Shown: in pieces, positions 1 through 64,000 of the stretch
How the letters are laid out: every line of letters starts with the position of its first letter
How positions within the stretch are numbered: the first letter of the stretch is position 1
From: a virus
DNA length: 64,000 bases
Virus record (IMG/VR): IMGVR_UViG_3300043411_001575
Span: 64,001-128,000 of that record
Direction: 5' to 3' (one strand)
The notes under the pieces: generated by a model
The model's input: the letters and a program-made list of their open reading frames with translations, nothing else
Database searches by the model: none
Told to the model about the DNA's origin: nothing
Translations under genes and position numbers: made by a program

Positions 1-44
1 TTCAATTCTATAAGTTCTATTGGAACTCTTTTTAGCGTTTTCAT

Positions 45-713
45 TTACACGATTTCGTTTTTAAATTTATCGAAGAAATATTTTGGAATTTCAGAATGTC
101 TTAACTTAACTTTTTCAGCTACTCCTCCTGATGATTCAATCTTCGAATCAAGTTTCGGTAATGCTGATTTTATTGCAGGGTATCCTCCCCAATTCGAATC
201 ATTATAAACCATTTTTGTTTTTGAATTAAATGGTAAAGACAAGTACCTTTCGTTTGTAGAAGGGTCTATTAAACCAACGAATTTAAAATTATTGTTATAA
301 GCCTTTTGTACGTTTGTTCCTCCTGCTGAATATCCTATAAGAGATGACGAACTTGTTTTATAATTATTATCAGAAAGATATTTTAAAGCTTCTGATTTTA
401 CTGATTCAAAAGATGATGTGTATGGAGCGAAAACAACAATTGCTTTAGATAATACTTCAATAGGAACTTGTTGCAACATCCAATCAGGAGTAGCAAAATC
501 AATACCTCCAAAAACATATATAAGTGGATAAGATTCTTTTTTTGATTTAGGAATTGAGATTAAAAGTTTACCGATTTTTTTTGTAGTATTACCTAATTCC
601 TGATTTTCTAAGTTGGAGTCATCTGATTTTTTTCTGAAAAATATTTTGTAAATACCATAGATACTAGCAAATGCAAAAGAACCAATTAATATATTTTTAC
701 CTGTCTTATTCAT
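45..713 (-). CDS. Membrane-anchored alpha/beta-hydrolase-like protein
   Basis: N-terminal hydrophobic segment; nucleophile-elbow motif GYSAG; later D and H residues. Confidence 0.5.
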   Translation of the reverse strand: MNKTGKNILIGSFAFASIYGIYKIFFRKKSDDSNLENQELGNTTKKIGKLLISIPKSKKESYPLIYVFGGIDFATPDWMLQQVPIEVLSKAIVVFAPYTSSFESVKSEALKYLSDNNYKTSSSSLIGYSAGGTNVQKAYNNNFKFVGLIDPSTNERYLSLPFNSKTKMVYNDSNWGGYPAIKSALPKLDSKIESSGGVAEKVKLRHSEIPKYFFDKFKNEIV

Positions 714-730
714 GCATCAAATATAAACAA

Positions 731-762
731 AAAACCTGAAACAATTAAGCTTCAGGTTTCTT
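731..762. terminator. Intrinsic terminator closing the tmRNA transcript
   Basis: Stem AAACCTGAA/TTCAGGTTT with a T-run on the minus strand. Confidence 0.7.
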
Positions 763-984
763 TTGAACCTCTTTCGAGGGCTGAGAATGTTCCCCACTAG
801 GGAAGATTAAGCAGCTAATTTTACTTCGCCATTTAAGACTTGTGAGTTTCTAATTTAGTTTTCCTTACGCTGTCAAAACCGTGCGCACCCATGTGTAATA
901 CTCATCATTGGTGGAAGCGGAGAGATTCGAACTCTCGTCCAAACATAACTATTAAAAAATTTCATGTATAAATACAAACGAAAC
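760..984 (-). ncRNA. ssrA: tmRNA, circularly permuted (two-piece) gene; outer ends approximate
   Basis: Minus strand reads GGACGAGAGTTCGAATCTCTCCGCTTCCACCA (940-909), an 18-nt spacer, then GGGTGCGCACGGTTTTGACAGC (from 890). Acceptor stem has G3-U70. Tag frame 830-807 = GEVKLAA*. Confidence 0.85.
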
Positions 985-990
985 TCGATG

Positions 991-998
991 CAAATATA
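991..998 (-). promoter_or_regulatory. Bacteroidota-type -7 element for tmRNA
   Basis: TATATTTG on the minus strand just upstream of the acceptor piece. Confidence 0.6.
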
Positions 999-1014
999 CA
1001 AAATTATTTGATTA

Positions 1015-1110
1015 GTAAAAAAAGAAAACCCCGCAATGGAGTGAGCGGGGCTTTCAAAGGCAAACCATCTAATTTTATACGGTCAAATACTAGAGAAGAT
1101 GATGTGGTTG
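1015..1110 (-). ncRNA. Candidate small RNA
   Basis: Minus-strand TACATTTG (1123-1116), ~95 nt without an ORF, then a GC hairpin (CCCCGC/GCGGGG) and T-run. Confidence 0.4.
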
Positions 1111-1297
1111 CGGTACAAATGTAGTAACATGATTCTAATCATTAAAAAATAAAATCAGTGCTTTATCAACATGGTTTTTAACATTCGTATTTATTGAATG
1201 CTTTTGTAAATGTTAATAATTATTTTTAAGTTCTATTTGAATATTAAAACTAACAACTTATTTTTGTTTTTCGGTCATATACAATTACAAAAAAAAC

Positions 1298-1780
1298 ATG
1301 GTGAAGAACAAAAATATTTATATGAATAAGCTGACCGCTATTGACAAGTCATTATTATACGGAAAGCCCGCTACAGTAAGAGAACTACTTGAAGGATTAC
1401 AAAGTAAAGTTTTTTCTAAATCTAGTAAAGAAGCTCCTATTACTATTTCAACAACAGGAGAAGTTACAGAATTATTAACAGTAGTATACAAGTGTACAGA
1501 CTGCGAATGCCTTCACTTAGATAGTGGATACAACATAAGTAATCATTATAGTGCGGGAGATGTTGTTTACATTGATAAATCAGATGAAGAAGATTGTGTA
1601 TCGATTGGAGAAATGATTTCTCTTATTGAAGAAGGAGATATTGATTTAGATAGCCCAATTATCATTTCATGCTCTATTGATAATAACAGCTTTCCAATGA
1701 CTATGCTTATTAAGTGTAGTGAATCGTGTCCATCTGCACATATAACATTTCATGTTAGTAACGAAATCATAATGAATTAA
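1298..1780 (+). CDS. Hypothetical protein, Cys/His-containing internal duplication
   Basis: ORF after TAnnTTTG at 1259-1266; two similar halves ending KCTDC..H and KCSESC...H. Confidence 0.65.
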   Translation: MVKNKNIYMNKLTAIDKSLLYGKPATVRELLEGLQSKVFSKSSKEAPITISTTGEVTELLTVVYKCTDCECLHLDSGYNISNHYSAGDVVYIDKSDEEDCVSIGEMISLIEEGDIDLDSPIIISCSIDNNSFPMTMLIKCSESCPSAHITFHVSNEIIMN

Positions 1781-1781
1781 A

Positions 1782-1973
1782 ATGAAAGAAATTAAAGAAG
1801 TCCTTCAACTCGAATCAATAGAAGAGTTGGAAAGTCAAATTAAAGAAAGACGAGAGCTTGGCACTAAGACACCAAGCTTTATACACACCTGTATTTTAAT
1901 GAATGAAATAATTAAAATAGAGCAAAGAGTTTTAGAAGTTAAAAGCAAATTAAACATCAAAAAAACAACATAA
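1782..1973 (+). CDS. Hypothetical protein
   Basis: Operon-packed ORF. Confidence 0.6.
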   Translation: MKEIKEVLQLESIEELESQIKERRELGTKTPSFIHTCILMNEIIKIEQRVLEVKSKLNIKKTT

Positions 1974-2386
1974 TGGAGAGTAGAGAAATTTTACCTGCAC
2001 AAAGAAGATTAAGTATTGAGAAAGCAGTTGAGCTTTACGGCACATTTGGAGATGGAGACCAATTTGAATCATTGGTAAATATTATTACAAATTATGAAAG
2101 AGCATTAAAGTCAGTTGAGGACAACTTCTACAAATGGAGGCTAGATAATACTAAATACTTTACAACTTACTTTAAATGGAATAGAGTAAAAGATGGAGAA
2201 TATGTTTCATTTGGTAAGTTTACTCATTTCAGTTTTTATGATAGACTGAAAAAGTATATCGATATACTACCAAAGGCAGAAGCGTTCTATGAAGAAAACA
2301 GAATAAGTAAGATTGAAGACATGAAAAAGCGAAACGAAAGAAGTGCTGACAATGGACAAAAAAATGAATTAGAAAAAAAAGATTAG
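1973..2386 (+). CDS. Hypothetical protein
   Basis: Operon-packed ORF. Confidence 0.65.
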   Translation: MESREILPAQRRLSIEKAVELYGTFGDGDQFESLVNIITNYERALKSVEDNFYKWRLDNTKYFTTYFKWNRVKDGEYVSFGKFTHFSFYDRLKKYIDILPKAEAFYEENRISKIEDMKKRNERSADNGQKNELEKKD

Positions 2387-2406
2387 TTTTACCAAAAATT
2401 AAAAAC

Positions 2407-2691
2407 ATGTTTATAGTAGAAGAAAAAGTTTATTTTAAGGGTACTGAAGATTACATAGTACCATTCGTTCAGGAAGAAAACTCAGAAGAACTAAAAAAAG
2501 TTCATTTCAAACCACAAACAACAAACATCCTTGCATTAGTTCAAGAAGATATAAAAATGGCTTTGATAAAGCATGAAGGAGGTTACGATATAAATACTTT
2601 CGTAGATTTAGAAATAGTTCCTGAGAGCTATCGTGATAGCGGATTAACTGCCATTTTAGTTGAAGAAGCTTTTTTAGAGAAAATAATGTAG
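2407..2691 (+). CDS. Hypothetical protein
   Basis: Operon-packed ORF. Confidence 0.65.
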   Translation: MFIVEEKVYFKGTEDYIVPFVQEENSEELKKVHFKPQTTNILALVQEDIKMALIKHEGGYDINTFVDLEIVPESYRDSGLTAILVEEAFLEKIM

Positions 2692-2709
2692 AAAAAAATA
2701 ATGGAGTAA

Positions 2710-3180
2710 ATGAAAAAAGAACAACAAGAAAAATTTGAACTGATTGCTAAAGAAGCTTTCAAAACATTTGGAGTTAAGTTTCAAAGAAACATGCTCGTAG
2801 AAGAATGTAGTGAACTTATAATGGCTATTCAAAAACTAAAAAGAGCTGAATATACAAATTGCAGTCCTATTGCATCTCAAAGAAAAAACAATCAAGCTAA
2901 TCTTATATCAAGAAAAGATAATCTAGTTGAAGAAATGGTAGATGTTTCAATCATCATTATGCAGTTTCATCTCTGTTCTTCTGACGCAGTAAAAAAGCGA
3001 TTCGATGATATTTTCGCTAGTAAAATGGAGCGATTAGATAAACGAACTAAAGAACATAAAAAGACTTTAACTTCAACAGTTAAATCAAAGAAAAAGAAGT
3101 CTCCCGCTAAAAAAGTCGCTTTAAAACCAAAGGACAAATTACCTAGAACTAAATTCAAAAAGGTAGCAATCAAAAAATAA
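2710..3180 (+). CDS. MazG-like nucleotide pyrophosphohydrolase with basic tail
   Basis: EECSELIMAIQK ... EEMVDV acidic motif pattern. Confidence 0.65.
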   Translation: MKKEQQEKFELIAKEAFKTFGVKFQRNMLVEECSELIMAIQKLKRAEYTNCSPIASQRKNNQANLISRKDNLVEEMVDVSIIIMQFHLCSSDAVKKRFDDIFASKMERLDKRTKEHKKTLTSTVKSKKKKSPAKKVALKPKDKLPRTKFKKVAIKK

Positions 3181-3251
3181 TAAAAACTGTTAATAACTTA
3201 TTTTTGTTATTAGTTGCATTATAACTATATTTGCATTTCATTAGCGGTCAA

Positions 3252-4307
3252 ATGAATCAAACTTTTAATAGTATTACATCAGAGGAACTTTGTAAAAAGC
3301 TTAGTATTAAAGATACTAGGTCTCTATTAACTACAGAAGGATTTCCTAAACCTTTATTCAATGAAGGCGAAATGCTATTTAGTAAAGAAGAAGTTTCGAA
3401 ATATTTTAACATTGAAAATATTGATGAGGCTTTTATAACTACTAAAGAAGCTGCTAAATATGTTAACTTAGGGACAGAACACCTTAAAAATTTAGCTTCT
3501 CAAAATAAAGTTCCTAGTTATAGGATGAAATCTGTAAAAGGGAGCGGTTATTTATTTAGAAAATCAGAACTAGACATTTTTTTGAAAACTGATGTTAAAG
3601 GTAATACCGAGTTCGTAAATTATTTTGTTGGCAATGAAATAATGAAAAACATTTTTTTAAATTACATTGAACTATACAGAAACGTAGTGACAATAAGGGA
3701 ACACGAGGTCGTTTATGAATATTTTTTTAACAGAAAAACATTTGTTGAAATAGGGAAACATTTTGATTTAACTCCAATTAGAGTACGTTCAATTTTTTAT
3801 AAAGCCATGAATAGGTTTAATAGAAAATTAACTACTCAAAACATGCTCGATATAGGTGAATTAGAAAGAAAAATAATTCAAAAGGACATTGAAATAAAAT
3901 ATTTGAGAGAATTGATATACGAAAAAAAATTGGCAAGTTCAGATGCCAAGCAGACTGAATTTAACGAGTATCAAAAAACGAAAACATGTGTTGATTTCCT
4001 ATCTAGGAATATTTTAGATGAAGACATAAGTGTTAGAGCATTAAACATATTAAGAGGTATTGACAAAATTAATATTTATGATATATTGGTCAACTTCAAT
4101 ACATTTAATAAAACAGCTAGACACCTTATTAAATTAAGAAATATGGGTAAAAGAACATGTAACGAATTAACTGAATTTATTATAGATAAAGAAAAAGAGT
4201 TTGAAATAGTAACAGGAGTGAGTTCTGAAGAGTTTTTTTCAGATAGACCAAAAACTCCTGAAAATCTATCTTTATTTTCAAAAATACACGCAAATTTTAA
4301 AAATTAA
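3252..4307 (+). CDS. Multidomain transcription regulator (HTH_17-like + sigma-70 region 4-like + RNAP alpha-CTD-like)
   Basis: ITTKEAAKYV..FRKSELD; KTFVEIGKHFDLTPIRVRSIFYKA; ISVRALNIL..LIKLRNMGKRTCNEL. ATG 3252 preferred because it follows the promoter at 3226. Confidence 0.6.
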   Translation: MNQTFNSITSEELCKKLSIKDTRSLLTTEGFPKPLFNEGEMLFSKEEVSKYFNIENIDEAFITTKEAAKYVNLGTEHLKNLASQNKVPSYRMKSVKGSGYLFRKSELDIFLKTDVKGNTEFVNYFVGNEIMKNIFLNYIELYRNVVTIREHEVVYEYFFNRKTFVEIGKHFDLTPIRVRSIFYKAMNRFNRKLTTQNMLDIGELERKIIQKDIEIKYLRELIYEKKLASSDAKQTEFNEYQKTKTCVDFLSRNILDEDISVRALNILRGIDKINIYDILVNFNTFNKTARHLIKLRNMGKRTCNELTEFIIDKEKEFEIVTGVSSEEFFSDRPKTPENLSLFSKIHANFKN

Positions 4308-4310
4308 TTT

Positions 4311-4589
4311 ATGACTGAAGAAGAAAAAACAATTTTATTTAATTTATTAGGGATAATTATTGTATTCGTAATATTAGGCTATTTTGCATTATGGATGGCA
4401 CGGAAGTCTTGGGACATATACGAGAATTTAGATAAATTAGAAAAAAGAGTATCTGTAGCGAAAAGCATTATAGAACTTGAAGAGTGTATTTCAGATATAG
4501 AAAAACTTAACTTGTTTCATCCTTCACATCACCAAGAGGTTCAAAAAATAAAGGATATGATAAAAGTTAAAATGCAATACTTAAATTAG
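4311..4589 (+). CDS. Hypothetical membrane protein
   Basis: N-terminal transmembrane helix. Confidence 0.6.
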   Translation: MTEEEKTILFNLLGIIIVFVILGYFALWMARKSWDIYENLDKLEKRVSVAKSIIELEECISDIEKLNLFHPSHHQEVQKIKDMIKVKMQYLN

Positions 4590-4592
4590 AAT

Positions 4593-5225
4593 ATGAAAGA
4601 AATCATTTACTACATCGTGATATTTGGAGTGTTCGCAGTAAATATTGCTGAACTTTATTTATCAAGAAAAGAAGATAATAATTGCTACAAATTAGTTTAT
4701 TTAAGAAGACCATTAGATTGGCTTTTAGCATTACTAGTTATCATTTGCCTTATTACATCTGTTGGATTATTATACCCATACATCCCTGAATTTCTTAAAT
4801 TCAGTTTATTTTCACTATTAGATAAAGATGGTACAAATGCAAATATTGAAATCATTAATAAATCAAATGATATATCGGTATATTTGACTATAATTATTTT
4901 CTTATTTTTCGCTTTACTATTACCTAAAGCAGCTTATTGGGAAGAACAAAAATTCAGGCAAGGTGATGAGAAATTCAGTCAATCTATTTTATCAAATATT
5001 AAATTTGGAATGATTCATTGCTTAATAGGTATTCCTGTTTACATTGGAATATTTTTGATAATCATTGGGTTTGTTTTAACTCTAAAATATTTAAGTACAT
5101 ACAGAAAAACAAATTCACACAAACTAGCTGTTGAATCAAGCACTAGTCTTCATGGAAAGTATAATATAATTCTAGTTTCAATATTAGCACTATCACTTAT
5201 ACTCAAAGAAGTTTATTCAAAATAA
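4593..5225 (+). CDS. CPBP (Abi/CAAX) family intramembrane metalloprotease-like protein
   Basis: Several TM segments; WEEQKFR, FGMIH and HGKYN motifs. Confidence 0.65.
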   Translation: MKEIIYYIVIFGVFAVNIAELYLSRKEDNNCYKLVYLRRPLDWLLALLVIICLITSVGLLYPYIPEFLKFSLFSLLDKDGTNANIEIINKSNDISVYLTIIIFLFFALLLPKAAYWEEQKFRQGDEKFSQSILSNIKFGMIHCLIGIPVYIGIFLIIIGFVLTLKYLSTYRKTNSHKLAVESSTSLHGKYNIILVSILALSLILKEVYSK

Positions 5226-5231
5226 AAAAAT

Positions 5232-5435
5232 ATGGAATACGAGAAAGTTAAATTTAAAGAGTTAAAAATTGGAGATAAATTTGAGTGCTATGGTGATTCA
5301 TTAATAAATTATGATTACCCTAAGATTTGTAAATGTATAAAAACAGGATTAGATACAGCAGAAGAAATAAATGGCGTTTCATTTTATGTAGATGATTCAT
5401 CAGAAGTTTTTACACCGTCAAAAGACAAAAAATAA
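5232..5435 (+). CDS. Hypothetical protein
   Basis: Operon-packed ORF. Confidence 0.6.
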   Translation: MEYEKVKFKELKIGDKFECYGDSLINYDYPKICKCIKTGLDTAEEINGVSFYVDDSSEVFTPSKDKK

Positions 5436-5449
5436 TTAAAAAAAATATA

Positions 5450-6202
5450 ATGGAGCAGTTTAAATTAAAATTAGAAAGACCAATTTGCTTTTATGATTTG
5501 GAAACCACAGGAATTAAACCGAGTGATAGAATAGTTTCTATAACGGTACTTAAAGTTTTTCCAAGCGGTGAAAAAGAAGTAAAATCTGCATTAGTTAATC
5601 CTGAGATGCCAATTCCGAAAGAAGCTAGTGATGTACATGGGATTCATGATGCAGACGTGGCAGATAAACCTACGTTTTCGAAAATATCAAAAAACTTAAA
5701 TAAGTTTATTGAAGGATGTGATATTGGAGGTTTCAATAACCGACAATTTGATGATATTATTCTTTGTGAAGAATTTGGTAGAGCTAATATTGTTTTTCCT
5801 GCTGTAGATGTGAGAAGTGTTGATGCTTGTACCATATTTAAAAAAATGGAACAAAGAACTCTTACCGCTGCTTACAAATTTTACTGTGATAAAACACTTG
5901 AAGATGCTCATAGTAGTGAAGCAGATACATTAGCTACATACGAAGTGTTCTTAGCTCAATTACAAAAGTATGAAGAGCTACAAGGTAAAACTATTGATGA
6001 AATTTCTAACTTCTGCAAACTTGATAATAGAGTTGATTTAGCAGGTAAAATAATCAAAAATGAAAATGGAGATTACCTGTATAACTTTGGGAAACACCAA
6101 AACCAAAAAGTTTTAGAAAATACTAGTTATGCAAATTGGATGCTAGACAACGACTTTTCAGGGAACACAAAAGCAGTTTTAAGAATGATTTTAAATAAAT
6201 AA
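5450..6202 (+). CDS. DEDDh 3'-5' exonuclease, DNA polymerase III epsilon-like
   Basis: YDLETTG, FNNRQFD, AHSSEADT; C-terminal FGKH motif. Confidence 0.9.
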   Translation: MEQFKLKLERPICFYDLETTGIKPSDRIVSITVLKVFPSGEKEVKSALVNPEMPIPKEASDVHGIHDADVADKPTFSKISKNLNKFIEGCDIGGFNNRQFDDIILCEEFGRANIVFPAVDVRSVDACTIFKKMEQRTLTAAYKFYCDKTLEDAHSSEADTLATYEVFLAQLQKYEELQGKTIDEISNFCKLDNRVDLAGKIIKNENGDYLYNFGKHQNQKVLENTSYANWMLDNDFSGNTKAVLRMILNK

Positions 6203-6205
6203 AAA

Positions 6206-6547
6206 ATGACAAAAACAAAAATTATAGCACTCCTTGACGAAAGAGATGCTTTATACAAAAAAGATAGTAATAGTAAACGAGTAGATGAAATACAAAAAGA
6301 AATTTCAAATGCTATTAAAAAGAATTTCGATAAATATGAAGTTGATTTCATTTTGGAAACGTGGACACGATTTGGTTCAGCCCCTTGTTTGATTTACGAT
6401 GACAATGGGATGTTTGCTGTTACAGGAGAGGGATACCAACCAATAGTGACAGGTAAAGAAAGAATTGAAGGTAATTTTACTGTTTTTGTAGAAAAAAAGC
6501 AATGGAAGAAAACAATAAGACAAGCACTTAAACACTTTATAAATTAA
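6206..6547 (+). CDS. Hypothetical protein
   Basis: Operon-packed ORF. Confidence 0.65.
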   Translation: MTKTKIIALLDERDALYKKDSNSKRVDEIQKEISNAIKKNFDKYEVDFILETWTRFGSAPCLIYDDNGMFAVTGEGYQPIVTGKERIEGNFTVFVEKKQWKKTIRQALKHFIN

Positions 6548-6557
6548 AAACAGAAAA

Positions 6558-7526
6558 ATGGAGAAAATAGATTTTACAAAAGAAGAGAGAACGATTATTG
6601 CTGATTTCATTCATGCAGTTAGTTCTGACACGTTAATTAAAACAGAAGCAATTGACTTAATCAATATTTTACATGCTCATGATTTAATTGAAGATAAATC
6701 AGATTTAGTTAAAAAAGTTGAAGCTCAAGATGATGGTATTGTTTCTGAATTAAAAACAATATTAACTACAAAGGTATCTAGCGAACAGGGTGGAGCTATT
6801 ATGGATGAATACTATGGTAGAGAGCCAAGACCTAATCAGGAAGAGTCTAAAGAAAAAGAACCTAAAAAACCACAACACTATAATTGGGGAGTGGGAAAAG
6901 AAGCGAACTCAAAAGCATGGAGAGACGTTAAAGTTCGTGGCGAAGATTACGAGTTGATTCATGGTGAGTTTCCGCACTCAAGACAGGATAATAATACTTA
7001 CGCAAGGAGCAAGGAAAATCCTGAAGAAATTTATGAATTTGATGGGCATAGACTTCCTTTTAAAATTGAAATAGAAGAAAGTAATTATATCAAACGCTCT
7101 GACCTAAGTGGAAATGAAATCAGAAAAGCTTGTAAAGGAAAATTATTTTTAAATGGAGTTCAAATTTATGAGTGTGGCGGACGTACATATGAATATACAT
7201 TCAAAAATATCGATAGATTCATTAATAGTATGGAAGAACAATGGTCTTGGTTTCCAAATAATTTGAATGAATACTTGGGTAAGTTAATTAAATATGAAGG
7301 TCAAATTTTTAAGATAGAAAGTTTCGTTGTCTCTCAAGCCTGTATGATTCTAGTTACTCCTGATGGAAAAGAAAGACAACCATTCGCTTCAGAAGTAGAA
7401 GATTTAGAAAATGGTAATTTTGACGGAGTAGATACATTGAAAGTGGAGATTAATAGCCCACATATTTGGTGGTTTTTAACCGAAAAAGAACTTGCGCAGT
7501 TTGAAGTTGGAGAGAAAGCGAATTAA
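6558..7526 (+). CDS. Hypothetical protein
   Basis: 322 aa ORF. Confidence 0.75.
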   Translation: MEKIDFTKEERTIIADFIHAVSSDTLIKTEAIDLINILHAHDLIEDKSDLVKKVEAQDDGIVSELKTILTTKVSSEQGGAIMDEYYGREPRPNQEESKEKEPKKPQHYNWGVGKEANSKAWRDVKVRGEDYELIHGEFPHSRQDNNTYARSKENPEEIYEFDGHRLPFKIEIEESNYIKRSDLSGNEIRKACKGKLFLNGVQIYECGGRTYEYTFKNIDRFINSMEEQWSWFPNNLNEYLGKLIKYEGQIFKIESFVVSQACMILVTPDGKERQPFASEVEDLENGNFDGVDTLKVEINSPHIWWFLTEKELAQFEVGEKAN

Positions 7527-7598
7527 TTATGTTTTGTAAAAAATAATCACTAAATTTAATGATGTTTTTTTCATTTTTATAATCTTAAAAAAATAAAC

Positions 7599-8045
7599 AT
7601 GTTATCTAAAATATTTAAGTCAGAAAAGTCCAAAGAAGATATAGTTCAAGAACATTATATCAACAAGATAAAGACTATCACAGAGCATTACAATGGGGTT
7701 AGAATAAATGAGACTCTAGTTGGTAAAATAAGTGTCATGAAAAAGATGAGTGATATATTTGAAAGTAACAAAGATTACTTAATGATTTCAAAATCTCTTC
7801 CAAGACCTAAAATATACACAACAGATGAGAATGGTGTTAAAAAGGAATTCTTTTTTAATAACCCATCTGAATGGCTAATTTATATCCATAAGGAGTACAA
7901 AGATGTTATTGAAAAGTTAAAAAAATATGAAGACGAAGAAAAAGAAAGGTATGAATATCTAAAAAACAAAATGAACGAAGATGCACTAGGAAAAAAACGT
8001 GAGTTTTTAATGGAATATGGTCTTTTACCTAAAAATACAAATTAG
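7599..8045 (+). CDS. Hypothetical protein
   Basis: 148 aa ORF. Confidence 0.65.
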   Translation: MLSKIFKSEKSKEDIVQEHYINKIKTITEHYNGVRINETLVGKISVMKKMSDIFESNKDYLMISKSLPRPKIYTTDENGVKKEFFFNNPSEWLIYIHKEYKDVIEKLKKYEDEEKERYEYLKNKMNEDALGKKREFLMEYGLLPKNTN

Positions 8046-8078
8046 AAATTATTATTAAAAAGCAATAAAAAAATAATT

Positions 8079-9056
8079 ATGAATAACGCTACAAAGATTG
8101 AAATAATCATGGATAAGCTTTCGAAAGAAAGACAAAACCACATTAACGCCTTAATAGAGGGAGCTATTAACAAAATTAAAAATAATTCTAATCAAAATAC
8201 GACTTATAATTTAGAAATAACAGAACGATTTGATAAAGAAGAACCTTTTCAATTTGTTTGGTTATCACTAAGTTTTTCAATTCAAAATTTGGGGTTTGCA
8301 ATACCTACTCCTAATGGAATGGCTAATGCAATAGGTACTAATTTAGTAATAACAGATATTGAAATATATCCTCAATCAGATATTGATGGATGGCTAGACC
8401 ACGTTAAAAGAATTAAAGAACAAGAAGCAACTAATCTACTGAAAGAAGCTGAAGTTAAAAATAACGCTTCTAATAATAAAAACATAGATAACAAAGTAGA
8501 AGTTGACACGGATGACGAAGATGATAGAATGGATGAACAAAAAGCTGTTGAAGAATTAGAATGGCTATTCACTCCTCTTTTTTCTTCTCCATTCCCTAAA
8601 GAATATTCTACTGACGAATACATTAAAATATTCCAAAGATATTCCTCTATTTTTGCTAATAGAATTATAAGTGGATTCATAAATATTCAAGACGAACCAA
8701 TTCAATCGATAAAAAATAAAATTGATGAAGCCTTAATTATGCTCACTTCTGAATTCGACAAATGCGACTTTACTAAATTCAGTAAAGAACAATTAGAGCA
8801 ATTAGGTTTTGTTAATTGGAGAAATAAAACTTTAATGATTCCTATTTGGGCTTATCCAATAATTCTAAAAAACAATAATGGTTTAATTGTAATAGATGTG
8901 CAAGGAGAAGAATGGGTAATTGGTAAGGAATATATTTTCACTGAAGACAAGAATGGAGCTATGATGGTGGGAATTCCTTTCAAAAAAGTTAAATCAGAAG
9001 TTTTTGATTCTACAATTGATACTTACGAAATTATCGCTGAATATAAAAGGAATTAA
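8079..9056 (+). CDS. Hypothetical protein
   Basis: 325 aa ORF. Confidence 0.75.
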   Translation: MNNATKIEIIMDKLSKERQNHINALIEGAINKIKNNSNQNTTYNLEITERFDKEEPFQFVWLSLSFSIQNLGFAIPTPNGMANAIGTNLVITDIEIYPQSDIDGWLDHVKRIKEQEATNLLKEAEVKNNASNNKNIDNKVEVDTDDEDDRMDEQKAVEELEWLFTPLFSSPFPKEYSTDEYIKIFQRYSSIFANRIISGFINIQDEPIQSIKNKIDEALIMLTSEFDKCDFTKFSKEQLEQLGFVNWRNKTLMIPIWAYPIILKNNNGLIVIDVQGEEWVIGKEYIFTEDKNGAMMVGIPFKKVKSEVFDSTIDTYEIIAEYKRN

Positions 9057-9137
9057 TTTAATTGTTAAAATTATACTTATTATTGATATTAATCTCAATT
9101 TTATTGTTATATTTGTAGTTCAAAATACGGTCAAATT

Positions 9138-9599
9138 ATGCAGGGTGAAATAGAAGATTCTGAAAAAGAAAGAGGAATTACGATTACAACTAAGGAAAAG
9201 CAGTACGCATTAGAGAAAGCCGCTAAAAATTACGCTAAGGAATTGATTCAAAGTGGTGCAATTAAAAGCTTTGATTCATCTTGGATGGAGTCCGTTTTCA
9301 TGTATGTTGTAAAATCAGATGCCTCCAAAGAATACCATTCTAAACCTAAAATTGAAAATCCATCAGGAACAGAAAGACTGAAGGTAGCATACAGATATTT
9401 AAACAAGTTTATTATTGAAAATGATTTAGATGGAGCTATTGAGTTTTTAAAAGTATTTATGTTTCCTGAGTATGATTTTGGTGTATTAAGAATGCTTTTA
9501 GATTGTATAGGTAAGGTTGCTGATGAAGAAAAAATAATTCCGATTAGAAAAGAATTAATAAAATTGTGTGAACAAAAATTAGGTGAAAAATTATACTAA
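9138..9599 (+). CDS. Hypothetical protein with N-terminal EKERGITI
   Basis: ORF after TATATTTG at 9108-9115. Confidence 0.65.
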   Translation: MQGEIEDSEKERGITITTKEKQYALEKAAKNYAKELIQSGAIKSFDSSWMESVFMYVVKSDASKEYHSKPKIENPSGTERLKVAYRYLNKFIIENDLDGAIEFLKVFMFPEYDFGVLRMLLDCIGKVADEEKIIPIRKELIKLCEQKLGEKLY

Positions 9600-9608
9600 A
9601 AAAACAAT

Positions 9609-10484
9609 ATGAGCCAAGAAGGATTACAAGAACAAAAAATAATTTTAGTACCTGTTACTGAAGTTAGAGAGATTGAAGATACAATCGAAATTGATGGTAA
9701 AGAATTCTCCAAGAACGTTAGAACTGATATGGGGGATATTCCATTGTTAGCAAAACAAATCCAAGAGAATGGAGTTTTAATGCCTTGTAAGGGTTTAAAA
9801 AAGGACGGGATAGTTTATCTTACTGATGGACACAGAAGATTTCAAGCTTGTAGTCTGATATTAGAAGAAACAGGTGATGTTACTTTTATGCCATTCATAT
9901 TAGAAAATGGAATTACAGAAGAAAAAAGAATTATGGAAATGATTCTTTGTAACGAAGGTAAGCCTCTTAATCCTGTTGAACAAGCAGAAGCCGTATTCAG
10001 ATTAGTAGATTGCGGAATGAATGAAGAAGAAATTAGAAATAAGACAGGTTTTAGTCACACATACATGTCTAACCTGAAAATGCTATACAATGCTCCTACC
10101 AAAATAAAAAATATGGTTAGAGACAATGTTATAACAGGAACACTTGCAATGGATGTCATGAGAAAAGAAAAAAACTATGATAAAGCCATCGAAACAATAG
10201 AGCAAACAATAGCTTTCAAAAAAGCAAATTCATCAGGGACATCAGAAGCACCTAAAATTACACTAAGGGATATTGGAAAGGCAAAAGACAAAGTTAATTC
10301 CTTCTCCGCTGTAAAAAAAGCTTACAGGCACTACGAAAAAGAAGGTCTCGTTATTCGTCAAGATAAACTAGAACTATTCACATTCATATCTAGTTTAATT
10401 GAAGGAGATTATTCTTATGATGAATTAATGGCTATCCTGTATGAACCAAAAATAAAAATTGACGGAAGAAGAAAGACTAACTAA
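9609..10484 (+). CDS. ParB/RepB/Spo0J-like protein
   Basis: NVR..LAKQIQENGV, DGHRR, LNPVEQAEAV followed by HTH. Confidence 0.8.
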   Translation: MSQEGLQEQKIILVPVTEVREIEDTIEIDGKEFSKNVRTDMGDIPLLAKQIQENGVLMPCKGLKKDGIVYLTDGHRRFQACSLILEETGDVTFMPFILENGITEEKRIMEMILCNEGKPLNPVEQAEAVFRLVDCGMNEEEIRNKTGFSHTYMSNLKMLYNAPTKIKNMVRDNVITGTLAMDVMRKEKNYDKAIETIEQTIAFKKANSSGTSEAPKITLRDIGKAKDKVNSFSAVKKAYRHYEKEGLVIRQDKLELFTFISSLIEGDYSYDELMAILYEPKIKIDGRRKTN

Positions 10485-10501
10485 AATTTTAAATAAACGT
10501 A

Positions 10502-10753
10502 ATGGCAGCAGCAGAAACAGAAAAAAAAGAAAATAATATTATTACATTATTTAATGTTGGAACTAAGTTTGGACATTTAACAAATGGAGTAATTAAACCA
10601 TATTATCAAGCAGAAGTTTTTAAACCTTTCACTCCTTCTGATATTCAAAATTTATCAGACAAAGGATTTGAAATCCAAATTAGACCTGCAACTAAACAGG
10701 AAATGAATTGGACTTACATGGAACTAGGAAAATATCACTTTAATAATTCATAA
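10502..10753 (+). CDS. Hypothetical protein
   Basis: Operon-packed ORF. Confidence 0.6.
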   Translation: MAAAETEKKENNIITLFNVGTKFGHLTNGVIKPYYQAEVFKPFTPSDIQNLSDKGFEIQIRPATKQEMNWTYMELGKYHFNNS

Positions 10754-10757
10754 AAAA

Positions 10758-10970
10758 ATGAACTCAAAAATAATAACAGCAGTTTTCAAAGGACAAAATG
10801 GTTCTTGTCGTTATAATACAAATAAAAGATACGCTTTAAAAGTATATCGTAATTCAATAAATGGTAACATACGAATAGAACTCGCAGGAAAAGATGATGG
10901 AATTGTAGAATATGGAGACATTACTAATTTTCTTAGCAATTGGGATAGTATTAGAGTAATGAATCAATAA
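10758..10970 (+). CDS. Hypothetical protein
   Basis: Operon-packed ORF. Confidence 0.6.
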   Translation: MNSKIITAVFKGQNGSCRYNTNKRYALKVYRNSINGNIRIELAGKDDGIVEYGDITNFLSNWDSIRVMNQ

Positions 10971-10997
10971 TTAATTGTTTAACTAAAATAACGAAAA

Positions 10998-11369
10998 GTG
11001 GATTGGAGCAGAATATTTTACAACTACAAATTAGCATCTTACGAGATGTACATGTGGATAATTGGAAGCAAATCAGTTAATTACAAGTTTTTTACCGAAG
11101 AATTATTCAAAGAATCCTTGAAAGAAAAGGGATATTTTGAAAATGAAGAAAAAGCTTTGGAGTTTTTTGATGCTGCCTTCATTTGGTGTCATATAATGCC
11201 AATGGGAATCAGTAAGTTTAAATCTGTTGCAGAAAGCGAGTATAGACAGATTTTAAGCTCAGATTGGACATCAAGGAGGGAAACTAGCTTGAAGACGCTA
11301 GAAAGTGCTTTTGAACTCCTAGAAGAGCGAAAAATCAAAGAAACACAGTGGCACAATGTAACAAAGTAA
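10998..11369 (+). CDS. Hypothetical protein
   Basis: GTG-start ORF. Confidence 0.55.
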   Translation: MDWSRIFYNYKLASYEMYMWIIGSKSVNYKFFTEELFKESLKEKGYFENEEKALEFFDAAFIWCHIMPMGISKFKSVAESEYRQILSSDWTSRRETSLKTLESAFELLEERKIKETQWHNVTK

Positions 11370-11460
11370 CATCAAAAACAGGTTAATAAAACAGAACAAT
11401 TTTTTAAACAAAAAACCAAAGTAAGGACTATATTTGTAGTCCCTACCTAAATTCAAACAA

Positions 11461-11763
11461 ATGGCAAAAAAAGTAACAGCAAAAAAAGCAAAGAAGACTG
11501 TTTCAGTAGAAACAGAAGTGAAAAAGAAAAAAGAGATTCAGGGGGTAACTAAATTCAAAATTTGGTGCATTAAACAGAATCTTACACAAAGACAAATTAG
11601 AAAAGATACTGAACTTTCAATCGGTACAATTCATTCTACTTGGTACAAAGGAACAGCTAATGCTAGTGTAGTTAAATTGCTATCATTAGTGTACAAAATA
11701 GATGAAAAAAAGGTTGAGAAGATGATTCAAACTTTTGACAACTCTAATCCAATTGAGGATTAA
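11461..11763 (+). CDS. Putative HTH (XRE-like) DNA-binding protein
   Basis: NLTQRQIRKDTELSIGTIH; promoter TATATTTG at 11429-11436. Confidence 0.5.
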   Translation: MAKKVTAKKAKKTVSVETEVKKKKEIQGVTKFKIWCIKQNLTQRQIRKDTELSIGTIHSTWYKGTANASVVKLLSLVYKIDEKKVEKMIQTFDNSNPIED

Positions 11764-11786
11764 TATTATTGGATTGAGCATGTTCA

Positions 11787-12956
11787 ATGGCAAAGAAAAA
11801 AGGAAAAATACTACCGAAAAATAGTACGGATGATAATTCAAAAAAGTCAGCCAAAAAAAGTCCTATTTCTAAAAACGCCAAAGAGAAAACTAAATCTACT
11901 TCTTCAAGTAAAGTAAAAAAAAAACCGACAACTAAATCGGTAGGAAAATCCTCTAAAAAAAGTAAGGAAAAACCTAAAGTTGGCGGGTTTTCAAAAAACA
12001 ATTTCAATTTCATAAGGTCACTTCTTTGGAAAAACAATAGAAGTGACTTTATTTCTTATTTCGACCCTTCATTCATAAGGTTAGTACGAGAGATTTTCAA
12101 TGACTGCAAGGCAGCAGGTGTAAATTGTACTGAAGAAATAATACAAAAAAAGTATGAGCAGCTAAAGTCTGATGACAAAAGACCCAAACCATACATACTT
12201 CCTAAGTTCCAAAACCCAAATGTTTATTACGAAATAAAGGATGTTCCATTTGAAACATTATCACCATACCTATACGTAATAAGCCCAATGATAATTCCTT
12301 ATCCTCATGAATTTAGGATAACTGAGTATTTCAAAAAAACCATCCGTGATACCCCAACGGGGATAGTAGAATCAATCGAATCAAAAGGATACGACAAGTT
12401 CTTTGCTAAATGGGTTAATTGGTGTAATGCCTCTATGAGAAGCGAATACGGTAGCACTATAGGCTCTGAAGACTTAGACATCTATTTTAAAATGACAGAT
12501 GCAGAGTACAATGAATCCAAAAAAAGATGGGAAACATATATTTACACCTGTACTTCTATGGGGAAAGTATATGACTTTGGATTCAAACCTGAAGGAGAAT
12601 TAGAACGAGATGAAGAACCCGAATATAGACTTCCAACTGAATCTCAGGCATCAGAAAAACCAATTTCTGAAAAAGAAAAAAGCAAAATTAAGAGGATTAT
12701 CAAAAAACAAAAAATAAATGACTCCCTAAACTCTTGGAACAACTTCTTCTCATCAGTAAAAAAATCTTCCGAAAAAGAAGAAATGGAGAAATATGCCCAA
12801 GAACTATCCGATTTACAAAGCTTAAGAAAGGAACTAGAAAAGCTTATCCGTAAATATAAAAAAGAAAAAAACACTAAGAAATTAAAGCAAGTTAACAAGG
12901 AATACGACTTATTGACTGATAAATATTTAAAATTAGTTAAGAGGAAATTAAAATAA
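11787..12956 (+). CDS. Hypothetical protein, Lys/Ser-rich N-terminus and coiled-coil C-terminus
   Basis: 389 aa ORF. Confidence 0.75.
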   Translation: MAKKKGKILPKNSTDDNSKKSAKKSPISKNAKEKTKSTSSSKVKKKPTTKSVGKSSKKSKEKPKVGGFSKNNFNFIRSLLWKNNRSDFISYFDPSFIRLVREIFNDCKAAGVNCTEEIIQKKYEQLKSDDKRPKPYILPKFQNPNVYYEIKDVPFETLSPYLYVISPMIIPYPHEFRITEYFKKTIRDTPTGIVESIESKGYDKFFAKWVNWCNASMRSEYGSTIGSEDLDIYFKMTDAEYNESKKRWETYIYTCTSMGKVYDFGFKPEGELERDEEPEYRLPTESQASEKPISEKEKSKIKRIIKKQKINDSLNSWNNFFSSVKKSSEKEEMEKYAQELSDLQSLRKELEKLIRKYKKEKNTKKLKQVNKEYDLLTDKYLKLVKRKLK

Positions 12957-13043
12957 TCATCCTGTTAGTAACTTTTATGTAATTAGTATTAAATTTGTTA
13001 TTATATTTGCAATGGTCAAGTACTAATAATAAATTTTTTAACA

Positions 13044-13253
13044 ATGGAAAGCAAAATAGTTATTGAAATTACAAATGAATATGAGGCATCAAGACTTTTG
13101 AATCTCATAGAGGATGGTATGAAGATACTTAACAAACAAGGTCGTTCACAAAGAGGTATTGATGGATATACATATTCAGAATTACAAAAATGGCATGATA
13201 AGCTATCTAAATTTACAACTGTGAAATGCAATTTTGCAGATGGGGAAATCTAA
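13044..13253 (+). CDS. Hypothetical protein at the distal edge of the array
   Basis: ORF after TATATTTG at 13002-13009. Confidence 0.55.
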   Translation: MESKIVIEITNEYEASRLLNLIEDGMKILNKQGRSQRGIDGYTYSELQKWHDKLSKFTTVKCNFADGEI

Positions 13254-13383
13254 GCGATGGTAGGTAAATCGAAGCCGAAATTTGAATTTATTACAAATGT
13301 TTAATCAAGGCACTAATATTGAATTTTGCACGTCAGCCCCACTATTGCAAAACCGATGTTATAAGCCGTTTTTATTTTAAATT

Positions 13384-13758
13384 ATGGAAGTTACATATTA
13401 TCAATTCTGTAAAACAATAGCTGATGATTTAAAAATTGAGTTAAATCAAAAGCATAAAACTAAATTAAGTCAATTTCCAATAAAAAATGGAAAAAGAAAA
13501 ATCAATTCTTTTCACGATGCTATAATTGTAGATTCTAATGGAAATGAATATCCATATATGCTGGGGCAAACAATTAGGAACGAAGAAAAATTAATTGATT
13601 TTGATTACATATACATTACACTACCAAAAGGATTAGAACAAATATTAAAAGAAACTGGAATTAATTTAAAGTCAGAAAAATGCAAAATTTGTGAAGGTGG
13701 TGGATGGTACAGTCAAGGAACAAGGTATTTTTATAAAGATATTTCTTGTGAAGTGTAG
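13384..13758 (+). CDS. Cassette hypothetical protein
   Basis: Fills unit 13358-13780. Confidence 0.65.
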   Translation: MEVTYYQFCKTIADDLKIELNQKHKTKLSQFPIKNGKRKINSFHDAIIVDSNGNEYPYMLGQTIRNEEKLIDFDYIYITLPKGLEQILKETGINLKSEKCKICEGGGWYSQGTRYFYKDISCEV

Positions 13759-13817
13759 TCGTTCTAAAATGGCTTATAACGTATGGTGCTATACTTAGTG
13801 CCGATTTATGAAAACGA

Positions 13818-14882
13818 ATGTTAATTATTAAAAACAAAAAGATGTTAAAAAACGAAATAACCGAGAATGAGGCATTGAGTATAGCACGTGTTAGTGGCAG
13901 TACTTTTGTGAATGCTGATTGCTTCGATGTTTTTCCTTTTATTGAGGATAAATCAATTGATGCTATTATTTGCGATTTACCTTATGGAACTACTGCTTGT
14001 GCTTGGGATATAATAATACCTTTTGAGAAATTATGGAAAGAATATGATAGAGTTTTAAAAGACAAAGGAAGTATTATTTTGACAGCATCACAACCATTTA
14101 CAAGTATTTTACTTATGAGTAATTTAAAATGGTTTTCTCACGAATGGATTTGGGAAAAAGAAATGGGTAGCAATTTTATGTTAGCAAACAAGCAACCACT
14201 AAAAATACACGAAAGTATATTGGTTTTTAATAGACCAATAAATGAAGTGAAAAATGATTTTGGCAAATACTCGGATATTAGGGATTATTTTCAAGAAGAA
14301 AGAAAAAAAACAAATTTATCGTATAAAGAAATAAACGAAAAATGTTTTGGTAGTGCTTCAAATGGTGGTGGTATGGCTTCAAATATTTTAACGAGTTATA
14401 AGAAAGGTTGGAGTTTTCCAAGTAAAGAAAAATATGAAGCATTGCAAAAAATAGGTATTTGTAAAACTCCTTATAATGAATTGAAAAATGAATATTTAAA
14501 AGCATTTGAGATTGATAGAACATACAACCCTATAAAAACCGATGGTAAACCTTATGTAATTAAACAAGGTGGCGTTTCTGATGTTTACGGAAATAAAGAA
14601 AACAATATCACAACTGAAAATAACGGAGATAGATTTCCAACTTCAATTTTAAAAATCAAACGTGATAAAGAAAAAATACACCCAACAGCTAAACCGCTTG
14701 AACTTATGGAATACCTTGTTAAAACATATACCAACGAGGGCGACACGGTTTTAGATAATACAATGGGTTCAGGTACAACAAACTTAGCCTGTATCAAATT
14801 AAATCGCAAATCAATTGGAATAGAAAAGGAAAAACAATATTACGATGTGGCTGTTCGGAGGGCTTCGGAGTATTGCCACTAA
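13818..14882 (+). CDS. DNA methyltransferase, N6/N4 beta class, with ~100 aa insertion
   Basis: CDLPY, HPTAKP, LDNTMGSGTT; start lies in the hairpin (13818 or 13842). Confidence 0.9.
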   Translation: MLIIKNKKMLKNEITENEALSIARVSGSTFVNADCFDVFPFIEDKSIDAIICDLPYGTTACAWDIIIPFEKLWKEYDRVLKDKGSIILTASQPFTSILLMSNLKWFSHEWIWEKEMGSNFMLANKQPLKIHESILVFNRPINEVKNDFGKYSDIRDYFQEERKKTNLSYKEINEKCFGSASNGGGMASNILTSYKKGWSFPSKEKYEALQKIGICKTPYNELKNEYLKAFEIDRTYNPIKTDGKPYVIKQGGVSDVYGNKENNITTENNGDRFPTSILKIKRDKEKIHPTAKPLELMEYLVKTYTNEGDTVLDNTMGSGTTNLACIKLNRKSIGIEKEKQYYDVAVRRASEYCH

Positions 14883-15073
14883 CGTATGGTGCTATACGAA
14901 GGAGGCGATTATTAGCACTAAAGTTGATGCGGAGTACAAATGTTTGTTTAACCACAAATGTTTCTACGGAGTACCAAACCGCCTCTTTTGTATAGCACGT
15001 GTTACCTGCTGGTGTGGTTTATTTAGCAGGATTTTGATTTGAAAACGAATAGAAAATTTAAAAAGTTTTAGAA

Positions 15074-15319
15074 ATGGGAACACAAAAAATGTATGCAGTA
15101 GAATATAAAACGGATAGTAGTTCTACTTATGAAATATTTGAAAATTATGATGATGCCTTAGCGTTTGCTAATAGTAATGAAAATGCTATGTTTTTATTTA
15201 CGGCAGACTTTAATAAGGATAGAATTTATTTAGATGGCGAAACTTGGAATTATGATGATTTTGCCGACACTTTTATTAACCAAGAAACAATTGAAACTTA
15301 TGAAATATATGGGAAGTAA
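15074..15319 (+). CDS. Cassette hypothetical acidic protein
   Basis: ORF in unit 15001-16095. Confidence 0.6.
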   Translation: MGTQKMYAVEYKTDSSSTYEIFENYDDALAFANSNENAMFLFTADFNKDRIYLDGETWNYDDFADTFINQETIETYEIYGK

Positions 15320-16067
15320 GGCAAGATTTAGTAAAGATATTTTGCCGATAATATTAAAAGATAGAACAGTCGAACAATGGTATGTTGAACCATTTGCAGG
15401 AGGAATGAACGCTATTTGCGAAGTAGGTGGTAATAGACTTGCTAACGATAAAAACTATCACTTAATTGAAATGTGGAAAGGATTAGCAAACGGAATTAAA
15501 TATCCAACGGACATACCAAAAGAATTGTATAACCTTGCAAGAGATGTGTATAATGGCAGAGAAACAAGGTTTGAACATAAAATGAATATGGCTGACGATA
15601 TGGTAGGATGGATTGGTTGGATGGGTTCTGCAAATGGAAGATTTTTTGATGGTGGATATAGTGGGAAATCAAACACAAAAATTGGAACTGTCCGTGATTA
15701 CATTAAGGAAGCAATAAGTAATATTGAAAAGCAATTACCAAAGATGGCAGGTGTTAAATTTGAAAATAAAGATTATACCAAATTGGAAATTCCTAATTGC
15801 AGTATTATTTATTGCGACATTCCATATCAAGGAACAAAACAATATTCAACATCAAAAGATTTTAACCATTCTAATTTTTGGAATTGGTGTAGAGAAAAAG
15901 CAAAGCAAGGACATACGATTTTTGTAAGTGAATACAATGCACCTGATGACTTTGAATGTGTTTGGCAAAAAGAGGCAAAATCTTCTTTATCGGCAAACGG
16001 CAAAATCGGTGGCAATAAGTTGAGCGTGGAAAAACTTTTTAAATTTTCTCCCACAAATGTTCAATAG
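15300..16067 (+). CDS. DNA adenine methylase, D12/Dam-like alpha class
   Basis: MKYMGSK, YVEPFAGG, YCDIPY, FVSEY. Confidence 0.9.
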   Translation: MKYMGSKARFSKDILPIILKDRTVEQWYVEPFAGGMNAICEVGGNRLANDKNYHLIEMWKGLANGIKYPTDIPKELYNLARDVYNGRETRFEHKMNMADDMVGWIGWMGSANGRFFDGGYSGKSNTKIGTVRDYIKEAISNIEKQLPKMAGVKFENKDYTKLEIPNCSIIYCDIPYQGTKQYSTSKDFNHSNFWNWCREKAKQGHTIFVSEYNAPDDFECVWQKEAKSSLSANGKIGGNKLSVEKLFKFSPTNVQ

Positions 16068-16236
16068 TAGCACTATCGTAGCACTTGCAGGTAACAGACA
16101 AGGCTATATTCTCGTGCCGTTTTTCACGGCATGGAATTATAGCCGATGTTATGCAAGTGGGTTGGGTTGTGGGTGGCTCGTTTCAAAACTCTTTTTCTTA
16201 TTTTTTTAGGGAGGGATTTTTTATTTTCTTTTTTAC

Positions 16237-16266
16237 TTGCCAATTGACAATTTATGTTTATCTTTG
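16237..16266 (+). promoter_or_regulatory. Cassette-internal promoter with palindromic operator; copies at 19774, 24834, 29532, 30492, 39123, 46858
   Basis: TTGCCAATTGACAA followed by the -7 element TATCTTTG; perfect palindrome TTGCTAATTAGCAA at 39123-39136. Confidence 0.65.
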
Positions 16267-16308
16267 TAGCAGATAATTTAATACTAACAATTTAAAAACA
16301 AAAACAAA

Positions 16309-16524
16309 ATGAGCAAAATCACAGACTTTTGGGTGGTTACTAAACCAACGAAAAATTCAACATTGGCAGATATTCTGTTTAGTGCAGATATGAAACGAAT
16401 GGAATTGCAGTTCAAAGGAGGATTGACTGGAAAGGAAATTGTTGGAACATTTACCACAAAAGACCAAGCTACAAAGGTTGCTAAAATGGCACTTTTAAAA
16501 GCTGGTGCAAATGTAAAATTTTAA
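16309..16524 (+). CDS. Small cassette protein
   Basis: First ORF after the cassette promoter. Confidence 0.65.
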   Translation: MSKITDFWVVTKPTKNSTLADILFSADMKRMELQFKGGLTGKEIVGTFTTKDQATKVAKMALLKAGANVKF

Positions 16525-16542
16525 CATCTAAAACGAAACAAA

Positions 16543-16734
16543 ATGGGAATTTCAAAAACACTTGACCAAAGCAGAACCATTGTTTACGAAAACAAACTCG
16601 TTACTTGGGTTGATTGGGCATCTAAGGATGTTCACAAAGGAACAATTAAAATAAAAATACTCGGCAGGAAAACTTACATAACTGTTGATTACAACGACTT
16701 GAAAAATGTAAGTGTTACTAAAATTAAAAAATAA
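16543..16734 (+). CDS. Small cassette protein
   Basis: Operon-packed ORF. Confidence 0.6.
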   Translation: MGISKTLDQSRTIVYENKLVTWVDWASKDVHKGTIKIKILGRKTYITVDYNDLKNVSVTKIKK

Positions 16735-16739
16735 AAACT

Positions 16740-16907
16740 ATGGCAACTAAACCTAAAGCACCGTTTCAGGTAGGCGGTTACAAAGTAAAATGGTCTACAT
16801 CAAATAAAACTTGGCAGATTTGGAAAGGCAGTAAATTGATTGACGATTTTACAACTAAAGAAAGTGCAAGAACAAAAGCCGAAAGACTAACAAGAGGCTC
16901 TTACTAA
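16740..16907 (+). CDS. Small cassette protein (55 aa, not in ORF track)
   Basis: MATKPKAPFQVGGYKVKW...RGSY*. Confidence 0.6.
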   Translation: MATKPKAPFQVGGYKVKWSTSNKTWQIWKGSKLIDDFTTKESARTKAERLTRGSY

Positions 16908-16917
16908 AAACAAAACA

Positions 16918-17070
16918 ATGAAACTATCTGTAACAGAATATGCAAAACAGCTTGGTGTAACTCGTCAGGCTGTTTTGTTACAGATTAAAGAAAAAAGGCT
17001 ACCAAAAAATGTTATAGTTGAAAAAATTGGTAATACTTATCTCTTATCTGTGCGTGGGCAAAAAAAATAA
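16918..17070 (+). CDS. Small HTH regulator, family copy 1 of 7
   Basis: MKLSVTEYAKQLGVTRQAVLLQIKEKRLP. Confidence 0.8.
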   Translation: MKLSVTEYAKQLGVTRQAVLLQIKEKRLPKNVIVEKIGNTYLLSVRGQKK

Positions 17071-17161
17071 GAAAAAGAGTTTTGAAATGTTGCATAACGT
17101 TATCTCGCTTGGCGAGGTTTGGGGTTGAAACCCTATAATTTCTAATTTAAAACAAAATATA

Positions 17162-17998
17162 ATGAACACCGATATAAACGAAAATCCCAAATCTTGCCAA
17201 ACGAGTGTTATGGTTAGTGCGGATTTGATTAACAAAATTCATAATGAAAACTGCCTTGAAACAATGGCGAAAATGCCTGATAATTTTATTGATTTAACTG
17301 TTACCTCACCGCCTTATGATGGATTAAGAACGTACAACGGTTATAGTTTTGATTTTGAAAGTGTCGCAAAAGAATTATACCGAGTTACTAAAGAGGGTGG
17401 TGTTGTAGTGTGGGTTGTGGGCGATGCAACAGTAAAAGGCAGTGAAAGTTTAACATCATTTAAACAAGCTATTTATTTCAAAGATATTGGGTTTTCTGTA
17501 GAAACTATGATTTATGAAAAGGCGCAATCTTGCTTTGGTAGTAACACCTATTATTTGCAGGCGTTTGAATATATGTTTGTTTTAACTAAAGGCACTAAAC
17601 CAAAAGCAATTAATCATTTACGTGACCGCAGAAATGAGCGTAGTGGCGTTGAGAGTATGGGAAAAGGAGGCTTAAATAAAAACGGCACTAAAACAGACAG
17701 GCATAAAAAAGAAATGCTCGAATATGGTAAGCGAAAAAATATATGGAAATACGGAGTGGGTGGAGGCAAGACGGGACATCCTGCGGTATTTCCTGAACAG
17801 CTCGCAAACGACCATATAATTTCGTGGAGCAATGAAAACGATATTGTTTACGATTGCTTTAGCGGAAGCGGAACAACTGCTAAAATGAGTATAATTAATA
17901 GCAGGCGATGGATAGCGTCTGAAATGAGTGCTGAATATTGCGATATTATAAAAGAACGTATTAAAGTAGATAAAGGTCTTTTTGAAAACGTATCGTAG
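17162..17998 (+). CDS. DNA methyltransferase, beta class (SPPY, N4-cytosine-like)
   Basis: TSPPY, HPAVFP, YDCFSGSGTT. Confidence 0.9.
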   Translation: MNTDINENPKSCQTSVMVSADLINKIHNENCLETMAKMPDNFIDLTVTSPPYDGLRTYNGYSFDFESVAKELYRVTKEGGVVVWVVGDATVKGSESLTSFKQAIYFKDIGFSVETMIYEKAQSCFGSNTYYLQAFEYMFVLTKGTKPKAINHLRDRRNERSGVESMGKGGLNKNGTKTDRHKKEMLEYGKRKNIWKYGVGGGKTGHPAVFPEQLANDHIISWSNENDIVYDCFSGSGTTAKMSIINSRRWIASEMSAEYCDIIKERIKVDKGLFENVS

Positions 17999-18156
17999 CA
18001 TTAACCATAACGGATGGTGCTATGAGCAGGTTTGCCTTGTAGAAATGTTCAAGTTACCGAAAATGTTATTGGCAAACTTGCTTATAGCACGTGTTATACG
18101 CTGGCACGGTAAATTCAGCAGAAACTTAATTTGAAAAACTAAAAGAAAAAATAAAA

Positions 18157-18735
18157 ATGAGCAAAGGAGATTTTACAACATTAGGAGCATCAGCACACTC
18201 AAAAGAAGAGCGTGAAGAAAATGACTTTTATGCAACAGACCCAAAAGCATTAGAGATATTCCTTGAACAAACAGGGATTGAATTGCGAAACGTATGGGAA
18301 TGTGCTTGTGGAGAAGGGCATTTGGCAAAAGTATTAGATGCAAGAGGATTGCTTGGAAGAGCAAGTGATTTGATTGATAGAGGTTATGGAATAACGGAGA
18401 GTAATTTCTACTACTTTTCTGAAATATGGGAAGGAGATATATTAACAAATCCACCATACGGAGATGCTATGAAATTTTGCCAACACGCTCTTGATTGTGT
18501 GGATGAAGGAAGTAAAGTAGTGATGCTTATGCGTATTCAATTCTTAGAAGGGCAAAGACGTAAACCTTTTCTTTTGAAAAACCCGCCAAAGTATGTTTAT
18601 GTTAGCAGTAGCCGATTGTTACTCGCTAAAAACGCAGACTTTGTAAAGTACAACACACCTTCCGCTAATTGCTATGCGTGGTATGTTTGGGAAAAAGGAT
18701 TTAAAGGCGAAACTACTTTACGTTGGTTTAATTAA
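18157..18735 (+). CDS. Short phage-type N6-adenine DNA methyltransferase
   Basis: DFYAT, WECACGEG, TNPPY. Confidence 0.8.
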   Translation: MSKGDFTTLGASAHSKEEREENDFYATDPKALEIFLEQTGIELRNVWECACGEGHLAKVLDARGLLGRASDLIDRGYGITESNFYYFSEIWEGDILTNPPYGDAMKFCQHALDCVDEGSKVVMLMRIQFLEGQRRKPFLLKNPPKYVYVSSSRLLLAKNADFVKYNTPSANCYAWYVWEKGFKGETTLRWFN

Positions 18736-18877
18736 AAAGTGCGTGGGAAGATTTTTATTTTTTCTCTCACAAATGTTGAATCGAAGAACGAATGTAGTGC
18801 TTGCGTATAACGGCATCGGGCTTTGTGTCCGTTGGCGACTTAACCCACCAATGTTAAATTAAAAAACGAAACTTGAT

Positions 18878-19150
18878 ATGAGTACAAATGATGAATTGAA
18901 AAACGAAACCGCCAATGGCACAAAACCCGTGTTATCGGCTGGTTGGATTTCTGTAAAAGAGCAATTACCTGAATATTGGAGTCAACACCGAAATGATTAT
19001 GGAAGTGGTTACGTTCTTGGTTATACTAAATATGGTGAATGGGAAATAACTCAACTTTGGAATAATAAAGATTGGGAAGGTGATGATGACAATGAAGGTG
19101 ATTATATTACTCATTGGATGCCGTTGACCGTTCCACCAACTTGCCGATAA
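18878..19150 (+). CDS. DUF551-like phage protein
   Basis: WISVKEQLPE ... ITHWMPL. Confidence 0.7.
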   Translation: MSTNDELKNETANGTKPVLSAGWISVKEQLPEYWSQHRNDYGSGYVLGYTKYGEWEITQLWNNKDWEGDDDNEGDYITHWMPLTVPPTCR

Positions 19151-19222
19151 CGTATCGTGGCTTTGTTGTCGTTGTGGCTATTTAAGACCAAACTTAACAA
19201 ATAATAACTAAAAATTAAATTT

Positions 19223-19621
19223 ATGACTGAACTTTCAAAAAATGCCCAAGTGCCACAATGCGACAAAACCGCTGTTAGTGGCTGTGTTTTAGGATTACCT
19301 GAAATTGGAAAAACATATAATTGCTTTGATGATGGGAAAATAAGTAAAAGTAGAATGTATCAAGTTACAATAAGTGAAATAATCCCATTTGAAAAAGCCG
19401 ATAATGAATTGTTAGAATTATGGGAAGAAGAAGGATTACCGAGTTATTGGTTGTTTGAAAAAACAGATTATTTCATAAAATTTAAAAGTACAGAATTTAA
19501 AGACGAACCAAACGGAGTTTTTGCAAGAACTAAAAACGGTGGTTGGTTTGGTTTAGGGAACTATTGGAATAGTGGTAGATTAGATGTTGACGGCTCTTTA
19601 ACGCAAAGCTTGTCAACATAG
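19223..19621 (+). CDS. Cassette hypothetical protein
   Basis: Starts in the hairpin loop and fills unit 19274-19629. Confidence 0.65.
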   Translation: MTELSKNAQVPQCDKTAVSGCVLGLPEIGKTYNCFDDGKISKSRMYQVTISEIIPFEKADNELLELWEEEGLPSYWLFEKTDYFIKFKSTEFKDEPNGVFARTKNGGWFGLGNYWNSGRLDVDGSLTQSLST

Positions 19622-19850
19622 CCACTAACGGCATCCGTATAAGGGAAGTGCGAGGAACGAGCATTTACTTTATACGGTGTTAGCAAAGTGCGTTGGGCTG
19701 TGTGTTGGCTCGTTCCAAAACCATTTATTTTCTTTTTTTTGGGGAGGTTTTGAAAACTTTTTTACTAAAATACTTGCTAAATGACAATTTATATTTATCT
19801 TTGAACCATATTAACAATTAAAAAATAAAAACAATTAAAAAATAAAAACA

Positions 19851-20036
19851 ATGACAAAATTCGGAACAACAACTTGCCAATTTTACAACGGAACAGATTC
19901 AGTAACCGTAAATTCATCACTATTCAGAACCATTAGAGGTTGGGCTTCTACTGGTATTCCAAAAGATGCTATTAAAGGGGGAAGAAAGGTTTACGTTGCT
20001 AAAACAACTCTTGAACGCATTAAAAAAATTGCTTAA
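19851..20036 (+). CDS. Small cassette protein
   Basis: Lies between promoter and HTH gene. Confidence 0.6.
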   Translation: MTKFGTTTCQFYNGTDSVTVNSSLFRTIRGWASTGIPKDAIKGGRKVYVAKTTLERIKKIA

Positions 20037-20221
20037 TGAGAATTTCTGTAACTGATTATGCAAAACAGCTTGGTGTAACTCGTCAAGCTGTTTTGTTACA
20101 GATTAAAGAAAAAAGGTTGCCTAATAATGTTAAGTCTGAAAAAATTGGCAACACTTACTCTTTAACTGTGGGTGGGCAAAAAAAGAATAAAAATGCTTCC
20201 AATAAACTACAATCGAAGTAG
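20036..20221 (+). CDS. Small HTH regulator, copy 2
   Basis: SVTDYAKQLGVTRQAVLLQIKEKRLP. Confidence 0.8.
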   Translation: MRISVTDYAKQLGVTRQAVLLQIKEKRLPNNVKSEKIGNTYSLTVGGQKKNKNASNKLQSK

Positions 20222-20313
20222 TATCGTAGCAATGGGGCATAACGGTTTCGGGCTTGGCGAAGTGGCTGAACTCGAAGCTAAATAGGATTACTAAACTTTA
20301 AAATTAAAAACGA

Positions 20314-21135
20314 ATGTTAGATAGAATTACTGAACAGCCATTTTGCCAAACCCGTGTTATGTGCAGGGCGGTTGATAATCTTGAACTCCTTTTGTCGCAG
20401 CCTGATGAAAGTGTAGATTTGATTTATTGCGATATACTTTACGGAACAGGTAGAAATTTCAGTGAATATCAGGACTTGAAACCAATTAGAAGTGAGATTG
20501 AAAGCCACTACCTACCACGTTTTATCGAAATGAAACGAGTCTTAAAACAAAGCGGCACTATATACATTCATACGGGAGTAAACACTTCCCATTGGATTAG
20601 AAGTTTAATGGATGATGTTTTTGGGTATAATAATTTTCAAAATGAAATTATATGGTACTACAAAAATTCCGCATTGAAAGCTAAGTCAAATAAATTTAGG
20701 CAGAATACAGATACTATACTTTACTATGTAAAAGAAAAGGGTAAACATATTTGGAATGATGTTTACGAAAAGTGTAAACCTTATAAAAACTCAAAGCATA
20801 AATTTAATCCAATAACAAAAAAAGCTGAAAGGCAGAGAAATGAAAGTGGTAGAATTGAATACTTTATGGTAGATGAAAGGAAGTGCGATAACCTAATTCA
20901 GATAAATGCTTTAAATAGTAGTGAAAAGGTTGGTTACCCTACTCAAAAACCAAAGGAACTAATAAGCCGTTTTGTTTTAGCTTCTACGAATGAAGGGGAT
21001 GTAGTGGCTGATTATTATTTAGGTAGTGGCACAACCGCAGTAGTTTGTAAAGAACTAAACCGAAATTTTATAGGTTGCGACATTAATCCAAAGGCTATTG
21101 AAATAACAAATGCTCGTTTAGATGCAGTTTCGTAG
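20314..21135 (+). CDS. DNA methyltransferase, beta class, atypical DILY motif IV
   Basis: CDILY, NEIIWYY, YPTQKP, DYYLGSGTT. Confidence 0.85.
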   Translation: MLDRITEQPFCQTRVMCRAVDNLELLLSQPDESVDLIYCDILYGTGRNFSEYQDLKPIRSEIESHYLPRFIEMKRVLKQSGTIYIHTGVNTSHWIRSLMDDVFGYNNFQNEIIWYYKNSALKAKSNKFRQNTDTILYYVKEKGKHIWNDVYEKCKPYKNSKHKFNPITKKAERQRNESGRIEYFMVDERKCDNLIQINALNSSEKVGYPTQKPKELISRFVLASTNEGDVVADYYLGSGTTAVVCKELNRNFIGCDINPKAIEITNARLDAVS

Positions 21136-21412
21136 CCTTGCGCATAACGGTCGAGTATTGGCGAAGAAGCGGATTTATACCACCAAAGCCGATACGAAGC
21201 ACTACACTTGATTGACCTACAAATGTTCATACGAAGCACCGAAACCGCTTTTTTGCCAATACTTTGTTAGTGGCTGATGCGGATTTTTAGCACTCATTTT
21301 TAGTCAGTTAGAAAATATTTTGAAAATAGTTGAAAATAAATTTGGTTTGTATTGTTTTTGTATATACATTTGCATTACAATAATTAAGTAAAACAATTTA
21401 AAAACAAACAAA

Positions 21413-21820
21413 ATGGAAAAGCAAGTAAAAACAAACACATTGATAGCTGAATTTATGGGCTATGAAACTATCCCTTATAATGGAAACAAAAATGTTCCAA
21501 TTTATAATGGCAATAAGTATGCTAAAACAGTAGGTGAACAAAAAGCCTTATGGGGTGGATTAGATTTACAATTCACTGGAAGGTTTACGGAAAGAGTAAA
21601 CTACCCATTTGATACAGACTTTAATTATTTAATACCTGTTATTAAAAGAATAGAAGAGCAAGGGTATGTAGTAGCTATTAAAGGTATAAGCTACCAAGTT
21701 TATAAAGTTATGGATGAACAAAACCCTATTATAAGTTTAGTTTGTGGGGATTTATCTAAAAAAACAGAAATGACTTGTGATTTAGTTACATCGTTTATTG
21801 AACAACTTAATAATAACTAA
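21413..21820 (+). CDS. Cassette hypothetical phage protein
   Basis: NTLIAEFMG; promoter TACATTTG at 21365-21372. Confidence 0.65.
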   Translation: MEKQVKTNTLIAEFMGYETIPYNGNKNVPIYNGNKYAKTVGEQKALWGGLDLQFTGRFTERVNYPFDTDFNYLIPVIKRIEEQGYVVAIKGISYQVYKVMDEQNPIISLVCGDLSKKTEMTCDLVTSFIEQLNNN

Positions 21821-21822
21821 TT

Positions 21823-22038
21823 ATGACTATCAAAAAATTTGACTACTCGAAAAGCACGGAGGATATATTTTACAAAATAATTTATCCTATTTATGCAAAG
21901 GAATTTTTATATGGCAATAGCTATGAAAACTTTGCTTTTACTGTATCAGCCAACTTTATATTAAACGCTCCGCAATGGGAATACATTTTGGAACATTGGG
22001 AACAAAAGGAAAGCATTTTAACATACGAAACCAAGTAA
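21823..22038 (+). CDS. Cassette hypothetical protein
   Basis: Operon-packed ORF. Confidence 0.6.
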   Translation: MTIKKFDYSKSTEDIFYKIIYPIYAKEFLYGNSYENFAFTVSANFILNAPQWEYILEHWEQKESILTYETK

Positions 22039-22039
22039 T

Positions 22040-22207
22040 ATGGAAAAGAAAAAACGAGATATAAGCCTACCTAAAAGGTTTAATTCAGAAGATGTAAAGA
22101 AGTGGCAAGAACAAGCCAATTTAACAACTGGTGGTAATCTTACCCTATGGATGGAAAACGCTTTAAATAACGCTGTAAAGAAGCAGAATGTCAAATCGAA
22201 GCAGTAA
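22040..22207 (+). CDS. Putative ribbon-helix-helix regulator (55 aa, not in ORF track)
   Basis: ISLPKRFNSEDVKKWQEQA..NLTLWMENALN. Confidence 0.5.
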   Translation: MEKKKRDISLPKRFNSEDVKKWQEQANLTTGGNLTLWMENALNNAVKKQNVKSKQ

Positions 22208-22422
22208 TGTAGCATTTGCCACTAACGGTTTGGTGTATGAGAAGGTTTGCTTAACTGAACTTTCAAATTACCACTAAACTTTATAACAAACTTTCTTATA
22301 CACCTTGTTATACACAGTACGGTTTATTAAGGTAAAATGTTAATACGAAGAACAGATAAAAACTTTTTAAAAATGTGCGATGGAAAAATTAATTTCAAAT
22401 ATTTATATATAAAGATAAAACT

Positions 22423-22728
22423 ATGAGCAAAGAAATGAGAAAATACATAGACACATTCAAAGGTAGAATGTTAAAAGAAAATGTTGAAGTTAATCAACAG
22501 AAATCAATTCAACATATCATCAATAATGAAATAGTTGATAGATTTGATACTGGCAATGTTTCAATTACAACTGCTATTGAAGCAGTTAAAATAGCATATC
22601 AAGAAATTATTGATATGATTGAATTGAACTTTGAAACTGCTGGTGAATTAGGTGGTGGAATAACAGAAGCACAATCTATAATTAACAGAATTGAAGAATT
22701 TAAAAAAAGAGCGAAGGAGAATTTTTAA
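22423..22728 (+). CDS. Cassette hypothetical protein
   Basis: Fills unit 22307-22781. Confidence 0.65.
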   Translation: MSKEMRKYIDTFKGRMLKENVEVNQQKSIQHIINNEIVDRFDTGNVSITTAIEAVKIAYQEIIDMIELNFETAGELGGGITEAQSIINRIEEFKKRAKENF

Positions 22729-22851
22729 AAGGTTTTTACACAGAACTATGATTGAAACATGAATGTAGTATTGTGTATAACGGTTTTGGGCTTGGCGAAG
22801 TGGCTGAACCCGATGCTAAATAGAATTACTAAACTTTAAAATTAAAAACGA

Positions 22852-23619
22852 ATGATTGATAGAATTACCGAACAGCCATTTTGCCAAACCCGTGTTAGTG
22901 GCAGTACTTTTGTGAACGCTGATTGCTTTGATGTTTTTCCTTTTATTGAGGATAAATCAATAGATGCTATTATTTGCGACCTGCCTTATGGAACGACTAT
23001 TTTGAATTGGGATAAAATTTTACCTATTACAGAATTATGGAAACATTATAATCGTATTTTAAAAGATAATGGAGTGGTAGTTTTGTTTGGTGCTGAACCA
23101 TTTTCGACTATGTTAAGAAGTAGTAATATTTTGAATTATAAATATGATTGGATTTGGCAAAAAACAAGACCTTCATTATTCCAACACGCAAACAAAAGAC
23201 CAATGAAAGACCACGAAAATATTATGGTATTTTATAAAAAGCAGCCGACTTACAACCAAGAACTAAAAGAACTTGAAAAGCCAAATAAAAGATGGCGAAA
23301 AAATAAAATGGGTGCTTTTTTAGAAAATGGTTGCAATGATATTGAAAGCAAACAAACCAAGACAGGATTTAATAGGCAAATTTTAACCTATGCAATGCAC
23401 AATGTAGGAATGGAACATAAAACACAAAAGCCGATTGAACTTTTGGAATACCTTGTAAAAACATACACCAACGAAAACGATATGGTTTTAGACAATACAA
23501 TGGGTTCTGGAACAACAAATTTGGCTTGTATCAAATTAAATCGCAAGTCAATAGGAATAGAAAAGGAAAAACAATATTACGATGTCGCTGTTCGGCGTGC
23601 TTTGGAGTATTGCCACTAA
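22852..23619 (+). CDS. DNA methyltransferase, beta class
   Basis: CDLPY, HKTQKP, LDNTMGSGTT. Confidence 0.9.
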   Translation: MIDRITEQPFCQTRVSGSTFVNADCFDVFPFIEDKSIDAIICDLPYGTTILNWDKILPITELWKHYNRILKDNGVVVLFGAEPFSTMLRSSNILNYKYDWIWQKTRPSLFQHANKRPMKDHENIMVFYKKQPTYNQELKELEKPNKRWRKNKMGAFLENGCNDIESKQTKTGFNRQILTYAMHNVGMEHKTQKPIELLEYLVKTYTNENDMVLDNTMGSGTTNLACIKLNRKSIGIEKEKQYYDVAVRRALEYCH

Positions 23620-23723
23620 CGGTGTGGGCTATGAGAAGTAAAACCCCTTTTTGTGCGGTGGATTTTGTAAATTTGTAATTATTAACTAAAACCTTTCGGA
23701 GTATAGGCAACCGAGTAAATGTT

Positions 23724-23954
23724 ATGGCAAAAAAATATCTTATCAAATCGTGGAAAACAAATTCTGCATTTACAAAAACAGGAAAGTTTTATCAAAAACC
23801 ATTGGAAACAGATAGTAAATCAGAAGCTAATGAAATAGCCAAAGATTTGATTAAAAAACACAAAGTATATGCTGTTGAAATAGCAGTTTTTGATGAAAAA
23901 GCTAATGGATATACAAGAGCCGAATTGATTGGCAACTTTCCAAACAAAAAGTAG
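23724..23954 (+). CDS. Small protein carried in a hairpin loop
   Basis: Inside hairpin 23621-23998 with its own TAAATTTG element. Confidence 0.65.
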   Translation: MAKKYLIKSWKTNSAFTKTGKFYQKPLETDSKSEANEIAKDLIKKHKVYAVEIAVFDEKANGYTRAELIGNFPNKK

Positions 23955-24129
23955 TTTTTACAGGTGCTGTGGCAGGGGTTTTATTTCTTATAGCCCCTGT
24001 TATGGCATCGTTTTAATGTGCCATAACGGCTCTAATAAACACAGTGCAGCGACCTACTGCACTTTAATAGCAGACGAAACGCCAACTCGCTGCATTGGGT
24101 TTATTTATTGTTGGCAAATTCGTTCATAA

Positions 24130-24312
24130 ATGGAATTAACAGTAAAACAGATTCAAGAAAAGCAAAAGCAGCTTAAACGAGAGCTGCGTGACAAACTCAA
24201 CCAATTTGAGCAAGAAACAGGATTGAAAGTAACGGGCGAAATTCATTATGGATATACAGAAGAAAAAGACCAACATTGGTTGAGTTTAAAGTACTCGAAC
24301 CCATTTATGTAA
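24130..24312 (+). CDS. Small cassette protein
   Basis: Fills unit 24110-24323. Confidence 0.6.
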   Translation: MELTVKQIQEKQKQLKRELRDKLNQFEQETGLKVTGEIHYGYTEEKDQHWLSLKYSNPFM

Positions 24313-24374
24313 TGTTTGCCAACGGTTGAGGCTAACCGCACGTAGCGGAATTTGAAACACTTAATTATCAAAAT

Positions 24375-24677
24375 ATGACAGACTTAAATACAAGCACCGA
24401 AGTAACGCAACCCACTGAACCCGCTATTGCGGTTGAGCCTGTGTTAGCACCAGTATTTGTTTATGAATTTCTTTATAATTCTGATTGTTGCGAAGGTGCA
24501 GCATCAACTGTAAGCATTCACAAAACAAAGAAAGGTGCTGAAATGGCAATGGAGTTTCATAAAAACGAAAAACTAAAAGAGTGGGAAAAAGAATGCAAAG
24601 AATATCCACCTACAAAAGAATATCCGTTTGATTTTGACCAATGGTGGGGAGTTCGTGAATGCGAGTTGCTTCCTTAA
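24375..24677 (+). CDS. Cassette hypothetical protein
   Basis: Starts in the hairpin loop. Confidence 0.65.
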   Translation: MTDLNTSTEVTQPTEPAIAVEPVLAPVFVYEFLYNSDCCEGAASTVSIHKTKKGAEMAMEFHKNEKLKEWEKECKEYPPTKEYPFDFDQWWGVRECELLP

Positions 24678-24903
24678 TATTGGTGCTAACGTTTACGGCT
24701 ATATTCTCGTGCCGTTTTTCACGGCATGGAATTATAGCCGATGTTATGCAAGTGCGTTGGCTTGTGGGTGGCACGTTTCAAAACTCTTTTTCTTATTTTT
24801 TTTAGAGAGGGATTTTTTTATTTTCTTTATTACTTGCTAATTGACAATTTATGTTTATCTTTGTAGCAGATAATTAATACTAACAATTTAAAATCAAAAC
24901 AAA

Positions 24904-25188
24904 ATGAGCAAAGCAGGATTAACAAAATTTTTAGCAAAGTTCCCAGATGACACTAAAAGCTGGGCTAAAGCAACAGATGAAGTTCGTGATATTGCACGAA
25001 CAGCAAAAGAATATTACAATGAAATAGAAGGCAAAGATATTCAACCTTGCGATTTCCGTTCAATGAAAACGCCTTCCGAATGGAACACAAAAGGTAAAAG
25101 CTACATTTTTAAAGTGTATGATAAAATGAGTGCAAAAACAAAAACAGAGTTTAACGGCTATTTGAAAAGCCACTTTAATATTAAATAA
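24904..25188 (+). CDS. Small cassette protein
   Basis: Lies between promoter and HTH gene. Confidence 0.65.
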   Translation: MSKAGLTKFLAKFPDDTKSWAKATDEVRDIARTAKEYYNEIEGKDIQPCDFRSMKTPSEWNTKGKSYIFKVYDKMSAKTKTEFNGYLKSHFNIK

Positions 25189-25189
25189 A

Positions 25190-25348
25190 ATGGAGCAACT
25201 ATCTGTAACCGATTATGCAAAATTGCTTGGCGTAACTCGTCAGGCGATTTTGTTACAGATTAAAGAAAAAAGGTTGCCGAAAAATGTTACAGCAAAAAAA
25301 ATCGGGAACACTTATCTACTATCTGTGCGTAGGCAAAAAAGAAAATAA
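25190..25348 (+). CDS. Small HTH regulator, copy 3
   Basis: MEQLSVTDYAKLLGVTRQAILLQIKEKRLP. Confidence 0.8.
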   Translation: MEQLSVTDYAKLLGVTRQAILLQIKEKRLPKNVTAKKIGNTYLLSVRRQKRK

Positions 25349-25474
25349 ATGGTTTTGGAATGTTTGCTAACGGTGTGGGCTATGAGAAGTAAAACCCCTT
25401 TTTGTGCGGTGGATTTTGTAAATTTGTAATTATTAACTAAAACCTTTCGGAGTATAGGAAACCGAAATAAAGTT

Positions 25475-25720
25475 ATGGCAAAATCAGTAGCAATTTTTCA
25501 AGAAAAATCATCTAAAACAGGAAGTTTTATTGGTGATAAAATTTATTATTACAAAACAAAAAATCCTAATTGGTGGTTTGTTTCAGTTGGCAAAGCATAT
25601 TTAGGGACTGTGCCTGAATACGGAAGCGGAACAGGGCAATTTAAAAACAAGAAACAATACCCGACTATTGCTTCATTGGAAAAATACCACAAAGAAGATA
25701 ATATTCACAGAGTAGATTAA
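25475..25720 (+). CDS. Small cassette protein
   Basis: Same leader as the ORF at 23724. Confidence 0.65.
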   Translation: MAKSVAIFQEKSSKTGSFIGDKIYYYKTKNPNWWFVSVGKAYLGTVPEYGSGTGQFKNKKQYPTIASLEKYHKEDNIHRVD

Positions 25721-25730
25721 TGTTATTTAT

Positions 25731-25765
25731 GTAGTGGCTATGCCTTATTGTAGCCACTACTTTTT
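25731..25765 (+). terminator. Intrinsic terminator
   Basis: GTAGTGGCTA/TAGCCACTAC stem plus TTTTT. Confidence 0.6.
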
Positions 25766-25996
25766 AATCTTTTCACAGTTTTGAAAAAACTGAAAGAGTG
25801 CGTGGGCTTTTTCTTTTTTAATAATTTAATTGCCACTAACGTTGAAGGGCTTGGCGAAGGTGGGCTTGTAGGATGCTCAATTTTAGCAGAATGTTTCTGC
25901 CCACTTTTGCCAAACCCGTGTTATATGAAGTGCCGACTTATTTACGTTGAAGCCAAATTGGAACACTAAACAGAAAAACAAAAAGAAAAAAAAGGG

Positions 25997-26809
25997 ATGG
26001 AATTAAATAAAATACATTTAGGAGATTGTTTAGAAGTAATGAAAACTTTGCCAAATGAAAGCATTGATTGTATTGTTACTTCACCGCCATATTGGTTACA
26101 AAGAGATTACGGATGGGATGGACAATGGGGTATGGAAGAAACGTTTTATGAGTATTTGGATAAATTGTTTTTAATGATGGATGAAGCAAAACGAATATTG
26201 AAAAACGATGGAACTATTTTTGTAAATATTGGCGATGGCTATGCAAGAACAGGTGGAAAATCATTAGGTAAAAAACAACCAAACGCTTTATTGTATGCAA
26301 CACAAGAAGGGATAAGGGGCGGAAATAACAAGGGAGTTGCAGGAATACAAGATAAAACATTACTACAAATACCATATCGTTTTTCTATTGGCTGTATTGA
26401 TAGAGGATGGATTTTGCGAAACAATATAATTTGGTTTAAAAGAAACGCAATGCCCGAAAGTGTAAAGGACAGATTTACAAAATCACACGAAGTAATATTT
26501 ATGTTTTCTAAAAACAAAGAATACTTTTTTGACGAAAAATTTGTAACACAAGATGTTTGGGATATTCCTTTAACTCCTAACGGCACAAAACATATAGCAT
26601 CTTACAATACTGATTTAATTGGCAGACCTATTGTTTGCGGTTGCAGAAAGGGTGGAATAGTATTAGATATGTTTTGCGGAGCAGGAACAACAGGAATAAG
26701 AGCATTAGAACTTGGGAGAAACTTTATAGGGATAGATGGTAAAAAGGAATACGTTGATATGGCACAACAAAGAATTAATGATATTGTATCACAACCACAA
26801 TTATTTTAA
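25997..26809 (+). CDS. DNA methyltransferase, beta class (SPPY)
   Basis: TSPPY, LDMFCGAGTT. Confidence 0.9.
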   Translation: MELNKIHLGDCLEVMKTLPNESIDCIVTSPPYWLQRDYGWDGQWGMEETFYEYLDKLFLMMDEAKRILKNDGTIFVNIGDGYARTGGKSLGKKQPNALLYATQEGIRGGNNKGVAGIQDKTLLQIPYRFSIGCIDRGWILRNNIIWFKRNAMPESVKDRFTKSHEVIFMFSKNKEYFFDEKFVTQDVWDIPLTPNGTKHIASYNTDLIGRPIVCGCRKGGIVLDMFCGAGTTGIRALELGRNFIGIDGKKEYVDMAQQRINDIVSQPQLF

Positions 26810-27059
26810 AAGTGCGGTGGCTTTTTTCTTTTTGTTTTTCCTTCACGGAACTTCAATTGGAAACGGTCAGCAAGGCATTTCATATAACGACCGTGTGTTT
26901 ATGTCAGGTTTTGCTTTTCGCAAAACTTGCATTAAACACAATGTTAGCAAAGTGCGTTGGCTTGTGGGTGGCTCGTTGTATTTAATAAAAAAGAAAAAAA
27001 GGAAGGCGTGTGTTGGCTATTTTAATTTGTAAATTTGTATAAACATAAATCATATAAAA

Positions 27060-27896
27060 ATGAGTAGATATAATAATAGTGGAGATATTGAAGAAGTTTT
27101 ACCGAAAGAGGTATTACAGAAAATAAAAGACAAATTCAAAGCAAAGAGTTTTAAAAAACTTGGTTCAGGTAGATATGGAAGTGCTTTTAAAATAAGTCCA
27201 AAAAAGGTTTTGAAAATCACAAAAGATTTGAAAGAGTATGAATATGCTAAAAAAATTGAAGGACTGAAAAATAAACATATTGCTGATGTTTATGAAACAT
27301 ATCACTTTGAATATGGCGACACAAAGTATGCTGTAATAATTAAAGAATATTGCAATATTGGAGAAGCATATTTTGATAAACTAATAGATAGTTTTGCTGA
27401 ATACACGGGAAACGAAATGTCATTATCATTTGTTTCATCTGAATTTTTGCACGGAGATTTATCAAAGGCGGTTTTTGATAACTACTTTAAAAAGTATAAG
27501 CAAAATCAAGGTTACGCAACAGGATTTGCAGATGATTGGCAAGAAATGATAATGGAATTAAAGAACAAAAAAATCTATGTTAAAGATTTTAACGGTGCTA
27601 ATATTGGAACGAAGCCGAGTAATAATAACATCTGCATCATTGAACTTGGATTAGGTTATTGGGAAACCATAAAATTACCTGATGCAGACAAAATAATATT
27701 AAAGGAAGGTGGAACTATAATTGGAAATTTTGAACCGCTTGGCTCTGCAAAAGAATTAGGAATTAAACCGAAGATTGAGGGACACGATATGATTGCCATT
27801 TGTGATTGTGGAGAAAAATTTAGTTACCAAAACTCAAAGAAGAATATTGTTTGGGAATGTCCTGAATGTAAAAGAAGAAATAAGATTGTAGAATGA
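27060..27896 (+). CDS. Protein-kinase-like protein with C-terminal Zn ribbon
   Basis: LGSGRYGSAF, VLKIT, DFNGANIG; CDCG..CPEC. Confidence 0.65.
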   Translation: MSRYNNSGDIEEVLPKEVLQKIKDKFKAKSFKKLGSGRYGSAFKISPKKVLKITKDLKEYEYAKKIEGLKNKHIADVYETYHFEYGDTKYAVIIKEYCNIGEAYFDKLIDSFAEYTGNEMSLSFVSSEFLHGDLSKAVFDNYFKKYKQNQGYATGFADDWQEMIMELKNKKIYVKDFNGANIGTKPSNNNICIIELGLGYWETIKLPDADKIILKEGGTIIGNFEPLGSAKELGIKPKIEGHDMIAICDCGEKFSYQNSKKNIVWECPECKRRNKIVE

Positions 27897-28063
27897 TTTT
27901 AAACCTTTTCACAATTTTGAAAAAATTGAAGGGAGCGTGGGCTTTTTCTTTTTTATTAAATACAATGTTTGCTAACGCATATCGGCTAAACGCAGTATTT
28001 AAAAACTTTTGCGAGGGAAATTCGTAAATTTGACAATTATAAACAATTAAAAAACAAAACAAA

Positions 28064-28240
28064 ATGGCAACAGAAAAAAAGTATGCGGTTTTCGCTACAT
28101 TCAAAACAACAGGTAGAGAAAGTGAAATGACACTACCTATGACAAAAAAAGAAGCTGAAAAGGCTTTATCTGCTTTAAAGGAAAAATCAGCCGAGTTCAA
28201 AAAATTGAACTTTAAAGGATTTAAGATAAAGGCAGTTTAA
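28064..28240 (+). CDS. Small protein carried in a hairpin loop (58 aa, not in ORF track)
   Basis: MATEKKYAVF...KIKAV* inside 27977-28292. Confidence 0.6.
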   Translation: MATEKKYAVFATFKTTGRESEMTLPMTKKEAEKALSALKEKSAEFKKLNFKGFKIKAV

Positions 28241-28540
28241 TTATCTCATTAGTGCGGTGGGAAAGTTTTTAAATATTGTCGTTTTAGCCGTTGTTATGCG
28301 AAGGTGTGGCAATTCCAAAATTTCAAATTATAGACAAAACTTTCTTGCCACACTTTTGCATAACGTTCCGAGTATTGGAGCAGTGCGGATTTAAACCACA
28401 AATGTTGATATAAAAAATGAAACTTAAATAAACCGATAACCTTTATTAGAAGCACTAAACCCGCATTGCTTACAATACTGTGTTATAGGGAGTGTTTTTA
28501 AAATTTTAGCGGGGATAATTACTAAATTTACAATAAAAAA

Positions 28541-28930
28541 ATGTCAGCAAAATCATATCAAGCACCTGCCAATAAAAAAGTTTATAGAGCAGAAAAAAAA
28601 GGAGTAAAAGGAAACTGGTTTGCATTAAGTAAAGATGATGCAATAGGTTACGGAAATTTTGGTTACAAAATTGTTTCAAAATCAATAGGAGGCAAGAAGT
28701 TTTTATATGCTTCTGAATTAGAAGATGGCGGAACTTATTTTGATACCATAATCAAAAAATTCCCTAAACTTTTCAAAATAAATAAAGGTATTTTATGGAA
28801 TGACTATGAATTGAAAGTATCTCCAAGTGAACTATGGAGAGAGTGTGAAGCATTTTTAAAAAAAGAAGGTTATTCTGGAATATTTACAGGGAAGAAACTT
28901 TCTATTGATTATGAACTTTTTTTGTTTTAG
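28541..28930 (+). CDS. Cassette protein, possible ADP-ribosyltransferase-like fold
   Basis: KVYRA, WFA..DAIGY, LKKEGYSGI. Confidence 0.4.
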   Translation: MSAKSYQAPANKKVYRAEKKGVKGNWFALSKDDAIGYGNFGYKIVSKSIGGKKFLYASELEDGGTYFDTIIKKFPKLFKINKGILWNDYELKVSPSELWRECEAFLKKEGYSGIFTGKKLSIDYELFLF

Positions 28931-29057
28931 GTGCGTGGGAAAAATTTTAAAAACATTTGCTATAACGTATATCGGCTAAATGCAGTATTTAAAAACTTTT
29001 GCGTGGGAATTTAATTCGTAAATTTGATAATTATAAACCAATAAAAAACAAAATAAA

Positions 29058-29249
29058 ATGGCACAAACAAAAAAAGAGAAACGAGTAATTGCAAGAGCAA
29101 GATACATCGTTGAAGTATTCGCAAAAAGTCATTATGATTCAAGAGATTTGTTTAAGAAAATGACTAAAGAAGAAAAGAAAATAACCATTGATTACATCGA
29201 GAGAATTGGCGAAAGTGCCGTTAGTAGGTATTTATATCAATGGTATTAA
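29058..29249 (+). CDS. Small protein carried in a hairpin loop
   Basis: Inside 28967-29299. Confidence 0.6.
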   Translation: MAQTKKEKRVIARARYIVEVFAKSHYDSRDLFKKMTKEEKKITIDYIERIGESAVSRYLYQWY

Positions 29250-29602
29250 TTCTCTCATTAGTGCGGTGGGAAAGTTTTTAAATATTGAGTTTAGCCGTTG
29301 TTATGCGAAGGTGTGGCAACTGCAAAATTTCAAATTATAGACAAAACTTTCTTGCCACACTTTTGCATAACGTTTTGCAGCTAAACGCTGATTTTGTTCT
29401 TCACAAAATTTGCGATTTAGGTGCTGTTACCTGCTGATGCGGTTTCATAGTACAAATGCTGATTTGGAACATAAAACTAAGGGTTTAATTTTTTTCTTTT
29501 TTTTAGTGGAGGAAAACTTTTTCTTTTTTACTTGCTAATTGACAATTTATGTTTATCTTTGTAGCATATAATTTAACAATAACAATTTAAAACAAAAACA
29601 AA

Positions 29603-29896
29603 ATGGCTGACATCGCATTACCAAAATCAAACCTTTACCTTGAAGGTAGCGGACTTGACACAAACGGAAACAAAGTTGTAAAACTTGGAATTTCAAGTTT
29701 ACCGAAAAACTTTAGTATTCAAACTAATGGCAATTTGCCGAAAACTGGAAGTATCCTTCGTGGCTTGAAAACCAAAAAGGATATGGAAAGCGTGAGTAAA
29801 TCCGATTTGCAAATAATTTCAAAAGAAGTTGTTGCATACATTAAGGAGTTTGGCTCAAAACTGCAAAGAGAAAAATTAAGAACTTACAACTCTTAA
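29603..29896 (+). CDS. Small cassette protein
   Basis: Lies between promoter and HTH gene. Confidence 0.65.
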   Translation: MADIALPKSNLYLEGSGLDTNGNKVVKLGISSLPKNFSIQTNGNLPKTGSILRGLKTKKDMESVSKSDLQIISKEVVAYIKEFGSKLQREKLRTYNS

Positions 29897-29898
29897 TT

Positions 29899-30063
29899 AT
29901 GGAGCAACTATCTGTAACCGATTATGCAAAATTGCTTGGTGTAACTCGCCAAGCAATTTTGTTACAGATAAAAGAAAAAAGGTTGCCGAAAAATGTTACA
30001 GTTAAAAAAATTGGTAATACTTACTCCTTATCTGTGCGTGGGCAAAAAAAAGAAAAAAAATAA
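29899..30063 (+). CDS. Small HTH regulator, copy 4
   Basis: MEQLSVTDYAKLLGVTRQAILLQIKEKRLP. Confidence 0.8.
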   Translation: MEQLSVTDYAKLLGVTRQAILLQIKEKRLPKNVTVKKIGNTYSLSVRGQKKEKK

Positions 30064-30277
30064 ACCCGACTTCTACCACAAATGTTCATTCGGAGCAACA
30101 AAGTAGCATTTGCAGGTAACGGACGAGGCTATGAGCAGTTGAGCGTAGCCTGTGCGATGGAAAGAATTGCTTATAGCCTGTGTTATGCAAGTGCGTTGGC
30201 TTGTGGGTGGCTCGTTTCAAAACTCTTTTTCTTATTTTTTAGGGAGGGATTTTTATTTTCTTTTTTAACAACAAAAA

Positions 30278-30484
30278 ATGGCTGATTCAATCGGTGGCTT
30301 AGAAGGCACAAAAACTAAATTTTTCATAGATGTAAAAGTTCCTATCAGAGCAGGGATGGAGTTTGGCACAAAGAATTATAAAATAAGAACAATCGGATAT
30401 GAGGTTTTTCGACAATACTTTGATACTAAAGAAAAGGATATGCAAGTAGGTAGGCAAAGAATTGAAAGAAAAATAAATAACTAA
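30278..30484 (+). CDS. Small cassette protein
   Basis: ORF in unit 30182-30918. Confidence 0.5.
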   Translation: MADSIGGLEGTKTKFFIDVKVPIRAGMEFGTKNYKIRTIGYEVFRQYFDTKEKDMQVGRQRIERKINN

Positions 30485-30562
30485 CTTTTACTTGCTAATT
30501 GACAAATTATGTTTATCTTTGTAGCAGATAATTTAATATTAACAATTTAAAAACAAAACAAA

Positions 30563-30733
30563 ATGGCAAAAAGTAGTTATTACAAGTACGCAGTTGTAGC
30601 GGTAAACACAAAAACAGGTGAAGAAAGTTTAGTATGCAAAGTTCGTGCTGCTGGGGACTTAAACAACATTTTACACGGATTAGAAAAAGCAGTAGGAAGC
30701 TCTCCTATTAAATACAAATCTAAAAAACTGTAA
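30563..30733 (+). CDS. Small cassette protein (56 aa, not in ORF track)
   Basis: MAKSSYYKYAVV...KSKKL* after the promoter. Confidence 0.6.
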   Translation: MAKSSYYKYAVVAVNTKTGEESLVCKVRAAGDLNNILHGLEKAVGSSPIKYKSKKL

Positions 30734-30735
30734 AA

Positions 30736-30957
30736 ATGGAACTATCTGTAACAGAATATGCAAAATCGCTTGGCGTAACTCGTCAGGCGATTTTGTTACA
30801 GATTAAGGAAAAAAGGTTGCCTAAAAATGTTACGGTTAAAAAAATTGGTAATACTTATTCTTTATCTGTGCGAGGGCAAAAAAAAAATAAGAAAAAGAGT
30901 TTTGAAATGTTGCATAACGTTATCAGGCTTGGCGAAGTGCCGCTACTCGAAACTTAA
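30736..30957 (+). CDS. Small HTH regulator, copy 5 (reads through into the next hairpin)
   Basis: MELSVTEYAKSLGVTRQAILLQIKEKRLP. Confidence 0.75.
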   Translation: MELSVTEYAKSLGVTRQAILLQIKEKRLPKNVTVKKIGNTYSLSVRGQKKNKKKSFEMLHNVIRLGEVPLLET

Positions 30958-31051
30958 ATTTTAGCACTAAACTATCCTGCGGCATTTTGCCAAACCCGTG
31001 TTATGGGATAGTTTTAAAAACCTTTTAGGGTGGGCATTAAAAAACGAAATA

Positions 31052-31510
31052 ATGATAATAGCAATTGATTTTGACGGAACTTGCGTAACACACGAATTTC
31101 CCAAAGTGGGCAAAGACATTGGTGCTGTGCCTGTATTGAAAGAGTTGGTTAAAAATAACCACCAATTAGTTTTGTTTACAATGAGAAGTGATATAGTTAA
31201 TCCAACTGGCGAGGATAACGAATTGCACCTTGAAAGTGGGAACTATTTAACTGATGCAATTGAATGGTTTAAACAAAACGAAATACCGCTTTATGGAATA
31301 CAAACCAACCCGACACAGCACACTTGGACTACAAGCCCAAAAGCATACGCACAACTTTACATTGATGATGCTGCTTTAGGTTGCCCACTTTTGGTTGACA
31401 TTGTAAAAGATGGTGACGAAAGCATTAAGCAAGTTGGACGACCTTATGTTAATTGGGAGAAGGTAAAAGAAATGCTAATTGATAAAGGAATTATTGATGA
31501 TGAGGACTAA
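31052..31510 (+). CDS. HAD-superfamily phosphatase-like protein
   Basis: IAIDFDGT, LFTMR, K..A.LYIDD. Confidence 0.8.
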   Translation: MIIAIDFDGTCVTHEFPKVGKDIGAVPVLKELVKNNHQLVLFTMRSDIVNPTGEDNELHLESGNYLTDAIEWFKQNEIPLYGIQTNPTQHTWTTSPKAYAQLYIDDAALGCPLLVDIVKDGDESIKQVGRPYVNWEKVKEMLIDKGIIDDED

Positions 31511-31645
31511 CCCGTGCGGTGGGAAAAGGTTTTTAAAATTTCCCATAACGGTTCGTGGCTATAAGAAGTAAAACCCATTTTTGAGCGGTGGAAAATTTCG
31601 TATCTTTGTAACGCAATATTGCAAATAAATATAATACTTTAAAAA

Positions 31646-31858
31646 ATGGGAAAAAAAATTGCTTACGTTATTATGGGTGGCGATGATTATGTAACAGAAT
31701 CTTCATCATCAAGGAACAATGGATATGCTTTTACGCATAATCTACAAGGTGCAACTTTTTTTGATTCCAAAGAAAAAGCAGATAATTGTATTAAAAACAA
31801 AAATCTCGAATTTCATCTTGGAAGAAAAGTAAAAGCAAAAAAAGTTTCATTGGTTTAA
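31646..31858 (+). CDS. Small protein carried in a hairpin loop
   Basis: Inside 31550-31901 with its own TATCTTTG element. Confidence 0.6.
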   Translation: MGKKIAYVIMGGDDYVTESSSSRNNGYAFTHNLQGATFFDSKEKADNCIKNKNLEFHLGRKVKAKKVSLV

Positions 31859-32084
31859 TCTAAGCGGTGCGTTGGCAGGGGTTTTATTTCTTATAGCCCC
31901 TGTTATAGCATCGTTTTAATGTGCTATAACGGTTTGCGTATATGAGAAGTGGCACTTGCACGAACTTAAAATTTAGCACAAATGTTTCTGTGCCATTTCT
32001 TATATACGCTGTTATAGCCAGTAGGGATTTTTAGCACAAACGTTTAATCGAAGCACTAAAAGAAAAATTAAAAAAAGAGAAGGG

Positions 32085-32840
32085 ATGGAAATAAATAAAA
32101 TATACACAGGAGATAATTTGGAATTGCTTAAAACATTCCCTGATAACACTATTGATTTGATTGTTACCTCACCAAATTATAATAATTGGAGAAACAGAAG
32201 AACACAAGCAAGTAGGAAAGATTTTTGGGAACGAACCAATATAACTTATGATAATTGCACAGACAAAGAAGATGATGAAACATATGAAGCAAGGCAAATA
32301 GAAATAATAAATGAGATGGTAAGAGTTCTAAAACCAACTGGAACAATTTGCTACAACCACAAAGATAGAATATTTGAATTTGAAGTAAAATCACCTTTGG
32401 AATGGATTTTAAAGACAAATGCAAAATACAGACAGAGAATTACATGGGATAGATGTGGTATGCAAGCGTATAATCCTGTTAGATTTTATAGGGTTGATGA
32501 AGATATTTATATACTTGGAAAAGAAGCAAAGGGATTTACTTGGAATAAAGAAGCTGCAAAGTATTTAAGTATTTGGCGAATTGTTCCAAACAAAAATATT
32601 TACGGACATAATGCTACATTTCCAGAAGAACTTGTAAAAAGATGTGTTGAAGCATTTACCAATGAAGGAGATTTGGTTTTAGACCCATACAACGGAACTG
32701 GAACAACAACCAAAGTAGCTTATGAGATGAAAAGAAATTTTATCGGAATTGATAATTCTGAAAAATATAATGAAATAGCTGAAACTCGTATTAAAGAGTG
32801 CGGTGGGTCTTTTTTTAATTTTTCTAACGAAAATGATTAA
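32085..32840 (+). CDS. DNA methyltransferase, beta class (SPNY)
   Basis: TSPNY, HNATFP, LDPYNGTGTT. Confidence 0.9.
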   Translation: MEINKIYTGDNLELLKTFPDNTIDLIVTSPNYNNWRNRRTQASRKDFWERTNITYDNCTDKEDDETYEARQIEIINEMVRVLKPTGTICYNHKDRIFEFEVKSPLEWILKTNAKYRQRITWDRCGMQAYNPVRFYRVDEDIYILGKEAKGFTWNKEAAKYLSIWRIVPNKNIYGHNATFPEELVKRCVEAFTNEGDLVLDPYNGTGTTTKVAYEMKRNFIGIDNSEKYNEIAETRIKECGGSFFNFSNEND

Positions 32841-33079
32841 TCGAAGCACTTCACCCCTATTGGCTATAACGGTGGCGATTGGCGAAGTAAAAGCATTTCA
32901 CTGCTGCTGATGGTTATCACTATGCTCAATGGCTTTTATTTTGCCAATTGCGTGTTAGCTGCTGTTTTTTTTCTCTTTGATTGTCAGTACTTTAGAAAAT
33001 AATTTAAAAATATCTTTGAAAATGTTTGCAGATTCAAAATAATGTTGTATCTTTGTTCTACAATTAAAAACAAAATAAA

Positions 33080-33277
33080 ATGACAAATTTGAATGAAATA
33101 GAAGTAACAGTAAAGGGTAACGATAGTATCACAGGTAGCGAAAGTTGGGTATCTAATTTAGAAAACTTAAAAAGTTGGGAACTCACAAATGATGAGATAA
33201 ACGAAATAATAGAGGGCAAAACAGTTAAATGTATATCTCCAAATGGTAGAAGAATTATATGGATAACAAAAAAGTAA
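33080..33277 (+). CDS. Small cassette protein
   Basis: Follows a TATCTTTG promoter element. Confidence 0.6.
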   Translation: MTNLNEIEVTVKGNDSITGSESWVSNLENLKSWELTNDEINEIIEGKTVKCISPNGRRIIWITKK

Positions 33278-33423
33278 AAAGAGGTGGTAAACGCAAAAAT
33301 GCTGGTGCTAAACCTAAATACTCGGAGCTAACTAAAACGGTTGCCTTTCGCTGTCCATTGTCAAAGGTTGATGAACTGAAAATAGTTGTCAAGTCTAAAC
33401 TTTCGGAGTGGTCGGTAAAATAG
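33259..33423 (+). CDS. RGG-motif / ribbon-helix-helix-like regulator (54 aa, not in ORF track)
   Basis: RGGKRKNAGAKPKY..TKTVAFRCP. Confidence 0.6.
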   Translation: MDNKKVKRGGKRKNAGAKPKYSELTKTVAFRCPLSKVDELKIVVKSKLSEWSVK

Positions 33424-33542
33424 CAGCTAACGGTTTGCAGCTAACAGAAGTGGCTGCTTGTAAGAACTTCTGAATTAAAAACAAATGCTTTGCAGCCATT
33501 TTTGTTAGGTGCTGTTATAAGCTGTAAAATAAAATTTGAGCG

Positions 33543-33716
33543 ATGGACACATACTTAAAATATTTAGATACAGATGAAATGAGGCTCATTATGGATGTGC
33601 AAAAAACACTTCCACAAAAAGGCTTTACTTACATAAGAGATGAAAAGAAAATAGGCAGAAATGAGCCTTGTAAATGCGGAAGCAATAGGAAGTACAAAAA
33701 ATGCTGTGGTGCGTAG
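33543..33716 (+). CDS. SEC-C metal-binding motif mini-protein (57 aa, not in ORF track)
   Basis: [22 protein letters not shown]. Confidence 0.75.
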
Positions 33717-33848
33717 GCAATTTTATTTTATTGCTTATAACGTAGCGGGGCTTTGCGTAGTAGCCCTTAGTAGAAACTTAAAATTAACCACGACACTTGA
33801 TAGGGCTATTACGCAAAACCCTTGTTATGTGCCGTTTTTATTCGGATT

Positions 33849-34403
33849 ATGAAAAAGTATCAAATAATATATTCAGACCCAGCGTGGCGATTTGGTAATT
33901 CTGTTTATCAAGACAACAATAGAGATAACAGACATTTGCAAGACCAATATCAAACAATGACCATAGAACAATTAAAAGAATTACCACTTGCAAATATTTC
34001 TGCTGATGATTGTGCTTTGTTTTTATGGACAACAGACTTTCATTTACCTTTTTGTTTTGAATTATTTAAAGCGTGGGGTTTCAAATATAGAACTATTGCT
34101 TTTGTATGGAAAAAAGTAACTAAAAACGGTAAAACTTGTGCAAACTTGGGAGCGTGGACTATGAAAAATACAGAAATATGTTTATTGGCTACAAAAGGAA
34201 ATATGTTTAATAAAAGGAAAGTGAAGAATATATTTCAATTAGTTGAAGCAGAAAGAACTAAGCATAGTAAAAAACCACAAGAGGTAAGGGATAGGATAGA
34301 AAAACTATTTGGAGAATGTGAAAGACTTGAAATGTTTGCTCGTGAAAAGCACGAAGGCTGGGATGTTTGGGGAAATGAAGTTGAGAGTAGTGTCACTCTT
34401 TAA
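33849..34403 (+). CDS. MT-A70 family adenine methyltransferase
   Basis: YSDPAW, LFLWTT, HSKKP, LEMFAR, WGNE. Confidence 0.9.
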   Translation: MKKYQIIYSDPAWRFGNSVYQDNNRDNRHLQDQYQTMTIEQLKELPLANISADDCALFLWTTDFHLPFCFELFKAWGFKYRTIAFVWKKVTKNGKTCANLGAWTMKNTEICLLATKGNMFNKRKVKNIFQLVEAERTKHSKKPQEVRDRIEKLFGECERLEMFAREKHEGWDVWGNEVESSVTL

Positions 34404-34602
34404 AATGGCACATAACGGTTTGCAGCTAAACGCTGATTTTGTTCTTCACAAAATTTGCGATTTAGGTGCTGTTATGTATCAGTTTATTTTTTACTTTTTT
34501 GCGTTGGCTTTCAATTAGTTACACAATTTAACAAAAATAATCTTGAAATTGTTTGCAGATTCAAAATATAGCCGTATATTTGTATCAACAAAACGAAACA
34601 AC

Positions 34603-35004
34603 ATGGAAACAATTGAAAAAAAAATATTAGGATTCACAGAAGAAATAACAGTTTGTGATTGCTGTGGTAAGGCTGATTTAAAAGGAACTTACGCTATTGA
34701 TTGGGAAGGTACAATTGCATATTACGGAAGCGTTTGTGCTTTTAAAGTGCATGGTGCTACTATTGAAGAGCAAAAGGAAGTGAAGAAAGCATACACTAAA
34801 AGAATGAAAGCGACTGAAAAATTAGCACAAATGGAAGCTGAATACAATGGAACACAATATGCTTTAGTAAAAATGTTTCGTTTTGTTGAAGAGAAGAAAT
34901 TGGATGTAATGGCTTTCATTAATAAATACGGAAAAAAATGTGATGAGAACGATTATTACATTGCTTACGAAATTGGACACGTTGTAAAATGTATAGACAA
35001 ATGA
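34603..35004 (+). CDS. Cassette hypothetical protein with Cys motifs
   Basis: CDCCGK..YGSVCA; own promoter. Confidence 0.65.
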   Translation: METIEKKILGFTEEITVCDCCGKADLKGTYAIDWEGTIAYYGSVCAFKVHGATIEEQKEVKKAYTKRMKATEKLAQMEAEYNGTQYALVKMFRFVEEKKLDVMAFINKYGKKCDENDYYIAYEIGHVVKCIDK

Positions 35005-35297
35005 AAGAATGTACAATGTGCGCTTTAAAAGAGCCTGAATTTAAAAAGTGCATTTTTAGCGATTGCCCTAATGGTGTAAATTTTGTAACCTGCGATTGTG
35101 GAGAGAAAATTTACAACACGGATGGCAAAAAAGCGAAGTGCAAAAAATGCAAACCACATGGAGGTAAAAGGCTAAATGCAGGACGAAAAAGCCAATACAA
35201 AGAAGAAACGCAAACAATTTCTTTCCGTGTACCAAAATCACTAATTGAACCGATTACAAAATACGTCAAACGTGCGCTGGCAAAAAGTAAAAAATAA
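35001..35297 (+). CDS. Zn-finger + GG-motif/RHH-like regulator
   Basis: CxxC pairs; HGGKRLNAGRK..TISFRVP. Confidence 0.6.
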   Translation: MKECTMCALKEPEFKKCIFSDCPNGVNFVTCDCGEKIYNTDGKKAKCKKCKPHGGKRLNAGRKSQYKEETQTISFRVPKSLIEPITKYVKRALAKSKK

Positions 35298-35495
35298 ATT
35301 GTACATAACGTTTTGCGTATATGAGAAGTGGCACTTGCACAAACTTGAAATTTAGCACAAATGTTTCTGTGCCATTTCTTATATACGCTGTTATGTGTAG
35401 TTGCGGTTTAATAGCAGGGAGTTCAATTTGAAATGAGATACTTTTTCTTTTCTTTTTTGAGCGATGGCAAAAATAAATTTGAAAAATTTAAAAAT

Positions 35496-36308
35496 ATGAT
35501 TGATATAAACAAGAATTACAATGAAAGTAATTTAGAAACAATGGCAAAGATGCCTGATTGCTTTGTAGATTTAACAGTAACATCTCCACCTTATGATGGA
35601 TTGCGAACTTATAATGGATATTCATTTCCATTTGAAGATATTGCAAAGGAGTTGTTTAGAATTACAAAAGATGGTGGCGTATTAGTTTGGGTTATTTCAG
35701 ATGCTACCGTTCAAGGAAATGAAAGCGGAACATCATTTAAACAAGCCTTATATTTCAAAGAGATTGGTTTTAATTTGCACGACACAATGATTTGGATTAA
35801 AGACGGTGGTGGTGCAGTAGGAAGCAATAAGTGTTACACACAAAACTTTGAATATATGTTTGTGTTTTCAAAAGGAAAAATAAATACTACAAATCTAATT
35901 TATGATAAACCAAACGCTTCTTTTGGTAAAGATAAAAGCGGAGTAGGTAGAAGATTGGTAACTGGTGAACACAAAATAGAAAAGCGTAAACCAAGTGCCG
36001 AATTTAGTAGAAGAAACAACTATTGGTATATCGCACCACAAAAAGGCGAACACCCTGCGGTATTCCCAGAAGCACTTGCAAATGACCATATTTTAAGTTG
36101 GAGTAATGAGAATGACTTAATTTATGACCCATTTATGGGAAGTGGTACAACCGCTAAAATGAGTATTCTAAATAACAGAAATTGGATAGGCAGTGAATTA
36201 TCCTCTGAATACTGTGATATGATTGTGCAACGAATTAAAAAAGCGTTGGAAGAAAAAAGAAAAGAAAAAGATTTAATAGCAAACTCTTTATTTGGAAACG
36301 ACTTTTAG
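35496..36308 (+). CDS. DNA methyltransferase, beta class (SPPY)
   Basis: TSPPY, HPAVFP, YDPFMGSGTT. Confidence 0.9.
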   Translation: MIDINKNYNESNLETMAKMPDCFVDLTVTSPPYDGLRTYNGYSFPFEDIAKELFRITKDGGVLVWVISDATVQGNESGTSFKQALYFKEIGFNLHDTMIWIKDGGGAVGSNKCYTQNFEYMFVFSKGKINTTNLIYDKPNASFGKDKSGVGRRLVTGEHKIEKRKPSAEFSRRNNYWYIAPQKGEHPAVFPEALANDHILSWSNENDLIYDPFMGSGTTAKMSILNNRNWIGSELSSEYCDMIVQRIKKALEEKRKEKDLIANSLFGNDF

Positions 36309-36489
36309 CAATTACACATAACGTTTTGCGGCTTTGCGTTCGGTTTTTTGCCTTATCCGAATGTCCAAATTTAGCACAATGTTTAAAGGCAAAAACTGAC
36401 GCAAAACCGATGTTATAAGCTGGCTGCGGTTTATTAAACGAAAAGCTAAATACGAAGCACTAAAGAAAAGAATTTAAAAAAAGGAAGGG

Positions 36490-37308
36490 ATGGAAATAAA
36501 TAAAATATACAACGAAAATTGCCTTGAAACGATGGCTAAAATGCCTGACAATTTCATTGACTTAACGGTTACTTCTCCGCCTTATGACGATTTAAGAACA
36601 TACAATGGATATTGTTTTGACTTTGAAAATGTAGCAAAAGAATTGTTTAGAGTAACAAAACAAGGTGGTGTAGTTGTTTGGATTGTAAACGATAGCACAA
36701 AAAACGGTAGTGAAAGTTTAACATCATTTAAACAGGCTATTTATTTTGTTGGTTGTGGGTTTAATTTGCACGATACTATGATTTACAAAAAGAAAAATCC
36801 GATACCACTAAACCATAATAGATATGAGCAAAGTTTTGAATATATGTTTGTTTTTAGCAAGGGGAAACCGAAAACATTTAACCCTATTATGGAAGATTGT
36901 GTATTTGCTGGGAAAGACATAGTTAAGAACAGAACATTTTACCAAACAGATGAAAGTAAAACAAGTAAAGGACATAAGAATAAACCTATAAAAGAGCAAA
37001 AAATAAAACAGAACATTTTTGAATATTCACTATACGGAGGCAAAAAGGATTTTATACAAGGTGCTGTTTTTCCTGAACAACTTGCAACCGACCAAATAAT
37101 AAGTTGGAGCAATGAAAATGATTTGGTTTATGACCCTTTTATGGGAAGTGGTACAACGGCTAAAATGGCAATTTTGAATAATAGAAAATATATTGGCAGT
37201 GAAATTTCAGAAGATTACTGTAAGATTATCGAAACTCGTATTAAAGAGTGCGGTGGGCTTTTTTTTAATTCTTTTCAAACGGAATTGTCAAACGAAGCAG
37301 GAACGTAG
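36490..37308 (+). CDS. DNA methyltransferase, beta class (SPPY)
   Basis: TSPPY, AVFP, YDPFMGSGTT. Confidence 0.9.
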   Translation: MEINKIYNENCLETMAKMPDNFIDLTVTSPPYDDLRTYNGYCFDFENVAKELFRVTKQGGVVVWIVNDSTKNGSESLTSFKQAIYFVGCGFNLHDTMIYKKKNPIPLNHNRYEQSFEYMFVFSKGKPKTFNPIMEDCVFAGKDIVKNRTFYQTDESKTSKGHKNKPIKEQKIKQNIFEYSLYGGKKDFIQGAVFPEQLATDQIISWSNENDLVYDPFMGSGTTAKMAILNNRKYIGSEISEDYCKIIETRIKECGGLFFNSFQTELSNEAGT

Positions 37309-37587
37309 CAGCTTGCTTATAACGGTTTCGGGCTTGGCGAAGAAGCGGACTTATACCACTAAAGTTGATACGAAGAACCAATGTTGATGCTACTACAAAT
37401 GTTCATACGAAGCACTAAACCCGCTTTTTTGCCAATACTTTGTTATGCGTTCGCCTTATTTTTTCGTGTTGATTTTCAGCAAGTTAGAAACTATTTTAAA
37501 AATAAATCAAAAATACTTTGAAAAAAGTTTGCAGTTATCAAAATAGGTTGTATATTTGTACCAGATAACAATTAAAAAATAAACAAA

Positions 37588-37737
37588 ATGACAACAGCAA
37601 CAGTAAAATCAGAAGCAAAATGGAAAACACAATTTCAAATAATGTGGAATAACACACCAAAGAAATTAAGAAGAACCATCTCACAAGTAAACAACATTAA
37701 ATCACAAGCAAAATTATACGCAGCATTATGGATGTAA
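37588..37737 (+). CDS. Small cassette protein (49 aa, not in ORF track)
   Basis: MTTATVKSEAKW... directly after the promoter leader. Confidence 0.55.
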   Translation: MTTATVKSEAKWKTQFQIMWNNTPKKLRRTISQVNNIKSQAKLYAALWM

Positions 37738-37949
37738 CAGCAAAAATGGAGCAGGGCAATATAAAAGCCCTGTTCCCCAACTTAGGAATGGAAGTAATTA
37801 CAAATGGCTGTGTTTGCCAAATTATTCAAATCTCATCTCAACAAATCAAAGTCGAAATAACCGAAGCAATAAACCCGATGTATAAAGTTGGAAATCAAAT
37901 TTGGGTTGATAGCTTTTTAATACCATCCGATGAAAAAGAAAAAAACTAA
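37728..37949 (+). CDS. Small cassette protein
   Basis: Operon-packed ORF. Confidence 0.6.
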   Translation: MDVTAKMEQGNIKALFPNLGMEVITNGCVCQIIQISSQQIKVEITEAINPMYKVGNQIWVDSFLIPSDEKEKN

Positions 37950-38097
37950 TAGAGGTGGAGTTCGGGATGGGGCTGGTAGAAAAAAAGCAGACTACGAAAC
38001 AAAAACTATTTCCTTTCGTGTTCGTCTTGAATTTGTAGAACCGATTAAAAAGATGGTCAAGGATTATGTTTCGGAGCGTCTTAAAGGTGACGCATAA
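37930..38097 (+). CDS. RGG-motif/RHH-like regulator (55 aa, not in ORF track)
   Basis: RGGVRDGAGRKK..TKTISFRVR. Confidence 0.65.
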   Translation: MKKKKTNRGGVRDGAGRKKADYETKTISFRVRLEFVEPIKKMVKDYVSERLKGDA

Positions 38098-38168
38098 CGT
38101 TCGAGGGCTTGGCGAAGTGGCTGAACCTGAAGCTAAATAGAATTACTAAACTTAAAAATTAAGAACGA

Positions 38169-38939
38169 ATGATTGATAGAATTACTGAACAGCCATTTTG
38201 CCAAACCCGTGTTAGTGGCAGTACTTTTGTGAATGCTGATTGCTTTGATGTTTTTCCTTTTATCGAGGATAAATCAATTGATGCTATTATTGCCGATTTG
38301 CCTTATGGAACTACTCAAAATAAATGGGATAGTATTTTGCCACTTAATAAACTTTGGAAAGAATACAAGCGGATTTTAAAAGATAGTGGTTGTGTTGTTC
38401 TTTTTGCTCAAACTCCATTTGACAAAGTACTTGGTTGTTCAAATTTAGATTGGTTAAAATACGAATGGATTTGGGATAAAAAACTTGGAAGTGGTTCTTT
38501 GAATGTAAAAAAAATGCCTTTAAAAAGACACGAAAATATATTAGTATTTAGCAAAGGGAAAACCACATATAATCCACAAATGACAAAAGGTAAATTTAGA
38601 AATAAAAGTACAAGTAAGCCATCATCTAATAAAGGTAATTACGGAGAAATAACACACCAAAAAGATAATTTTAATGATGATTATTATCCAACCACTATTT
38701 TAGAATTTACTAATGCAAATGTAAGAGCAAGGGTTCATCCAACTGAAAAACAATTATCTCTTATGGAATACCTTGTAAAAACATACACAAACGAAGGCGA
38801 TACAGTTTTAGATAATACAATGGGTTCAGGAACAACAAACTTGGCTTGTATCAAATTAAATCGCAAATCAATTGGAATTGAAAAGGAAAAACAATATTAC
38901 GATGTCGCTGTTCGGAGGGCTTCGGAGTATTGCCACTAA
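38169..38939 (+). CDS. DNA methyltransferase, beta class
   Basis: ADLPY, HPTEK, LDNTMGSGTT. Confidence 0.9.
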   Translation: MIDRITEQPFCQTRVSGSTFVNADCFDVFPFIEDKSIDAIIADLPYGTTQNKWDSILPLNKLWKEYKRILKDSGCVVLFAQTPFDKVLGCSNLDWLKYEWIWDKKLGSGSLNVKKMPLKRHENILVFSKGKTTYNPQMTKGKFRNKSTSKPSSNKGNYGEITHQKDNFNDDYYPTTILEFTNANVRARVHPTEKQLSLMEYLVKTYTNEGDTVLDNTMGSGTTNLACIKLNRKSIGIEKEKQYYDVAVRRASEYCH

Positions 38940-39188
38940 CGTTTTGCGTATATGAGAAGTGGCACTTGCACAAACTTGAAATTTAGCACAAATGTTTCTG
39001 TGCCATTTCTTATATACGCTGTTATGCCCTCGTTGCGGTAATTTTAGAACTAACTTCAATCGAAGCACTAAGGCATTTTTATTCTTTTTGTGGGAGGGTT
39101 GAAAACTTTTTTAAAATAACACTTGCTAATTAGCAAAATATAGTTACTTTTGTAACGCAATAATGCAGAAAACTAAAATTTAAAAACA

Positions 39189-39419
39189 ATGTCAAAAGCA
39201 GTTTATCAATTATTATTTGCTAATCAATCTGCCGATTCAAAGGTGCGATATGAATTAGTTAGAGAAACAAAAATGTATGTTTTTTTAAGAGAAATCACAA
39301 AAGAACCTCAATACATTTTTAGAGTTCACAAAAAAACATTAAGCGTTAAGGGTATCAAGGAAGGTAAAAATGGTTATCAATTTGACGTGGCTGACGCAAG
39401 AATTTTAAAAAAAGTATAA
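39189..39419 (+). CDS. Small cassette protein
   Basis: Lies between promoter and HTH gene. Confidence 0.65.
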   Translation: MSKAVYQLLFANQSADSKVRYELVRETKMYVFLREITKEPQYIFRVHKKTLSVKGIKEGKNGYQFDVADARILKKV

Positions 39420-39421
39420 CT

Positions 39422-39607
39422 ATGCGACTATCTGTAACAGAATACGCAAAACAGCTTGGTGTAACTCGTCAAGCTGTTTTGTTACAGATTAAAGAAAAAA
39501 GGTTGCCTAATAATGTTAAGTCTGAAAAAATTGGCAACACTTACTCTTTAACTGTGGGTGGGCAAAAAAAGAATAAAAATGCTTCCAATAAACTACAATC
39601 GAAGTAG
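39422..39607 (+). CDS. Small HTH regulator, copy 6
   Basis: MRLSVTEYAKQLGVTRQAVLLQIKEKRLP. Confidence 0.8.
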   Translation: MRLSVTEYAKQLGVTRQAVLLQIKEKRLPNNVKSEKIGNTYSLTVGGQKKNKNASNKLQSK

Positions 39608-39738
39608 TATCGTAGCAATGGGGCATAACGGTTGAGTGTATGAGTAGTGTGGCTTTGTACATACTCTCGACTTACAGATAAATTTATTTAGCCACATTAC
39701 TTATACACTTTGTTATAGGTATGTAAAATTTACGGATT

Positions 39739-39933
39739 ATGAAACAGAAATATGTAAGATGCTTAGATAAGTTTGAAGTAGAATTAAAAGAAGGTGATAT
39801 TGTTGATGTTCAAATGGATGGTGAACATGAAATATATAAGAAAGAAGGTGGACAACTCTACTTCAAACCTTATGGAAAAGAAGATATGGTAAGTGCTTAC
39901 TTCTCAAATGATATGATTAAGGTAGAACGGTAG
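39739..39933 (+). CDS. Small cassette protein (YopX-like motif)
   Basis: LDKFEVELKEGDIV. Confidence 0.5.
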   Translation: MKQKYVRCLDKFEVELKEGDIVDVQMDGEHEIYKKEGGQLYFKPYGKEDMVSAYFSNDMIKVER

Positions 39934-40217
39934 TAAATTTTATTACCTATAACGGACGAGTATTGGCGAAGAAGCGGACTTTTACCACTAAAGTTGATAC
40001 GAAGAACTAATGTTGATGTTACTACAAACGTTCATACGAAGCACTAAAACCGCTTTTTTGCCAATACTTTGTTATGCGTTCGCCTTATTTTTTCGTGTTG
40101 ATTTTCAGTAAGTTAGAAAATATTTTGAAAATAAATCCAAAATACTTTGAAAAAAGTTTGCAGTTATCAAAATAGGTTGTATATTTGTACTCAGATAACA
40201 ATTAAAAAATAAACAAA

Positions 40218-40463
40218 ATGAGAACATTGATTTTAGAAGCAAACGTAATTGAAACTAAAAACAGTTACACAATAGACACTACTATTGAAAAAGAATGGGG
40301 AATGAAAAAACCTATAATGAAAAAAATTCTTTACGGGATAGAAATTCAAAAGCCAACTGCATATAGAATTTATAATCATGGAAACGGTTCTTCAAGAACT
40401 TGGGTGTTTGGTGATTTGGAAATAAACCCAGATAGTAGAAGTGTTAAAAAATTGGCAAAGTGA
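40218..40463 (+). CDS. Small cassette protein
   Basis: Same promoter scaffold as unit 37442. Confidence 0.65.
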   Translation: MRTLILEANVIETKNSYTIDTTIEKEWGMKKPIMKKILYGIEIQKPTAYRIYNHGNGSSRTWVFGDLEINPDSRSVKKLAK

Positions 40464-40627
40464 AAAAGAAAAAAGAAACGAGAGGGGGCAAACGCTCCTT
40501 CTCTGGTCGCAGAAAAGCATCATACGAAACTAAAACTATTTCCTTTAGAGTTCGTATTGAATTTGTCGAACCGATTAAAAAGATGGTTAAGGATTATGTT
40601 TCGGAGCGTCTTAAAGGTGACGCATAA
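40460..40627 (+). CDS. RGG-motif/RHH-like regulator (GTG start, not in ORF track)
   Basis: Paralog of 37930-38097. Confidence 0.65.
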   Translation: MKKKKETRGGKRSFSGRRKASYETKTISFRVRIEFVEPIKKMVKDYVSERLKGDA

Positions 40628-40750
40628 CGTTTTGCGTGTATGAGCAGTGGCACTTATACAACGCTTGAATTTGACCACAAAACTTCCTGTGCCATTGCTT
40701 ATACACGCTGTTAGCAGTAGTACGGATTATTAACGAATAAATTAAATAGA

Positions 40751-41545
40751 ATGAGTAATAAAATAGATTTAGATAAATATTATACACCATTGGATAAAGC
40801 TAAATATTGTATTGACAAGGTGTATGAAATTATCGGAGAGAATAATATAAGCGAAGCTATTGAACCAAGCGCAGGTAACGGTAGTTTTAGCTTACAAGTG
40901 CCGACTACTTGTTGGGCTTATGATATTGAACCTGAACACGAAAGTATTATAAAGCAAGATTTCTTGACGTTGGATGTTGATTATCTTTATGGTAGGTTAA
41001 TAATTGGAAACCCACCATTCGGCAGTAGAATGAATTTAGCACAAAAATTTTTCAAAAAAAGTATTGAATTAGGTGACTATGTTGCATTTATATTACCAAT
41101 TAGTCAATTGTGGAATACTAACAGTTTATTTGAATTTGATTTGATTCATAGTGAAGATTTAGGTAAAGTAAAATATAGTGATAGAGATTTACATTGTTGC
41201 TTTAACATTTATAAAAGACCTGAAATTGGATTGAATAACAGACCAAAAAACAAACTAAACTCTGTTAGTATAACAAGACAGGATAGCAAAGGATATGATA
41301 CTATCAATGATTTTGATATAAGAATGTGTTATTGGGGAAATGGGAGTGCTGGAAAAATACTAAAAGAAGGTGAAACTTATAGTGCGGAATACAAGATAAA
41401 AGTAAATGATGAATTTAGAAAAGACGTAATAGATGTTCTTTCTAATATTAATTGGTTTGATGAACTGAATTGTATTGCTATGTTAAAAATTCAACAATTT
41501 CACATAATCAATGTACTGAAAAAGTATGTGCCAAACATTGATTAA
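40751..41545 (+). CDS. N6-adenine DNA methyltransferase, gamma-like motif order
   Basis: DKYYTP, IEPSAGNGSF, IGNPPF. Confidence 0.85.
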   Translation: MSNKIDLDKYYTPLDKAKYCIDKVYEIIGENNISEAIEPSAGNGSFSLQVPTTCWAYDIEPEHESIIKQDFLTLDVDYLYGRLIIGNPPFGSRMNLAQKFFKKSIELGDYVAFILPISQLWNTNSLFEFDLIHSEDLGKVKYSDRDLHCCFNIYKRPEIGLNNRPKNKLNSVSITRQDSKGYDTINDFDIRMCYWGNGSAGKILKEGETYSAEYKIKVNDEFRKDVIDVLSNINWFDELNCIAMLKIQQFHIINVLKKYVPNID

Positions 41546-41620
41546 TAGCACTAACGTAGTATTACTGCTAACGGTTACGGCTTTGTGCAGTGTGGGAAAT
41601 TGAAAAACAAAATTTGAATT

Positions 41621-42424
41621 ATGCAGAAAAGTTTATTTGAAAACGAAATGTTGAATATAGTACAAAAGCCCACATTGCACAAAGCCGATGTTAGCCGCAG
41701 TACATTCTATCAGGGTGATTGTCTTGTGGAAATGGATAAGATTTCCGATAAAAGTGTGGATATGATTTTATGTGATTTGCCTTATGGAACAACAGCTTGC
41801 AAATGGGATAGTGTCATTCCTTTTGAGCCACTTTGGAAGCAATATGAAAGGATTATAAAAGATAACGGGGCAATAGTTTTGACAGCTTCGCAACCATTTA
41901 CAACAATATTAATAAGCAGCAATATAAAGTTATTCAGGTATGAATTAATTTGGCAAAAGGATAAGGCAAGTGGGTTTTTAAATGCTAATAAAATACCATT
42001 GAAAGCACACGAAAACGTTTTAGTATTTTACAAAAAGTTACCTACATATAATCCGCAAAAAACCATTGGTGGGCTGCAAAGGAAAAGGACAAGGAAAAAA
42101 CCAACGCATGAGGTTTTAGGTAAAACTGGTGTAAATGAAAAACACGTTATTTGGCAAGATAACACAAGATACCCTATAAGTGTTTTAGAATTTGATGTAG
42201 ATACTATTAACCACAGTTTGCACCCTACTCAAAAACCAATAGCATTAATGGAATATTTAATAAAAACCTACACCAACGAAGGAGAAACAGTTTTAGATAA
42301 CTGTATGGGTTCAGGAACAACTGGTGTGGCTTGTAAAAAAACAGGTAGGCACTTTATCGGAATAGAAAAGGATGAAAAGTATTTTGAAATTGCCGTTAGC
42401 AGGGTGTCTGCGTATTGCGGCTAA
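41621..42424 (+). CDS. DNA methyltransferase, beta class
   Basis: CDLPY, HPTQKP, LDNCMGSGTT. Confidence 0.9.
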   Translation: MQKSLFENEMLNIVQKPTLHKADVSRSTFYQGDCLVEMDKISDKSVDMILCDLPYGTTACKWDSVIPFEPLWKQYERIIKDNGAIVLTASQPFTTILISSNIKLFRYELIWQKDKASGFLNANKIPLKAHENVLVFYKKLPTYNPQKTIGGLQRKRTRKKPTHEVLGKTGVNEKHVIWQDNTRYPISVLEFDVDTINHSLHPTQKPIALMEYLIKTYTNEGETVLDNCMGSGTTGVACKKTGRHFIGIEKDEKYFEIAVSRVSAYCG

Positions 42425-42485
42425 CGTTTTGCAGATAGGCGTTGTTGCCTCACAAATGATTGATTGAAACACTAAATTTAATAAT

Positions 42486-42827
42486 ATGGGAAATGATAAT
42501 TTAAAAACGGAAAGCAATAACGCCAATGTGCTGTTAGGTGCTGGGTTTGTTTACTTGGTAGAATGTTCATCAGGAAGTTGGGATAGTTACCATTGGTGGG
42601 TTGGAGGAATATTTGAAAAGCAAGAAGATGCTGATAAATATGCACAAAGCTTGAATGATGAAAACAAACGATTAAAAGAGGTTGAATGCTCAATAAAAAC
42701 ACCATTTGAAGATATGACTGATGAAGAAGAAACGGAGTATTACAGGTGGTGGAATGGTAACAATGATGCTATGGAATGGAATGGTGCTAAAGTTAAGCAG
42801 TACCCCATAAACAAACCTTGCACCTAA
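42486..42827 (+). CDS. Cassette hypothetical protein
   Basis: Starts in the hairpin; stop codon is in the TAAC core. Confidence 0.65.
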   Translation: MGNDNLKTESNNANVLLGAGFVYLVECSSGSWDSYHWWVGGIFEKQEDADKYAQSLNDENKRLKEVECSIKTPFEDMTDEEETEYYRWWNGNNDAMEWNGAKVKQYPINKPCT

Positions 42828-42975
42828 CGATTGGGTGTATGAGAAGGTTTGCTTAGATGAACTTTTAAATTTACACAGAATTTTATAGCAAACTTTCTTA
42901 TACACCTTGTTATGTACAGGCACGGTAAATTACCGATGAACTTAATTAAATGAACGAAACTAATAATTTTTAAAA

Positions 42976-43716
42976 ATGTGGGATGGCAAATATGCTTTTG
43001 AAAAAAGCAAAATAATACAAGGAGATAGTTTGGATAAAATAAAATATATACCTAATGGCAGTATTGACTTAATTGTAACTGACCCACCGTATAAAATGAC
43101 GAAACAAGGTAATTCTTGCAGACCAAATTATATGAAAAGTGGAATGGGTGAAAACTTATTTGATGGTGAATTACCAAATACAAAAGAATGGATGAAACTT
43201 TGTTTTGATAAACTAAAAGACGATGCCCATTTCTATGTATTTACCAATATAAATAGTTTGCACGAATACCTTGATGTTGCAAAAGAATGTGGATTTAAAC
43301 TACATAATATTATAAGTATGATTAAAGATACCAAAATGCCTAATAGATGGTATTTAAAATACACTGAATTTGTATTGTTTTTTAGAAAAGGTAAAGCGTT
43401 TCCAATAAACGATATGACAAGTAGAGATTATGAATTTGTTGAAACACCAACATTAAAAAATGGCAAAATACATATATCACAAAAACCATTGAATTTTATT
43501 GAAAAACTAATAACAAATTCATCAAATGAAGGTGAAATATGTTTGGATTTATTTAGTGGAAGCGGAACACTTGCAGAAGCCTGTATAAATACAAATAGAG
43601 ATTTCATTATTATAGAGAAAAACCCAAATGACTTTGAAAAAGGCAAAGAAAGGGTGGGAAAAATTTTTAAAAATTATGGAATTAACATACAACCTTTAAT
43701 CGAAGCACAAATGTAG
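42976..43716 (+). CDS. DNA methyltransferase, beta class (DPPY)
   Basis: TDPPY, HISQKP, LDLFSGSGT. Confidence 0.9.
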   Translation: MWDGKYAFEKSKIIQGDSLDKIKYIPNGSIDLIVTDPPYKMTKQGNSCRPNYMKSGMGENLFDGELPNTKEWMKLCFDKLKDDAHFYVFTNINSLHEYLDVAKECGFKLHNIISMIKDTKMPNRWYLKYTEFVLFFRKGKAFPINDMTSRDYEFVETPTLKNGKIHISQKPLNFIEKLITNSSNEGEICLDLFSGSGTLAEACINTNRDFIIIEKNPNDFEKGKERVGKIFKNYGINIQPLIEAQM

Positions 43717-43910
43717 TGCTTGTACATAACGTTTTCGGGCTTGGCGAAGGTGGGCTTGTAGGATGCTCAATTTTAGCACAATGTGTCTGCCCACTTTTGC
43801 CAAACCCGTGTTATATGAAGTGCCGACTTATTAAGCAGAATTTTAAATTGAAACTATAAACAGAAAAACAAAAAAGAAAAAAAGCGTAGGGAATTTTAAA
43901 AACAAACAAT

Positions 43911-44177
43911 ATGGAAAAGAATTTTATTGAAAAAGCAGAAAAAGAAATTGGTAGAAAATTTGGTTTTTTCATCAGATGTGATGATAAAAACAAACCAACA
44001 GAAGTATTAACCGATATGTACTTTGAACTATGGGAAACAGAAAAGATGAACGAGATTTTATCTTTATGCGAAACACATAATCTTAAATACGATTTTGGTT
44101 TAGAAAGTTTTGATACCAAAATAGATGCTATTGAACAAGAAATATGTATTGTTTCAACTAATTGCGAAAATTCATAA
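43911..44177 (+). CDS. Cassette hypothetical protein
   Basis: Operon with the downstream MTase. Confidence 0.6.
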   Translation: MEKNFIEKAEKEIGRKFGFFIRCDDKNKPTEVLTDMYFELWETEKMNEILSLCETHNLKYDFGLESFDTKIDAIEQEICIVSTNCENS

Positions 44178-44178
44178 A

Positions 44179-44922
44179 ATGGAAGCAAATACGATTTACA
44201 AAGGCGATTGCTTTGAACTTATAAAGCAAATAACAAAAGCAGATAACGTCAAACTTATTATTACAGACCCACCATATTTACATAATAAAGGAGGTGGGAA
44301 AACATCGGGAACAGAGGGTAAAAGTTCAATAGCTAATAGCCCTATGTATAAATTCGATTCATTTATGATGGAAGATATGAGTTCTTTTTTAGAGGAAGAT
44401 GTTTATAATCTATTAGATGAATATAAAAGAATAATGACAAAATTAAACTGCTTTATATTTACTAATGACACTTTGATACCGTATTATACAATGTGGGCAG
44501 TTAAAAACAATAAAAAGTTTACAATTTTAACTTGGGAAAAACCATTGTCGATTTTAAACAGAAATAGATTTAGTCAGAATTTAGAATATGTTGTGAGGAT
44601 TTACGACAATGGAACTGCACTTAATTTAATAGATTTAGAAGCATATCCCGAAAAGAAAAACTACTACTCAAAAAACAGAAGGTTAAATTCGCCTACAAAT
44701 AAGATACACCCAACCCAAAAACCATTAGAATATCTACTTGGATTGATTGAGTTAAATACAAATGAAGGCGATTTAGTATTAGATACGTTTTTTGGTAGTG
44801 GACAAACAGGTAAGGCTTGTCAGATTTTAAATAGAAATTATATCGGTTTTGAAAGAGAAGAAAAGTATGTTGAATTATCAAATAAATATTTACAACAAGG
44901 ATTTGAAAAAACACTATTTTAA
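44179..44922 (+). CDS. DNA methyltransferase, beta class (DPPY)
   Basis: TDPPY, HPTQKP, LDTFFGSG. Confidence 0.9.
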   Translation: MEANTIYKGDCFELIKQITKADNVKLIITDPPYLHNKGGGKTSGTEGKSSIANSPMYKFDSFMMEDMSSFLEEDVYNLLDEYKRIMTKLNCFIFTNDTLIPYYTMWAVKNNKKFTILTWEKPLSILNRNRFSQNLEYVVRIYDNGTALNLIDLEAYPEKKNYYSKNRRLNSPTNKIHPTQKPLEYLLGLIELNTNEGDLVLDTFFGSGQTGKACQILNRNYIGFEREEKYVELSNKYLQQGFEKTLF

Positions 44923-45071
44923 AAGTGTGGTGGCTTTTTTCTTTTTGTTTTTCATTAACGGAACTTCAATTGGAAACGGTCAGCAAGGCATTTCATATAA
45001 CGTTCGAGGGCTTGGCGAAGTGGCTGAACCTGAAGCTAAATAGAATTACTAAACTTAAAAATTAAGAACGA

Positions 45072-45881
45072 ATGATTGATATAATTACTGAACAGCCATT
45101 TTGCCAAACCCGTGTTAGTGGCAGTACTTTTGTGAATGCTGATTGCTTTGATGTTTTTCCTTTTATCGAGGATAAATCAATTGATGCTATTATTTGCGAT
45201 TTGCCCTATGGAACAACTCAATGTAAATGGGATAGCATTATTAATTTAGATTTGATGTGGACGCAATACAACAGAATAATAAAAGATAACGGCATTTTTA
45301 TATTATTTGCAGATGAGCCTTTTACAAGCATATTAATAAATAGTAACATTAAAAATTTTAAGCAAAGAATAACTTGGGATAAACAAATAGCAGGAGGTCA
45401 TTTAAACGCTAAAAAAATGCTATTGAAAAGAACTGAGGATATATGCTTATTTTCAAATGTTAAAAATGGAAAATATACATACAATCCTATTTTAAAAGAT
45501 AAGGATTTTAAAAACATAAGAGATAGAAACGGAGAAAACAGAAAAGAGTTTAAAGGCGGTTATGTAGGGAAACACAATAGTACGTTGAGTAAAGAGCATA
45601 ACAATAAAAAAAGTTACCCAGATAATTTAATTTCCTTTTCAGCAAGAAAAGGCGATTGTAACCCTATAAATAGATTACACCCAACACAAAAACCACTTGA
45701 ATTGATGGAATATCTTATAAAAACCTATACTAATGAGGGCGATTTGGTTTTAGATAACACAATGGGTTCTGGAACAACAATTTTAGCTGCTATAAAAAAT
45801 AATAGAATTGGTATAGGAATTGAAAAGGAAAAACAATATTATGATGTCGCTGTTCGTAGGGCTTCGGAGTATTGCCACTAA
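45072..45881 (+). CDS. DNA methyltransferase, beta class
   Basis: CDLPY, HPTQKP, LDNTMGSGTT. Confidence 0.9.
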   Translation: MIDIITEQPFCQTRVSGSTFVNADCFDVFPFIEDKSIDAIICDLPYGTTQCKWDSIINLDLMWTQYNRIIKDNGIFILFADEPFTSILINSNIKNFKQRITWDKQIAGGHLNAKKMLLKRTEDICLFSNVKNGKYTYNPILKDKDFKNIRDRNGENRKEFKGGYVGKHNSTLSKEHNNKKSYPDNLISFSARKGDCNPINRLHPTQKPLELMEYLIKTYTNEGDLVLDNTMGSGTTILAAIKNNRIGIGIEKEKQYYDVAVRRASEYCH

Positions 45882-45952
45882 CGTTATCGGGCTTGGCGAA
45901 GTGGCTGAACCCGAAGCTAAATAGAATTACTAAACTTAAAAATTAAAAACGA

Positions 45953-46711
45953 ATGTCAAATAGAATTACAGAACAGCCATTTTGCCAAACCAGTGTTAGT
46001 GGCAGTACTTTTGTAAATGCTGATTGCTTTGATGTTTTTCCTTTTATTGAGGACAAATCAATTGATGCTATTATTTGCGATTTGCCTTATGGAACTACTG
46101 CTTGTAAGTGGGATACAATTATACCATTTGAGCCGCTATGGGAGCAGTACAAGCGAGTGATTAAACCTAATGGTGCGATAGTGCTGTTTAGCAAAGAGCC
46201 ATTTACGTGCATATTGAGAACAAGTGAAATTAAAATTTTTAAGCAACCTCTTATTTGGGATAAGGTTAATTCAGATAACCCTATGCAGGCAAAAAGAAGA
46301 CATCTAAACACTACGGAGGATATTTCTATCTTTTACAAATCTCAATGTACTTATAACCCACAAGGTCTTATAAAGTCAAATATAAAAAAGGGAGGGAAGC
46401 AAGGGATAATGATTGATAGTAGTGGTAAGGAAAAAGAACAATATATTCAAGAGAATACCAATTATCCGAAAAATATATTAGTGTACCCGATAGAAAGAAA
46501 GGCGGTTCATCCAACTCAAAAACCCGAAGCACTCCTGCAATACTTAGTCAAAACCTACACTAACGAAGGCGATATAGTCTTAGATAACTGTATGGGTTCA
46601 GGTACAACAAATCTTGCTTGTTTAAAATTAAATCGCAAATCAATTGGAATAGAAAAGGAAAAACAATATTACGATGTCGCTGTTCGTAGGGCTTCTGAGT
46701 ATTGCCACTAA
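45953..46711 (+). CDS. DNA methyltransferase, beta class
   Basis: CDLPY, HPTQKP, LDNCMGSGTT. Confidence 0.9.
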   Translation: MSNRITEQPFCQTSVSGSTFVNADCFDVFPFIEDKSIDAIICDLPYGTTACKWDTIIPFEPLWEQYKRVIKPNGAIVLFSKEPFTCILRTSEIKIFKQPLIWDKVNSDNPMQAKRRHLNTTEDISIFYKSQCTYNPQGLIKSNIKKGGKQGIMIDSSGKEKEQYIQENTNYPKNILVYPIERKAVHPTQKPEALLQYLVKTYTNEGDIVLDNCMGSGTTNLACLKLNRKSIGIEKEKQYYDVAVRRASEYCH

Positions 46712-46918
46712 CGGTATCCGTATAAGGGAAGTGCGAGGAACGAGCATTTACTTTATACGGTGTTAGCAAAGTGCGTTGGGATTGTGTGTCGGCTCGTTCC
46801 AAAACCATTTATTTTCTTTTTTTTGGGGAGGTTTTGAAAACTTTTTTACTAAAATACTTGCTAAATGACAATTTATATTTATCTTTGAACCATATTAATA
46901 ATCTAAAAACAAAACAAA

Positions 46919-47230
46919 ATGATTTACAAAAAAACACACTATGATAAAAAGGCTTTAAACAGCCACGTTTCAAAAATAAAAGATGCAGGAGGAAATGCAA
47001 TAGTAGATGGATTATCGGTTAGATATTTCTATCCATCCAATACCATTGGTGAAATTAGATTAAAGCATAAGAGTTGGAAGAAAACAGAAAGACAAGAAGT
47101 TTTGTTTATTGTTTTAGTTTCTGAAAAAGATAAAACGCCATACTATTCAGCAATGTATTTCCCGAAATGGGTTGAAATAGGAGGTGTTTATGGAAACAAA
47201 AATGACATAACAATAATCGAAAAGTTTTAA
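46919..47230 (+). CDS. Small cassette protein
   Basis: Lies between promoter and HTH gene. Confidence 0.65.
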   Translation: MIYKKTHYDKKALNSHVSKIKDAGGNAIVDGLSVRYFYPSNTIGEIRLKHKSWKKTERQEVLFIVLVSEKDKTPYYSAMYFPKWVEIGGVYGNKNDITIIEKF

Positions 47231-47232
47231 CT

Positions 47233-47388
47233 ATGAAACTGTCTGTAACAGAATATGCAAAACAGCTTGGCGTAACTCGTCAAGCCGTTTTGTTACAAAT
47301 TAAAGAAAAAAGGTTGCCTAAAAATGTGAAGGTTGAAAAAATCGGAAATACTTATTCTTTAACTGTGGGTGGGCAAAAAAGAAAATAA
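47233..47388 (+). CDS. Small HTH regulator, copy 7
   Basis: MKLSVTEYAKQLGVTRQAVLLQIKEKRLP. Confidence 0.8.
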   Translation: MKLSVTEYAKQLGVTRQAVLLQIKEKRLPKNVKVEKIGNTYSLTVGGQKRK

Positions 47389-47533
47389 ATGGTTTTGGAA
47401 TGTTTGCTAACGTATGGTGCTATGAGCAGGTTTGCCTTGCAGAAATGTTCAAATTTAGCACTAATGTTATTGGCAAACTTGCTTATAGCACGTGTTAGCG
47501 GTAGTTTATTTTTCAAAAATTAAAATTAAAAAT

Positions 47534-47992
47534 ATGGGAACACAAGTAGTAGGAGAAAGTAACAGCGTTGAGTATAGCACTCCGTTGAAAATAGTACAGC
47601 CATTGATAAACGAATTTGGCTTAACAAGAGATGTTTGTGCAAGTGAATTAAACCACAAACTACCCGATTATTGGACAAAAGAAGATAATTCACTTGCTAT
47701 GAATTGGAAAGGTAATTGTTGGATGAACCCACCATTTAGCAGAGATTTGAATAAGTGGGTAAAGAAAGCGTGTAATGATGCTGAAAGGTTTGGAGGAACG
47801 AAAGTTTGTTTAATACCTGTAAGAAGCAATACAAAATGGTGGGCGGAAGTTTGTGTAAAAGCAGAAATTCGTTTTATCAATGGCGAAGTAAATTTTAATG
47901 ATGAAGAACGTGGACTTTGGTTGCCGATGTGTATTATCATTTTCGGTGAGAAGGCAAAGGTTGGCACGTTCTCTGTCTTAAATTACCGCTAA
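47534..47992 (+). CDS. Phage DNA N6-adenine methyltransferase (small phage Dam family)
   Basis: YSTP, DVCAS, WMNPPF, LIPVRSNTKWW. Confidence 0.85.
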   Translation: MGTQVVGESNSVEYSTPLKIVQPLINEFGLTRDVCASELNHKLPDYWTKEDNSLAMNWKGNCWMNPPFSRDLNKWVKKACNDAERFGGTKVCLIPVRSNTKWWAEVCVKAEIRFINGEVNFNDEERGLWLPMCIIIFGEKAKVGTFSVLNYR

Positions 47993-48120
47993 CGTTTTGC
48001 AGCTAACAGAAGGCGGCTTTTTAGCAAACTTAGTACTTGCCGCTTTTTGTTAGCTGCTGTTAGTGGACTGTTAAATTATTAAAAAAGAAAAAAGGAGGGG
48101 TGCGAGGGCATCTAAACATA

Positions 48121-48957
48121 ATGGACAAGAAGAAACTTTTAATTGCTTTTAGTGGTGGAGAAACATCTGCATTTATGGCTCAATGGTTATGGAAACATAA
48201 ACAAGGTGAATACGAAATGTTATTTGCTTTTGCTAATACTGGGGTTGAGAATGAAGAAACTTTAAACTTTGTGCATAAATGCGAAGTTGAATTTGGTATA
48301 AATGTTAATTGGTTGGAAGCAGTAATAGACCAAGAGAAAGGGAAAGGCACAAGGCATAAGATTGTTGATTACAAAACAGCAAGTAGAAACGGACAACCAT
48401 TTGAGGAACTGATAAAGAAATACGGTTTACCAAACCAACAGCGATTTCACTGCACAAGGGAGTTAAAAAATAATACATTGATTTCATTTGCAAAAAGTAT
48501 TTGGGGAAAGGAAAAGTATTATTTAGCAATAGGAATTAGAGTAGATGAATTTGATAGGATGAATGATAAATTTAAAGAGTTGAGAATTGTTTATCCGTTA
48601 ATTTCAGAAATTCCAATGACAAAGCCAAAGATTAATTTTTGGTGGAAACAACAACCGTTTAGATTAGAATTAAAAGGTTATCAAGGGAATTGTGTTACTT
48701 GCTACAAAAAAAGTGATAAAAAATTGTTTCAGATAGCTAAAGAAAATCCAAGTGCATTTGATTTCTTTGATAGAATGGAAGAACAATATGGAGAAGGTAA
48801 GTATCAATTTTTTAGGCAGAACCGAACAGCTAAACAAATTATGGAACAAGCTAAAGAATGGAATGGCAATGTAACCGATGACGCACAAAATGTTACAATA
48901 CAAACAGATTTATTTAGCGAAAGTTGTGAAGCATTTACAAGCGATTGCGGTGTTTAA
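48121..48957 (+). CDS. PAPS reductase-like (PP-loop) protein
   Basis: FSGGETS, FANTG.E, CTRELK, GIRVDE, GNCVTC. Confidence 0.8.
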   Translation: MDKKKLLIAFSGGETSAFMAQWLWKHKQGEYEMLFAFANTGVENEETLNFVHKCEVEFGINVNWLEAVIDQEKGKGTRHKIVDYKTASRNGQPFEELIKKYGLPNQQRFHCTRELKNNTLISFAKSIWGKEKYYLAIGIRVDEFDRMNDKFKELRIVYPLISEIPMTKPKINFWWKQQPFRLELKGYQGNCVTCYKKSDKKLFQIAKENPSAFDFFDRMEEQYGEGKYQFFRQNRTAKQIMEQAKEWNGNVTDDAQNVTIQTDLFSESCEAFTSDCGV

Positions 48958-49088
48958 CCTTTTCACAGTTTTGAAAAAACTGAAAGAGTGCGTGGGCTTT
49001 TTCTTTTTTAATAATTTAATTGCCACTAACGGTTCGCAGGTATATTTAGTTGCGGACTTAGTAACACAAAACTTTAAATTTAGAAGAA

Positions 49089-49445
49089 ATGAAGAAAGAA
49101 GAACAAAACTCGAATGAACCACAAAAACCGCAATTGAATATACCTGCTGTTAGTTGCAGTGTTGTTCATTGCAAGAAAGCACCTTATGATGTTTATATTG
49201 GAAGACCAAGCAAATGGGGTAATCCATTCACACACATAAAAGACGGTAAAACACTTGCAAAACATATTGTAGGTAGTAGAGATGAAGCAGTCGAAGCATA
49301 TCTTGAATGGATTACCAACGGAGAAGGTAAACATTTGATGAGTGATTTACACGAATTGAAAGATAAGGTGCTTGGTTGTTGGTGTCATCCACAATCTTGT
49401 CACGGAGATGTACTTTCGGAGTTGGTTGCTAAACATTGCAACTAA
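49089..49445 (+). CDS. DUF4326-like protein
   Basis: VYIGRPSKWGNPF, LGCWCHPQSCHGDVL. Confidence 0.8.
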   Translation: MKKEEQNSNEPQKPQLNIPAVSCSVVHCKKAPYDVYIGRPSKWGNPFTHIKDGKTLAKHIVGSRDEAVEAYLEWITNGEGKHLMSDLHELKDKVLGCWCHPQSCHGDVLSELVAKHCN

Positions 49446-49488
49446 CGTTTTGCAGGTATATTTAGTGCCGAATTTAAAAACGAAAAAT

Positions 49489-49791
49489 ATGAATTTTATA
49501 CAAAAGTTATTTAAAAGCAGAAAGGTTAATGAACCGATGAACTCGGCATTGAATATACCTGTTGTTATACCTCGTTTATCTTCTGATTGGATAAAATTTG
49601 AGGATGAAAAACCACCACACGAAGTAGTATTAGCTGCTTGCGATACTTATGATTGTGGATGGACTATGGATACTGTTTGGTGGTATGAAGATAAGCAATG
49701 TTGGATGGTTACTGGTGCAGTTAAAAGTACAGAAGCACATTTACCATACACACATTGGCGTAAATTACCACCATTTCCAAATGAGGTATAA
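49489..49791 (+). CDS. DUF551-like phage protein
   Basis: WIKFEDEKPP ... THWRKLP; ATG in the hairpin loop. Confidence 0.65.
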   Translation: MNFIQKLFKSRKVNEPMNSALNIPVVIPRLSSDWIKFEDEKPPHEVVLAACDTYDCGWTMDTVWWYEDKQCWMVTGAVKSTEAHLPYTHWRKLPPFPNEV

Positions 49792-49978
49792 CGTATTGGT
49801 GCTATACGAAGGAGGCGATTATTAGCACTAAATTTGATGCGGAGTACAAATGTTTGTTTAACCACAAATGTTTCTGCGGAGTACCAAACCGCCTCTTTTG
49901 TATAGCACGTGTTATACGCTGGCACGGTTGATTAAACGAGAAACTTAAATTGAAACACAAAACAAAATTTTTATTAAA

Positions 49979-50764
49979 ATGAGCGAGGGCAAAAAAGAAA
50001 TATTATTAGGAGATTGTTTGGAACTTATGAAGGATATACCAAACGGAAGTATTGATATGATACTTTGTGATTTACCATACGGAACAACTGCTTGTAAATG
50101 GGATAGTGTAATACCTTTTGAACCACTTTGGAAAGAATATGAAAGGATTATAAAGACCAATGGTGCTATTTTATTGTTTGGAACACAACCATTCACAACA
50201 GAACTAATATTGAGCAATAGAAAATTGTTTAAGTATGATATGGTTTGGTGCAAAGACAAACCTGCTGACTTCGGAAATGGCAATATAAAACCATTAAGAT
50301 ACCACGAAACAATTTGTGTATTTTATACCAAAACGCCAACATACAATAAGCAATTTGAAAGCAGAAAAGGAACTGGCTATTCAAGGGCTAAATATCCTGT
50401 AAATTACATAAACAATTCAGAGCATAAATTTGGAATGAAAGATGGTTCTTTTGATTATGCAAATAAAGACAGAATGATTGGAACTGTAATAGATATTACA
50501 ACTGGTGCAAGAGGTAGCATAAAACACCCAACAGTAAAGCCCGTTCCTTTATTTGAACATTTAATCAAAACATATACCAACGAAGGTGAATTGGTTTTAG
50601 ATAATACAGCAGGAAGCGGAACAACTGCAATTGCTTGTTTGAATACTAAAAGGCAATTTATAGTAATGGAAAAAGAACAAAAGTATTACGATATGATTTT
50701 AAAAAGGGTGGGAGATTTTAATAAAAATTTTGAACCGCAAACTCTCTTTGGAAACGAAATGTAG
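49979..50764 (+). CDS. DNA methyltransferase, beta class
   Basis: CDLPY, HPTVKP, LDNTAGSGTT. Confidence 0.9.
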   Translation: MSEGKKEILLGDCLELMKDIPNGSIDMILCDLPYGTTACKWDSVIPFEPLWKEYERIIKTNGAILLFGTQPFTTELILSNRKLFKYDMVWCKDKPADFGNGNIKPLRYHETICVFYTKTPTYNKQFESRKGTGYSRAKYPVNYINNSEHKFGMKDGSFDYANKDRMIGTVIDITTGARGSIKHPTVKPVPLFEHLIKTYTNEGELVLDNTAGSGTTAIACLNTKRQFIVMEKEQKYYDMILKRVGDFNKNFEPQTLFGNEM

Positions 50765-50848
50765 TGCTTGCGTATAACGGTATCGGGCTTGGCGAAGTGG
50801 CTGAACCGAATGTTTGATAGAAGCACAAAACTTAATAATTAAAAACGA

Positions 50849-51643
50849 ATGATTGATAGAATTACTGAACAGCCATTTTGCCAAACCCGTGTTATGTGCA
50901 GGGCGGTTGATAACCTTGAACTCCTTTTGTCGCAACCTGATGAAAGTGTAGATTTGATTTACTGTGATATTCTTTATGGAACGGGTAGGAATTTCGGTGA
51001 TTACCAAGACTTAAAACCAATTAGAAGCGAAATAGAAAGCCACTACCTACCAAGACTTATTGAAATGAAACGAGTTTTAAAAAGTACAGGTAGTATTTAT
51101 TTGCAAATGGATACACGAATAAACCATTGGATGCGCATTTTGATGGATGATGTTTTTGGGTATGAAAATTTCCGCAATGAAATAGTATTTGGATATAATG
51201 GGGGTGGTGTTTCAAAGAATTGTTATCCTAAAAAACACGACATAATCTTGTTTTATTCTGTTAGTGATAAATACTATTTTAATAACGAAAAGAAACCATA
51301 CTCCGCTTTAAGTTCACAAAACTTATTGTGGAAACATAGGAATAAAAAAAGACTTGATGAACTTAATGATGGCACACCTGTAACCGATGTATGGACTGAT
51401 TTGAAGTTTAAAATAAATTACCAAGAGGAAGAATATACAGGATATGCTACCCAAAAAACAAAAGAATTATTGAGCCGTATTGTTTTAGCTTCCACAAATG
51501 AAGGCGATACAGTTGCAGATTATTATTTAGGTAGTGGCACAACGGCAGTAGTTTGTAAGGAACTGAACCGAAATTTTATAGGTTGCGATATTAATCCAAA
51601 AGCTATTGAAATAACAAATGCTCGTTTAGATGCACTTTCGTAG
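50849..51643 (+). CDS. DNA methyltransferase, beta class, atypical DILY motif IV
   Basis: CDILY, YATQK, DYYLGSGTT; paralog of 20314. Confidence 0.85.
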   Translation: MIDRITEQPFCQTRVMCRAVDNLELLLSQPDESVDLIYCDILYGTGRNFGDYQDLKPIRSEIESHYLPRLIEMKRVLKSTGSIYLQMDTRINHWMRILMDDVFGYENFRNEIVFGYNGGGVSKNCYPKKHDIILFYSVSDKYYFNNEKKPYSALSSQNLLWKHRNKKRLDELNDGTPVTDVWTDLKFKINYQEEEYTGYATQKTKELLSRIVLASTNEGDTVADYYLGSGTTAVVCKELNRNFIGCDINPKAIEITNARLDALS

Positions 51644-51649
51644 CTTTGC

Positions 51650-51702
51650 ACATAACGTGTATTTAATGGAATGGAGTGTCAAAATCAATTAGTTACATAA
51701 TA
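51650..51702. other. Putative attI-like site
   Basis: The last TAAC core (51656) is followed by no hairpin; the integrase ATG lies 46 bp downstream. Confidence 0.5.
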
Positions 51703-52572
51703 ATGGAAGATAAAATTAACAAATTAAGGAGGGAGTTATCCATAAGGAAATATGCTCCTAATACAGTTGAAACATATTGTTCATGTCTTAAAGTTATTTT
51801 TAGTAAATGTGGAATTAATCCAAGTATTGATTCTTTAAAGTCATATTTATTAACTATTGAAAATAGAAACTACCATAAACAAATAGTCGCTACATTCAGA
51901 AACTACTCTGAATTTGTATTAGGTATTAAATTATCTTTAAACGATGTTCCTTATCCTAGAAAACAAGAAAGTTTGCCTGAAATATATTCAGTTGAAGAGG
52001 TTTCTAAATTAATTAATATTCCTAAAAATTTAAAACATCAATCTATAATTTTTTTATTGTATGGATGTGGACTTAGAGTTAGTGAATTAATTAATTTAAA
52101 ATTAACTGATATAGATAGTGATAGAATGGTTGTTAACATCCGAAAAGCAAAAGGAAATAAGGACAGGCAAATAATGTTGGATGAATCTTTACTTAAATTA
52201 CTTCGTGATTATTACACTGAATATAAACCAATAAATTATTTATTCAATGGTCAAAAAAAAGACCAATATAGTGACAGGTCTGTAAATGAACTTCTTAAAT
52301 ATTGGTCTAAAAAAGCAGGTATAAAAAAACATATTCATGCTCATTTATTAAGGCATTCATTCGCTACCCATCTTTTAGATGCAGGAATAGACATGGCTAT
52401 AATTCAAAAGTTATTAGGTCATTCAAACATAAAAACAACGCAAATTTATGCAAAAATTTCAACCAAATTAATATCTCAAATTAAATCTCCATTATCAAAC
52501 ATTAAAATCAATTCAAATGAAAAATCTAGTAATATTATTCCTTTGTGGAATTCTGATAGGTTTCCAAACTAA
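51703..52572 (+). CDS. Tyrosine recombinase, integron-integrase-like without the IntI insertion
   Basis: N-terminal SAM-like domain (RKYAPNTVETY); GLRVSE, KAKGNKDR, HLLRHSFATH, LLGH, TQIY. Confidence 0.92.
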   Translation: MEDKINKLRRELSIRKYAPNTVETYCSCLKVIFSKCGINPSIDSLKSYLLTIENRNYHKQIVATFRNYSEFVLGIKLSLNDVPYPRKQESLPEIYSVEEVSKLINIPKNLKHQSIIFLLYGCGLRVSELINLKLTDIDSDRMVVNIRKAKGNKDRQIMLDESLLKLLRDYYTEYKPINYLFNGQKKDQYSDRSVNELLKYWSKKAGIKKHIHAHLLRHSFATHLLDAGIDMAIIQKLLGHSNIKTTQIYAKISTKLISQIKSPLSNIKINSNEKSSNIIPLWNSDRFPN

Positions 52573-52633
52573 GACCAAAAAGCAATTTAACTTTAAATCT
52601 CATTCAAAATTAACTAAAGCTGATTCCTAAAAC

Positions 52634-53395
52634 GTGCTAAAATTAGAAGATAAAGATTTCAATGACTATGTTACCCATCTTAGTGAATCAGGGTCAAGAT
52701 TTATTGTAGACGAAAAAAGGAACACTAAAAGTATAATTATTAGTGGAAAATATTTTGCATTTACAAAAAACAAAAACCATTTAGCTAAAGGTGAAGAAAA
52801 AAAAGAAATGTTATCTCTATTTAGTCAGGTAGGAAAATCTGTTTCAAACTACATAAAACTAAATGAGTTTGATGTAGAAAAAATAAAGCAGATTCATCCG
52901 CAAACTCAAGTTGACAGAAAAAAATATGAGAAGATGAAAGTAGGAGCTGAGTTCTTCTATGTTGATATTTCCCATTGTTTTTGGAGAATTGGTTTTTTAA
53001 AAGGATACATTAATCCAAAGCTATACAACAAAGTATTAAAGAACCCAAGTTTAAAGCAATTCAGGAACATGTCCCTTGCCATAATTAAAGCAGCTCGCTC
53101 TAGGTACTATTTTGATAATGGCAAACTAATAAATAAAGTTACTGAAGAAAGAACCCTGTGGGAGAATGTATATGATAACATCAGGTTCACCTGCTATAAC
53201 TTTTTAGGAGAAACAAAGAGTGTTGCAGGAAATAAATTCGTCGCTTACAAAACAGATGGTATAATGGTCACTAGACCCGCTTTAAAGAAGATTAAAGATG
53301 CTTTCACTGCGGCAGGATTCGAATACAAGGTTATCACCTGCTTTAAAGTTGATGATAAAAACTACTCTTATGGAGGTCTAATTAAGAAGATTTAG
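52634..53395 (+). CDS. Hypothetical protein with family-B DNA polymerase palm-like motifs
   Basis: YVDISHCFW, KQFRNMSL, YKTDG. Confidence 0.4.
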   Translation: MLKLEDKDFNDYVTHLSESGSRFIVDEKRNTKSIIISGKYFAFTKNKNHLAKGEEKKEMLSLFSQVGKSVSNYIKLNEFDVEKIKQIHPQTQVDRKKYEKMKVGAEFFYVDISHCFWRIGFLKGYINPKLYNKVLKNPSLKQFRNMSLAIIKAARSRYYFDNGKLINKVTEERTLWENVYDNIRFTCYNFLGETKSVAGNKFVAYKTDGIMVTRPALKKIKDAFTAAGFEYKVITCFKVDDKNYSYGGLIKKI

Positions 53396-53784
53396 AATCA
53401 ATATCATTGTGCAAAAACTCCAAACAAGGGTATTTTTACCCCTGAAAACAAATTATTTTTACAAGTTATTAACAAATTATGTTAAAATGGTATTTTTACC
53501 ATATTTATCAATAGTTTCATCACCAAATGAAATACTAAAAACACATTAAAAACAGGTAACTTTACCCCTAATTGTTAATATCTTTTAACTCACAATTTTG
53601 GCACTTATCACAAAATACCTACATTTGTATTGTAATTAACGGTCAAAATAAAACATAAGCCACCATGAAAATAACTATTCAACTCTCAGATATGGTAACT
53701 ACCATAGAAAAGATACTAAACTTTGAAGATGTTATGGCAATGGCTCTAATGTACAATCCTAATTAAACAAATAAAAACAATAAT

Positions 53785-54180
53785 ATGGAAATCAAATTAA
53801 CACCCCAAGAGAGCGAAAGCTATTTTTATAACGCTTTATGCAACGGAATTGATTATGTATCGGGATATGGACTAGAGTTCAATTATAAATCAGAAGACTA
53901 CCAAAAAGCTAAAAAAGTTTGGGCTAAGGCTAATCCTGATAGTTCACCATGTAGAGAAGATATATGGCTGCAAATATTAAGAAATGGTGGCGAATTAACG
54001 CTTATTGACCATGAGTGTGAAGGTGAGTACACTAAGTCAATAAACATTAAACATGTACACGAAAGAGTTCAATTAACGGAGGTTCAACATTTATTAGATA
54101 TGCGAAATGAAAATGATGATGCTACTACGGCTGATTGCATACTTCAAACTTGCTTTTACGAAGAGATAATTTTCGGATAA
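53785..54180 (+). CDS. Hypothetical phage protein
   Basis: ORF after promoter TACATTTG at 53620-53627. Confidence 0.7.
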   Translation: MEIKLTPQESESYFYNALCNGIDYVSGYGLEFNYKSEDYQKAKKVWAKANPDSSPCREDIWLQILRNGGELTLIDHECEGEYTKSINIKHVHERVQLTEVQHLLDMRNENDDATTADCILQTCFYEEIIFG

Positions 54181-54199
54181 AATAATCAAATACAAAAAC

Positions 54200-54484
54200 A
54201 TGGAAACCATAATAAATAAATTCGGGGAACAACAGACGAGTTGGACAAGTCACAAGCACCCAAATAATCCTGATTTCATGCAGGTTGTTAAGTACACTCA
54301 TATTGTTAAATCAGATGGCAAAACTTCTTTACATTGGAGCTTATTTAACGCTTCATCTAATGATAATCATGTTATACCAAATATAACATTAGAAGAAGCA
54401 AAAAGTAGATTTACAGATGTAAATGAAAAAGAAATTACTGAGGAGAATTTTCAAAAATGGTTAAATGAAAAAAAACACCAATAA
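54200..54484 (+). CDS. Hypothetical protein
   Basis: Operon-packed ORF. Confidence 0.6.
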   Translation: METIINKFGEQQTSWTSHKHPNNPDFMQVVKYTHIVKSDGKTSLHWSLFNASSNDNHVIPNITLEEAKSRFTDVNEKEITEENFQKWLNEKKHQ

Positions 54485-54495
54485 AACAAGAAATC

Positions 54496-54807
54496 ATGGA
54501 TACAGAAAACGAAATACAAGAAGACATAAAGCATATTTTAATCTTCGATAGCAAAGGTGATTATTATTGTGAAACGAATGGAGTAACAAATGCAGGTAAA
54601 ATAACAGGTGCTAATCCATCAAATATTTTTAGAGTAGCTAATAATGGAGACATAATCAGCACAAGTGATTATTACTTCATTAGCAGGTCAACTACTAGAC
54701 AAACAATTGCAGACTTAGAACTCGCTATAAAACTAATCATTATCTGTAAAGATACAAGGGGGCTTTCAAATAGAATTAGAGAAATTTTAAAAACAATTAA
54801 AAAGTAA
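54496..54807 (+). CDS. Hypothetical protein
   Basis: Operon-packed ORF. Confidence 0.6.
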   Translation: MDTENEIQEDIKHILIFDSKGDYYCETNGVTNAGKITGANPSNIFRVANNGDIISTSDYYFISRSTTRQTIADLELAIKLIIICKDTRGLSNRIREILKTIKK

Positions 54808-54814
54808 AACAGCC

Positions 54815-55300
54815 ATGAAAAAAGAATTAAGCTTAGGTAAAGTAGCCTACGACGGAAAAACAAAGTCAAACGAGGTAAGTCTTGAATTGAGAATAGAAAC
54901 TAAAAAAGAGTGCATCGATTGGGATACATTGAAGCCAATTAAGAATGTAACCGAATTAGCAATCAGTGGGAATATTTGGAACAGCAAAAAAACTGATGTT
55001 TATTGTGGCGGTCAGTGCTTAGATACTATCTCTGAATTCATTAAAACAAAAGAGTTTAATCGTATTAAAGCTATTTGGGAAGAATACCACCTAAACGATA
55101 TGAATGCAGGAACTAAAGCTCAAACTGAGGCTATCAGAAAATGGGAAGCTAAGGGTAACAAATATGATTACACTAATGCTTGTAACCACCTTAAAAAAAT
55201 TGGACTTCTTCACGATAGAGGATACCAATATGGAACAGGATGGTTGTGTCAACAAATACCATCTGAAGTAATTAAGGAAATAGAAACTCTTTTTAGTTAA
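54815..55300 (+). CDS. Hypothetical phage protein
   Basis: Operon-packed ORF. Confidence 0.7.
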   Translation: MKKELSLGKVAYDGKTKSNEVSLELRIETKKECIDWDTLKPIKNVTELAISGNIWNSKKTDVYCGGQCLDTISEFIKTKEFNRIKAIWEEYHLNDMNAGTKAQTEAIRKWEAKGNKYDYTNACNHLKKIGLLHDRGYQYGTGWLCQQIPSEVIKEIETLFS

Positions 55301-55325
55301 TTTTAATCATAAAAAAAATAAAGTT

Positions 55326-55778
55326 ATGAAAGAATTAATAACTAACTCGCTAAATGATGCTTTTATTCTTTTAGAAAAGCAAGTACCGCAAACAAAAAGG
55401 AAAACTGAGAGCATAAGCATTCAAGGTGTAAAGCCATTAGAACTTTCATCATTCATGAAAGATAATAGTGTACCAAATGATGCTTATTTTAGTGGAAGAG
55501 ATAACGGATATGATGCTTGGGACGATATTATTTTAGCTTGGGAAGTAGACGTACCTACAACAGATAAAGATAAATTATTATTCAAAAGAAAAAGATTCTC
55601 AGATATTGCTTTCAGACTCGTATATGATTTGTTAACAAAATGTGGGTACAAAAGAGTTGGATATAACACAGGTTTATTAAAAGAATTTAAAGATACAACA
55701 GTGTACGACATGTATGTTAATAAAGAATTTGATAGACTAGTTAAATACTACTCATTACCATTTATTAAAGAATCATAA
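55326..55778 (+). CDS. Hypothetical protein
   Basis: Operon-packed ORF. Confidence 0.65.
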   Translation: MKELITNSLNDAFILLEKQVPQTKRKTESISIQGVKPLELSSFMKDNSVPNDAYFSGRDNGYDAWDDIILAWEVDVPTTDKDKLLFKRKRFSDIAFRLVYDLLTKCGYKRVGYNTGLLKEFKDTTVYDMYVNKEFDRLVKYYSLPFIKES

Positions 55779-55827
55779 GTAAACCTATACGTATAATTAA
55801 AAGTTAAACAACTAAAAAACAATAACT

Positions 55828-56154
55828 ATGCAACATTTATTTGTAACATACGAAATAGCTAAGAAGCTAAAAGAATTAGGATTTGATAGACTTTGTTTCA
55901 CATATTTTTTTGCAGGTACTAATGATTTATATAATGGTACTGTAAGAATGTACAACTTTAATAAAGGATTAGAAACTTCTGCTCCACTATGGCAACAAGC
56001 TATTGATTGGTTTTACGATAACCACGAGATTTTAATAGTTCAGATTCCATCTTACAGTATGAAAGTTTGGGAAGTAAGTAAAAAAGGGAATAAAGATGTA
56101 ATTTCAGGGCTATCAATTAACAAGGCAATCGAGGAAGCAATTAAATTAATTTAA
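55828..56154 (+). CDS. Hypothetical phage protein
   Basis: Operon-packed ORF. Confidence 0.65.
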   Translation: MQHLFVTYEIAKKLKELGFDRLCFTYFFAGTNDLYNGTVRMYNFNKGLETSAPLWQQAIDWFYDNHEILIVQIPSYSMKVWEVSKKGNKDVISGLSINKAIEEAIKLI

Positions 56155-56166
56155 AAAAAACAAATC

Positions 56167-56394
56167 GTGGAAAATTCAAACATAAATTCAGGTTCAGAAG
56201 TATTTCGCCCAAAGACAAGAGGTGAGCTATATGATAAAATTAAAGAAGGTGTTAAATGTGAAGTAGTAGCTTCAAACAAAGCGTTTACATCACTTGCACT
56301 ACAATCACTAGCAATCATTAAAAAAGAAGGGCTTAAATTCAAAACTAGTCCTTCAAAAAACATAGGGTGGGTAATTTTCGAAAAGTCAGTTTAA
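56167..56394 (+). CDS. Hypothetical protein
   Basis: Operon-packed ORF. Confidence 0.55.
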   Translation: MENSNINSGSEVFRPKTRGELYDKIKEGVKCEVVASNKAFTSLALQSLAIIKKEGLKFKTSPSKNIGWVIFEKSV

Positions 56395-56415
56395 CTAATT
56401 TTAAAAAAAACGATT

Positions 56416-56631
56416 ATGGACGACATAAAAATCGGGGACTTTGTAAAAGGTTCTTATAAGTTCGGGTGTATCTGTGGAGTTGTTGTTGATGTTAAAAAAT
56501 CAATTGTAATAATTAAAAAATGTAATCAACATTACAATGAATATACTCTCACAGAAAAATTAGTAAATGTAACAAAAAGCAGAATTAGAGAAGTAGGTTT
56601 AAATGAAAACGAAACATTAAAATTAAGTTAA
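56416..56631 (+). CDS. Hypothetical protein
   Basis: Operon-packed ORF. Confidence 0.6.
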   Translation: MDDIKIGDFVKGSYKFGCICGVVVDVKKSIVIIKKCNQHYNEYTLTEKLVNVTKSRIREVGLNENETLKLS

Positions 56632-56632
56632 A

Positions 56633-57064
56633 ATGAAAACTAAAGAAGTTGAAACTAAAAACAGATTAATTCTAAGAATAAACCTGTACGTTGATTATAC
56701 AAACGATACTCAACCATTAACTGAAAACCATAAGTTGTTTGAAGTAATAAAAGAAACAGAACACCGATTATACTTCAAGGGTGGCGGCTATACAAACAAA
56801 GAAAATATTGGTGATGTAAAAGGAACAATGAGTGTTATTGAAACAGCAGATAACAACTACAAAACAATATTCAATTCTTCAATCTATTGTAATCCTGAAG
56901 ACGAACAAGAGTACCAAGCATTACTAAGAGCTGACTTCATTAATCAAGTTACAAAGATGAAAAACCAAGTATCTAAGTTCCACAGCCTTTACGCTCATGA
57001 TGATATTCTCCCATCAGATTCAGATTATGTTGTCGTAACTAAAAAATCGGAAGTAGTAATTTAA
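56633..57064 (+). CDS. Hypothetical protein
   Basis: Operon-packed ORF. Confidence 0.65.
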   Translation: MKTKEVETKNRLILRINLYVDYTNDTQPLTENHKLFEVIKETEHRLYFKGGGYTNKENIGDVKGTMSVIETADNNYKTIFNSSIYCNPEDEQEYQALLRADFINQVTKMKNQVSKFHSLYAHDDILPSDSDYVVVTKKSEVVI

Positions 57065-57178
57065 AAAAAACAAAAGCCATGATTTACCTTACAATTTTTA
57101 ATACAATAGCAATCATCGTAATTTTCTTTTTACTAGGTATACACAAAAAGTTTAGCATCGAGGTAAAAACAACTTTTT

Positions 57179-57451
57179 TTGATAAAACAAAAGTTGGCAT
57201 TCAATTTTAACAATAGAGGGTTCATGTATATTCCTTTAAGAAATAGAAGAAAGATTGAACTACACGAAGAAGTTTGTAGATTAATAGCAGGAAGTGAGCA
57301 GAATAGAATATATACTCTAAACGCTAAATTTTCTTGGGTAAAAACAGATAGGGAATTATATGAATTCGAGAAAGAATATTCTACTGTAGATAGAAAGATT
57401 GTTGAAACGCTAGTATCTAATTTCAAAAACAAAAATCATGGAACTCAATAA
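57179..57451 (+). CDS. Hypothetical protein, start uncertain
   Basis: TTG-start ORF. Confidence 0.45.
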   Translation: MIKQKLAFNFNNRGFMYIPLRNRRKIELHEEVCRLIAGSEQNRIYTLNAKFSWVKTDRELYEFEKEYSTVDRKIVETLVSNFKNKNHGTQ

Positions 57452-57698
57452 AATTTTAGAAAACCTTTGTTACTATGACAAGCGCAATCCTAACTGCACA
57501 ATGGATGATAAGGAATTAAAAGAGCATCGTGAAAGCAGAAAACGTAATAATTTAATCGCTTTGAAAAATCTACGAGCAAAAGGTGTGAAAATAACTGAAT
57601 ACGAATCAGGTTGCTCATGTGACAACTGCTTCTACGGGAGAACAGAATTAGCAGAGGAAATTTTAAAACTTAAAAATATTCAAAATGAAACAGTATAA
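57438..57698 (+). CDS. Hypothetical Cys-containing protein
   Basis: LCYYD..C ... CSCDNCFYG. Confidence 0.6.
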   Translation: MELNKILENLCYYDKRNPNCTMDDKELKEHRESRKRNNLIALKNLRAKGVKITEYESGCSCDNCFYGRTELAEEILKLKNIQNETV

Positions 57699-57885
57699 AT
57701 ACAAGGTAATATACCTTAACGGAAACGAAGAAACATTCACCTGTAATGGTTTCAATTCTGCAATTATTTTAGGCATGGCTCATGCTATCCATAAAGCTTG
57801 GGATATGAGAATAAAATACATCACCGATGAAAAAGGTGTACAAATTAAGGATATTGAATCACCTACTTACAATTATTCACATTAA
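57685..57885 (+). CDS. Hypothetical protein
   Basis: Operon-packed ORF. Confidence 0.6.
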   Translation: MKQYKYKVIYLNGNEETFTCNGFNSAIILGMAHAIHKAWDMRIKYITDEKGVQIKDIESPTYNYSH

Positions 57886-57897
57886 AAGCCAAGCTCA

Positions 57898-58293
57898 ATG
57901 AAAAATAAACCTATAAAAATATCAATCCCATTTGGCTTATCTGCAAAAGATGAAGTTAATGCAATATCAGAAATGCTTATTCAAAAAAAATTAAGCGGAA
58001 AAGGGGTAAATGAAAATAAAAAGCAGATTGGCGATAGAGTTGATGTTCATTACTTAGAACAAACAATTATTGTAAAACGTGTTCCAAAAGAAAAAATTAT
58101 CGAACACGTTAAATGTTCTGCGTGTAATTGTGATTATCAGAGTGACTTATTTTTTCCTGTATTTGTTAACTATGGTGGCAAAAACAAAAAATTAAAATTT
58201 TGTTCTGTTATCTGCCAAGAAAATGTAATTGATTTATGTGGAGAAGGCAGAGCGTCAAAGAAAAATAATTTAAAACCACTTTTTAAACACTAA
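57898..58293 (+). CDS. Hypothetical Zn-finger protein
   Basis: CSAC ... FCSVIC. Confidence 0.6.
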   Translation: MKNKPIKISIPFGLSAKDEVNAISEMLIQKKLSGKGVNENKKQIGDRVDVHYLEQTIIVKRVPKEKIIEHVKCSACNCDYQSDLFFPVFVNYGGKNKKLKFCSVICQENVIDLCGEGRASKKNNLKPLFKH

Positions 58294-58481
58294 AAACAAA
58301 ATGAAAACAACAGCAACAGGTTATCGAATTTCTAAAAATGGTAGCATTATACCATCAATAGAAAAAGAAGCAATTAAGAAAACTTCATACGAAGGTAATT
58401 GCATTAAAGAAGAAGGTATTTATTACTTCTTTGACAGAAAACAAGGAAATATTTTCATTTATTTACCCTAACAAAAAAATC

Positions 58482-58832
58482 ATGGAACTAAGTAAAGAAC
58501 AAATCATTGATGATTATAAAAGAAGATTAGAAAATATTTCTGAATTAATCAAAAGTCAAACACATAATGGAAGTGTTTACGACATACAAAAAAGAGAAAG
58601 ACTTGTCACTAAGCAATCTGAATATAGAACTTTTATATCAGATTTATCAAAATTAGCTCCTGCTAAAAATAATACTCAATCTAAAATTGACGAGTATACT
58701 GAAATGTTGAATAACATGAAGGAAAATCAATCTAAAGAAATTGACCATCTAAATGATGAGCAAATTCATTCTTACGAAGAATGTATCAGATTAACAGCAG
58801 GTTTCATTAAAACACTAAAAGAATTACTTTAA
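58482..58832 (+). CDS. Hypothetical protein
   Basis: ATG 58482 preferred over the upstream TTG. Confidence 0.6.
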   Translation: MELSKEQIIDDYKRRLENISELIKSQTHNGSVYDIQKRERLVTKQSEYRTFISDLSKLAPAKNNTQSKIDEYTEMLNNMKENQSKEIDHLNDEQIHSYEECIRLTAGFIKTLKELL

Positions 58833-58893
58833 AAAAATAATCGTTCTTTATAAAAAATCAACCCAATTTAAAAACAAAAAAACAAAAACAGTT

Positions 58894-59589
58894 ATGCAAA
58901 CACAAGCAAACGAAGTTACTTCAAAAAAACAAAACACAGGTAACACAGAAAAAAAAGTAAACAATGGAGAAGGAGTTAAATTAGCATTTGAAAATGCTAT
59001 GAATAAACTACCTGAAAAATTAGATGGTCTTTGGGAAAAAGAAGGCGGAAAAAAATTCCTCAGCCATTTAATGTTCTCCTTCTTGCCAATCAACAGAAAA
59101 GAAGTATTTCAAATCGGAAATTTTGATTTACACAAAAAGTACAATGATGTACCTAAGATTTGTGCGCTTACAGGATTCGCTGTTGCTGATGTTACTTTTT
59201 CAATGGATGAAGTTACAAAAAATCATTTCCAAGAAAAAGGATTGAAAGTTAATAAATTGGTTTTCAACATCCCTTGTGTTGGTAGTACTGAATCAACAAA
59301 AATGGTTTCTACTTTTGCACTAAACATATTTAATGATTGGGTTCTTAAGGCTCTTGGAGAAGGAGAAACTAAAAAGTCCAATGAGATTAATAAAATCATA
59401 ACTGCTGCACGAAGAAAAGCAGACGGAACATTCAAGGTTAAAACAGAAGAAGCTCCTAAGAAGAAAAAAGTAGTATCTGAAAACACTAAGAATTTAGTAG
59501 TAGATAATCAAATTGTTGGTGAGCAAAAACCTCAAACCTATACTATGGGTGACAAATTTGATTTCAGTAAACTAAAATTTAACGATTAA
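58894..59589 (+). CDS. Hypothetical protein
   Basis: 231 aa ORF. Confidence 0.7.
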   Translation: MQTQANEVTSKKQNTGNTEKKVNNGEGVKLAFENAMNKLPEKLDGLWEKEGGKKFLSHLMFSFLPINRKEVFQIGNFDLHKKYNDVPKICALTGFAVADVTFSMDEVTKNHFQEKGLKVNKLVFNIPCVGSTESTKMVSTFALNIFNDWVLKALGEGETKKSNEINKIITAARRKADGTFKVKTEEAPKKKKVVSENTKNLVVDNQIVGEQKPQTYTMGDKFDFSKLKFND

Positions 59590-59600
59590 AAAAAACAATA

Positions 59601-59630
59601 ATCCCCATTTACAAAAGTAGATGGGGATTT
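59601..59630 (+). terminator. Putative intrinsic terminator
   Basis: ATCCCCAT/ATGGGGAT stem after the stop codon. Confidence 0.55.
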
Positions 59631-59668
59631 AATTAAAAAAAGTTGGTAAATAATTTAATATAAATACC

Positions 59669-60325
59669 ATGAAAGAATTTACATTGTTTTGGTTGAATGG
59701 AAAATCCGAATTGATTTCCGCAACTACAATTGAAGAAGCTGTAACATCAATTACTAAAAAAGGAAGAGTTGTTTATTATCATGAAGGTAATTGCCTAGAT
59801 GATTATGAGTTTGATAGAAATGATAAATTTTGGTCTCCAAAAGCTAATGTAGAATTTAATTTAGAATTTTTTCCATTAGAAATGCAGGAAGGAGCAACCG
59901 ATAAAAAAGGAAATACAATCCGCTCATTCTTCATTGATGATACAGGAAAGAATAAGCTTATTGTTAAGCAAAACAATAAACTAATAACACTTACTCTTAA
60001 ATTAGGAGAAACTAAACCACGCCATATAGGTACTGCTACAAAAAGTACAAGAACTATTGCTATGGTAAGAACAAGGGATAAACATTTGTTTCGTAAAGGG
60101 AATGCTTATGGATTCGGATACTACGTACTAAAAAATCAATCTCTTATTGATTGGGTTAGATTATCCGACGACTTAGGTAATCATTGGAAAATACCTGTTA
60201 GATACATAGTTGAAAAAGGTAAGTTTCTATACTTTAAAAATCAAGGTTTCGAGTTGCAACGTTTTGTTTCACTTGAAGCACTTGAACAATTCAGAATTAC
60301 AGAACGAGAAAATAGAAGATTTTAA
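59669..60325 (+). CDS. Hypothetical protein
   Basis: 218 aa ORF. Confidence 0.7.
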   Translation: MKEFTLFWLNGKSELISATTIEEAVTSITKKGRVVYYHEGNCLDDYEFDRNDKFWSPKANVEFNLEFFPLEMQEGATDKKGNTIRSFFIDDTGKNKLIVKQNNKLITLTLKLGETKPRHIGTATKSTRTIAMVRTRDKHLFRKGNAYGFGYYVLKNQSLIDWVRLSDDLGNHWKIPVRYIVEKGKFLYFKNQGFELQRFVSLEALEQFRITERENRRF

Positions 60326-60337
60326 AATCATAATAAA

Positions 60338-60544
60338 ATGGAAAAGACAAACTACGAAGTACTTTGGAGAAACGGAATTGAAAATGATATTTTCGAAACT
60401 GATGAACCTGTAGATAACGAAACTGTTTTCAAAACGTTTGCTCAAGCTAAGAAAAAATTACTCGCTCTACTAAAAAATGAAATCACTGAAGTGAAATTCA
60501 GGATTGAAGAGGTAAAGAAAAAAACTAAGGAAAATAACTTTTAA
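60338..60544 (+). CDS. Hypothetical protein
   Basis: Operon-packed ORF. Confidence 0.6.
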   Translation: MEKTNYEVLWRNGIENDIFETDEPVDNETVFKTFAQAKKKLLALLKNEITEVKFRIEEVKKKTKENNF

Positions 60545-60556
60545 AAAACGGAAATA

Positions 60557-60784
60557 ATGGAAGTAGAATTCACAAAAGAAGAAAACAAAATCATGGCTCT
60601 CATGTGTAAAGAGCTTTCTGATAGAGAAATTGGAATTAAGTTAAAATTAAAAACAAAGCTAGTAAACAAAAGAACTGCTGCTTTGATTATTAAGACTAAT
60701 TCAAAAACACGAGTAGGAGTAGCGTTATATTACTTCAAATCAAAACTTAAAAAAGAAAATCCAAAACCAATTATTAATTTATGA
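60557..60784 (+). CDS. LuxR/GerE-type HTH protein
   Basis: FTKEENKIMALMCKELSDREIGIKL..KTNSKTRVGVA. Confidence 0.7.
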   Translation: MEVEFTKEENKIMALMCKELSDREIGIKLKLKTKLVNKRTAALIIKTNSKTRVGVALYYFKSKLKKENPKPIINL

Positions 60785-61572
60785 TAATCAAAAATAAAAA
60801 TCAGGCAGGATTAAACTTCACTGAGTTTCAAAAACAAAGGTTAATAAAAGAAAGATTTGGTTCTATTGATTCTTTAAATATTGATGAGAATTTAAAAAGA
60901 ACCTCTAAGGATAGACTAATGAAAACAATAGAAGCAGATGGAAGTAAATTCTACCTGCTAACTAAAACTGTTTTAGATTTAGCCTCAAGAGTTAAGATTG
61001 ATTTGAATAATTTTGATTATAAATTTTTGGACACAATCACTGAGAACAAAATAACTTTCCTTTTGGGAGATAGATTCTATCGTTGGACAAAAACGGAAGG
61101 TAAAATAAATGTTCTTTGTGTTGAGCAACAAGAAATACCTGATTACATGAAGGGTGCATATCCAATAGGTACGACTCATGATATTTCTTACGTGTTTTTT
61201 TCTTTTGATACACATTATGGAGCATTATCTTTTCCTAATAATGCAGTAAAACCATTCAGTGAAGAAACAGCACTTGAATTCCTTCAGCTTTTAGTTTTCA
61301 CTGAACTTTCTCCGATTGAAACAAAGTCTATTTTTCCTAATCAAAGTACAGGAACTAGAAGAGCAGGAAAATACACAAATGATAGCAACTCAAAAGTTAT
61401 TATTGTTGATTCCACTTGGAATTTAAACATTGTGATAACAGGAGCATTTATTGTAAGTGGTTTTTTCCGCATGCAGCCATTTGGTGAAAATAATTCAAAA
61501 AGAAAATTAATTTGGATTTCTTCATTTAAAAAGAATGGATACACAAGAGGAGCAAAGAAAATTAATCATTAA
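60781..61572 (+). CDS. Hypothetical phage protein
   Basis: 263 aa ORF. Confidence 0.7.
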   Translation: MIIKNKNQAGLNFTEFQKQRLIKERFGSIDSLNIDENLKRTSKDRLMKTIEADGSKFYLLTKTVLDLASRVKIDLNNFDYKFLDTITENKITFLLGDRFYRWTKTEGKINVLCVEQQEIPDYMKGAYPIGTTHDISYVFFSFDTHYGALSFPNNAVKPFSEETALEFLQLLVFTELSPIETKSIFPNQSTGTRRAGKYTNDSNSKVIIVDSTWNLNIVITGAFIVSGFFRMQPFGENNSKRKLIWISSFKKNGYTRGAKKINH

Positions 61573-61614
61573 AAAAAATGTTCATGGATGTTTTTTTTTA
61601 TTAAAAAAAAATTG

Positions 61615-62972
61615 TATATTTGCAATGCGCAATTAATTTTAGTCCATGAAAACCACAAAAAAATAAATATTTAAAATAAACCTTCAAGCAAGTAGGAATC
61701 TTCTCTATCATGGAGTTTTGATTGCGCAAACCTACTTGTAAGAAGGCTCTTTTGCAATGTTAACCTATAAAAGAAAACTAAAAATAACTAAGGCTCAGGA
61801 GGAAAGAATTTCTTCATGGATTGGTGCGTGTCGTTTGGTTTACAATATGGGCTTAGAAATTAAAAAAGAAACGTGGAAAAATAAACAGCAAAATGTTTCT
61901 GCTTATGATTTATCGAAACAACTTCCCTCAATAAAAGACGTAGAATGGGTAGCTGATGTTCCTGCTCAATGCCTTCAGAATTCATTGGAACGACTTGATA
62001 GGTCATATAAAAACTTCTTCCGTAATTTTAAATCAGGAGGCGGATTTCCAAAATTTAAATCAAAAAGAGATTATAAGTCTATGTTGTTTAAACAAGGTGA
62101 TTTAAATGCAAAGACACCTTTAATAACTCTTAGTAAAAACAAAATAAAACTTCCTAAGCTTGGTGAGGTATCATTTTTCAAAGATAAATCACCGATTATA
62201 GGTAAAATAAAAACAGTAACAATAAAGATAGAACCAACAGGATTTTTCTTGTACATTGTCTGTGACGGAGTTAGTAAAAGCATCTCAAACCCTGACGAAA
62301 GCCAAGTCATAGGGATTGACATGGGAGTAGCTAACTTCTGTTCAGACAGCAACGGAAACTTCATCGAAAACCCAAGACACTTCAATAAATATGAAGATAG
62401 GCTTCGTATTGAAAATAGGAGTTTAGCTAGAAAAAAAAGAGGAAGTAACCGTTGGAAAAAACAAGCGAAAAAGCTATCACTTTTGCATCACAAAATATCT
62501 AATATTAGGAAGGATTTTTTGCATAAAGAATCCACCAAAATGGCTAAAAATTTCCATACTATTTATTTGGAAGATTTGAATATTTCGAATATGTCGAAAC
62601 GTCCAAAACCAAAGCAGGATGAGAATGGTAAGTTTATTCTAAATGGTTCTTCTGCAAAATCAGGATTAAACAAATCAATCCTAGATGCAGGTTGGGGAAT
62701 GTTTAGGGATATGCTCGAATACAAAACAAATGTAGTTCGAGTAGACCCAAAATACACCTCTCAAAAGTGCAACGAATGTGGCGAAAAAGATTCAAAGAAT
62801 AGGTTATCACAAAGCGAATTTGTTTGTTTAAGCTGCGGTCACATCAGTCATGCTGATACAAATGCAGCGAAAAATATTTTGAGCAAGGGCATTGCTCTCA
62901 ATCGTGAACGTAAGGCACTAGTCTAAGCGTTGGTTGAATAACCTCGTTTCCTTTAGGTTCGAGGTAGTTCAC
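61615..62972 (+). mobile_element. IS200/IS605-family non-autonomous element (tnpB only); left end approximate
   Basis: tnpB ORF, structured leader 61626-61746, right-end hairpin ending GGTAGTTCAC at 62972; no tnpA. Confidence 0.65.
61757..62926 (+). CDS. tnpB: RNA-guided endonuclease TnpB
   Basis: N-terminal HTH (CRLVYN), GFPKFK, RuvC GIDMG / LEDL / ADTNAA, Zn finger CNECG..CLSCG. Confidence 0.92.
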   Translation: MLTYKRKLKITKAQEERISSWIGACRLVYNMGLEIKKETWKNKQQNVSAYDLSKQLPSIKDVEWVADVPAQCLQNSLERLDRSYKNFFRNFKSGGGFPKFKSKRDYKSMLFKQGDLNAKTPLITLSKNKIKLPKLGEVSFFKDKSPIIGKIKTVTIKIEPTGFFLYIVCDGVSKSISNPDESQVIGIDMGVANFCSDSNGNFIENPRHFNKYEDRLRIENRSLARKKRGSNRWKKQAKKLSLLHHKISNIRKDFLHKESTKMAKNFHTIYLEDLNISNMSKRPKPKQDENGKFILNGSSAKSGLNKSILDAGWGMFRDMLEYKTNVVRVDPKYTSQKCNECGEKDSKNRLSQSEFVCLSCGHISHADTNAAKNILSKGIALNRERKALV

Positions 62973-63185
62973 AGCCTGTATCCAAGTTGAAATAGGCTCT
63001 GATTTAGTTGTAATGACCAAAGAAGAGCTTGAAAAAAACAGGATGGATTTTCATCTTTCTATGGAAGGAACAGGTGATTGGAATTCTTGGCAATAGCCAA
63101 GCCAATCGCATGAAAAGTTTTAAACAAAATTCTATAATAATAAAATTAGTTGTATTTTTACAACTCATGGTCAAATACTAAAAAA

Positions 63186-63911
63186 ATGGAAAAAGAAAAC
63201 GTAATTATCCCTCAGTTGGATATGCAAAAGCTTCAGGACGAGGCTAACAAATTCGCAATGCAAGGTGCTGTTAAAAGCATAGAAGAGTTCTATAGCGGAT
63301 ATAATTCACCCTACAGAAAAGCATTGGAAGAAAAATTAATCAAAACAGAAATCGGAGCTAATTTTGATTTGCCAAATATTATCGCTGCAATAAATGATTC
63401 TCTTTCAAAAGAAATTGATGCAATTGCAAACACAGCCATCTCGAAAACTTTTATTCCATTAGTACATAAGTTTCTAACTCGTGAGAAAAAAGAAATTAAT
63501 TTTTCTGATGTTCTTAAGGAGTTTATTGAAGCTACTGACTCTAAAGATATGGATGATTGTTCAGTTGAAATCGTAAAAAATGATAGACACGATTGGCTAG
63601 ATTTAACTCTATATGGATGTAAAGAAAAACAGTACCGATTAACATTACACTCTGACTATCGTAGCCGACAAGAGCAAGTTAAAAAATATCAATTTCTTTC
63701 CCTTCCAAATAACTACAATGACTACAAACAAACTATGAAGTTATCAATAGAAGGTGGAACTTTAGAACTTCCTTTCACAAGAGATATTTTGCACGATGAT
63801 TTTGTTTCTTATATAGCTAGATTAATCATGGCAGGCTCATTGATTACTATGGATTGCACTGATTTTAATGAGGATATGTTCCCTAGAGAAGATGAGTGTC
63901 ATTGTAATTAA
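63186..63911 (+). CDS. Hypothetical protein
   Basis: ATG 63186 follows a GGTCAAA leader. Confidence 0.7.
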   Translation: MEKENVIIPQLDMQKLQDEANKFAMQGAVKSIEEFYSGYNSPYRKALEEKLIKTEIGANFDLPNIIAAINDSLSKEIDAIANTAISKTFIPLVHKFLTREKKEINFSDVLKEFIEATDSKDMDDCSVEIVKNDRHDWLDLTLYGCKEKQYRLTLHSDYRSRQEQVKKYQFLSLPNNYNDYKQTMKLSIEGGTLELPFTRDILHDDFVSYIARLIMAGSLITMDCTDFNEDMFPREDECHCN

Positions 63912-64000
63912 AGAAAACAAACATGTATTCACAAAAAACAGTTAAAACATTAAAGCCTGAATGGTACTTGAAACTTTCACAAAAAGAAAAAATGGAAAGC

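Follow-up and report, generated by a model that had tools for sequence, protein, structure and literature searches.

A candidate phage-borne, integron-like gene-capture platform with an adjacent Xer-like recombinase

Integrons are defined by the integrase IntI and are mainly known as bacterial stores of resistance and defence genes. Can a phage maintain a comparable store, and with which recombinase? The question is raised by a window of 64,000 nt from a 170-kb contig, in which small gene units alternate with palindromic hairpins up to the gene of a tyrosine recombinase. We propose, with a probability of roughly 80%, that this locus is a phage-borne, integron-like gene-capture platform served by the adjacent Xer-like recombinase. 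Its location on a phage, supposed in a preliminary description of the sequence, is borne out by the contig being an IMG/VR virus record; the phage is large and carries sets of tRNAs.

The site family and the cassette array

To describe the hairpins, we built a covariance model (R2) from the window's own sites, as the preliminary description had proposed. The model returned 47 full-length matches between 13,769 and 50,902 (E 3e-17 to 7e-5), all on the plus strand and confined to the array, and the remaining 106 kb of the 170-kb contig yielded nothing at E<1; the alternation of units and hairpins described earlier is thereby recovered. Sites take the form AAC-G-N4-stem-loop-stem-N-T-GTT, have loops of 20-90 nt and fall into three size classes of 55-71, 85-95 and 113-128 nt (Table 1, where site coordinates are R2 matches minus 9 nt per side, with AAC and GTT checked). 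In an alignment of 45 sites, paired cells amount to 93.6%, against 65% in shuffled alignments, and both sides have changed in 18 of 25 pairs. AAC, the next G, the T preceding GTT and GTT itself are invariant in this alignment, and the sites also contain two invariant G.T pairs. As imperfect palindromes with conserved AAC and GTT and a variable loop they resemble attC sites, from which they differ in geometry. The family is strongly strand-biased: under R2 the same places score about 85 bits on the plus strand and about 25 bits on the minus strand, and in DNA folding the plus strand is the more stable in 44 of the 47 sites (mean -16.3 vs -13.3 kcal/mol, p=5e-9). The start codon of the downstream gene lies inside 15 of the 21 long sites. 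No Rfam family fits the sites, the sole Rfam match in the window being a permuted tmRNA, and a general scan for hairpins of at least 12 pairs performed no better than chance (87 matches vs 41-66 in Markov controls). Elsewhere in the window, a strong minus-strand hairpin at 56,863-56,979 was placed outside the site family by R2.

The units between the hairpins begin with GTTR, finish with YAAC and have ends that pair with each other over about 15 bp. Complementarity of at least 9 bp joins the two ends of 41 of the 48 units (85%), compared with 5.9% of non-own pairs and 6.4% of neighbours facing each other across a site. The 15-nt and 9-nt examples quoted in the preliminary description are exact; because the 9-nt unit ends resume pairing beyond a 2-nt interruption, with G.T at position 11, stems reach about 15 bp nearly throughout. 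End pairing is poor in 7 of the 48 units, and cases traced so far lead to one decayed site and one fusion of two cassettes; similar causes are expected for the remainder. The earlier count of 53 units holds as an approximation: 48 are bounded by strong sites, and some 53-55 cassettes result once decayed sites are counted (greedy chaining of units from GTT to AAC failed in AT-rich stretches and was excluded from the counts). On its far side the array may end in a degenerate terminal site, which has no R2 match and is not the minimum-energy fold.

Table 1. Positions of the main features within the window
Feature	Position	Strand	Remarks
Cassette array	13358..51656	+	48 units between strong sites; every gene on +
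Possible degenerate terminal site, far array end	13217..13360	+	AAC-T replaces AAC-G; found by eye; weak
attC-like sites 1-8 (AAC start to GTT end)	13778-13892, 14881-15003, 16093-16150, 17096-17209, 18009-18095, 18809-18933, 19149-19276, 19627-19681	+	R2
attC-like sites 9-16	20241-20358, 21146-21268, 22224-22309, 22779-22896, 24025-24112, 24321-24445, 24688-24745, 25838-25922	+	R2
attC-like sites 17-24	26886-26945, 28362-28484, 29369-29428, 30118-30184, 30916-31002, 31928-32013, 32868-32956, 33429-33516	+	R2
attC-like sites 25-32	33739-33826, 34414-34473, 35307-35392, 36320-36414, 37321-37444, 38096-38213, 38938-39023, 39627-39714	+	R2
attC-like sites 33-40	39951-40073, 40626-40712, 41570-41692, 42423-42535, 42826-42911, 43728-43812, 44999-45116, 45880-45997	+	R2
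attC-like sites 41-47	46710-46764, 47409-47496, 47991-48061, 49028-49151, 49444-49566, 49790-49913, 50776-50893	+	R2
Decayed site	23618..23723	+	5' arm retained, 3' arm gone
Decayed site	~25369-25475		95.7% identical copy of 23618..23723
DNA methyltransferase genes 1-7	13818-14882, 15234-16067, 17162-17998, 18157-18735, 20314-21135, 22852-23619, 25997-26809	+	
DNA methyltransferase genes 8-14	32085-32840, 33822-34403, 35433-36308, 36490-37308, 38169-38939, 40751-41545, 41621-42424	+	
DNA methyltransferase genes 15-21	42976-43716, 44125-44922, 45072-45881, 45953-46711, 47492-47992, 49979-50764, 50849-51643	+	
PAPS-reductase-like (PP-loop) protein gene	48100..48957	+	PF01507; phrog_424, E 9e-43
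attI-like leader, ~47 nt	51657..51702	+	from AAC of last cassette to recombinase ATG
Xer-like tyrosine recombinase gene	51703..52572	+	289 aa from ATG; only one on the contig; PF00589, E 2e-43

Module boundaries and cassette turnover in cultured phages

Module boundaries lie at the AAC core. Within the window, no similarity block extends across a core and 14 extend across a hairpin-to-unit junction, as does the one shared by 38094-38336 and 44997-45239 (96.7% identical). Against 48 other IMG/VR loci the corresponding counts are 6 and 53, and 58% of the blocks begin at the AAC core, where about 1.5% would be expected; a few shared blocks begin at GTT instead of AAC, which counts against the model. 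These boundaries indicate a mobile module made up of the hairpin and its downstream gene or genes, so that a classical cassette is mirrored, with crossover on the hairpin's 5' side inside AAC. They place the exchanged phosphate to within AAC-G, the bases of which are invariant. While the preliminary description called the hairpin a spacer, it moves with the downstream unit; the crossover at AAC|G predicted there agrees with boundaries at this core, whether cassettes are compared inside the array, among contigs or among isolates of cultured phages. Cassette-specific complementary ends combined with a fixed crossover point in the core are features that the array has in common with integrons.

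Mobility is best supported by the Freya isolates, cultured phages of Polaribacter. Freya_1 and Freya_10 have 0 mismatches over 43,978 bp except for a 4,942-bp cassette block, and module differences of 842, 902, 2,891 and 307 bp distinguish Freya 1, 2, 5, 6, 8, 9 and 10, in addition to one internal deletion and one novel module, the latter in Freya_6. All junctions examined lie directly after YAAC, with the integrase-proximal ones abutting the integrase leader (the Freya_2 junction was placed from record lengths only), and R2 matches in Freya_10 occur exclusively in the cassette region. Genome comparison of these relatives demonstrates cassette gain and loss at AAC; insertion rather than deletion is what we infer for the novel module of Freya_6 only. 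This evidence transfers to the window by distant homology, because the Freya integrase is 31.5% identical to the window's recombinase and Freya sites score low (24-44 bits). Of the cassette reordering suggested earlier, duplication, decay and turnover among relatives are supported, and reordering within this phage is not.

The hairpins might alternatively be RNA-level or regulatory elements, such as processing sites, attenuators or translation control, in a static gene family cluster. Such a role would suit the location of the structure on the sense strand, its conserved pairs compatible with G.U and the start codons in loops, and an additional function of the hairpins in RNA is possible. As an explanation of the locus we regard it as extremely improbable, since it leaves three observations unexplained: the unit-specific complementarity of ends, similarity blocks that break off at AAC whether a genome is compared with itself or with others, and the exact gain or loss of modules among Freya genomes that are identical elsewhere.

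The recombinase and its leader

The array terminates, as described earlier, at a tyrosine recombinase (Pfam PF00589). Its best solved relative is Pyrococcus XerA (4A8E, E 3e-44) and its best NCBIfam model is recomb_XerA_Arch (206 bits vs a cut-off of 220), with scores of 171 for XerD (cut-off 330) and 163 for XerC (cut-off 335). Membership of the Xer/dif family is not indicated: these cut-offs are missed, and the sites beside the gene are long hairpins. Models of integron integrases fit less than their thresholds demand, TIGR02249 giving 154.8 bits in two pieces (cut-off 265) and PRK15417 giving 107.8 bits (cut-off 435). When aligned with IntI4 (2A3V), query residues 169-195 stand opposite chain residues 179-248, about 43 residues being missing. 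No IntI was found on the 170-kb contig, from which 18% of the genome is missing. Judged from these alignments, the recombinase is not an IntI and the system is not a canonical integron; the term "non-canonical integron" in the preliminary description is apt for a recombinase without the IntI-specific insertion. In IntI, this insertion contacts extrahelical bases; the recombinase lacks it, and its recognition of the hairpins is therefore putative.

As a series of two or more attC sites whose neighboring recombinase is not an IntI, the array falls under the definition of a CALIN, a label that hides a cognate non-IntI recombinase. An alternative origin is an ordinary integron fragment whose sites depend on a canonical IntI located elsewhere, with the local recombinase incidental. 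Sites of the AAC-G-N4 form have been published as attC, and two from Pseudoalteromonas phage PH101 recombined with attI1 under IntI1, whereas P12002L_attC1, the one Polaribacter phage site of this form tested with IntI1, gave no verified recombinants (PMC9892861). We consider this origin very unlikely for a contig without IntI, whose sole tyrosine recombinase has the low integrase score and missing residues given above, and whose genes run antisense to the classical direction, so that a Pc promoter could not drive them.

The leader between the last AAC and the recombinase is conserved in three IMG/VR relatives in which the adjoining cassette end differs. This conservation, together with the differences among Freya isolates at the equivalent junction, is what would be expected of an attI. 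In relatives whose recombinases are 76-79% identical, the leader is retained, the cassettes are different and none of the flanking genes recurs; no protein-level synteny was detected between the window's flanks and related recombinase loci, and the upstream 13 kb had no megablast match among cultured phages. An 18-mer of the leader retrieved from IMG/VR the three known relatives and chance matches only. Among bacterial and archaeal species genomes, a search that detects close relatives only yielded one unrelated 30% match to the recombinase. The succession of array, YAAC, leader and recombinase is also present in loci L049 and L027 (recombinases 39-41% identical) and L140, and wherever the recombinase is present it occupies the same end and strand, 45-60 nt after a cassette's AAC. 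The site family itself occurs in many IMG/VR contigs. Some complete phage contigs, as well as Polaribacter phage P12002L, where R2 has 12 matches around methyltransferase genes, have arrays without any tyrosine recombinase. In a Flavobacterium sp. assembly, a 452-kb contig carries a recombinase homologue of 48% identity, with an 8-site array and an AAC-ended unit before it and phage-like genes after it.

These distributions bear on a further alternative, in which the adjacent recombinase is a lysogeny integrase only and exchange at AAC is performed by host XerC/D, a host integron integrase or the recombinase of a co-infecting phage. Complete phage genomes that have arrays and no tyrosine recombinase suggest that another enzyme may act in trans, and the phage-like genes after the Flavobacterium homologue are in keeping with a prophage-type role, as are the annotations of the Freya and Leef integrases; such flavobacterial phage integrases have been read as signs of temperate life (PMC8776804). 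The invariable end, strand and spacing of the recombinase argue against a lysogeny function alone, as do the integrase-proximal Freya junctions that abut the leader and the joint conservation of leader and recombinase while cassettes and phage backbones differ. We find this alternative unlikely.

Under our preferred reading, in which the adjacent enzyme serves the array, a cassette would consist of an attC-like site with one or few genes, from the G after AAC to the next AAC. The recombinase would be the catalyst, single-stranded DNA the substrate and circles the intermediates. The plus (coding) strand would fold when single-stranded, AAC and GTT enclosing a stem of some 20 bp, and the Xer-like recombinase would cut within AAC on the 5' side. 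Site-by-site exchange would excise cassettes as circles, which may then be inserted at the leader just upstream of the recombinase gene. A circle would join both cassette ends into a 15-bp stem and so form a better site than the hybrid sites of the array; in DNA folding, 40 of the 47 sites are more stable in the circle form than in the array form. Viewed on the opposite strand, the arrangement is classical, with a divergent integrase at the head, attI, and cassettes ending in G|TT. The genes, however, point backwards, and hence each site lies 5' of its gene, often with the start codon.

Cargo and comparison with known systems

All cassette genes read towards the recombinase, antisense to the direction of classical cassettes, and are not co-oriented with a Pc at the integrase end. 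The 21 DNA methyltransferases, called with Pfam (PF01555, PF02086, PF05063, PF05869), NCBIfam and PHROGs, are mutually distinct, with a best paralogue identity of at most 66%; the weakest call (40751-41545) has no Pfam or NCBIfam family and a partial PHROG methyltransferase match only. Besides the methyltransferases and the PAPS-reductase-like protein, the cargo consists of small genes without assigned function. Ten of the small cassette genes yielded one DUF4326 and nothing else in Pfam and PHROGs, and a repeated 50-aa family has no PHROG of known function and no significant PDB match. The counter-defence cargo proposed in the preliminary description can be retained for the methyltransferase cassettes only: these 21 orphan enzymes most likely protect the phage genome against many host restriction systems.

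Defence cassettes have recently been found in bacterial integrons, and a phage cassette store for counter-defence would, if our reading is true, mirror them. It suggests that phages stockpile putative anti-restriction genes as bacteria do resistance genes. If the system works with a minimal Xer-like enzyme, the IntI insertion would be unnecessary for cassette recombination at hairpin sites, which bears on the origin of integrons. In many flavobacterial phages, integrases now interpreted as evidence of lysogeny might recombine cassettes, either as their sole activity or as an additional one. With Freya and its Polaribacter host a cultured test system is already at hand, and the 21 different orphan methyltransferases of this single genome could serve directly for mapping specificities. 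More broadly, we lean towards the view that Bacteroidota phages possess an integron lineage of their own, which would have a short Xer-like recombinase needing no IntI domain, a site that precedes the gene and provides its start, a cassette-specific stem of 15 bp, with a fixed G.T, that marks the excised form, and an exchangeable, heritable library of anti-restriction methyltransferases common to unrelated phage backbones and host chromosomes. Such a lineage would have arrived at the integron principle independently, or else be related to the ancestor of IntI.

Several known systems share parts of this design. The pdif modules of Acinetobacter plasmids are discrete gene modules bounded by Xer-type recombinase sites; pdif sites are 28-bp, double-stranded and alternating in orientation, whereas those of the phage array are hairpins of 55-128 nt, directly oriented and strand-biased. 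A precedent for the proposed chemistry is provided by CTX phage at dif, where single-stranded phage DNA forms a hairpin and a Xer recombinase lacking the IntI insertion acts on it. CTX uses host XerC/D once to integrate the whole phage genome and, unlike the present phage, has neither a cassette array nor a phage-encoded enzyme. Classical integrons (class 1; the sedentary chromosomal integron of Vibrio cholerae, IntIA/IntI4, 2A3V) are alike in their promoter-poor cassettes, AAC/GTT-framed imperfect palindromes, cassette-specific pairing of two R boxes, strand-biased folding and insertion point beside the recombinase gene, and, on the opposite strand, in how recombinase, attI and site polarity are ordered and oriented towards each other; Vibrio repeats likewise form near-identical site families common to unrelated cassettes. 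The phage array differs from them by its location on a phage, by its 289-aa Xer-like recombinase without the IntI insertion, and by antisense genes preceded by a site that can hold the start codon. Its sites have, as the preliminary description noticed, an unclassical geometry, with spacers of 5 nt against 2 nt, an R stem of about 15 bp with a fixed G.T instead of 7 bp, and invariant G.T pairs where extrahelical bases would be expected.

Closest are the phage CALINs of Qi et al. 2023 (PMC9892861), which comprise 2-3 predicted sites per phage with no dedicated recombinase and no attI, were tested with IntI1 in E. coli only, and were noted to carry methyltransferase cargo. The published primer for P12002L_attC1 has the same AAC-G-N4-stem-T-GTT form; with isolated sites of this kind already in print, the "undescribed system" of the preliminary description is undescribed only in part. 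Beyond those CALINs, the present locus brings together 47 sites and about 50 cassettes with an apparently cognate recombinase and a conserved leader, and the Freya relatives display natural gain and loss of cassettes among isolates.

Hairpin sites and unit ends

Throughout 13,358-51,656, all gaps between units in the array share one layout: AAC-G-N4, the first arm of a ~20-bp stem, a 20-90-nt loop, the second stem arm, and N-T-GTT. A covariance model (R2), first made from 15 of the window's own sites and remade from 45, identified 47 full-length sites in the array, all on the + strand, and no site at E<1 over the contig's other 106 kb. This confirms the alternation of units and palindromic spacers reported in the preliminary description. 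At the same places, the reverse strand scores ~25 bits versus ~85 bits for the + strand. Paired cells amount to 93.6% in the 45-site alignment versus 65% in shuffles, and both-side changes occur in 18 of 25 stem pairs. Two G.T pairs are invariant (45/45 sequences): one joins the G after AAC to the T before GTT, and the second lies within the stem. By length the sites form three classes: 55-71, 85-95 and 113-128 nt. As DNA, the + strand folds better in 44/47 sites (mean -16.3 versus -13.3 kcal/mol; Wilcoxon p=5e-9), while a modelled circle form (own end, hairpin, own start) reaches -24.9 kcal/mol versus -18.0 in the array and is stabler in 40/47. A minus-strand AAC...GTT hairpin within an ORF (56863-56979; 23 pairs in a crude scan) is not recognised by R2.

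The self-complementarity claimed for unit ends also holds: own ends pair over at least 9 bp in 41 of 48 units, against 5.9% when ends of different units are combined and 6.4% for across-site neighbours. The actual end stem is ~15 bp, always with G opposite T at position 11; "9-bp" stems carry an extra mismatch at position 10, after which pairing continues. The seven units with poor end pairing look composite. Unit 22894-24027 contains a decayed site (~23,618-23,723) reduced to its 5' arm, with a 95.7% identical copy at ~25,369-25,475. Unit 19679-20243 begins like the cassette at 46762 and ends like that at 39021-39629 (97%), as if parts of two cassettes had been fused and the site between them lost.

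Coordinates of features in the window and in a related Flavobacterium sp. contig
Feature	Position	Strand	Remarks
Tyrosine recombinase ORF	51,703-52,572		Sole one on contig
Permuted tmRNA gene	716-1002	minus	Rfam RF04321, 51.9 bits; ARAGORN tag peptide GEVKLAA
~50-aa-core protein (7 copies)	16918-17070, 20036-20221, 25190-25348, 29899-30063, 30736-30957, 39422-39607, 47233-47388		82-90% identical
Block spanning hairpin and unit	38094-38336 vs 44997-45239		96.7%
Block spanning hairpin and unit	20239-20648 vs 50774-51183		
Block stopping at AAC	20036-20247 vs 39422-39633		97%
Block stopping at AAC	25763-25841 vs 48953-49031		98.7%
Unit in Flavobacterium sp. contig (4.2 kb)	5724-9963		SulP (sulfate transporter) and NhaA (Na+/H+ antiporter) genes; complementary GTT...AAC ends

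The mobile module and the adjacent recombinase

Similarity blocks within the window begin at the AAC preceding a hairpin and continue through the hairpin into the downstream unit; a second type stops at the unit-ending AAC, with differing hairpins beyond. None of the in-window blocks spans an AAC core (25 nt each side) versus 14 that span a hairpin-to-unit junction. Against 48 other IMG/VR loci these counts are 6 and 53, and an AAC core is where 58% of the blocks begin (expected ~1.5%). Because blocks break at AAC cores and span hairpin-to-unit junctions, these sequence comparisons indicate that the mobile module is the hairpin plus its downstream gene(s), and place the crossover within the 5'-side invariant AAC-G. 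In line with such a module, the downstream gene's ATG lies inside 15 of 21 long sites, reading via the 3' arm and GTT; in mid-sized sites it does so in 0/17. In 12 units the last open frame stops at the TAA of a TAAC core.

The tyrosine recombinase previously noted at the array's end is present. Its NCBIfam scores (XerA 206, XerD 171, XerC 163 and, in two pieces, integron integrase 154.8 bits) are all under the cut-offs, and its closest solved structure is Pyrococcus XerA. Alignment shows the RHR box residues and the tyrosine, and since only 26 residues face 69 of IntI4, the protein is without the IntI-specific insertion. We infer that it moves the cassettes, with the folded single strand as substrate and circles as intermediates. 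A 253-aa ORF directly downstream (52634-53395) has no match in Pfam, NCBIfam or PHROGs and is not conserved beside related recombinases.

Relatives of the array

Three IMG/VR contigs encode recombinases 76-79% identical to that of the window. Their DNA similarity to the window sets in no more than a few bases ahead of the last AAC and is limited to leader and gene. The 47-nt leader, an attI-like stretch between that AAC and the recombinase ATG, is kept in all three, while the adjoining cassette end differs in two. One has seven sites in 3.6 kb upstream, with unrelated cassettes, and a comparison of flanking proteins between the window and related recombinase loci found none in common. Two of the three stop at most ~120 nt ahead of the recombinase gene, and a fourth contig with an array (G002, locus L090) begins within its own array. 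Contigs carrying the recombinase (L020, L021, L090/L140) often have one end at the array, and homologues in a large protein collection lie mostly on 1-3-kb contigs. Such breaks hint at assemblers failing on repeated or heterogeneous (population) arrays. The order array, YAAC, 45-60-nt leader, recombinase recurs at L140 and at two loci with recombinases 39-41% identical (L049, L027). A 16-mer from one hairpin class matched at least 116 IMG/VR stretches, and of the 80 loci listed ~54 contain R2-confirmed sites, 181 in all, with many arranged in rows of 5-11. No tyrosine recombinase was found in two apparently complete array-bearing phage contigs, nor in phage P12002L, where 12 R2 matches surround methyltransferase genes. 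A Flavobacterium sp. contig (GCA_046293665.1) carries, in order, 8 sites, a 4.2-kb unit, leader, recombinase and phage-like genes; because of its position between array and leader, the unit resembles a cassette holding several genes of cellular type.

Integrases of the cultured Polaribacter phages Freya and Leef are 31-37% identical to the window's recombinase, and upstream of them lie small genes in the same orientation, together with weak R2 matches. Freya_1 and Freya_10 align over 43,978 bp without a mismatch or gap and differ only by 4,942 bp immediately before the integrase, and Freya 1, 2, 5, 6, 8, 9 and 10 differ by modules of 842, 902, 2,891 and 307 bp. Losses are nested from the integrase side; Freya_8 has an internal loss of the 902-bp module, and Freya_6 has a module absent from other Freya isolates. 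Every junction examined falls directly after a YAAC core, and integrase-proximal junctions abut the same leader (the integrase-side position in Freya_2 being set from record lengths, not read). The paper describing these phages (PMC8776804) takes the integrases to indicate a temperate lifestyle and leaves cassettes unmentioned.

Cargo, phage context and likeness to integrons

The array carries 21 methyltransferase genes (N6_N4, D12, MT-A70 and Dam classes), no pair exceeding about 65% identity; the one at 40751-41545 is putative, having a partial PHROG match but no Pfam or NCBIfam family. Further products include a PAPS-reductase-like protein, a DUF4326 protein and a protein matching a PHROG whose annotation is phosphoheptose isomerase, while many small genes encode proteins without assigned function. 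No restriction endonuclease family matched among ~40 cassette proteins scanned. The methyltransferases may serve in anti-restriction, because orphan phage methyltransferases have such an established role. A protein with a conserved ~50-aa core is in every copy encoded at the end of a multi-gene unit, right before the AAC core; it has no Pfam family, PHROG with known function or significant PDB match, and by eye resembles an excisionase-type helix-turn-helix. Outside the array, a 358-aa protein (3231-4307) combines an excisionase-family DNA-binding domain (TIGR01764) with weak sigma-70 region-4-like matches.

The phage context proposed earlier is borne out by the source, a single IMG/VR virus record (169,658 bp, class linear, CheckV completeness 82%), and by a tail-fibre match, HNH endonuclease, RtcB ligase and tmRNA. 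The window covers bases 64,001-128,000 of that record; its GC content is ~31%, with nearly all genes on the + strand. A TnpB-family RNA-guided endonuclease gene (61757-62926; NCBIfam NF040570, E 1.5e-89) lies ~9 kb downstream of the recombinase. The host is probably a member of the Bacteroidota; among cultured phages the recombinase best matches those of Polaribacter, with Cellulophaga phages also matched, and a Flavobacterium sp. assembly holds a 48% identical homologue.

Qi et al. 2023 (PMC9892861) described 17 phage CALINs (clusters of attC sites lacking an integron integrase) of 2-3 sites each, including two P12002L methyltransferase cassettes. The P12002L attC1 primer in that study has a site form identical to the window's, and attC1 was the sole site yielding no verified IntI1 recombinants. 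Our full-text literature search found no account of arrays like this accompanied by a non-IntI recombinase that the phage encodes. The preliminary description's reading as a phage-borne, non-canonical integron is supported by a non-IntI recombinase and a crossover at AAC, and is corrected in that the hairpin belongs to the downstream module. The array resembles an integron but is not one as defined by IntI. Its opposite strand reads as the textbook layout, with a divergent recombinase gene at the head, a leader, and cassettes ending with a site and G|TT, so that its + strand, the better-folding DNA strand, corresponds to the classical "bottom" strand; unlike in a classical integron, however, gene direction is reversed.

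Follow-up and report, generated by a model that had tools for sequence, protein, structure and literature searches.

The ~170-kb genome of a phage of Bacteroidota carries a long run of genes, most of them preceded by a hairpin, which lies upstream of a Xer-like tyrosine recombinase gene that points in the same direction. The questions raised by this locus are at which end its units are exchanged, which strand of the hairpins folds, and how closely the arrangement corresponds to an integron. Within the window (the whole 64 000-nucleotide stretch of phage DNA that was analysed, to which coordinates refer unless stated otherwise), the run is very probably an integron-like gene-capture array in which the cassettes are reversed, with exchange taking place at the TAAC that precedes each hairpin. 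This reading was reached through sequence comparison, as were all of the crossovers described below.

The array and its cargo

The cassette array occupies positions 13781–51656 of the + strand and comprises 51 units, the bounds of which were set from the G after one TAAC through the C of the next. Read along the coding strand, a unit consists of a hairpin, one or more ORFs and a closing tail that ends in TAAC. A first-pass annotation of this DNA had described all of the cargo as lying on the + strand, upstream of a + strand recombinase, and indeed every sizeable ORF between 13781 and 51656 is on that strand. DNA methyltransferases (Pfam N6_N4_Mtase or D12 class) make up at least 16 of the 21 cassette ORFs that were scanned, with a Dam match among the cassette ORFs falling below the Pfam cut-off; this methylase cargo probably shields the phage from host restriction. 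There was no Rfam match within the array, and nucleotide searches of the phage collection returned no close relative of the window. At the distal end lies a degenerate unit (13254–13780, + strand) that has retained only the 3′ arm of a hairpin, ending GATGTTATAAGCC at ~13358. The arm is followed by an ORF (13384–13758) and by a tail which, when read by eye, is complementary to the unit's own head; neither strand of this unit was found to fold.

The recombinase and the right end of the array

The Xer-like tyrosine recombinase is encoded at 51703–52572 on the + strand, with an ATG at 51703 that coincides, in alignment, with the start in relatives (the ORF call had begun at a GTG at 51676). Among NCBIfam models it is matched best by XerA_Arch, at 206 bits and under the cut-off of 220, and the closest solved structure is the XerA-like 4A8E. 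IntI models match the protein in two pieces, with 155 bits vs a cut-off of 265: residues 180–200 of the recombinase cover IntI model positions 192–239, which leaves ~27 residues missing. The structure of IntI4 (2A3V) likewise matches in two stretches. Because the IntI-specific insertion is lacking, the system is integron-like and not a true integron. The first-pass annotation had envisaged a canonical attI-array geometry on the minus strand, with every ORF antisense to the usual integron convention; read on that strand, the order of recombinase, attI-like site and array is indeed canonical.

Between the last cassette and the recombinase lies an attI-like junction (51646–51702, + strand), composed of the last tail, TTGCACATAAC, and a conserved stretch that continues up to the recombinase ATG. 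The array thereby ends on its right in a bare TAAC half-site, 47 nt before that ATG, and no hairpin was found in the junction when either strand was folded. In two related loci (L001 and L006) the junction is conserved from TAAC rightwards and is unrelated to the left. As judged from its sequence, this half-site beside the 5′ end of the recombinase gene would be the docking site (attI-like), so that the cassette genes would point towards a hairpin-less docking site located just upstream of a co-directional recombinase gene. A scan of recombinase relatives gave three useful loci (L001, L006 and L012), all of which are cut close to the gene, and none of them contains a further complete array with a recombinase.

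Hairpins and the choice of strand

Complete TAAC...GTTA hairpins were found at 44 sites, with stems of ~20 bp. A representative hairpin (38095–38214, + strand) comprises TAAC, a G with a 4–5 nt one-sided bulge, a 19-bp stem, a 66-nt loop that carries the ATG of a methylase, the 3′ arm and GTTA; two G-T wobbles lie 3 bp apart in its stem (5′-GAAG-3′ opposite four T). When + strand sites passing −12.5 kcal/mol were counted, 45 were found in the array vs 8 in the remaining 130 kb of the genome. In the array form the + strand was the more stable at 43 of the 44 sites (mean difference 3.4 kcal/mol), and in the circle form, in which the tail is joined to the hairpin, it was so at all 44 (mean difference 4.7 kcal/mol). 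The energy figures of the relative locus L008 were left out (some hairpin coordinates that had been set by hand were off). Stem mismatches had been reported to be mostly G-T on the + strand, and this was reproduced: with the same scoring applied to both strands there are 103 G-T vs 37 A-C oppositions, at conserved positions, in 44 sites that are related by duplication and so are not independent. Both the energies and the wobble bias agree with the earlier designation of the + strand as the folding strand. That + strand single-stranded DNA is the substrate is a step that we infer, because mRNA structure would give the same bias: sense transcripts run through all of the hairpins, and G-U pairs in the mRNA are expected to produce the same excess of wobbles.

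The tail of a unit is complementary to the head that follows the unit's own hairpin. On average 7.6 of 10 positions are complementary between a head and its own tail vs 3.25 of 10 for the neighbour's tail, a result reached by none of 10 000 permutations, and at position 7 a G stands opposite T in 42 of 44 cases. The GTTA and the head, which lie past the 3′ arm, vary in step with the tail of the same cassette. In the methylase cassette at 22782–23620 (+ strand), for instance, the head is GTTAGTGGCAGTAC and the tail GTATTGCCACTAAC; GTTAGTGGCAGTAC has five + strand occurrences and its near-complement is found five times at the ends of those genes, where 0.16 would be expected by chance. In the excised circle the tail of a cassette would meet its own hairpin, and the TAAC/GTTA base would then grow to a duplex arm of 9–14 bp. 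The coding (+) strand would fold and react as single-stranded DNA, and the tyrosine recombinase would cut the 5′ arm beside the spacer, the position to which the crossover maps. Three conserved G-T wobbles, together with the one-sided 4-nt bulge, would determine which strand is used, the same wobbles being A-C mismatches on the minus strand.

It is unlikely, though not negligibly so, that the TAAC crossover and the polarity are real and that the reaction nonetheless takes place on double-stranded DNA, like that of Xer at dif, with no DNA strand folding. The core would in that case be TTGCnnnTAAC with the spacer and the first stem bases, and the role of the inverted repeat and of its G-T bias would lie in the mRNA (in its stability, its processing or the control of translation start in the loop). 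Such a dif-like reaction is possible because the recombinase, which is closest to XerA, XerC and XerD, is without the IntI domain by which extrahelical bases of a folded attC are recognized; the docking site without a hairpin, the position of all hairpins within sense transcripts and the 16 ORF starts in the loop all fit it. A double-stranded core on the 5′ side has no need, however, for GTTA and the head to covary with the cassette's own tail, and pairing of head and tail in RNA would have to span a whole gene, whereas the two ends adjoin in the excised circle. Stems have, in addition, been retained across families with unrelated sequence.

The point of exchange

The crossover had been assigned at first pass to the junction between AAC and G, and five kinds of mutually independent evidence agree in placing it at the TAAC 5′ of each hairpin: linkage among paralogues, a solitary unit, differences between isolates, the bare half-site at the array end and a unit found in a metagenome. 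Among the indels and replacements that were mapped, none lies at the GTTA side.

The upstream hairpin stays with its gene among paralogues, and the downstream one never does; a tendency in this direction had been noted at first pass. In the five methylase cassettes that carry GTTAGTGGCAGTAC (22782–23620 together with 13781–14883, 38099–38940, 45002–45882 and 45883–46712, all + strand), the units at 22782, 38099, 45002 and 45883 have a common upstream hairpin (0.89–0.99 identity) and 13781 has another, while the downstream hairpins (at 14880, 23617, 38937, 45879 and 46709) are all different. Three pairs of + strand cassettes behave in the same way. The hairpin and downstream sequence of 16096–17098 are common to 24691–25371 (identity 0.92 and 0.93, respectively) and the upstream neighbour is not (0.41); the corresponding values are 0.98, 0.97 and 0.59 for 19630–20243 and 46713–47411, and 0.94, 0.77 and 0.45 for 25841–26888 and 43731–45001. 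The cassette at 19630–20243, in which the head and tail mismatch, is probably a fusion of two cassettes. Taken over all site pairs, and read at ~0.85 since at 0.70 the similarity background swamped the comparison, the hairpin was shared (≥0.85 identity) in 11 of the 17 pairs whose downstream sequences are the same and in 0 of the 14 whose upstream genes are. The family set apart as varying on both sides (31931, 35310 and 38941; hairpins at 31927–32014, 35306–35393 and 38937–39024, + strand) does so, with hairpins that are 96–100% identical, unrelated genes on either side and neither flank in common. As linkage is broken in three gene families (sites 13777, 30117 and 31927/35306/38937), hairpins appear sometimes to be exchanged or homogenized alone. 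The ends of homology blocks cluster at TAAC: 44 blocks have their left end at −3 to −5, and 34 their right end at +1 to +3. A further 28 right ends fall at GTTA.

Outside the array, a solitary unit of 429 bp (genome positions 23957–24385) comprises a hairpin, an ORF and TTTAAC, and splits a gene between the codons for ...IKQE and RLFYDN..., with AACG repeated at both junctions. Two homologues of the split gene (P0005 and P0007) are uninterrupted there (...IEQERLFYDN...), which shows the empty site at the protein level. An exact search of viral contigs for the empty-site DNA gave no match, and the split gene used as a protein query gave none either. Published Flavobacterium phage isolates also differ by whole units with TAAC bounds. 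Over 9 kb the phages mumin6-1 and mumin6-4 show 8 mismatches, and a single 506-bp unit between TAACGTT repeats is present in only one of them; four further breakpoints among the Muminvirus phages mumin, tooticki and filifjonk are all at TAAC, and the extra cassette of filifjonk meets the backbone where TAAC adjoins TACAATATT. In a wastewater metagenome, cassette 49 (49443–49793, + strand) was recovered as one piece between foreign flanks, and 51653 is a position at which contigs begin; Logan contigs break at hairpins and most joints have <30 letters a side, and only whole pieces were used (joints, depth and RNA runs were left out).

An ordinary integron layout, in which the hairpin belongs to the upstream gene, the crossover falls between G and TT, the minus strand folds and docking occurs at the far left, is already contradicted by these comparisons and is highly improbable. 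It would account for stop codons within the TAAC box, as in many classical cassettes, for those homology blocks that end at GTTA, and for the gene at site 13777, which is common to four others only from GTTA onwards. Yet it conflicts with the absence of a shared hairpin from all 14 pairs with the same upstream gene, with indels and replacements that are all TAAC-bounded and with a solitary unit whose hairpin stands before its ORF, as well as with both ends of the array, there being nothing hairpin-like behind the last cassette and, at the left, a decayed half-hairpin and no docking site. We give hardly any credence to the view that the repeats are no recombination sites but similar intergenic terminators between which homologous or illegitimate recombination occurs, the recombinase serving only phage integration or dimer resolution: hairpin families that are 85–100% alike would make homologous exchange feasible and the Muminvirus phages are without the recombinase, but indel ends share just 4–7 nt, always TAAC(GTT), one unit landed in coding sequence at AAC, head and tail covary, and the half-site beside the recombinase start is kept in relatives.

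Reversed cassettes with exchange at TAAC remain the preferred reading. Hairpins are present at the Muminvirus and P12002L loci with no PF00589 recombinase, and since Muminvirus phages swap cassettes while encoding no tyrosine recombinase themselves, the recombinase of the present phage is only a candidate for the enzyme.

Expression of the cassettes

Promoter-like boxes and starts within loops favour the earlier suggestion that expression comes from upstream or internal promoters rather than from a Pc. A Bacteroidota-type TAnnTTTG box lies upstream in 14 of the 35 cassettes with an ORF start past the hairpin, where 3.1 would be expected; a strict search for TTTG-N17-23-TAnnTTTG gave 13 matches on the + strand vs 4 on the − strand, numbers too small to be relied on by themselves. 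A further 16 ORFs start within the hairpin loop, without room for a promoter of their own, and 13 cassettes stop on the TAA of TAAC. Cassette genes without their own box would be read through from upstream, and a promoter at the recombinase end could therefore not drive the array.

Relation to known systems

The array shares with integrons its length, its mostly single-gene units, and the imperfect, strand-asymmetric hairpins with AAC...GTT bases that lie between them. In both, the crossover falls in the AAC/GTT triplet, stops are often in the AAC box, the docking site is at the 5′ end of a tyrosine recombinase gene and units also land at AAC elsewhere. In integrons, however, it is the bottom strand that folds, and attC closes the cassette on its 3′ side (PMC8876359), whereas here the hairpin is 5′ of the ORF on the coding strand and the sense strand folds better. 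The genes face the docking site, so that a Pc promoter cannot work, and the recombinase is without the IntI insertion. Asymmetry resides in G-T wobbles and a one-sided bulge rather than in extrahelical bases, and the paired arm at the hairpin base is of 9–14 bp and not 7. The array is also phage-borne, with DNA methylases as cargo.

In Treponema denticola the integrase gene is itself flipped and stands upstream of an otherwise ordinary array. In this ‘reverse integron’ the integrase and cassette genes are co-directional (Coleman 2004, described in PMC4909258); the present array differs in lying upstream of the recombinase, with cassettes flipped relative to the docking site and the hairpin before the ORF. 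CTX phage undergoes Xer-driven integration of folded single-stranded phage DNA at dif (PMC3442271). There, as proposed here, a Xer-type recombinase would act on a hairpin from one specific strand, and exchange of one strand with a double-stranded target would be enough; in CTX, however, the whole genome is integrated by host XerCD at chromosomal dif, in contrast to a cassette array with a phage-borne recombinase. The cassette tail, TTGCnnATAAC, may itself resemble a dif half-site.

CALINs (two or more predicted attC with no integron integrase nearby) have been reported in phages, notably in Polaribacter phage P12002L, where the site was read as an ordinary attC of divergent direction, attC1 was not recombined by IntI1, and neither a phage-own recombinase nor reversed polarity was proposed (Qi et al. 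2023, PMC9892861). The label suits the Muminvirus and P12002L loci and does not fit the window, in which the recombinase adjoins the array. P12002L_attC1, as given in the primer table of that study (PMC9892861), is one of the hairpins described here (L009, ~4895–4955) and precedes a methylase whose tail complements its head. No paper describing a mirror-image phage cassette system was found in the literature.

Implications for phage gene capture

We put at about even the chance that this array represents a widespread, phage-own form of gene capture in Bacteroidota phages, parallel to integrons, in which a plain Xer-like recombinase without the IntI domain acts on coding-strand hairpins, G-T wobbles direct the choice of strand, and the site supplies a start codon and leader. 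If so, it would be either an independent invention of the integron principle or a likeness to the Xer-like ancestor of integrons. In the current view of integrons three elements go together, namely a specialized integrase domain, folding of the bottom strand and a promoter where cassettes insert; the phage system appears to capture and shuffle genes without any of them, and which integron features are truly required becomes testable. Such arrays would be missed or misoriented by standard integron finders, because these seek IntI and attC 3′ of genes, and one or more of the phage attC sites in print (PMC9892861) belong to the reversed system. In flavobacterial phage isolates, methylase content tracks plating efficiency (PMC7077304), and the system would explain how flavobacterial phages could trade anti-restriction genes.

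Architecture and cargo of the cassette array

The virus record is a single record of 169,658 bp, of which bases 64001–128000 form the window; here the G+C content is ~31% and almost all genes are on the + strand. Between 13781 and 51656 there are 51 units, or cassettes, each made up of a hairpin, one or more ORFs and a tail ending in TAAC. Read along the + strand, a complete site consists of a tail TTGCnnnTAAC, a G with a one-sided bulge of 4–5 nt, a stem of ~20 bp, a loop of 5–90 nt, the 3′ arm, (T/G)GTTA and the head, nnnGC(A/T)G, that directly follows. Complete hairpins are found at 44 sites, the other seven being without a 3′ arm or having an atypical end. Sites 23617, 25368, 27973, 28963 and 31546 retain the 5′ arm only (e.g. 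TAACGGTGTGGGCTATGAGAAG), with a promoter-like TAnnTTTG and then a small ORF behind it; these five probably represent cassettes that have decayed or fused and lost their mobility. In units 19630–20243 and 24691–25371 the tail is not complementary to the head and the 3′ parts match other cassettes (20036–20247 is 97% identical to 39422–39633); judged by sequence, both look like fusions of two cassettes from which the intervening site has been lost. At least 16 of the 21 cassette ORFs scanned encode DNA methyltransferases, which Pfam assigns to N6_N4_Mtase or D12 class; a match to Dam falls under the Pfam cut-off, and no Rfam family matches the array. Unlike the methylases, the 285-aa ORF at 48100–48957 has a PAPS-reductase-like domain (E = 6e-6), and its product may modify DNA or nucleotides in some other way.

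Position of the crossover

The first-pass annotation had proposed that the hairpin tends to stay with the unit downstream of it and that crossover occurs at the AAC|G side. All the features that it listed were confirmed. Linkage, homology ends, a solitary unit, phage isolates, the right end of the array and a metagenome contig all point to TAAC. Five units start with GTTAGTGGCAGTAC and end with its near-complement: four share a common upstream hairpin (0.89–0.99 identity), whilst the downstream hairpins of all five differ. Likewise, the pairs 16096/24691, 19630/46713 and 25841/43731 have the hairpin and downstream sequence in common, but not the upstream sequence. When linkage was tabulated across the whole array (0.85 identity or more), sites followed by the same sequence shared the hairpin in 11 of 17 pairs, and sites preceded by the same gene did so in 0 of 14; of the six pairs followed by the same sequence but lacking a common hairpin, four include the distal site 13777 and the other two 30117. 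The family 31931/35310/38941 (sites 31927, 35306 and 38937) does vary on both sides, only the hairpin being common. Comparison of the array with itself showed that homology ends cluster at TAAC, with 44 left ends falling between −3 and −5 and 34 right ends between +1 and +3. A second cluster, of 28 right ends, lies at GTTA because genes with no relation to one another can have hairpins of one family; within a chromosomal integron the attC sites likewise resemble each other, and this cluster therefore does not locate the crossover.

A solitary 429-bp unit at genome 23957–24385 (hairpin, 99-codon ORF, closing TTTAAC) interrupts a gene after the codons for ...IKQE and before those for RLFYDN..., a point across which the homologues P0005 and P0007 are uninterrupted (...IEQERLFYDN...). 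Both of its junctions carry an AACG repeat, and its tail is complementary to its head GTTAAATTTAGG. The split gene (genome 23866–24994, or 1866–2994 of L003, the locus covering this region) has intact homologues of 230–238 aa (P0002–P0007) in several metagenome phages and matches no Pfam family. Apart from 8 mismatches in 9 kb, the Flavobacterium phage isolates mumin6-1 and mumin6-4 are distinguished by a single 506-bp block, a hairpin plus ORF with TAACGTT at both sides, and the four further breakpoints of mumin against tooticki and filifjonk are all at TAAC. Ten hairpins with this architecture lie on the coding strand of Flavobacterium phage filifjonk9-1, and one of its hairpin-plus-methylase units is near-identical to window units 38099 and 45002. 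In filifjonk an additional cassette sits at the array's 3′ end, next to the junction with the backbone, TAAC|TACAATATT; since the base after the C is T in the backbone and G in the hairpin, crossover falls inside TAAC or at its 3′ edge. A wastewater metagenome contig contains cassette 49443–49793 as a single piece between foreign flanks, and contigs from two studies start at 51653. We are highly confident that the polarity is reversed and that crossover takes place at TAAC.

Recombinase and putative docking site

Directly 3′ of the array, on the same strand, is a tyrosine recombinase gene (PF00589, E = 2e-43). The product matches XerA, XerD and XerC best and, among solved structures, is closest to the XerA-like 4A8E; IntI models align to it in two pieces, with the gap falling where the IntI-specific insertion belongs. 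At the right end of the array the last methylase is followed by TTGCACATAAC and then by sequence that folds on neither strand, whilst the left end is a decayed half-hairpin. From the TAAC of this attI-like docking site (51646–51702) rightwards, the sequence is conserved in two related loci (L001 and L006; recombinases 79% identical), and all to the left differs. The last unit of L006 has a hairpin in front and a tail complementary to its head, as in the window. Tail and docking site together (51646–51680; TTGCACATAAC GTGTAT TTAATGG) form what we take to be a dif-like layout of arm, 6-nt spacer and second arm. The same cassette arrays are present in Flavobacterium Muminvirus isolates (L010, L011, L008 and L016) and in Polaribacter phage P12002L (L009), in which no tyrosine recombinase was found; as same-station isolates without this gene differ by whole cassettes, the host or another phage must supply the enzyme.

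The folding strand

The tail of a cassette is complementary to its own head at 7.6/10 positions, compared with 3.25/10 for the neighbour's tail that adjoins the hairpin in the array; 0 of 10,000 permutations attained the value observed. Positions 1–5 of head and tail differ among cassettes and covary in 40–42 of 44, and the same covariation is seen in filifjonk. We infer that this pairing comes to adjoin the hairpin only once the cassette has been excised in circular form, giving a hairpin base of 9–14 bp. At position 7 of this arm G is opposite T in 42 of 44 cases, and two further G-T pairs occupy fixed stem positions, typically as 5′-GAAG-3′ opposite four T. Stem mismatches are, as first reported, mainly G-T on the + strand (103 against 37 A-C, using a score that treats both alike); an arithmetic estimate from base composition predicts nearly equal numbers. 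Folding energies computed with DNA parameters favour the + strand at 43/44 sites in the array form (by a mean of 3.4 kcal/mol) and at 44/44 in the circle form (by a mean of 4.7 kcal/mol). Tyrosine recombinases cut the strand that carries their binding arm ahead of the spacer, and for a hairpin this is the 5′ arm; crossover at TAAC together with cutting of the 5′ arm therefore makes the + strand the reacting one, provided that the substrate is folded DNA. G-U pairs in a sense transcript would leave the same bias as folding of + strand DNA. The energies and G-T bias fit the annotation's choice of the + strand, whilst its folding as single-stranded DNA, which we infer, is the best reading and a reasonably probable one.

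Expression of the cassette genes

In thirteen cassettes the TAA of TAAC serves as the stop codon. The main ORF starts within the hairpin loop in 16 cassettes; in 11 of these the reading frame takes in GTT, and the 3′ arm thereby specifies a leader such as MIDRITEQPFCQTRV. A TAnnTTTG box lies 10–130 nt before the ORF in 14 of the 35 remaining cassettes (3.1 in shuffles, maximum 8). These patterns imply that the genes are expressed either from promoters within their cassettes or by read-through of upstream transcription, in agreement with the earlier suggestion of upstream or internal promoters rather than a Pc. At 22852–22897, 38169–38214, 45072–45117, 50849–50894 and other places the hairpin loop contains A-rich sequence together with the start codon (ATG) of the gene in the cassette, and the leader encoded by the 3′ arm is conserved; the recombination site hence doubles as a portable translation start.

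Relation to known systems

In integrons, attC is at the 3′ end of the cassette, and bottom-strand folding orients genes away from attI, behind Pc (PMC8876359). The phage array reverses site position, gene direction and, as read here, folding strand, and its recombinase is not IntI. Co-direction of integrase and cassettes is the only feature in common with the Treponema ‘reverse integron’ (PMC4909258). Qi et al. listed attC-like sites in P12002L, of which attC1 is one of these hairpins, and IntI1 failed to recombine it (PMC9892861). Nilsson et al. linked the methylase content of the Muminvirus isolates to plating efficiency, with no mention of cassettes or hairpins (PMC7077304). No description of this mirror-image cassette system was found in the literature, and the phage-borne system is a new variation on the integron principle.

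Follow-up and report, generated by a model that had tools for sequence, protein, structure and literature searches.

An integron-like array of 46 cassettes with 21 DNA methyltransferase genes in a freshwater Bacteroidota phage: a putative exchangeable anti-restriction library

The genome of a freshwater Bacteroidota phage (169,658 bp, ~170 kb) was found to carry 21 different DNA methyltransferase (MTase) genes in an integron-like array of 46 cassettes. Our favored interpretation, to which we assign a probability of roughly 0.65, is that these genes are the cargo of a phage-borne integron-like cassette platform and represent an exchangeable anti-restriction library shared among Bacteroidota phages. 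The window, that is, the whole stretch analyzed, comprises 64,000 nucleotides (positions 64,001 to 128,000 of IMG/VR record IMGVR_UViG_3300043411_001575), and all coordinates given here are window positions. Recombination sites were identified across the whole 170-kb genome with covariance model R1, using E<1e-3 as the site cut-off; all 46 sites were on the + strand within the array and zero were detected elsewhere in the genome.

13774..51656, + strand: integron-like array, 46 cassettes (covariance model R1)
R1 sites 1-16, + strand: 13774, 14877, 16089, 17092, 18005, 18805, 19145, 19623, 20237, 21142, 22220, 22775, 24317, 24684, 25834, 26882
R1 sites 17-32, + strand: 28358, 29365, 30114, 30912, 31924, 32864, 33425, 33735, 34410, 35303, 36316, 37317, 38092, 38934, 39623, 39947
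R1 sites 33-46, + strand: 40622, 41566, 42419, 42822, 43724, 44995, 45876, 46706, 47405, 47987, 49024, 49440, 49786, 50772

The cassettes are 310-1540 nt long and share the plan C^G-N4-5, inner stem of ~20 bp, loop, inner stem, N1, GTTAyyy..ORF..xxxTAA^, in which the 5' end is a folded attC-like site, often with the start codon in its loop, and the 3' end is xxxTAA, in many cases the stop codon. The hairpins measure 57-136 nt, some being >90% identical to one another, and the cassette ends form an imperfect inverted repeat of 14-15 bp around invariant TAAC/GTTA cores, with a fixed G/T wobble position. Compensatory changes were found in 15 of the 21 pairs within the hairpin fold and one G.T pair is invariant across the 46 sites, while the hairpin model scored 30-82 bits on the + strand vs 11-27 bits on the - strand. 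Besides, successive hairpins are linked across the intervening gene: in 38 of 45 neighbouring pairs, the 7-mer that follows one hairpin is reverse-complementary to the one that precedes the next, compared to 4.5 such pairs on average and at most 13 under permutation (20,000 trials), and self-complementary 7-mers within one site occur in only 6/46 sites. Exceptions to this rule amount to 8 of the 45 neighbouring pairs (7 by triplet count), and long inverted termini are missing in six cassettes. Flanks shared by hairpin pairs were right only in 127 cases and left only in 1; in these comparisons of sequence, the hairpins move together with the downstream gene.

The array ends at a half-site that precedes a recombinase gene.

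51650..51702, + strand: terminal half-site ACATAAC (51650-51656) with no hairpin, then a 46-nt attI-like spacer
51676..52572, + strand: Xer-like tyrosine recombinase, probable start 51703 (PF00589, 149 bits)

The recombinase ATG (51703) directly follows the attI-like spacer, ~45 nt from the half-site of the last cassette. The protein matched NF040815 (XerA/'integron integrase') with 206 bits and TIGR02249 (IntI) with 155 bits, the latter match being split into two stretches; XerA 4A8E was the best PDB match, and the alignment to VchIntIA (2A3V) has 26 query residues where that chain has 69. Judged from these alignments, the enzyme is devoid of the IntI-specific insertion. In IntI this insertion binds the extrahelical bases of attC, and the recombinase may therefore be no more than a bystander of the array, an ordinary Xer or prophage integrase. 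The same arrangement of half-site, ~45-nt spacer and homologous recombinase was found at seven other loci (L008, L103, L030, L011, L105, L129, and L127), whose recombinases are 33-79% identical; the available DNA of the related arrays L069, L093, L079, and L095 showed no recombinase. We propose that cassettes would enter and leave the array through the Xer-like recombinase, which would exchange strands at TAA^C of the folded + strand.

Sites of the same family are present in one Flavobacterium genome and in >100 phage contigs of IMG/VR, and comparison of close relatives is in agreement with cassette mobility. Between phages L093 and L069 (98-99% identical) the difference is a 1604-nt insert consisting of two MTase cassettes, and between L095 and L079 (~95% identical) it is one 1063-nt cassette, both inserts being placed exactly at ...TAAC^hairpin...xxxTAAC^TAC.... 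These discrete, attC-like-bounded cassettes beside a tyrosine recombinase, together with near-identical relatives in which entire MTase cassettes are present or absent at the TAAC core, lend good sequence support to the proposal of the sequence-only reading that the MTase set is reshuffleable. Moreover, MTases are enriched in the cassettes of other phages, accounting for 63 of 246 ORFs >=100 aa inside arrays vs 21 of 943 outside, and for 17 of 77 after hairpins that had not been used as search bait.

It could be argued that the hairpins act in transcription termination, RNA processing or translation, that tandem duplication and homologous recombination built up the array with no site-specific movement of cassettes, and that the recombinase has no connection with it, being a prophage enzyme or one for dimer resolution. 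The G.T pairs of the coding strand would become G.U pairs in RNA, start codons are frequent in the loops, paralogous MTases have 80-94% identical ends usable for homologous recombination, and a 48%-identical recombinase is present in a Flavobacterium chromosome. However, RNA structure does not explain the complementarity across genes between successive hairpin flanks (38/45), and this explanation accounts neither for the whole-cassette inserts bounded exactly by TAAC in near-identical phages nor for the half-site kept before the recombinase in eight loci, which makes it very improbable in our view.

Equally, the count of 21 might be inflated by metagenome mis-assembly across repeated hairpins, joining cassettes of co-occurring phage variants. 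The IMG/VR record is a linear contig with a CheckV completeness of 82%, the 57-136-nt hairpins include some that are >90% identical, and public unitigs end at every hairpin. We nonetheless regard a substantial inflation as most unlikely, since eight unique cassette unitigs in run X1 had depths of 46-62 vs 43 for an 11-kb unitig that extends from 51629 across the recombinase gene into the backbone, and run X2 was comparable. Additionally, the cassette-end rules are internal to each cassette and valid throughout the array, and GATC, CCGG, GGCC, and CGCG are missing from all cassettes as they are genome-wide, which differs from many related phages. Cassette order, and less likely cassette number, could still hold assembly errors because the metagenome assembly crosses these repeats.

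One MTase ORF is present in each of 21 of the 46 cassettes.

13818..14882, + strand: MTase 1, beta class, group A, DLPY motif, large central insert (PF01555, 108 bits)
15234..16067, + strand: MTase 2, D12 (Dam-like) class, DIPY motif, likely start 15300 (PF02086, 50.6 bits)
17162..17998, + strand: MTase 3, beta class, group B, SPPY (PF01555, 126 bits)
18157..18735, + strand: MTase 4, phrog_799 type, NPPY (phrog_799 'DNA methyltransferase', 185 bits)
20314..21135, + strand: MTase 5, beta class, group C, DILY (PF01555, 158 bits)
22852..23619, + strand: MTase 6, group A (PF01555, 119 bits)
25997..26809, + strand: MTase 7, beta class singleton, SPPY (PF01555, 159 bits)
32085..32840, + strand: MTase 8, beta class singleton, SPNY (PF01555, 134.5 bits)
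33822..34403, + strand: MTase 9, MT-A70 family, DPAW, likely start 33849 (PF05063, 100 bits)
35433..36308, + strand: MTase 10, group B, SPPY (PF01555, 143 bits)
36490..37308, + strand: MTase 11, group B, SPPY (PF01555, 138 bits)
38169..38939, + strand: MTase 12, group A (PF01555, 119 bits)
40751..41545, + strand: MTase 13, type II gamma-like, NPPF (PADLOC MTase_II, 70 bits; phrog_799/phrog_5172)
41621..42424, + strand: MTase 14, group A (PF01555, 117.5 bits)
42976..43716, + strand: MTase 15, beta class singleton, DPPY (PF01555, 109 bits)
44125..44922, + strand: MTase 16, beta class singleton, DPPY, likely start 44179 (PF01555, 106 bits)
45072..45881, + strand: MTase 17, group A (PF01555, 111 bits)
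45953..46711, + strand: MTase 18, group A (PF01555, 114 bits)
47492..47992, + strand: MTase 19, small phage Dam family, NPPF (PF05869, 80 bits)
49979..50764, + strand: MTase 20, group A, divergent (PF01555, 91 bits)
50849..51643, + strand: MTase 21, group C, cassette adjoining the recombinase (PF01555, 150 bits)

The sequence-only reading had listed 21 MTases of mixed types, one per cassette, and all three points held: every listed start lies inside an intact + strand ORF homologous to DNA methyltransferases, five of them (15300, 33849, 35496, 44179, and 47534) being internal in-frame ATGs. The enzymes fall into five families, namely 16 N6_N4_Mtase, one D12, one MT-A70, two of the phage Dam/phrog_799 type, and one type II gamma-like. 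PF01555 (N6_N4_Mtase) scored above the Pfam gathering score in 16 ORFs (91-159 bits), all 16 of the matches in the 169,658-bp genome being within the array, and no C5 methyltransferase was detected in that genome. MTase 4 matched PF05869 with only 20 bits, under the cut-off, and MTase 13 had no match in the Pfam search. The nearest solved structures were CcrM for MTase 7 (PDB search), N4-cytosine MTases and M.MboIIA for MTase 11, and DpnA and M.MboIIA for MTase 12. MTase 1 illustrates the fit between gene and cassette, with its start codon in the hairpin loop and its stop codon formed by the TAA of the following core.

Pairwise identity among the 21 MTases does not exceed 67%. Between group A paralogues, identity falls from 54% over the N-terminal part to 15% over the central part and rises to 66% over the C-terminal part; the corresponding values for group C are 71, 13, and 86%. 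Target recognition in beta-class MTases resides in the central region. The earlier claim of different types and specificities thus has indirect support from the five families, the identity of at most 67% and the divergent centres of the paralogues (13-15% identity); the 21 enzymes would act as solitary m6A/m4C MTases with differing targets. All 21 ORFs are intact, and their catalytic and SAM-binding blocks are conserved and common to homologues in many other phages. The motif IV tetrapeptide is non-canonical in 12 of the 21 enzymes (DLPY, DILY, DIPY, SPNY, and DPAW), and for this reason the activity of these 12 is not assured.

GATC, CCGG, GGCC, CGCG, CCWGG, and GGWCC have zero copies in 170 kb, where 57-413 of each would be expected, indicating severe restriction pressure; 14 further 6-bp palindromes are also absent from the genome. 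This complete lack of six short restriction-type palindromes makes the anti-restriction role suggested earlier a strong, although sequence-based, inference; the host-range expansion and programmable methylome put forward in the same reading are speculative extensions. According to the mechanism proposed here, the MTases would methylate progeny phage DNA, which would allow the phage to survive restriction-modification (R-M) systems whose target sites remain in its genome. A point against it is that a heavily methylated phage genome would become a target of methylation-dependent (type IV) restriction. Expression would start from the ~13 of 46 cassettes that have a recognisable Bacteroidota-type promoter of their own; such promoters are absent from most MTase cassettes.

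16089..17091, + strand: promoter cassette in which a conserved 50-aa HTH ORF follows a short hairpin, a Bacteroidota-type promoter and small ORFs
19623..20236, + strand: promoter, small ORF and HTH cassette
24684..25833, + strand: promoter, small ORFs and HTH cassette
29365..30113, + strand: promoter, small ORF and HTH cassette
30114..30911, + strand: promoter, small ORF and HTH cassette
38934..39622, + strand: promoter, small ORF and HTH cassette
46706..47404, + strand: promoter, small ORF and HTH cassette

Many cassettes may be silent, and the MTase cassettes of a real platform could be mostly silent or selfish passengers of a 'biobank' kept by hitch-hiking and exchange, in which only a few promoter-near cassettes matter at a time and no 21-fold anti-restriction shield exists. 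The majority of cassettes in classical chromosomal integrons are silent, and the promoter distribution and the twelve non-canonical tetrapeptides fit such a state, as does the observation that some cassette unitigs in runs X2 and X4 had about half the depth of others. We consider this explanation unlikely, however, given that none of the 21 ORFs is disrupted and their key blocks are conserved across the homologues of many phages. Read-through from periodic promoters is plausible because all genes are co-directional, and many restriction sites have been purged even within cassettes, which argues for long residence under selection.

Among 30 further cassette ORFs, no endonuclease family was detected by Pfam, PADLOC or PHROGs, in line with the sequence-only reading, which had seen no recognisable endonuclease; the absence of restriction enzymes is itself not provable because ~25 small cassette ORFs (40-150 aa) match no known family.

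27060..27896, + strand: largest non-MTase cassette ORF, protein-kinase-like fold (AlphaFold2 and Foldseek)
48100..48957, + strand: PAPS-reductase/DndC/SspD-like cassette (PF01507, 27 bits; PADLOC SspD, 46 bits; phrog_424, 148 bits)

The ORF at 27060..27896 was rejected as a nuclease on the basis of its predicted protein-kinase-like fold (AlphaFold2 pLDDT 83.8); it matched phrog_18305 'kinase', and its top Foldseek PDB matches were all protein kinases or APH, with low TM (~0.3). The ORF at 48100..48957 possibly encodes another DNA-modification enzyme. The 21 MTases might instead be the modification halves of phage R-M or self-marking systems whose nucleases, hidden in the small uncharacterised ORFs, attack the DNA of the host or of rival phages. 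Chloroviruses offer such a case, and about one quarter of their MTases have adjacent nucleases (PMC7019647). The ~25 ORFs without a known family leave room for this, and 48100-48957 has a weak PD-(D/E)XK_1 match (E 0.015), but that match sits within the PAPS-reductase domain, the largest candidate folds like a kinase, and the database searches returned no nuclease family. Moreover, the MTase cassettes (582-1542 nt) are mostly almost filled by the MTase ORF and thus have no space for a partner gene inside the unit. Hidden partner nucleases are accordingly highly improbable.

The platform resembles classical integrons, especially sedentary chromosomal ones (Vibrio cholerae superintegron; IntI, attI, attC), in the tyrosine recombinase gene adjoining the insertion site, the long array of small single-gene cassettes that run in one direction and mostly have no promoter, and the imperfect hairpin sites with conserved AAC/GTT cores, unpaired spacer and variable loop. 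Likewise, complementarity of the outer 7-bp boxes is confined to single cassettes, the hairpins of one lineage are homogeneous, and the recombinase gene has its 5' end towards the array when the folding strand is taken as reference. In contrast to those integrons, the recombinase has no IntI-defining insertion and is closest to XerA, the outer stem has 14-15 bp and a fixed G.T, start codons often lie in the site loop, and the host is a phage. The array ORFs lie on the strand inferred to recombine and point towards the recombinase, so that the array is a mirror image of a classical integron and no Pc promoter can serve them. A site of the present family gave no recombination with IntI1 in a published assay (PMC9892861).

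Small phage CALINs (clusters of attC sites lacking an integrase) with methyltransferases have already been published, as in Polaribacter phage P12002L (Qi et al., 2023), in which attC-like sites also flank DNA MTase genes in a virulent Bacteroidota phage; P12002L_attC1 belongs to the present site family (R1 match, L126 30005-30059). That CALIN, with two predicted sites, two MTases and no recombinase, was read as bacterial-integron debris (Qi et al., 2023), whereas the array described here has 46 sites, 21 MTases, a cognate non-IntI recombinase and an attI-like junction. These sequences provide evidence that the cassette system is native to and widespread in these phages.

The Dam enzymes of T4 and P1 are solitary phage DNA methyltransferases. 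The enzymes of the array are similarly amino-methyltransferases that stand alone, with no partner nuclease, and would methylate progeny DNA in advance, a use against restriction described for solitary phage MTases by Murphy et al. (2013), as cited in PMC9892861. Known phages have one to a few such genes, scattered in the genome, unlike the 21 in a dedicated recombination platform found here. A comparably large set is known from chlorovirus NY-2A, with 18 predicted DNA methyltransferases, many of them orphan (PMC7019647). NY-2A differs in being a eukaryotic algal virus, in having m5C as well as m6A enzymes and adjacent nucleases for ~1/4 of them, and in showing no cassette or recombinase organisation. 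Xer-type tyrosine recombinases without an IntI domain move the small gene modules known as pdif modules of Acinetobacter plasmids and IMEX elements, which depend on host XerC/XerD and 28-bp double-stranded dif-like sites, whereas the phage array has strand-specific hairpin sites of 57-136 nt and a recombinase encoded by the element itself.

The array is best explained as a reshuffleable arsenal of anti-restriction genes, with a concrete mechanism in which methylation, protection and recombination are predicted steps. The sequence-only reading had listed 21 methyltransferases of several classes with no recognisable endonuclease, and the listed methyltransferases held on closer analysis. The 21 ORFs are intact and all are DNA methyltransferase homologues, with matches to N6_N4_Mtase, D12, MT-A70, phage Dam and MTase_II/phrog_799. 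Sixteen of them match N6_N4_Mtase (PF01555) with 91-159 bits, against a Pfam gathering cut-off of 26.7, and carry motif IV in the N-terminal part and the GxG SAM motif in the C-terminal part, which is the beta-class order (motif IV before motif I). The others are the following:

ORF 15234: D12-class methyltransferase (Pfam)
ORF 18157: methyltransferase, Pfam weak or blank, phrog_799 at 185 bits
ORF 33822: MT-A70 methyltransferase (Pfam)
ORF 40751: methyltransferase, Pfam weak or blank, PADLOC MTase_II at 70 bits
ORF 47492: phage Dam methyltransferase (Pfam)

A six-frame search of the whole genome placed all 16 PF01555 matches within the array and found no C5 methyltransferase. The nearest solved structures are M.MboIIA, DpnA, CcrM, M.RsrI and N4-cytosine enzymes. 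The source record, of which the window covers positions 64001-128000, is a single IMG/VR virus contig of 169,658 bp (CheckV completeness 82%). It also encodes a tail fibre, HNH proteins and RtcB and has promoters of the Bacteroidota type.

Pairwise identity among the methyltransferases does not exceed 67%, and they fall into three paralogue groups and nine singletons. Conservation within two of the groups is distributed as follows:

Identity along the methyltransferases of two paralogue groups
Group A, seven members: N-terminal catalytic part 54%, central region 15%, C-terminal SAM-binding part 66%
Group C, two members: N-terminal catalytic part 71%, central region 13%, C-terminal SAM-binding part 86%

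At the DNA level, identity of the gene ends is 80-94%, both from cassette to cassette and from phage to phage, and the centres are unalignable. Since target recognition in beta-class methyltransferases is carried by the segment between motif IV and motif I, these divergent centres indicate that the 21 enzymes probably differ in specificity. A motif IV-like tetrapeptide is kept in 21/21 ORFs, although in 12 of them it departs from the canonical (D/S/N)PP(Y/F/W), being DLPY in seven, DILY in two, and DIPY, SPNY and DPAW in one each. Among the 16 PF01555 ORFs, six have SPPY or DPPY, seven DLPY, two DILY and one SPNY, and homologues in other phages keep these variants.

Searches of the 30 other cassette ORFs with Pfam, PADLOC and PHROGs returned no nuclease family, restriction enzymes being hard to spot by sequence, and the methyltransferase cassettes are too short for an additional partner gene. 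The array is therefore likely to lack restriction enzymes, with about 25 small ORFs having no family match. The matches obtained for the other cargo were DUF551, DUF4326, a PAPS-reductase/DndC/SspD-like enzyme, a PHROG labelled 'phosphoheptose isomerase' and small HTH proteins, while a protein-language-model atlas placed two family-less ORFs merely in 'viral hypothetical' clusters. For the largest family-less ORF, at 27060-27896 (+), a fold predicted from 36 homologues (pLDDT 84) matched solely protein kinases and aminoglycoside phosphotransferases, with low TM-scores, and its product is kinase-like as modelled. Dozens of metagenomic proteins with unrelated C-terminal domains, which in some include PF18760, PF13151 or PF07603, have an N-terminus 70-80% identical to the first ~65 aa of this product; this N-terminus looks like a common targeting or packaging module placed on variable effectors.

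Seven further cassettes are built alike. Each has a short hairpin and, ~150 nt from the start of the site, a strong promoter of the Bacteroidota type; variable small ORFs follow, one to three per cassette, and then a conserved HTH ORF of 50 aa:

Cassettes with promoter and HTH ORF
16089-17091
19623-20236
24684-25833
29365-30113
30114-30911
38934-39622
46706-47404

The HTH proteins are 82-90% identical between copies, and a profile of the seven gave no significant match in the PDB (best E 0.5); our impression is of regulators of the excisionase/AlpA type or the Aca type. The cassettes themselves may be regulator or anti-defence operons, and they leave an impression of likeness to anti-defence operons with an HTH regulator. 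Including about six more, promoter-like sites were found inside ~13 cassettes, and such cassettes could drive promoterless methyltransferase cassettes downstream.

The hairpins that separate the genes share one plan. The xxxTAAC end is followed by 4-5 unpaired bases and a stem of ~20 bp; after a loop of 15-90 nt come the return stem, a single base and GTTAyyy. In an alignment of 32 hairpins, the consensus fold has compensatory changes at 15 of 21 pairs, and no variation occurs in the TAAC/GTTA cores or in one G.T pair. The covariance model built from this alignment found 46 sites, all on the + strand, from 13774 to 50897, and none in the remaining 130 kb of the genome; the same loci score 30-82 bits on the + strand versus 11-27 bits on the - strand. 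Moreover, in 38 of 45 cases a hairpin opens with a 7-mer that is the reverse complement of the closing 7-mer of the hairpin before it (permutation mean 4.5, maximum 13, in 20,000 trials), whereas the two 7-mers of one and the same hairpin are complementary in just 6 of 46 sites. This complementarity of cassette ends reaches 14-15 bp, with one G-versus-T position fixed, so that every gene lies between inverted termini of its own, like the gene of an integron cassette. A role of the hairpins as RNA structures or terminators would not yield complementarity between neighbouring sites, and Rfam holds no family for them, its sole match in the window being a permuted tmRNA (RF04321) at 807-961 (-), with 51.9 bits against a gathering score of 47, here in a phage genome. 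Taking attC sites as imperfect inverted repeats with RYYYAAC / GTTRRRY cores and outer boxes paired within a cassette, the array has sites of this type, with TAAC/GTTA cores and outer boxes complementary within the cassette. At 28300-28357 and 29300-29371, where the cassette-end rule breaks, there are two identical hairpins with reversed core order (GTTATGC...GCATAAC), which may be remnants of an inversion or of site-to-site recombination.

In the classical arrangement, the crossover would lie at G|TTA and each hairpin would be part of the upstream ORF. Three observations speak against this. Near-identical hairpin pairs from the window and 116 related loci have the downstream flank alone in common in 127 cases and the upstream flank alone in 1; the array ends with a complete hairpin on the left (far) side and with a bare half-site on the recombinase side; and insertions in related phages bring their hairpin at the 5' end. 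The gene structures fit the opposite assignment, as nine methyltransferase ORFs have their sole possible start within the preceding hairpin's loop, the 3' arm of the hairpin codes for the conserved N-terminus MxDRITEQPFCQTRV, and in at least six ORFs the stop codon is the TAA of the next core. The hairpin thus belongs to the downstream ORF, and the two array ends fit a cassette of the form C|hairpin-GTTA..ORF..TAA|.

The last cassette ends in ACATAAC (51650-51656) without a hairpin, and 46 nt further on starts the gene of the platform:

51703 (ATG; longest ORF from 51676), + strand: tyrosine recombinase, PF00589 at 149 bits

We considered as Xer-type those recombinases of about 270-300 aa with R..HxxR..H/W..Y residues and without the IntI insertion, and the product has the Phage_integrase catalytic domain and the catalytic residues and lacks this insertion. 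Its best matches are NCBIfam NF040815 (XerA 'tyrosine recombinase/integron integrase'; 206 bits, below the 220 cut-off) and PDB 4A8E, the XerA of Pyrococcus, to which residues 10-268 align with conserved RVSEL, HxLRHSFATH and GHSN..TTQIY blocks, while the integron integrase model TIGR02249 matches in two separate stretches. In the alignment with VchIntIA (2A3V), residues 178-204 of the phage protein stand opposite chain residues 179-248, and with 26 residues where the Vibrio enzyme has 69, the extra domain of the IntI clade (about 35-45 aa near patch III) is missing. The array shares with classical integrons the attC-like bounded cassettes with their own inverted termini, but differs in its Xer-like recombinase and in the direction of its ORFs, all of which point to the recombinase instead of running away from attI under a common Pc. 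The layout of xxxTAAC cassette end, ~45-nt spacer and recombinase recurs at seven other loci with recombinases 33-79% identical, so the conserved neighbour of the gene is the cassette half-site. For dimer resolution, Xer-type enzymes use a dif-like duplex of 28 bp. The half-site on the 5' side of the recombinase is a putative attI-like site, and cassette insertions in relatives are located at array ends of this kind. The closest recombinase, 79% identical, lies on a contig (L008) that ends 95 nt upstream of the gene, so that no array is visible there, and the covariance model finds no site in the record. By analogy, strand exchange would take place at TAA|C on the + strand through a folded strand, and the geometry of the + strand would be that of the recombining (bottom) strand of a classical integron, with the ORFs flipped to run towards the recombinase.

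Evidence that cassettes move comes from related phages. The hairpin motif (TAACG, five unspecified bases, then GGGCTTGGCGAAG) is present in more than 116 IMG/VR contigs, and the covariance model found 361 sites in ~120 related loci, with a maximum of 14 per record. Two loci ~95% identical (L095 and L079) differ by one 1063-nt unit, and two others 98-99% identical (L093 and L069) differ by a 1604-nt unit composed of two cassettes, each encoding a methyltransferase. Both inserts start with the hairpin directly after TAAC and end in xxxTAAC ahead of the same downstream sequence; whole cassettes are thus gained or lost at TAAC, which supports the earlier suggestion that the array is reshuffleable. 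The differences between L033 and L069 and between L045 and L077 were set aside as ordinary insertions without sites. Among ORFs of at least 100 aa in other phages, methyltransferase homologues account for 63/246 inside arrays versus 21/943 outside; because the bait hairpin is linked to one methyltransferase group, the count was repeated after non-bait hairpins and gave 17/77. One of the seven other recombinase loci lies at 1410-10828 of a 452-kb Flavobacterium contig (sp. GCA_046293665.1, JBKBOL010000002.1), with eight sites and a 48%-identical recombinase, and the last, recombinase-proximal cassette there spans 4.2 kb with SulP-type and NhaA-type transporter genes, still obeying the rule of inverted termini.

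The stretch is present in freshwater, groundwater, sediment and wastewater metagenomes of several studies. Depth is similar (43-62) for unique cassette unitigs and an 11-kb backbone unitig in the run that matches best, which argues that the cassettes are co-resident in one genome, although every unitig breaks at hairpins. Unitig joints such as 45884>49797 might be read as excision, but their sides are shorter than 31 nt, and repeated methyltransferase ends and hairpins suffice to account for them (compare junction 14882). The four public runs compared with the array all gave short unitigs ending at hairpins. In two runs (X2 and X11), the recombinase unitigs start at 51653, i.e. at the junction, a hint that the boundary between array and recombinase is variable there.

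The avoidance of restriction sites in this phage is extreme and gives a separate indication of restriction pressure. In the 170-kb genome, GATC (about 413 expected), CCGG (81), GGCC (94) and CGCG (57) do not occur at all; no other 4-mer is missing, and each of the four is palindromic. Among 5-mers, CCWGG and GGWCC alone are missing in addition, CCAGA/TCTGG is depleted 13-fold, and 31 of the 64 six-base palindromes are missing, 14 of them unexplained by the missing 4-mers (e.g. GATATC, TCTAGA, CTGCAG). GANTC, TCGA, AGCT, CATG and GTAC are still common, and avoidance is not uniform among related phage loci. Many sites have therefore been removed, and we infer that others are masked by methylation. 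Together with the methyltransferase library, the total avoidance of six motifs offers an unusually clear case in which to study the split between site loss and site masking in phage defence.

Qi et al. (2023; PMC9892861) described clusters of attC sites without integrase in phages, including two methyltransferase genes in Polaribacter phage P12002L. The sites of the present array belong to the same family as P12002L_attC1, the one phage site for which no IntI1 product was verified (PMC9892861), a result that fits a different cognate recombinase. In methyltransferase number, the nearest viral parallel is chlorovirus NY-2A with 18 predicted enzymes. Full-text literature searches returned no account of such a methyltransferase library or of a large array in phages with a recombinase other than IntI. 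The array is an integron-like platform in a phage, with a different recombinase, inverted gene orientation and a scale unprecedented for methyltransferases.

Chromosomal integrons of bacteria have recently been recognised as banks of anti-phage defence systems. Overall, we consider it reasonably probable (about 0.6) that Bacteroidota phages own a native, IntI-independent capture system analogous to integrons, with a minimal Xer-like recombinase, strand-specific hairpins and mainly counter-defence cargo, methyltransferases foremost, as a viral mirror of the defence-banking integrons, the present phage being an extreme case with 46 cassettes, 21 methyltransferases and many restriction sites completely purged. 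If so, phages would gather and trade anti-restriction genes by site-specific cassette capture, beyond slow mosaic recombination, which would provide a concrete mechanism for quick shifts in host range and a natural counterpart to bacterial integrons as defence-system banks. Recombination of the attC type on a folded strand would then be possible without the IntI-specific domain, which bears on the origin of integrons from Xer recombinases. In practical terms, the array would offer 21 compact m6A/m4C methyltransferases, their central domains swapped, as a ready-made panel for specificity discovery, and the recombinase with its sites could serve as a new tool for cassette insertion.

The surroundings of the array hold some further genes. 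Positions 1-13800 of the window gave no megablast match in phage and plasmid collections. The following features were recorded on either side:

3231-4307, +: ORF with an excisionase-family DNA-binding domain and weak sigma-70-like regions, upstream
5450-6202: DnaQ-like exonuclease, upstream
9609-10484, +: ParB-like protein, upstream
61757-62926, +: full-length TnpB-family RNA-guided endonuclease (NF040570, 301 bits), downstream

Follow-up and report, generated by a model that had tools for sequence, protein, structure and literature searches.

The phage genome studied here (169,658 bp, ~170 kb; Bacteroidota-type host) contains an array of ~50 cassettes. In only seven of these does a promoter of the cassette's own precede a cargo of one to three tiny, mutually unrelated genes and a small regulator gene that is nearly the same each time. 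All coordinates refer to the window, by which we mean the whole 64,000-nucleotide stretch of DNA that was analysed (positions 64,001 to 128,000 of IMG/VR record IMGVR_UViG_3300043411_001575). The array occupies 13254..51702, its genes lie on the + strand throughout, and between neighbouring cassettes lies an imperfect palindrome that resembles attC (..TAAC .. hairpin .. GTTA..). A tyrosine recombinase gene, assigned on the presence of PF00589 (E 1.8e-43), lies at the downstream end of the array (51703..52572) on the same strand as the cassettes, all of which are oriented towards it. At least 20 of the array genes encode DNA methyltransferases; no restriction endonuclease was found here, Pfam searches of 19 further array ORFs returned DUF551 only, and a PDB sequence search with two ribbon-helix-helix-like proteins gave no match.

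An earlier sequence-only reading of the window had placed seven units between 16148 and 47411, each with a palindrome, a -7 box, one to three unrelated small ORFs and a regulator gene in last position, and this anatomy was borne out by the sequence; the unit starts that it gave are the GTTA boxes of the preceding attC-like sites, and 47411 is the TAAC box that closes unit 7. Unit 1 (16148..17098, + strand, as are all the features below) is a whole cassette, begun by the GTTA box of the attC-like site before it and closed by a TAAC box of its own; it comprises a promoter at 16237..16266 (palindrome at 16237-16250 including the -33 TTG, a spacer, and the -7 box TATCTTTG at 16259-16266), three cargo ORFs of 71, 63 and 55 aa (16309-16524, 16543-16734 and 16740-16907) and a 50-aa predicted winged-helix regulator (copy 1, 16918..17070). 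The remaining units have one cargo ORF each. In unit 2 (19679..20243) the palindrome (19774-19787) and -7 box (19796-19803) precede a 61-aa cargo ORF (19851-20036), the stop of which is overlapped (ATGA) by the start of regulator copy 2 (20036..20221, 61 aa). Unit 3 (24743..25371) has its palindrome at 24834-24847, its -7 box at 24856-24863, a 94-aa cargo ORF at 24904-25188 and regulator copy 3 (52 aa) at 25190..25348, while the corresponding features of unit 4 (29426..30120) lie at 29532-29545, 29554-29561, 29603-29896 (97 aa) and 29899..30063 (copy 4, 54 aa). Unit 5 (30182..30918) has its palindrome at 30492-30505, its -7 box at 30514-30521 and a 56-aa cargo ORF at 30563-30733; regulator copy 5 (30736..30957, 73 aa) lacks the usual stop, so that its frame continues into the attC-like site. 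Unit 6 (39021..39629) carries the perfect palindrome TTGCTAATTAGCAA at 39123-39136, a -7 box at 39145-39152, a 76-aa cargo ORF at 39189-39419 and regulator copy 6 (61 aa) at 39422..39607, and unit 7 (46762..47411) a palindrome at 46858-46871, a -7 box at 46880-46887, a 103-aa cargo ORF at 46919-47230 and regulator copy 7 (51 aa) at 47233..47388. The description of the small ORFs as 55-103 aa long and unrelated holds, with no mutual similarity found among those of the seven units; to it we add a 68-aa ORF (30278-30484) upstream of the unit 5 promoter.

Every unit is thus bounded as integron cassettes are, from the GTTA box to the TAAC box of attC-like sites. Movement of a unit as a cassette was observed in one related pair of contigs, L021 and L022, which are identical over ~4.4 kb up to TTGCATAAC and unrelated beyond it; the breakpoint falls exactly at a cassette boundary, and what follows is a recombinase gene in one contig, whereas the other continues with a methyltransferase cassette. 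All seven units are self-contained mobile cassettes of an integron-like phage array, a feature that the sequence-only reading had omitted while correctly recognising the acr-aca-like layout within each. Cassette-specific inverted repeats also occur in the units: a perfect 27-nt repeat in unit 1 (left arm 16181..16207, right arm 17061-17087, the latter overlapping the regulator stop), a perfect 26-nt repeat in unit 7 (46797-46822 / 47375-47400) and an exact 17-nt repeat in unit 6 (39073-39089 / 39566-39582).

The palindrome pattern TTGCYAAWTRRCAA has seven exact + strand sites, one per unit (16237, 19774, 24834, 29532, 30492, 39123 and 46858). With both strands and up to one mismatch considered, 12 matches were found against 1.84 expected, a number reached in 0 of 100 shuffles, and the whole 169,658-bp genome has no palindrome site beyond the seven units. 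At every site the promoter takes the form TTG-N19-TATCTTTG (with the variant TACTTTTG at 39123), a TTG-N19-TAnnTTTG promoter whose -33 TTG lies inside the 14-bp palindrome. Across 29 distinct modules, palindrome positions 1-14 hold 0.7-2.6 bits each (>1.3 at eleven of them), compared with 0.35-0.7 bits at spacer positions 15-21. The units thus have an inverted repeat within the promoter, as acr-aca operons do, and we regard it as the predicted operator. A second promoter class in the array likewise starts TTGC..CAAA, so part of the palindrome conservation may belong to the promoter itself. Just past the -7 box, some modules have a second near-palindrome (of the GCAATATTGC type) with no clear covariation.

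The regulator gene is the last gene of each unit and is tightly coupled to the cargo, from which it is separated by 1-10 nt where the two do not overlap. Its seven copies (50-73 aa) were said to be near-identical, and their proteins are in fact 76-90% identical; judged by dN/dS values of 0.04-0.32 at a dS of 0.1-0.7, they are old and under purifying selection. An AF2 model of copy 7 (pLDDT 85) has the order strand-helix-helix-strand-strand, and its best structural matches in VIA are BldC (6amk, Z 6.0), Pukovnik Xis (4j2n, 5.7), RdfS (8dgl, 5.4) and P2 Cox (4lhf, 5.3), each over 46-47 residues with an rmsd of 2.4-3.1. On the model, the regulator is a winged helix of the Xis/Cox/BldC type, i.e., it has the excisionase fold. 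Its sequence scores 15 bits against the Pfam HTH_17 gathering cut-off of 27, although remote homologues retrieved with the regulator profile do reach that cut-off; a comparison with PDB sequences gave nothing significant (best GcrA, E 0.5), and Aca entries were absent among the best 50 VIA matches listed. The proposal of an Aca-like helix-turn-helix protein therefore stands as to a conserved, predicted DNA-binding gene in last position but finds no support as to the fold, which, on the model, appears unlike that of known Aca proteins.

Guilt-by-association searching with the regulator, as had been suggested, was productive: the module recurs in ~30 other loci with ~25 unrelated cargo families. 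Metagenomes from freshwater, groundwater, sediment and wastewater contained 164 regulator homologues, with identities of 65-96% among the 120 matches listed. IMG/VR yielded one related contig only and no match to the exact promoter pattern, and no match to the module turned up in collections of phages and plasmids. In the seven units and the ~30 loci alike, a conserved small gene at the 3' end follows small genes that vary, which is the acr-aca arrangement.

Comparison of these modules revealed covariation between regulator and operator. Where the predicted recognition helix begins with Gln, the left half-site has TTGC (27 modules); where it begins with Ser, that half-site has TTGT (L019, L028, L030 and L031). 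The fourth palindrome base therefore tracks the Gln/Ser switch, which arose two or more times and is found in each of the two clades with strong support, and in L019 the palindrome (TTGTTAATTAACAA) has changed symmetrically, so that both halves are still matched. The covariation evidence consists of two independent switches only, and TTGT in the right half-site is tolerated by Gln-type operators too. One Ser-type copy, L008, has the module without the palindrome, and its regulator gene has no adjoining attC-like site.

We favour, with moderate confidence, the view that the units are mobile, self-regulated expression cassettes of acr-aca-like design with a putative anti-defence or host-takeover cargo. 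The autorepressor logic is, at the level of sequence comparison, well supported. Each unit carries a promoter of the Bacteroidota sigma-A type (TTG-N19-TAnnTTTG), then an A-rich leader, one to three cargo genes and, last, the predicted winged-helix gene. Most likely, two symmetric copies of the regulator would bind the 14-bp palindrome, the outer TTGC and GCAA of which are ~10 bp apart, and because the palindrome covers the -33 element, binding would switch the promoter off. Upon entry there would be a burst of cargo expression followed by negative feedback, and since the seven regulators and operators are nearly alike, each regulator could act on all seven promoters. Because the cassettes point to the recombinase and terminator-like sites are not enriched (9 vs 10.8 expected), transcription from the unit promoters probably also continues into the following cassettes, which lack promoters of their own and many of which are methyltransferase genes. 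Methyltransferase cassettes lie directly behind three of the seven units, no excess over their ~40% share of cassettes, and this chance frequency counts against our explanation, as do the missing palindrome of L008, the small number of switches, the tolerance of TTGT and the TTGC..CAAA promoter class.

The nine cargo ORFs matched no family above threshold and no known anti-defence family in Pfam and PHROGs, which likewise weighs against the favoured view, and their comparison with the Atlas gave chance-level leads only. The 97-aa cargo of unit 4 was modelled with high confidence (AF2 pLDDT 93), yet fold searches with the model returned no match (PDB Foldseek E >=0.07, VIA Z <=3.5, BFVD E >=0.046); at least one cargo protein thus folds confidently, as a model, into a shape without a solved relative. 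The cargo probably consists of early-acting anti-defence or host-takeover proteins, and the only point in favour of a putative anti-CRISPR or anti-defence role is the setting among at least 20 methyltransferase genes.

In acr-aca operons, the gene behind the anti-CRISPR genes encodes an autorepressor, Aca, whose binding sites are inverted repeats within the operon promoter. The units share with them an inverted repeat in a strong promoter, small unrelated genes, a conserved small DNA-binding gene in last position, and the retention of the regulator while the cargo is exchanged. They differ in that no known acr gene was found among the cargo (Pfam, PHROGs) and in that here the whole operon is an attC-bounded cassette, present in seven copies in one genome. 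Should the small protein prove to be an Aca-type autorepressor, it would offer a conserved handle for guilt-by-association searches, and a useful one in phages of Flavobacteria and other Bacteroidota, for which the list of known counter-defence genes is, to our knowledge, short; the relatives described above already place ~25 unrelated small gene families behind one promoter-regulator scaffold. Aca proteins have been reported to regulate several operons, and methyltransferases have been reported within acr-aca operons (PMC13551039). Solved Aca proteins are all-alpha helix-turn-helix dimers (PMC12658196), and Aca14 belongs to the ribbon-helix-helix type (PMC13551039); the described families (Aca1-13 and Aca14, respectively) contrast with the winged helix of three strands and two helices modelled here. 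The C proteins of restriction-modification systems follow a similar logic: each is a small DNA-binding protein that regulates its own gene through a palindromic operator and times modification genes after cell entry. C proteins, however, are helix-turn-helix dimers of the XRE type and act on a restriction gene; no restriction endonuclease was found here, and the methyltransferase genes behind the units are no commoner than chance.

An unlikely alternative is that the units are ordinary early-promoter modules. RNA polymerase or another factor would then recognise the palindrome, the small protein would have a different regulatory target, and the cargo would consist of miscellaneous accessory genes rather than anti-defence genes. 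Many phages scatter repeated early promoters before small genes of unknown function, and this view agrees with the lack of resemblance between any cargo and a known anti-defence protein and with the TTGC..CAAA start of the second promoter class. It does not lead one to expect a palindrome that changes symmetrically, as in L019, and in step with a recognition-helix residue in two clades, nor a regulator gene that is always last in the same operon, and it sits poorly with the location of the units in an island of methyltransferase genes.

It is also conceivable, although we consider it improbable, that the regulator primarily serves the array recombinase, as Xis, Cox and RdfS serve theirs. As a recombination directionality or architectural factor it would control excision or insertion of its own cassette, with promoter binding secondary. 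The regulator fold matches excisionases best; in L022 its gene lies directly upstream of a recombinase homologue, like a xis-int pair; the operator half-site TTGCTAA is identical to the TTGCTAAC / GTTAGCAA boxes found in a subset of the attC-like sites, among them the sites that bound units 2, 3 and 7; and the cassette-specific terminal inverted repeats adjoin those boxes. On the other hand, the gene is present in only 7 of the ~50 cassettes, the L022 adjacency is the sole one of its kind, and none of the copies in the window adjoins the recombinase gene, the nearest being 4.3 kb away. The best-conserved partner of the regulator gene is its own promoter palindrome, and the L008 gene stands without an attC-like site beside it. 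The likeness to P2 Cox, BldC, D29 Gp36 and RdfS is one of fold and size (Z 5.3-6.0 over 46-47 residues), all of these proteins being bare DNA-binding domains; sequence similarity is below Pfam thresholds. P2 Cox is a known repressor of phage promoters. Gp36 of mycobacteriophage D29 also represses a phage promoter (PMC12266134). These small regulators form head-to-tail oligomers on direct repeats (PMC5859096, PMC12266134), the usual target of Xis/BldC-type proteins. No direct-repeat array was seen in the present case, which argues against the directionality role, and the palindromic nature of the conserved site counts against our own explanation. A more far-reaching idea, to which we give about as little credence as to the directionality factor, is that the Xis-like regulator has both roles, shutting off its own promoter and reading the TTGCTAA half-site in the attC-like boxes of its cassette. 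Expression would then be coupled to excision or capture, the units would be self-regulating, self-mobilising carriers of new counter-defence genes between phage arrays, and the regulator could mark anti-defence genes in Bacteroidota phages.

The perfect inverted repeats could instead be recombinase sites that flip a promoter-bearing segment, and invertible promoters are common in Bacteroidota. In units 1 and 7 and in L022, the promoter lies on a segment of 550-850 bp between perfect repeats (26-27 nt); around units 2 and 6 the repeats are less perfect. We nevertheless hold such switches to be very unlikely: the module has the orientation of the neighbouring genes in all related loci examined, the arms are A/T runs without an obvious core site and are mismatched in units 2 and 3, and, abutting attC-like boxes as they do, they fit better as an extended stem in an excised circle.

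HigA- and MqsA-type antitoxins are encoded behind their toxins and bind palindromes, and promoter-bearing two-gene cassettes in a long array recall the toxin-antitoxin cassettes that stabilise chromosomal integrons, with the small ORF in the part of the toxin and the regulator in that of the antitoxin, but we rejected this reading as hardly credible, because one nearly invariant regulator with ~25 unrelated partners, three of them at once in unit 1, does not form a cognate pair with a variable cargo as in those cassettes, and because the bare ~50-residue predicted DNA-binding domain (AF2 model) leaves no room for a toxin-binding part. What the units do share with promoter-bearing integron cassettes is the attC-like bounds and a promoter of their own among mostly promoterless cassettes; the host replicon here is a phage, and because its cassettes are oriented towards the recombinase, that side lacks a Pc-type promoter, unlike in classical integrons. 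If our explanation is right, mobile cassettes with their own regulated promoter would be a way to express a long array that faces away from any such promoter. Two of the units are themselves chimeras: unit 2 combines a unit 7-like left end with a unit 6-like right end, and unit 3 a unit 1-like left end with a unit 7-like right end.

The window spans bases 64001-128000 of a single contig of 169,658 bp that has phage-like features (tail fibre, HNH endonuclease, RtcB), a GC content of 32% and some methyltransferase genes with 88% DNA identity to Flavobacterium phage genes. From ~13.3 to 51.7 kb all genes lie on the + strand, and at least 20 of them encode DNA methyltransferases (16 N6_N4_Mtase paralogues, one of the D12 class, two Dam PF05869 and one MT-A70); so many methyltransferase genes, of four Pfam families, in the 38 kb from 13818 to 51643 are unusually dense for one phage. 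Between the genes of this array lie imperfect palindromes whose outer boxes are conserved (..TAAC, hairpin, GTTA..), here called attC-like sites, and the array terminates at a tyrosine recombinase gene on the same strand as the cassettes (51703-52572, +).

Within the array, TTGCYAAWTRRCAA has seven exact + strand sites (16237, 19774, 24834, 29532, 30492, 39123 and 46858), and with one mismatch permitted on both strands it gave 12 matches versus 1.84 expected, a count that no shuffle attained. A looser palindrome pattern, run over the whole genome, returned the same seven sites and no further promoter-like one. The palindrome contains the -33 TTG of a promoter of the form TTG-N19-TATCTTTG (at site 39123, TACTTTTG), which is the -33/-7 layout of the Flavobacteria main sigma factor, with TAnnTTTG as the -7 consensus (PMC9723704), and an A-rich leader of 35-60 nt lies downstream of each promoter, as expected for Bacteroidota messages without Shine-Dalgarno sequences (PMC6847099). 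One to three small ORFs without similarity to one another follow, and then a last gene of 50-73 aa, the regulator, whose seven copies are 76-90% identical. The sequence-only reading had claimed just this (palindrome and -7 box at seven units, 1-3 unrelated small ORFs in each, a near-identical last gene) and is borne out; its unit starts proved to be the GTTA boxes of the preceding sites, and its end point, 47411, the TAAC box after the last unit. Cargo stop and regulator start overlap or lie 1-10 nt apart, and the units are therefore operons.

The regulator copies have pairwise dN/dS values of 0.04-0.32 at dS 0.1-0.7: they are old duplicates maintained as proteins rather than recent ones. A profile search found 164 homologues (65-96% identity among the 120 matches listed) and, at 50% clustering, 169 representatives, the remote ones attaining Pfam HTH_17; the window copies fall under that family's cut-off (15 bits vs 27). 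The AF2 model (pLDDT 85) runs strand, helix, helix, strand, strand, and its top five structural matches, spanning 46-48 residues each at modest Z values, were BldC (6amk, Z 6.0), mycobacteriophage Pukovnik Xis (4j2n, Z 5.7), TraN (Z 5.5), RdfS (8dgl, Z 5.4) and P2 Cox (4lhf, Z 5.3). All are small proteins or domains of one winged-helix type, and four of the five are DNA-binding-only proteins, TraN being a larger DNA-binding protein. The solved Aca proteins, in contrast, are dimeric all-alpha helix bundles (PMC12658196), with Aca14 belonging to the ribbon-helix-helix type (PMC13551039); judged by its predicted winged helix with strands, the regulator is probably not a relative of either.

Three lines of evidence, drawn from sequence comparison, say that the regulator protein probably reads the palindrome. 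Over 29 distinct modules, each of palindrome positions 1-14 holds 0.7-2.6 bits, with eleven exceeding 1.3; information is down to 0.35-0.7 bits in the seven spacer positions that follow and rises again at the -7 box. A promoter by itself requires just the TTG. In the whole-genome pattern search the palindrome was confined to unit promoters. Finally, the predicted recognition helix opens with Gln in 27 modules, with TTGC as the left half-site in 27/27, and with Ser in four related loci (L019, L028, L030 and L031), whose left half-site is TTGT, the operator change in L019 being symmetric (TTGTTAATTAACAA). When that codon was left out of the tree, the exchange between Gln and Ser required at least two changes and fell in both strongly supported clades, within each of which the operator tracks the residue. 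Three points limit this evidence: two independent events are a small number, TTGT is tolerated in the right half of Gln-type sites, and in one Ser-type locus, L008, the operon is under another promoter that lacks the palindrome.

Each unit extends from a GTTA box through to the TAAC box that follows. The metagenome contigs L021 and L022 share ~4.4 kb of identical sequence, which runs through a unit to TTGCATAAC, and are unrelated beyond, where L022 has a recombinase gene 43% identical to that of the window and L021 a D12 methyltransferase cassette; because they diverge right after TTGCATAAC, the unit moves whole, with its breakpoint at the TAAC box. Perfect 26-27-nt inverted repeats flank units 1 and 7 and the L022 unit, and an exact pair of 17 nt flanks unit 6. 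These flanking repeats are of three sequence types, and the matching arms within each type suggest that they pair, the simplest possibility being that in an excised circle they extend the stem round the recombination site. In units 2 and 3 the left and right arms belong to different types, so units have also recombined mutually via their common promoter and regulator sequences. In the related locus L011 (1-1103), which has tandem units, the regulator gene is truncated (..KIGNT stop) by the following promoter palindrome, which looks like recombination at a shared AATACTT.

Guilt-by-association with the last gene, proposed in the earlier reading, recovered the same module order in ~30 of the 35 related loci retrieved for comparison: T-run and AGGGAGGG, ~25 nt, palindrome with the -33 TTG, -7 box, A-rich leader, 1-3 small ORFs and the regulator last. 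The cargo of these loci falls into ~25 unrelated families, among which 3 of the 9 window cargo ORFs recur. None of the nine matched Pfam or PHROGs above threshold, and the 97-aa ORF at 29603-29896, with 33 homologues (45-95% identical) and a model of high confidence (pLDDT 93, pTM 0.84), had no fold match in PDB or BFVD. Such a lack of matches is what one usually sees for counter-defence proteins but proves nothing. Orphan methyltransferases are classic anti-restriction genes, and the neighbourhood, an island of them, is the only positive argument for the cargo as candidate counter-defence genes. The sole IMG/VR relative, L008, has a divergent HTH_17-like gene upstream of its differently promoted regulator operon (coordinates listed: 3485-3682, - strand, and 4888-5091), and its following operon terminates in an Arc-like small gene.

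We interpret the units as autoregulated expression cassettes. On phage entry the repressor would be absent and the seven promoters would fire; the small regulator protein would then build up, sit on the palindrome across the -33 element and close all seven, given that the protein and site of any unit could nearly substitute for those of another. The cassettes point at the recombinase, so no recombinase-side promoter can drive them, and terminator-like sites in the array are not enriched (9 vs 10.8 expected); unit promoters therefore probably also serve the promoterless cassettes behind them. A role for the regulator as a recombination directionality factor is kept alive by its predicted excisionase-type winged helix, by xis-int-like adjacency to the recombinase gene in L022 and by the operator half-site TTGCTAA, which is identical to TTGCTAAC (25364, 27969, 47404) and GTTAGCAA (19679, 26943, 46762) boxes of some attC-like sites. 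For the cargo part, ordinary early promoters that drive a miscellany of genes are possible. The single orientation in all related loci examined speaks against invertible switches, as does one regulator with many unrelated partners against toxin-antitoxin pairs.

The + strand of the array has 16 copies of TTGCTAA versus 4.2 expected. A second promoter class (TTGCAGWT..CAAAATA..TATMTTTG, + strand) lies at 33026, 34553, 37529 and 40158 and fits the logic of autoregulated cassettes. Three of the four precede variable ORFs and then a common last small basic gene (GGKR.GAGR ... T[IV][AS]FR; 33259-33423, 34989-35297, 37930-38097) that looks ribbon-helix-helix-like by eye and found nothing in Pfam and PDB sequence searches; that at 40158 precedes ORF 40218-40463 without such a gene. 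Several methyltransferase genes have long ORFs that open inside the preceding attC-like site (17162-17220, 20314-20365 and other starts), an ATG sitting within the GTTATG box itself and the right arm being translated into a common CQT(S/R)V peptide. Ordinary cassettes end in GTGCGKKGG and a T-run (e.g. 18736-18770, 25780-25830, 26810-26840, 27900-27950) and open with a matching A-run immediately 5' of the start codon; each thus owns a short terminal inverted repeat, whose polarity is the reverse of the one in the regulator units. Short segments at attC-like sites (16022-16115 and 29365-29429) show 92-95% identity to huge phages, both uncultured (LR745206, 634 kb; LR756502, 642 kb). A PAPS-reductase-like gene (48121-48957; PF01507, E 5e-06), a cassette amid the methyltransferases, may be another DNA-modification function. 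Outside the array are a permuted tmRNA gene (716-1002, - strand; tag peptide GEVKLAA; ARAGORN and Rfam RF04321, 51.9 bits vs a gathering score of 47) and a 351-aa protein (3252-4307) that joins HTH_17 to sigma-70 region 4 and weakly matches the RNA polymerase alpha C-terminal domain.
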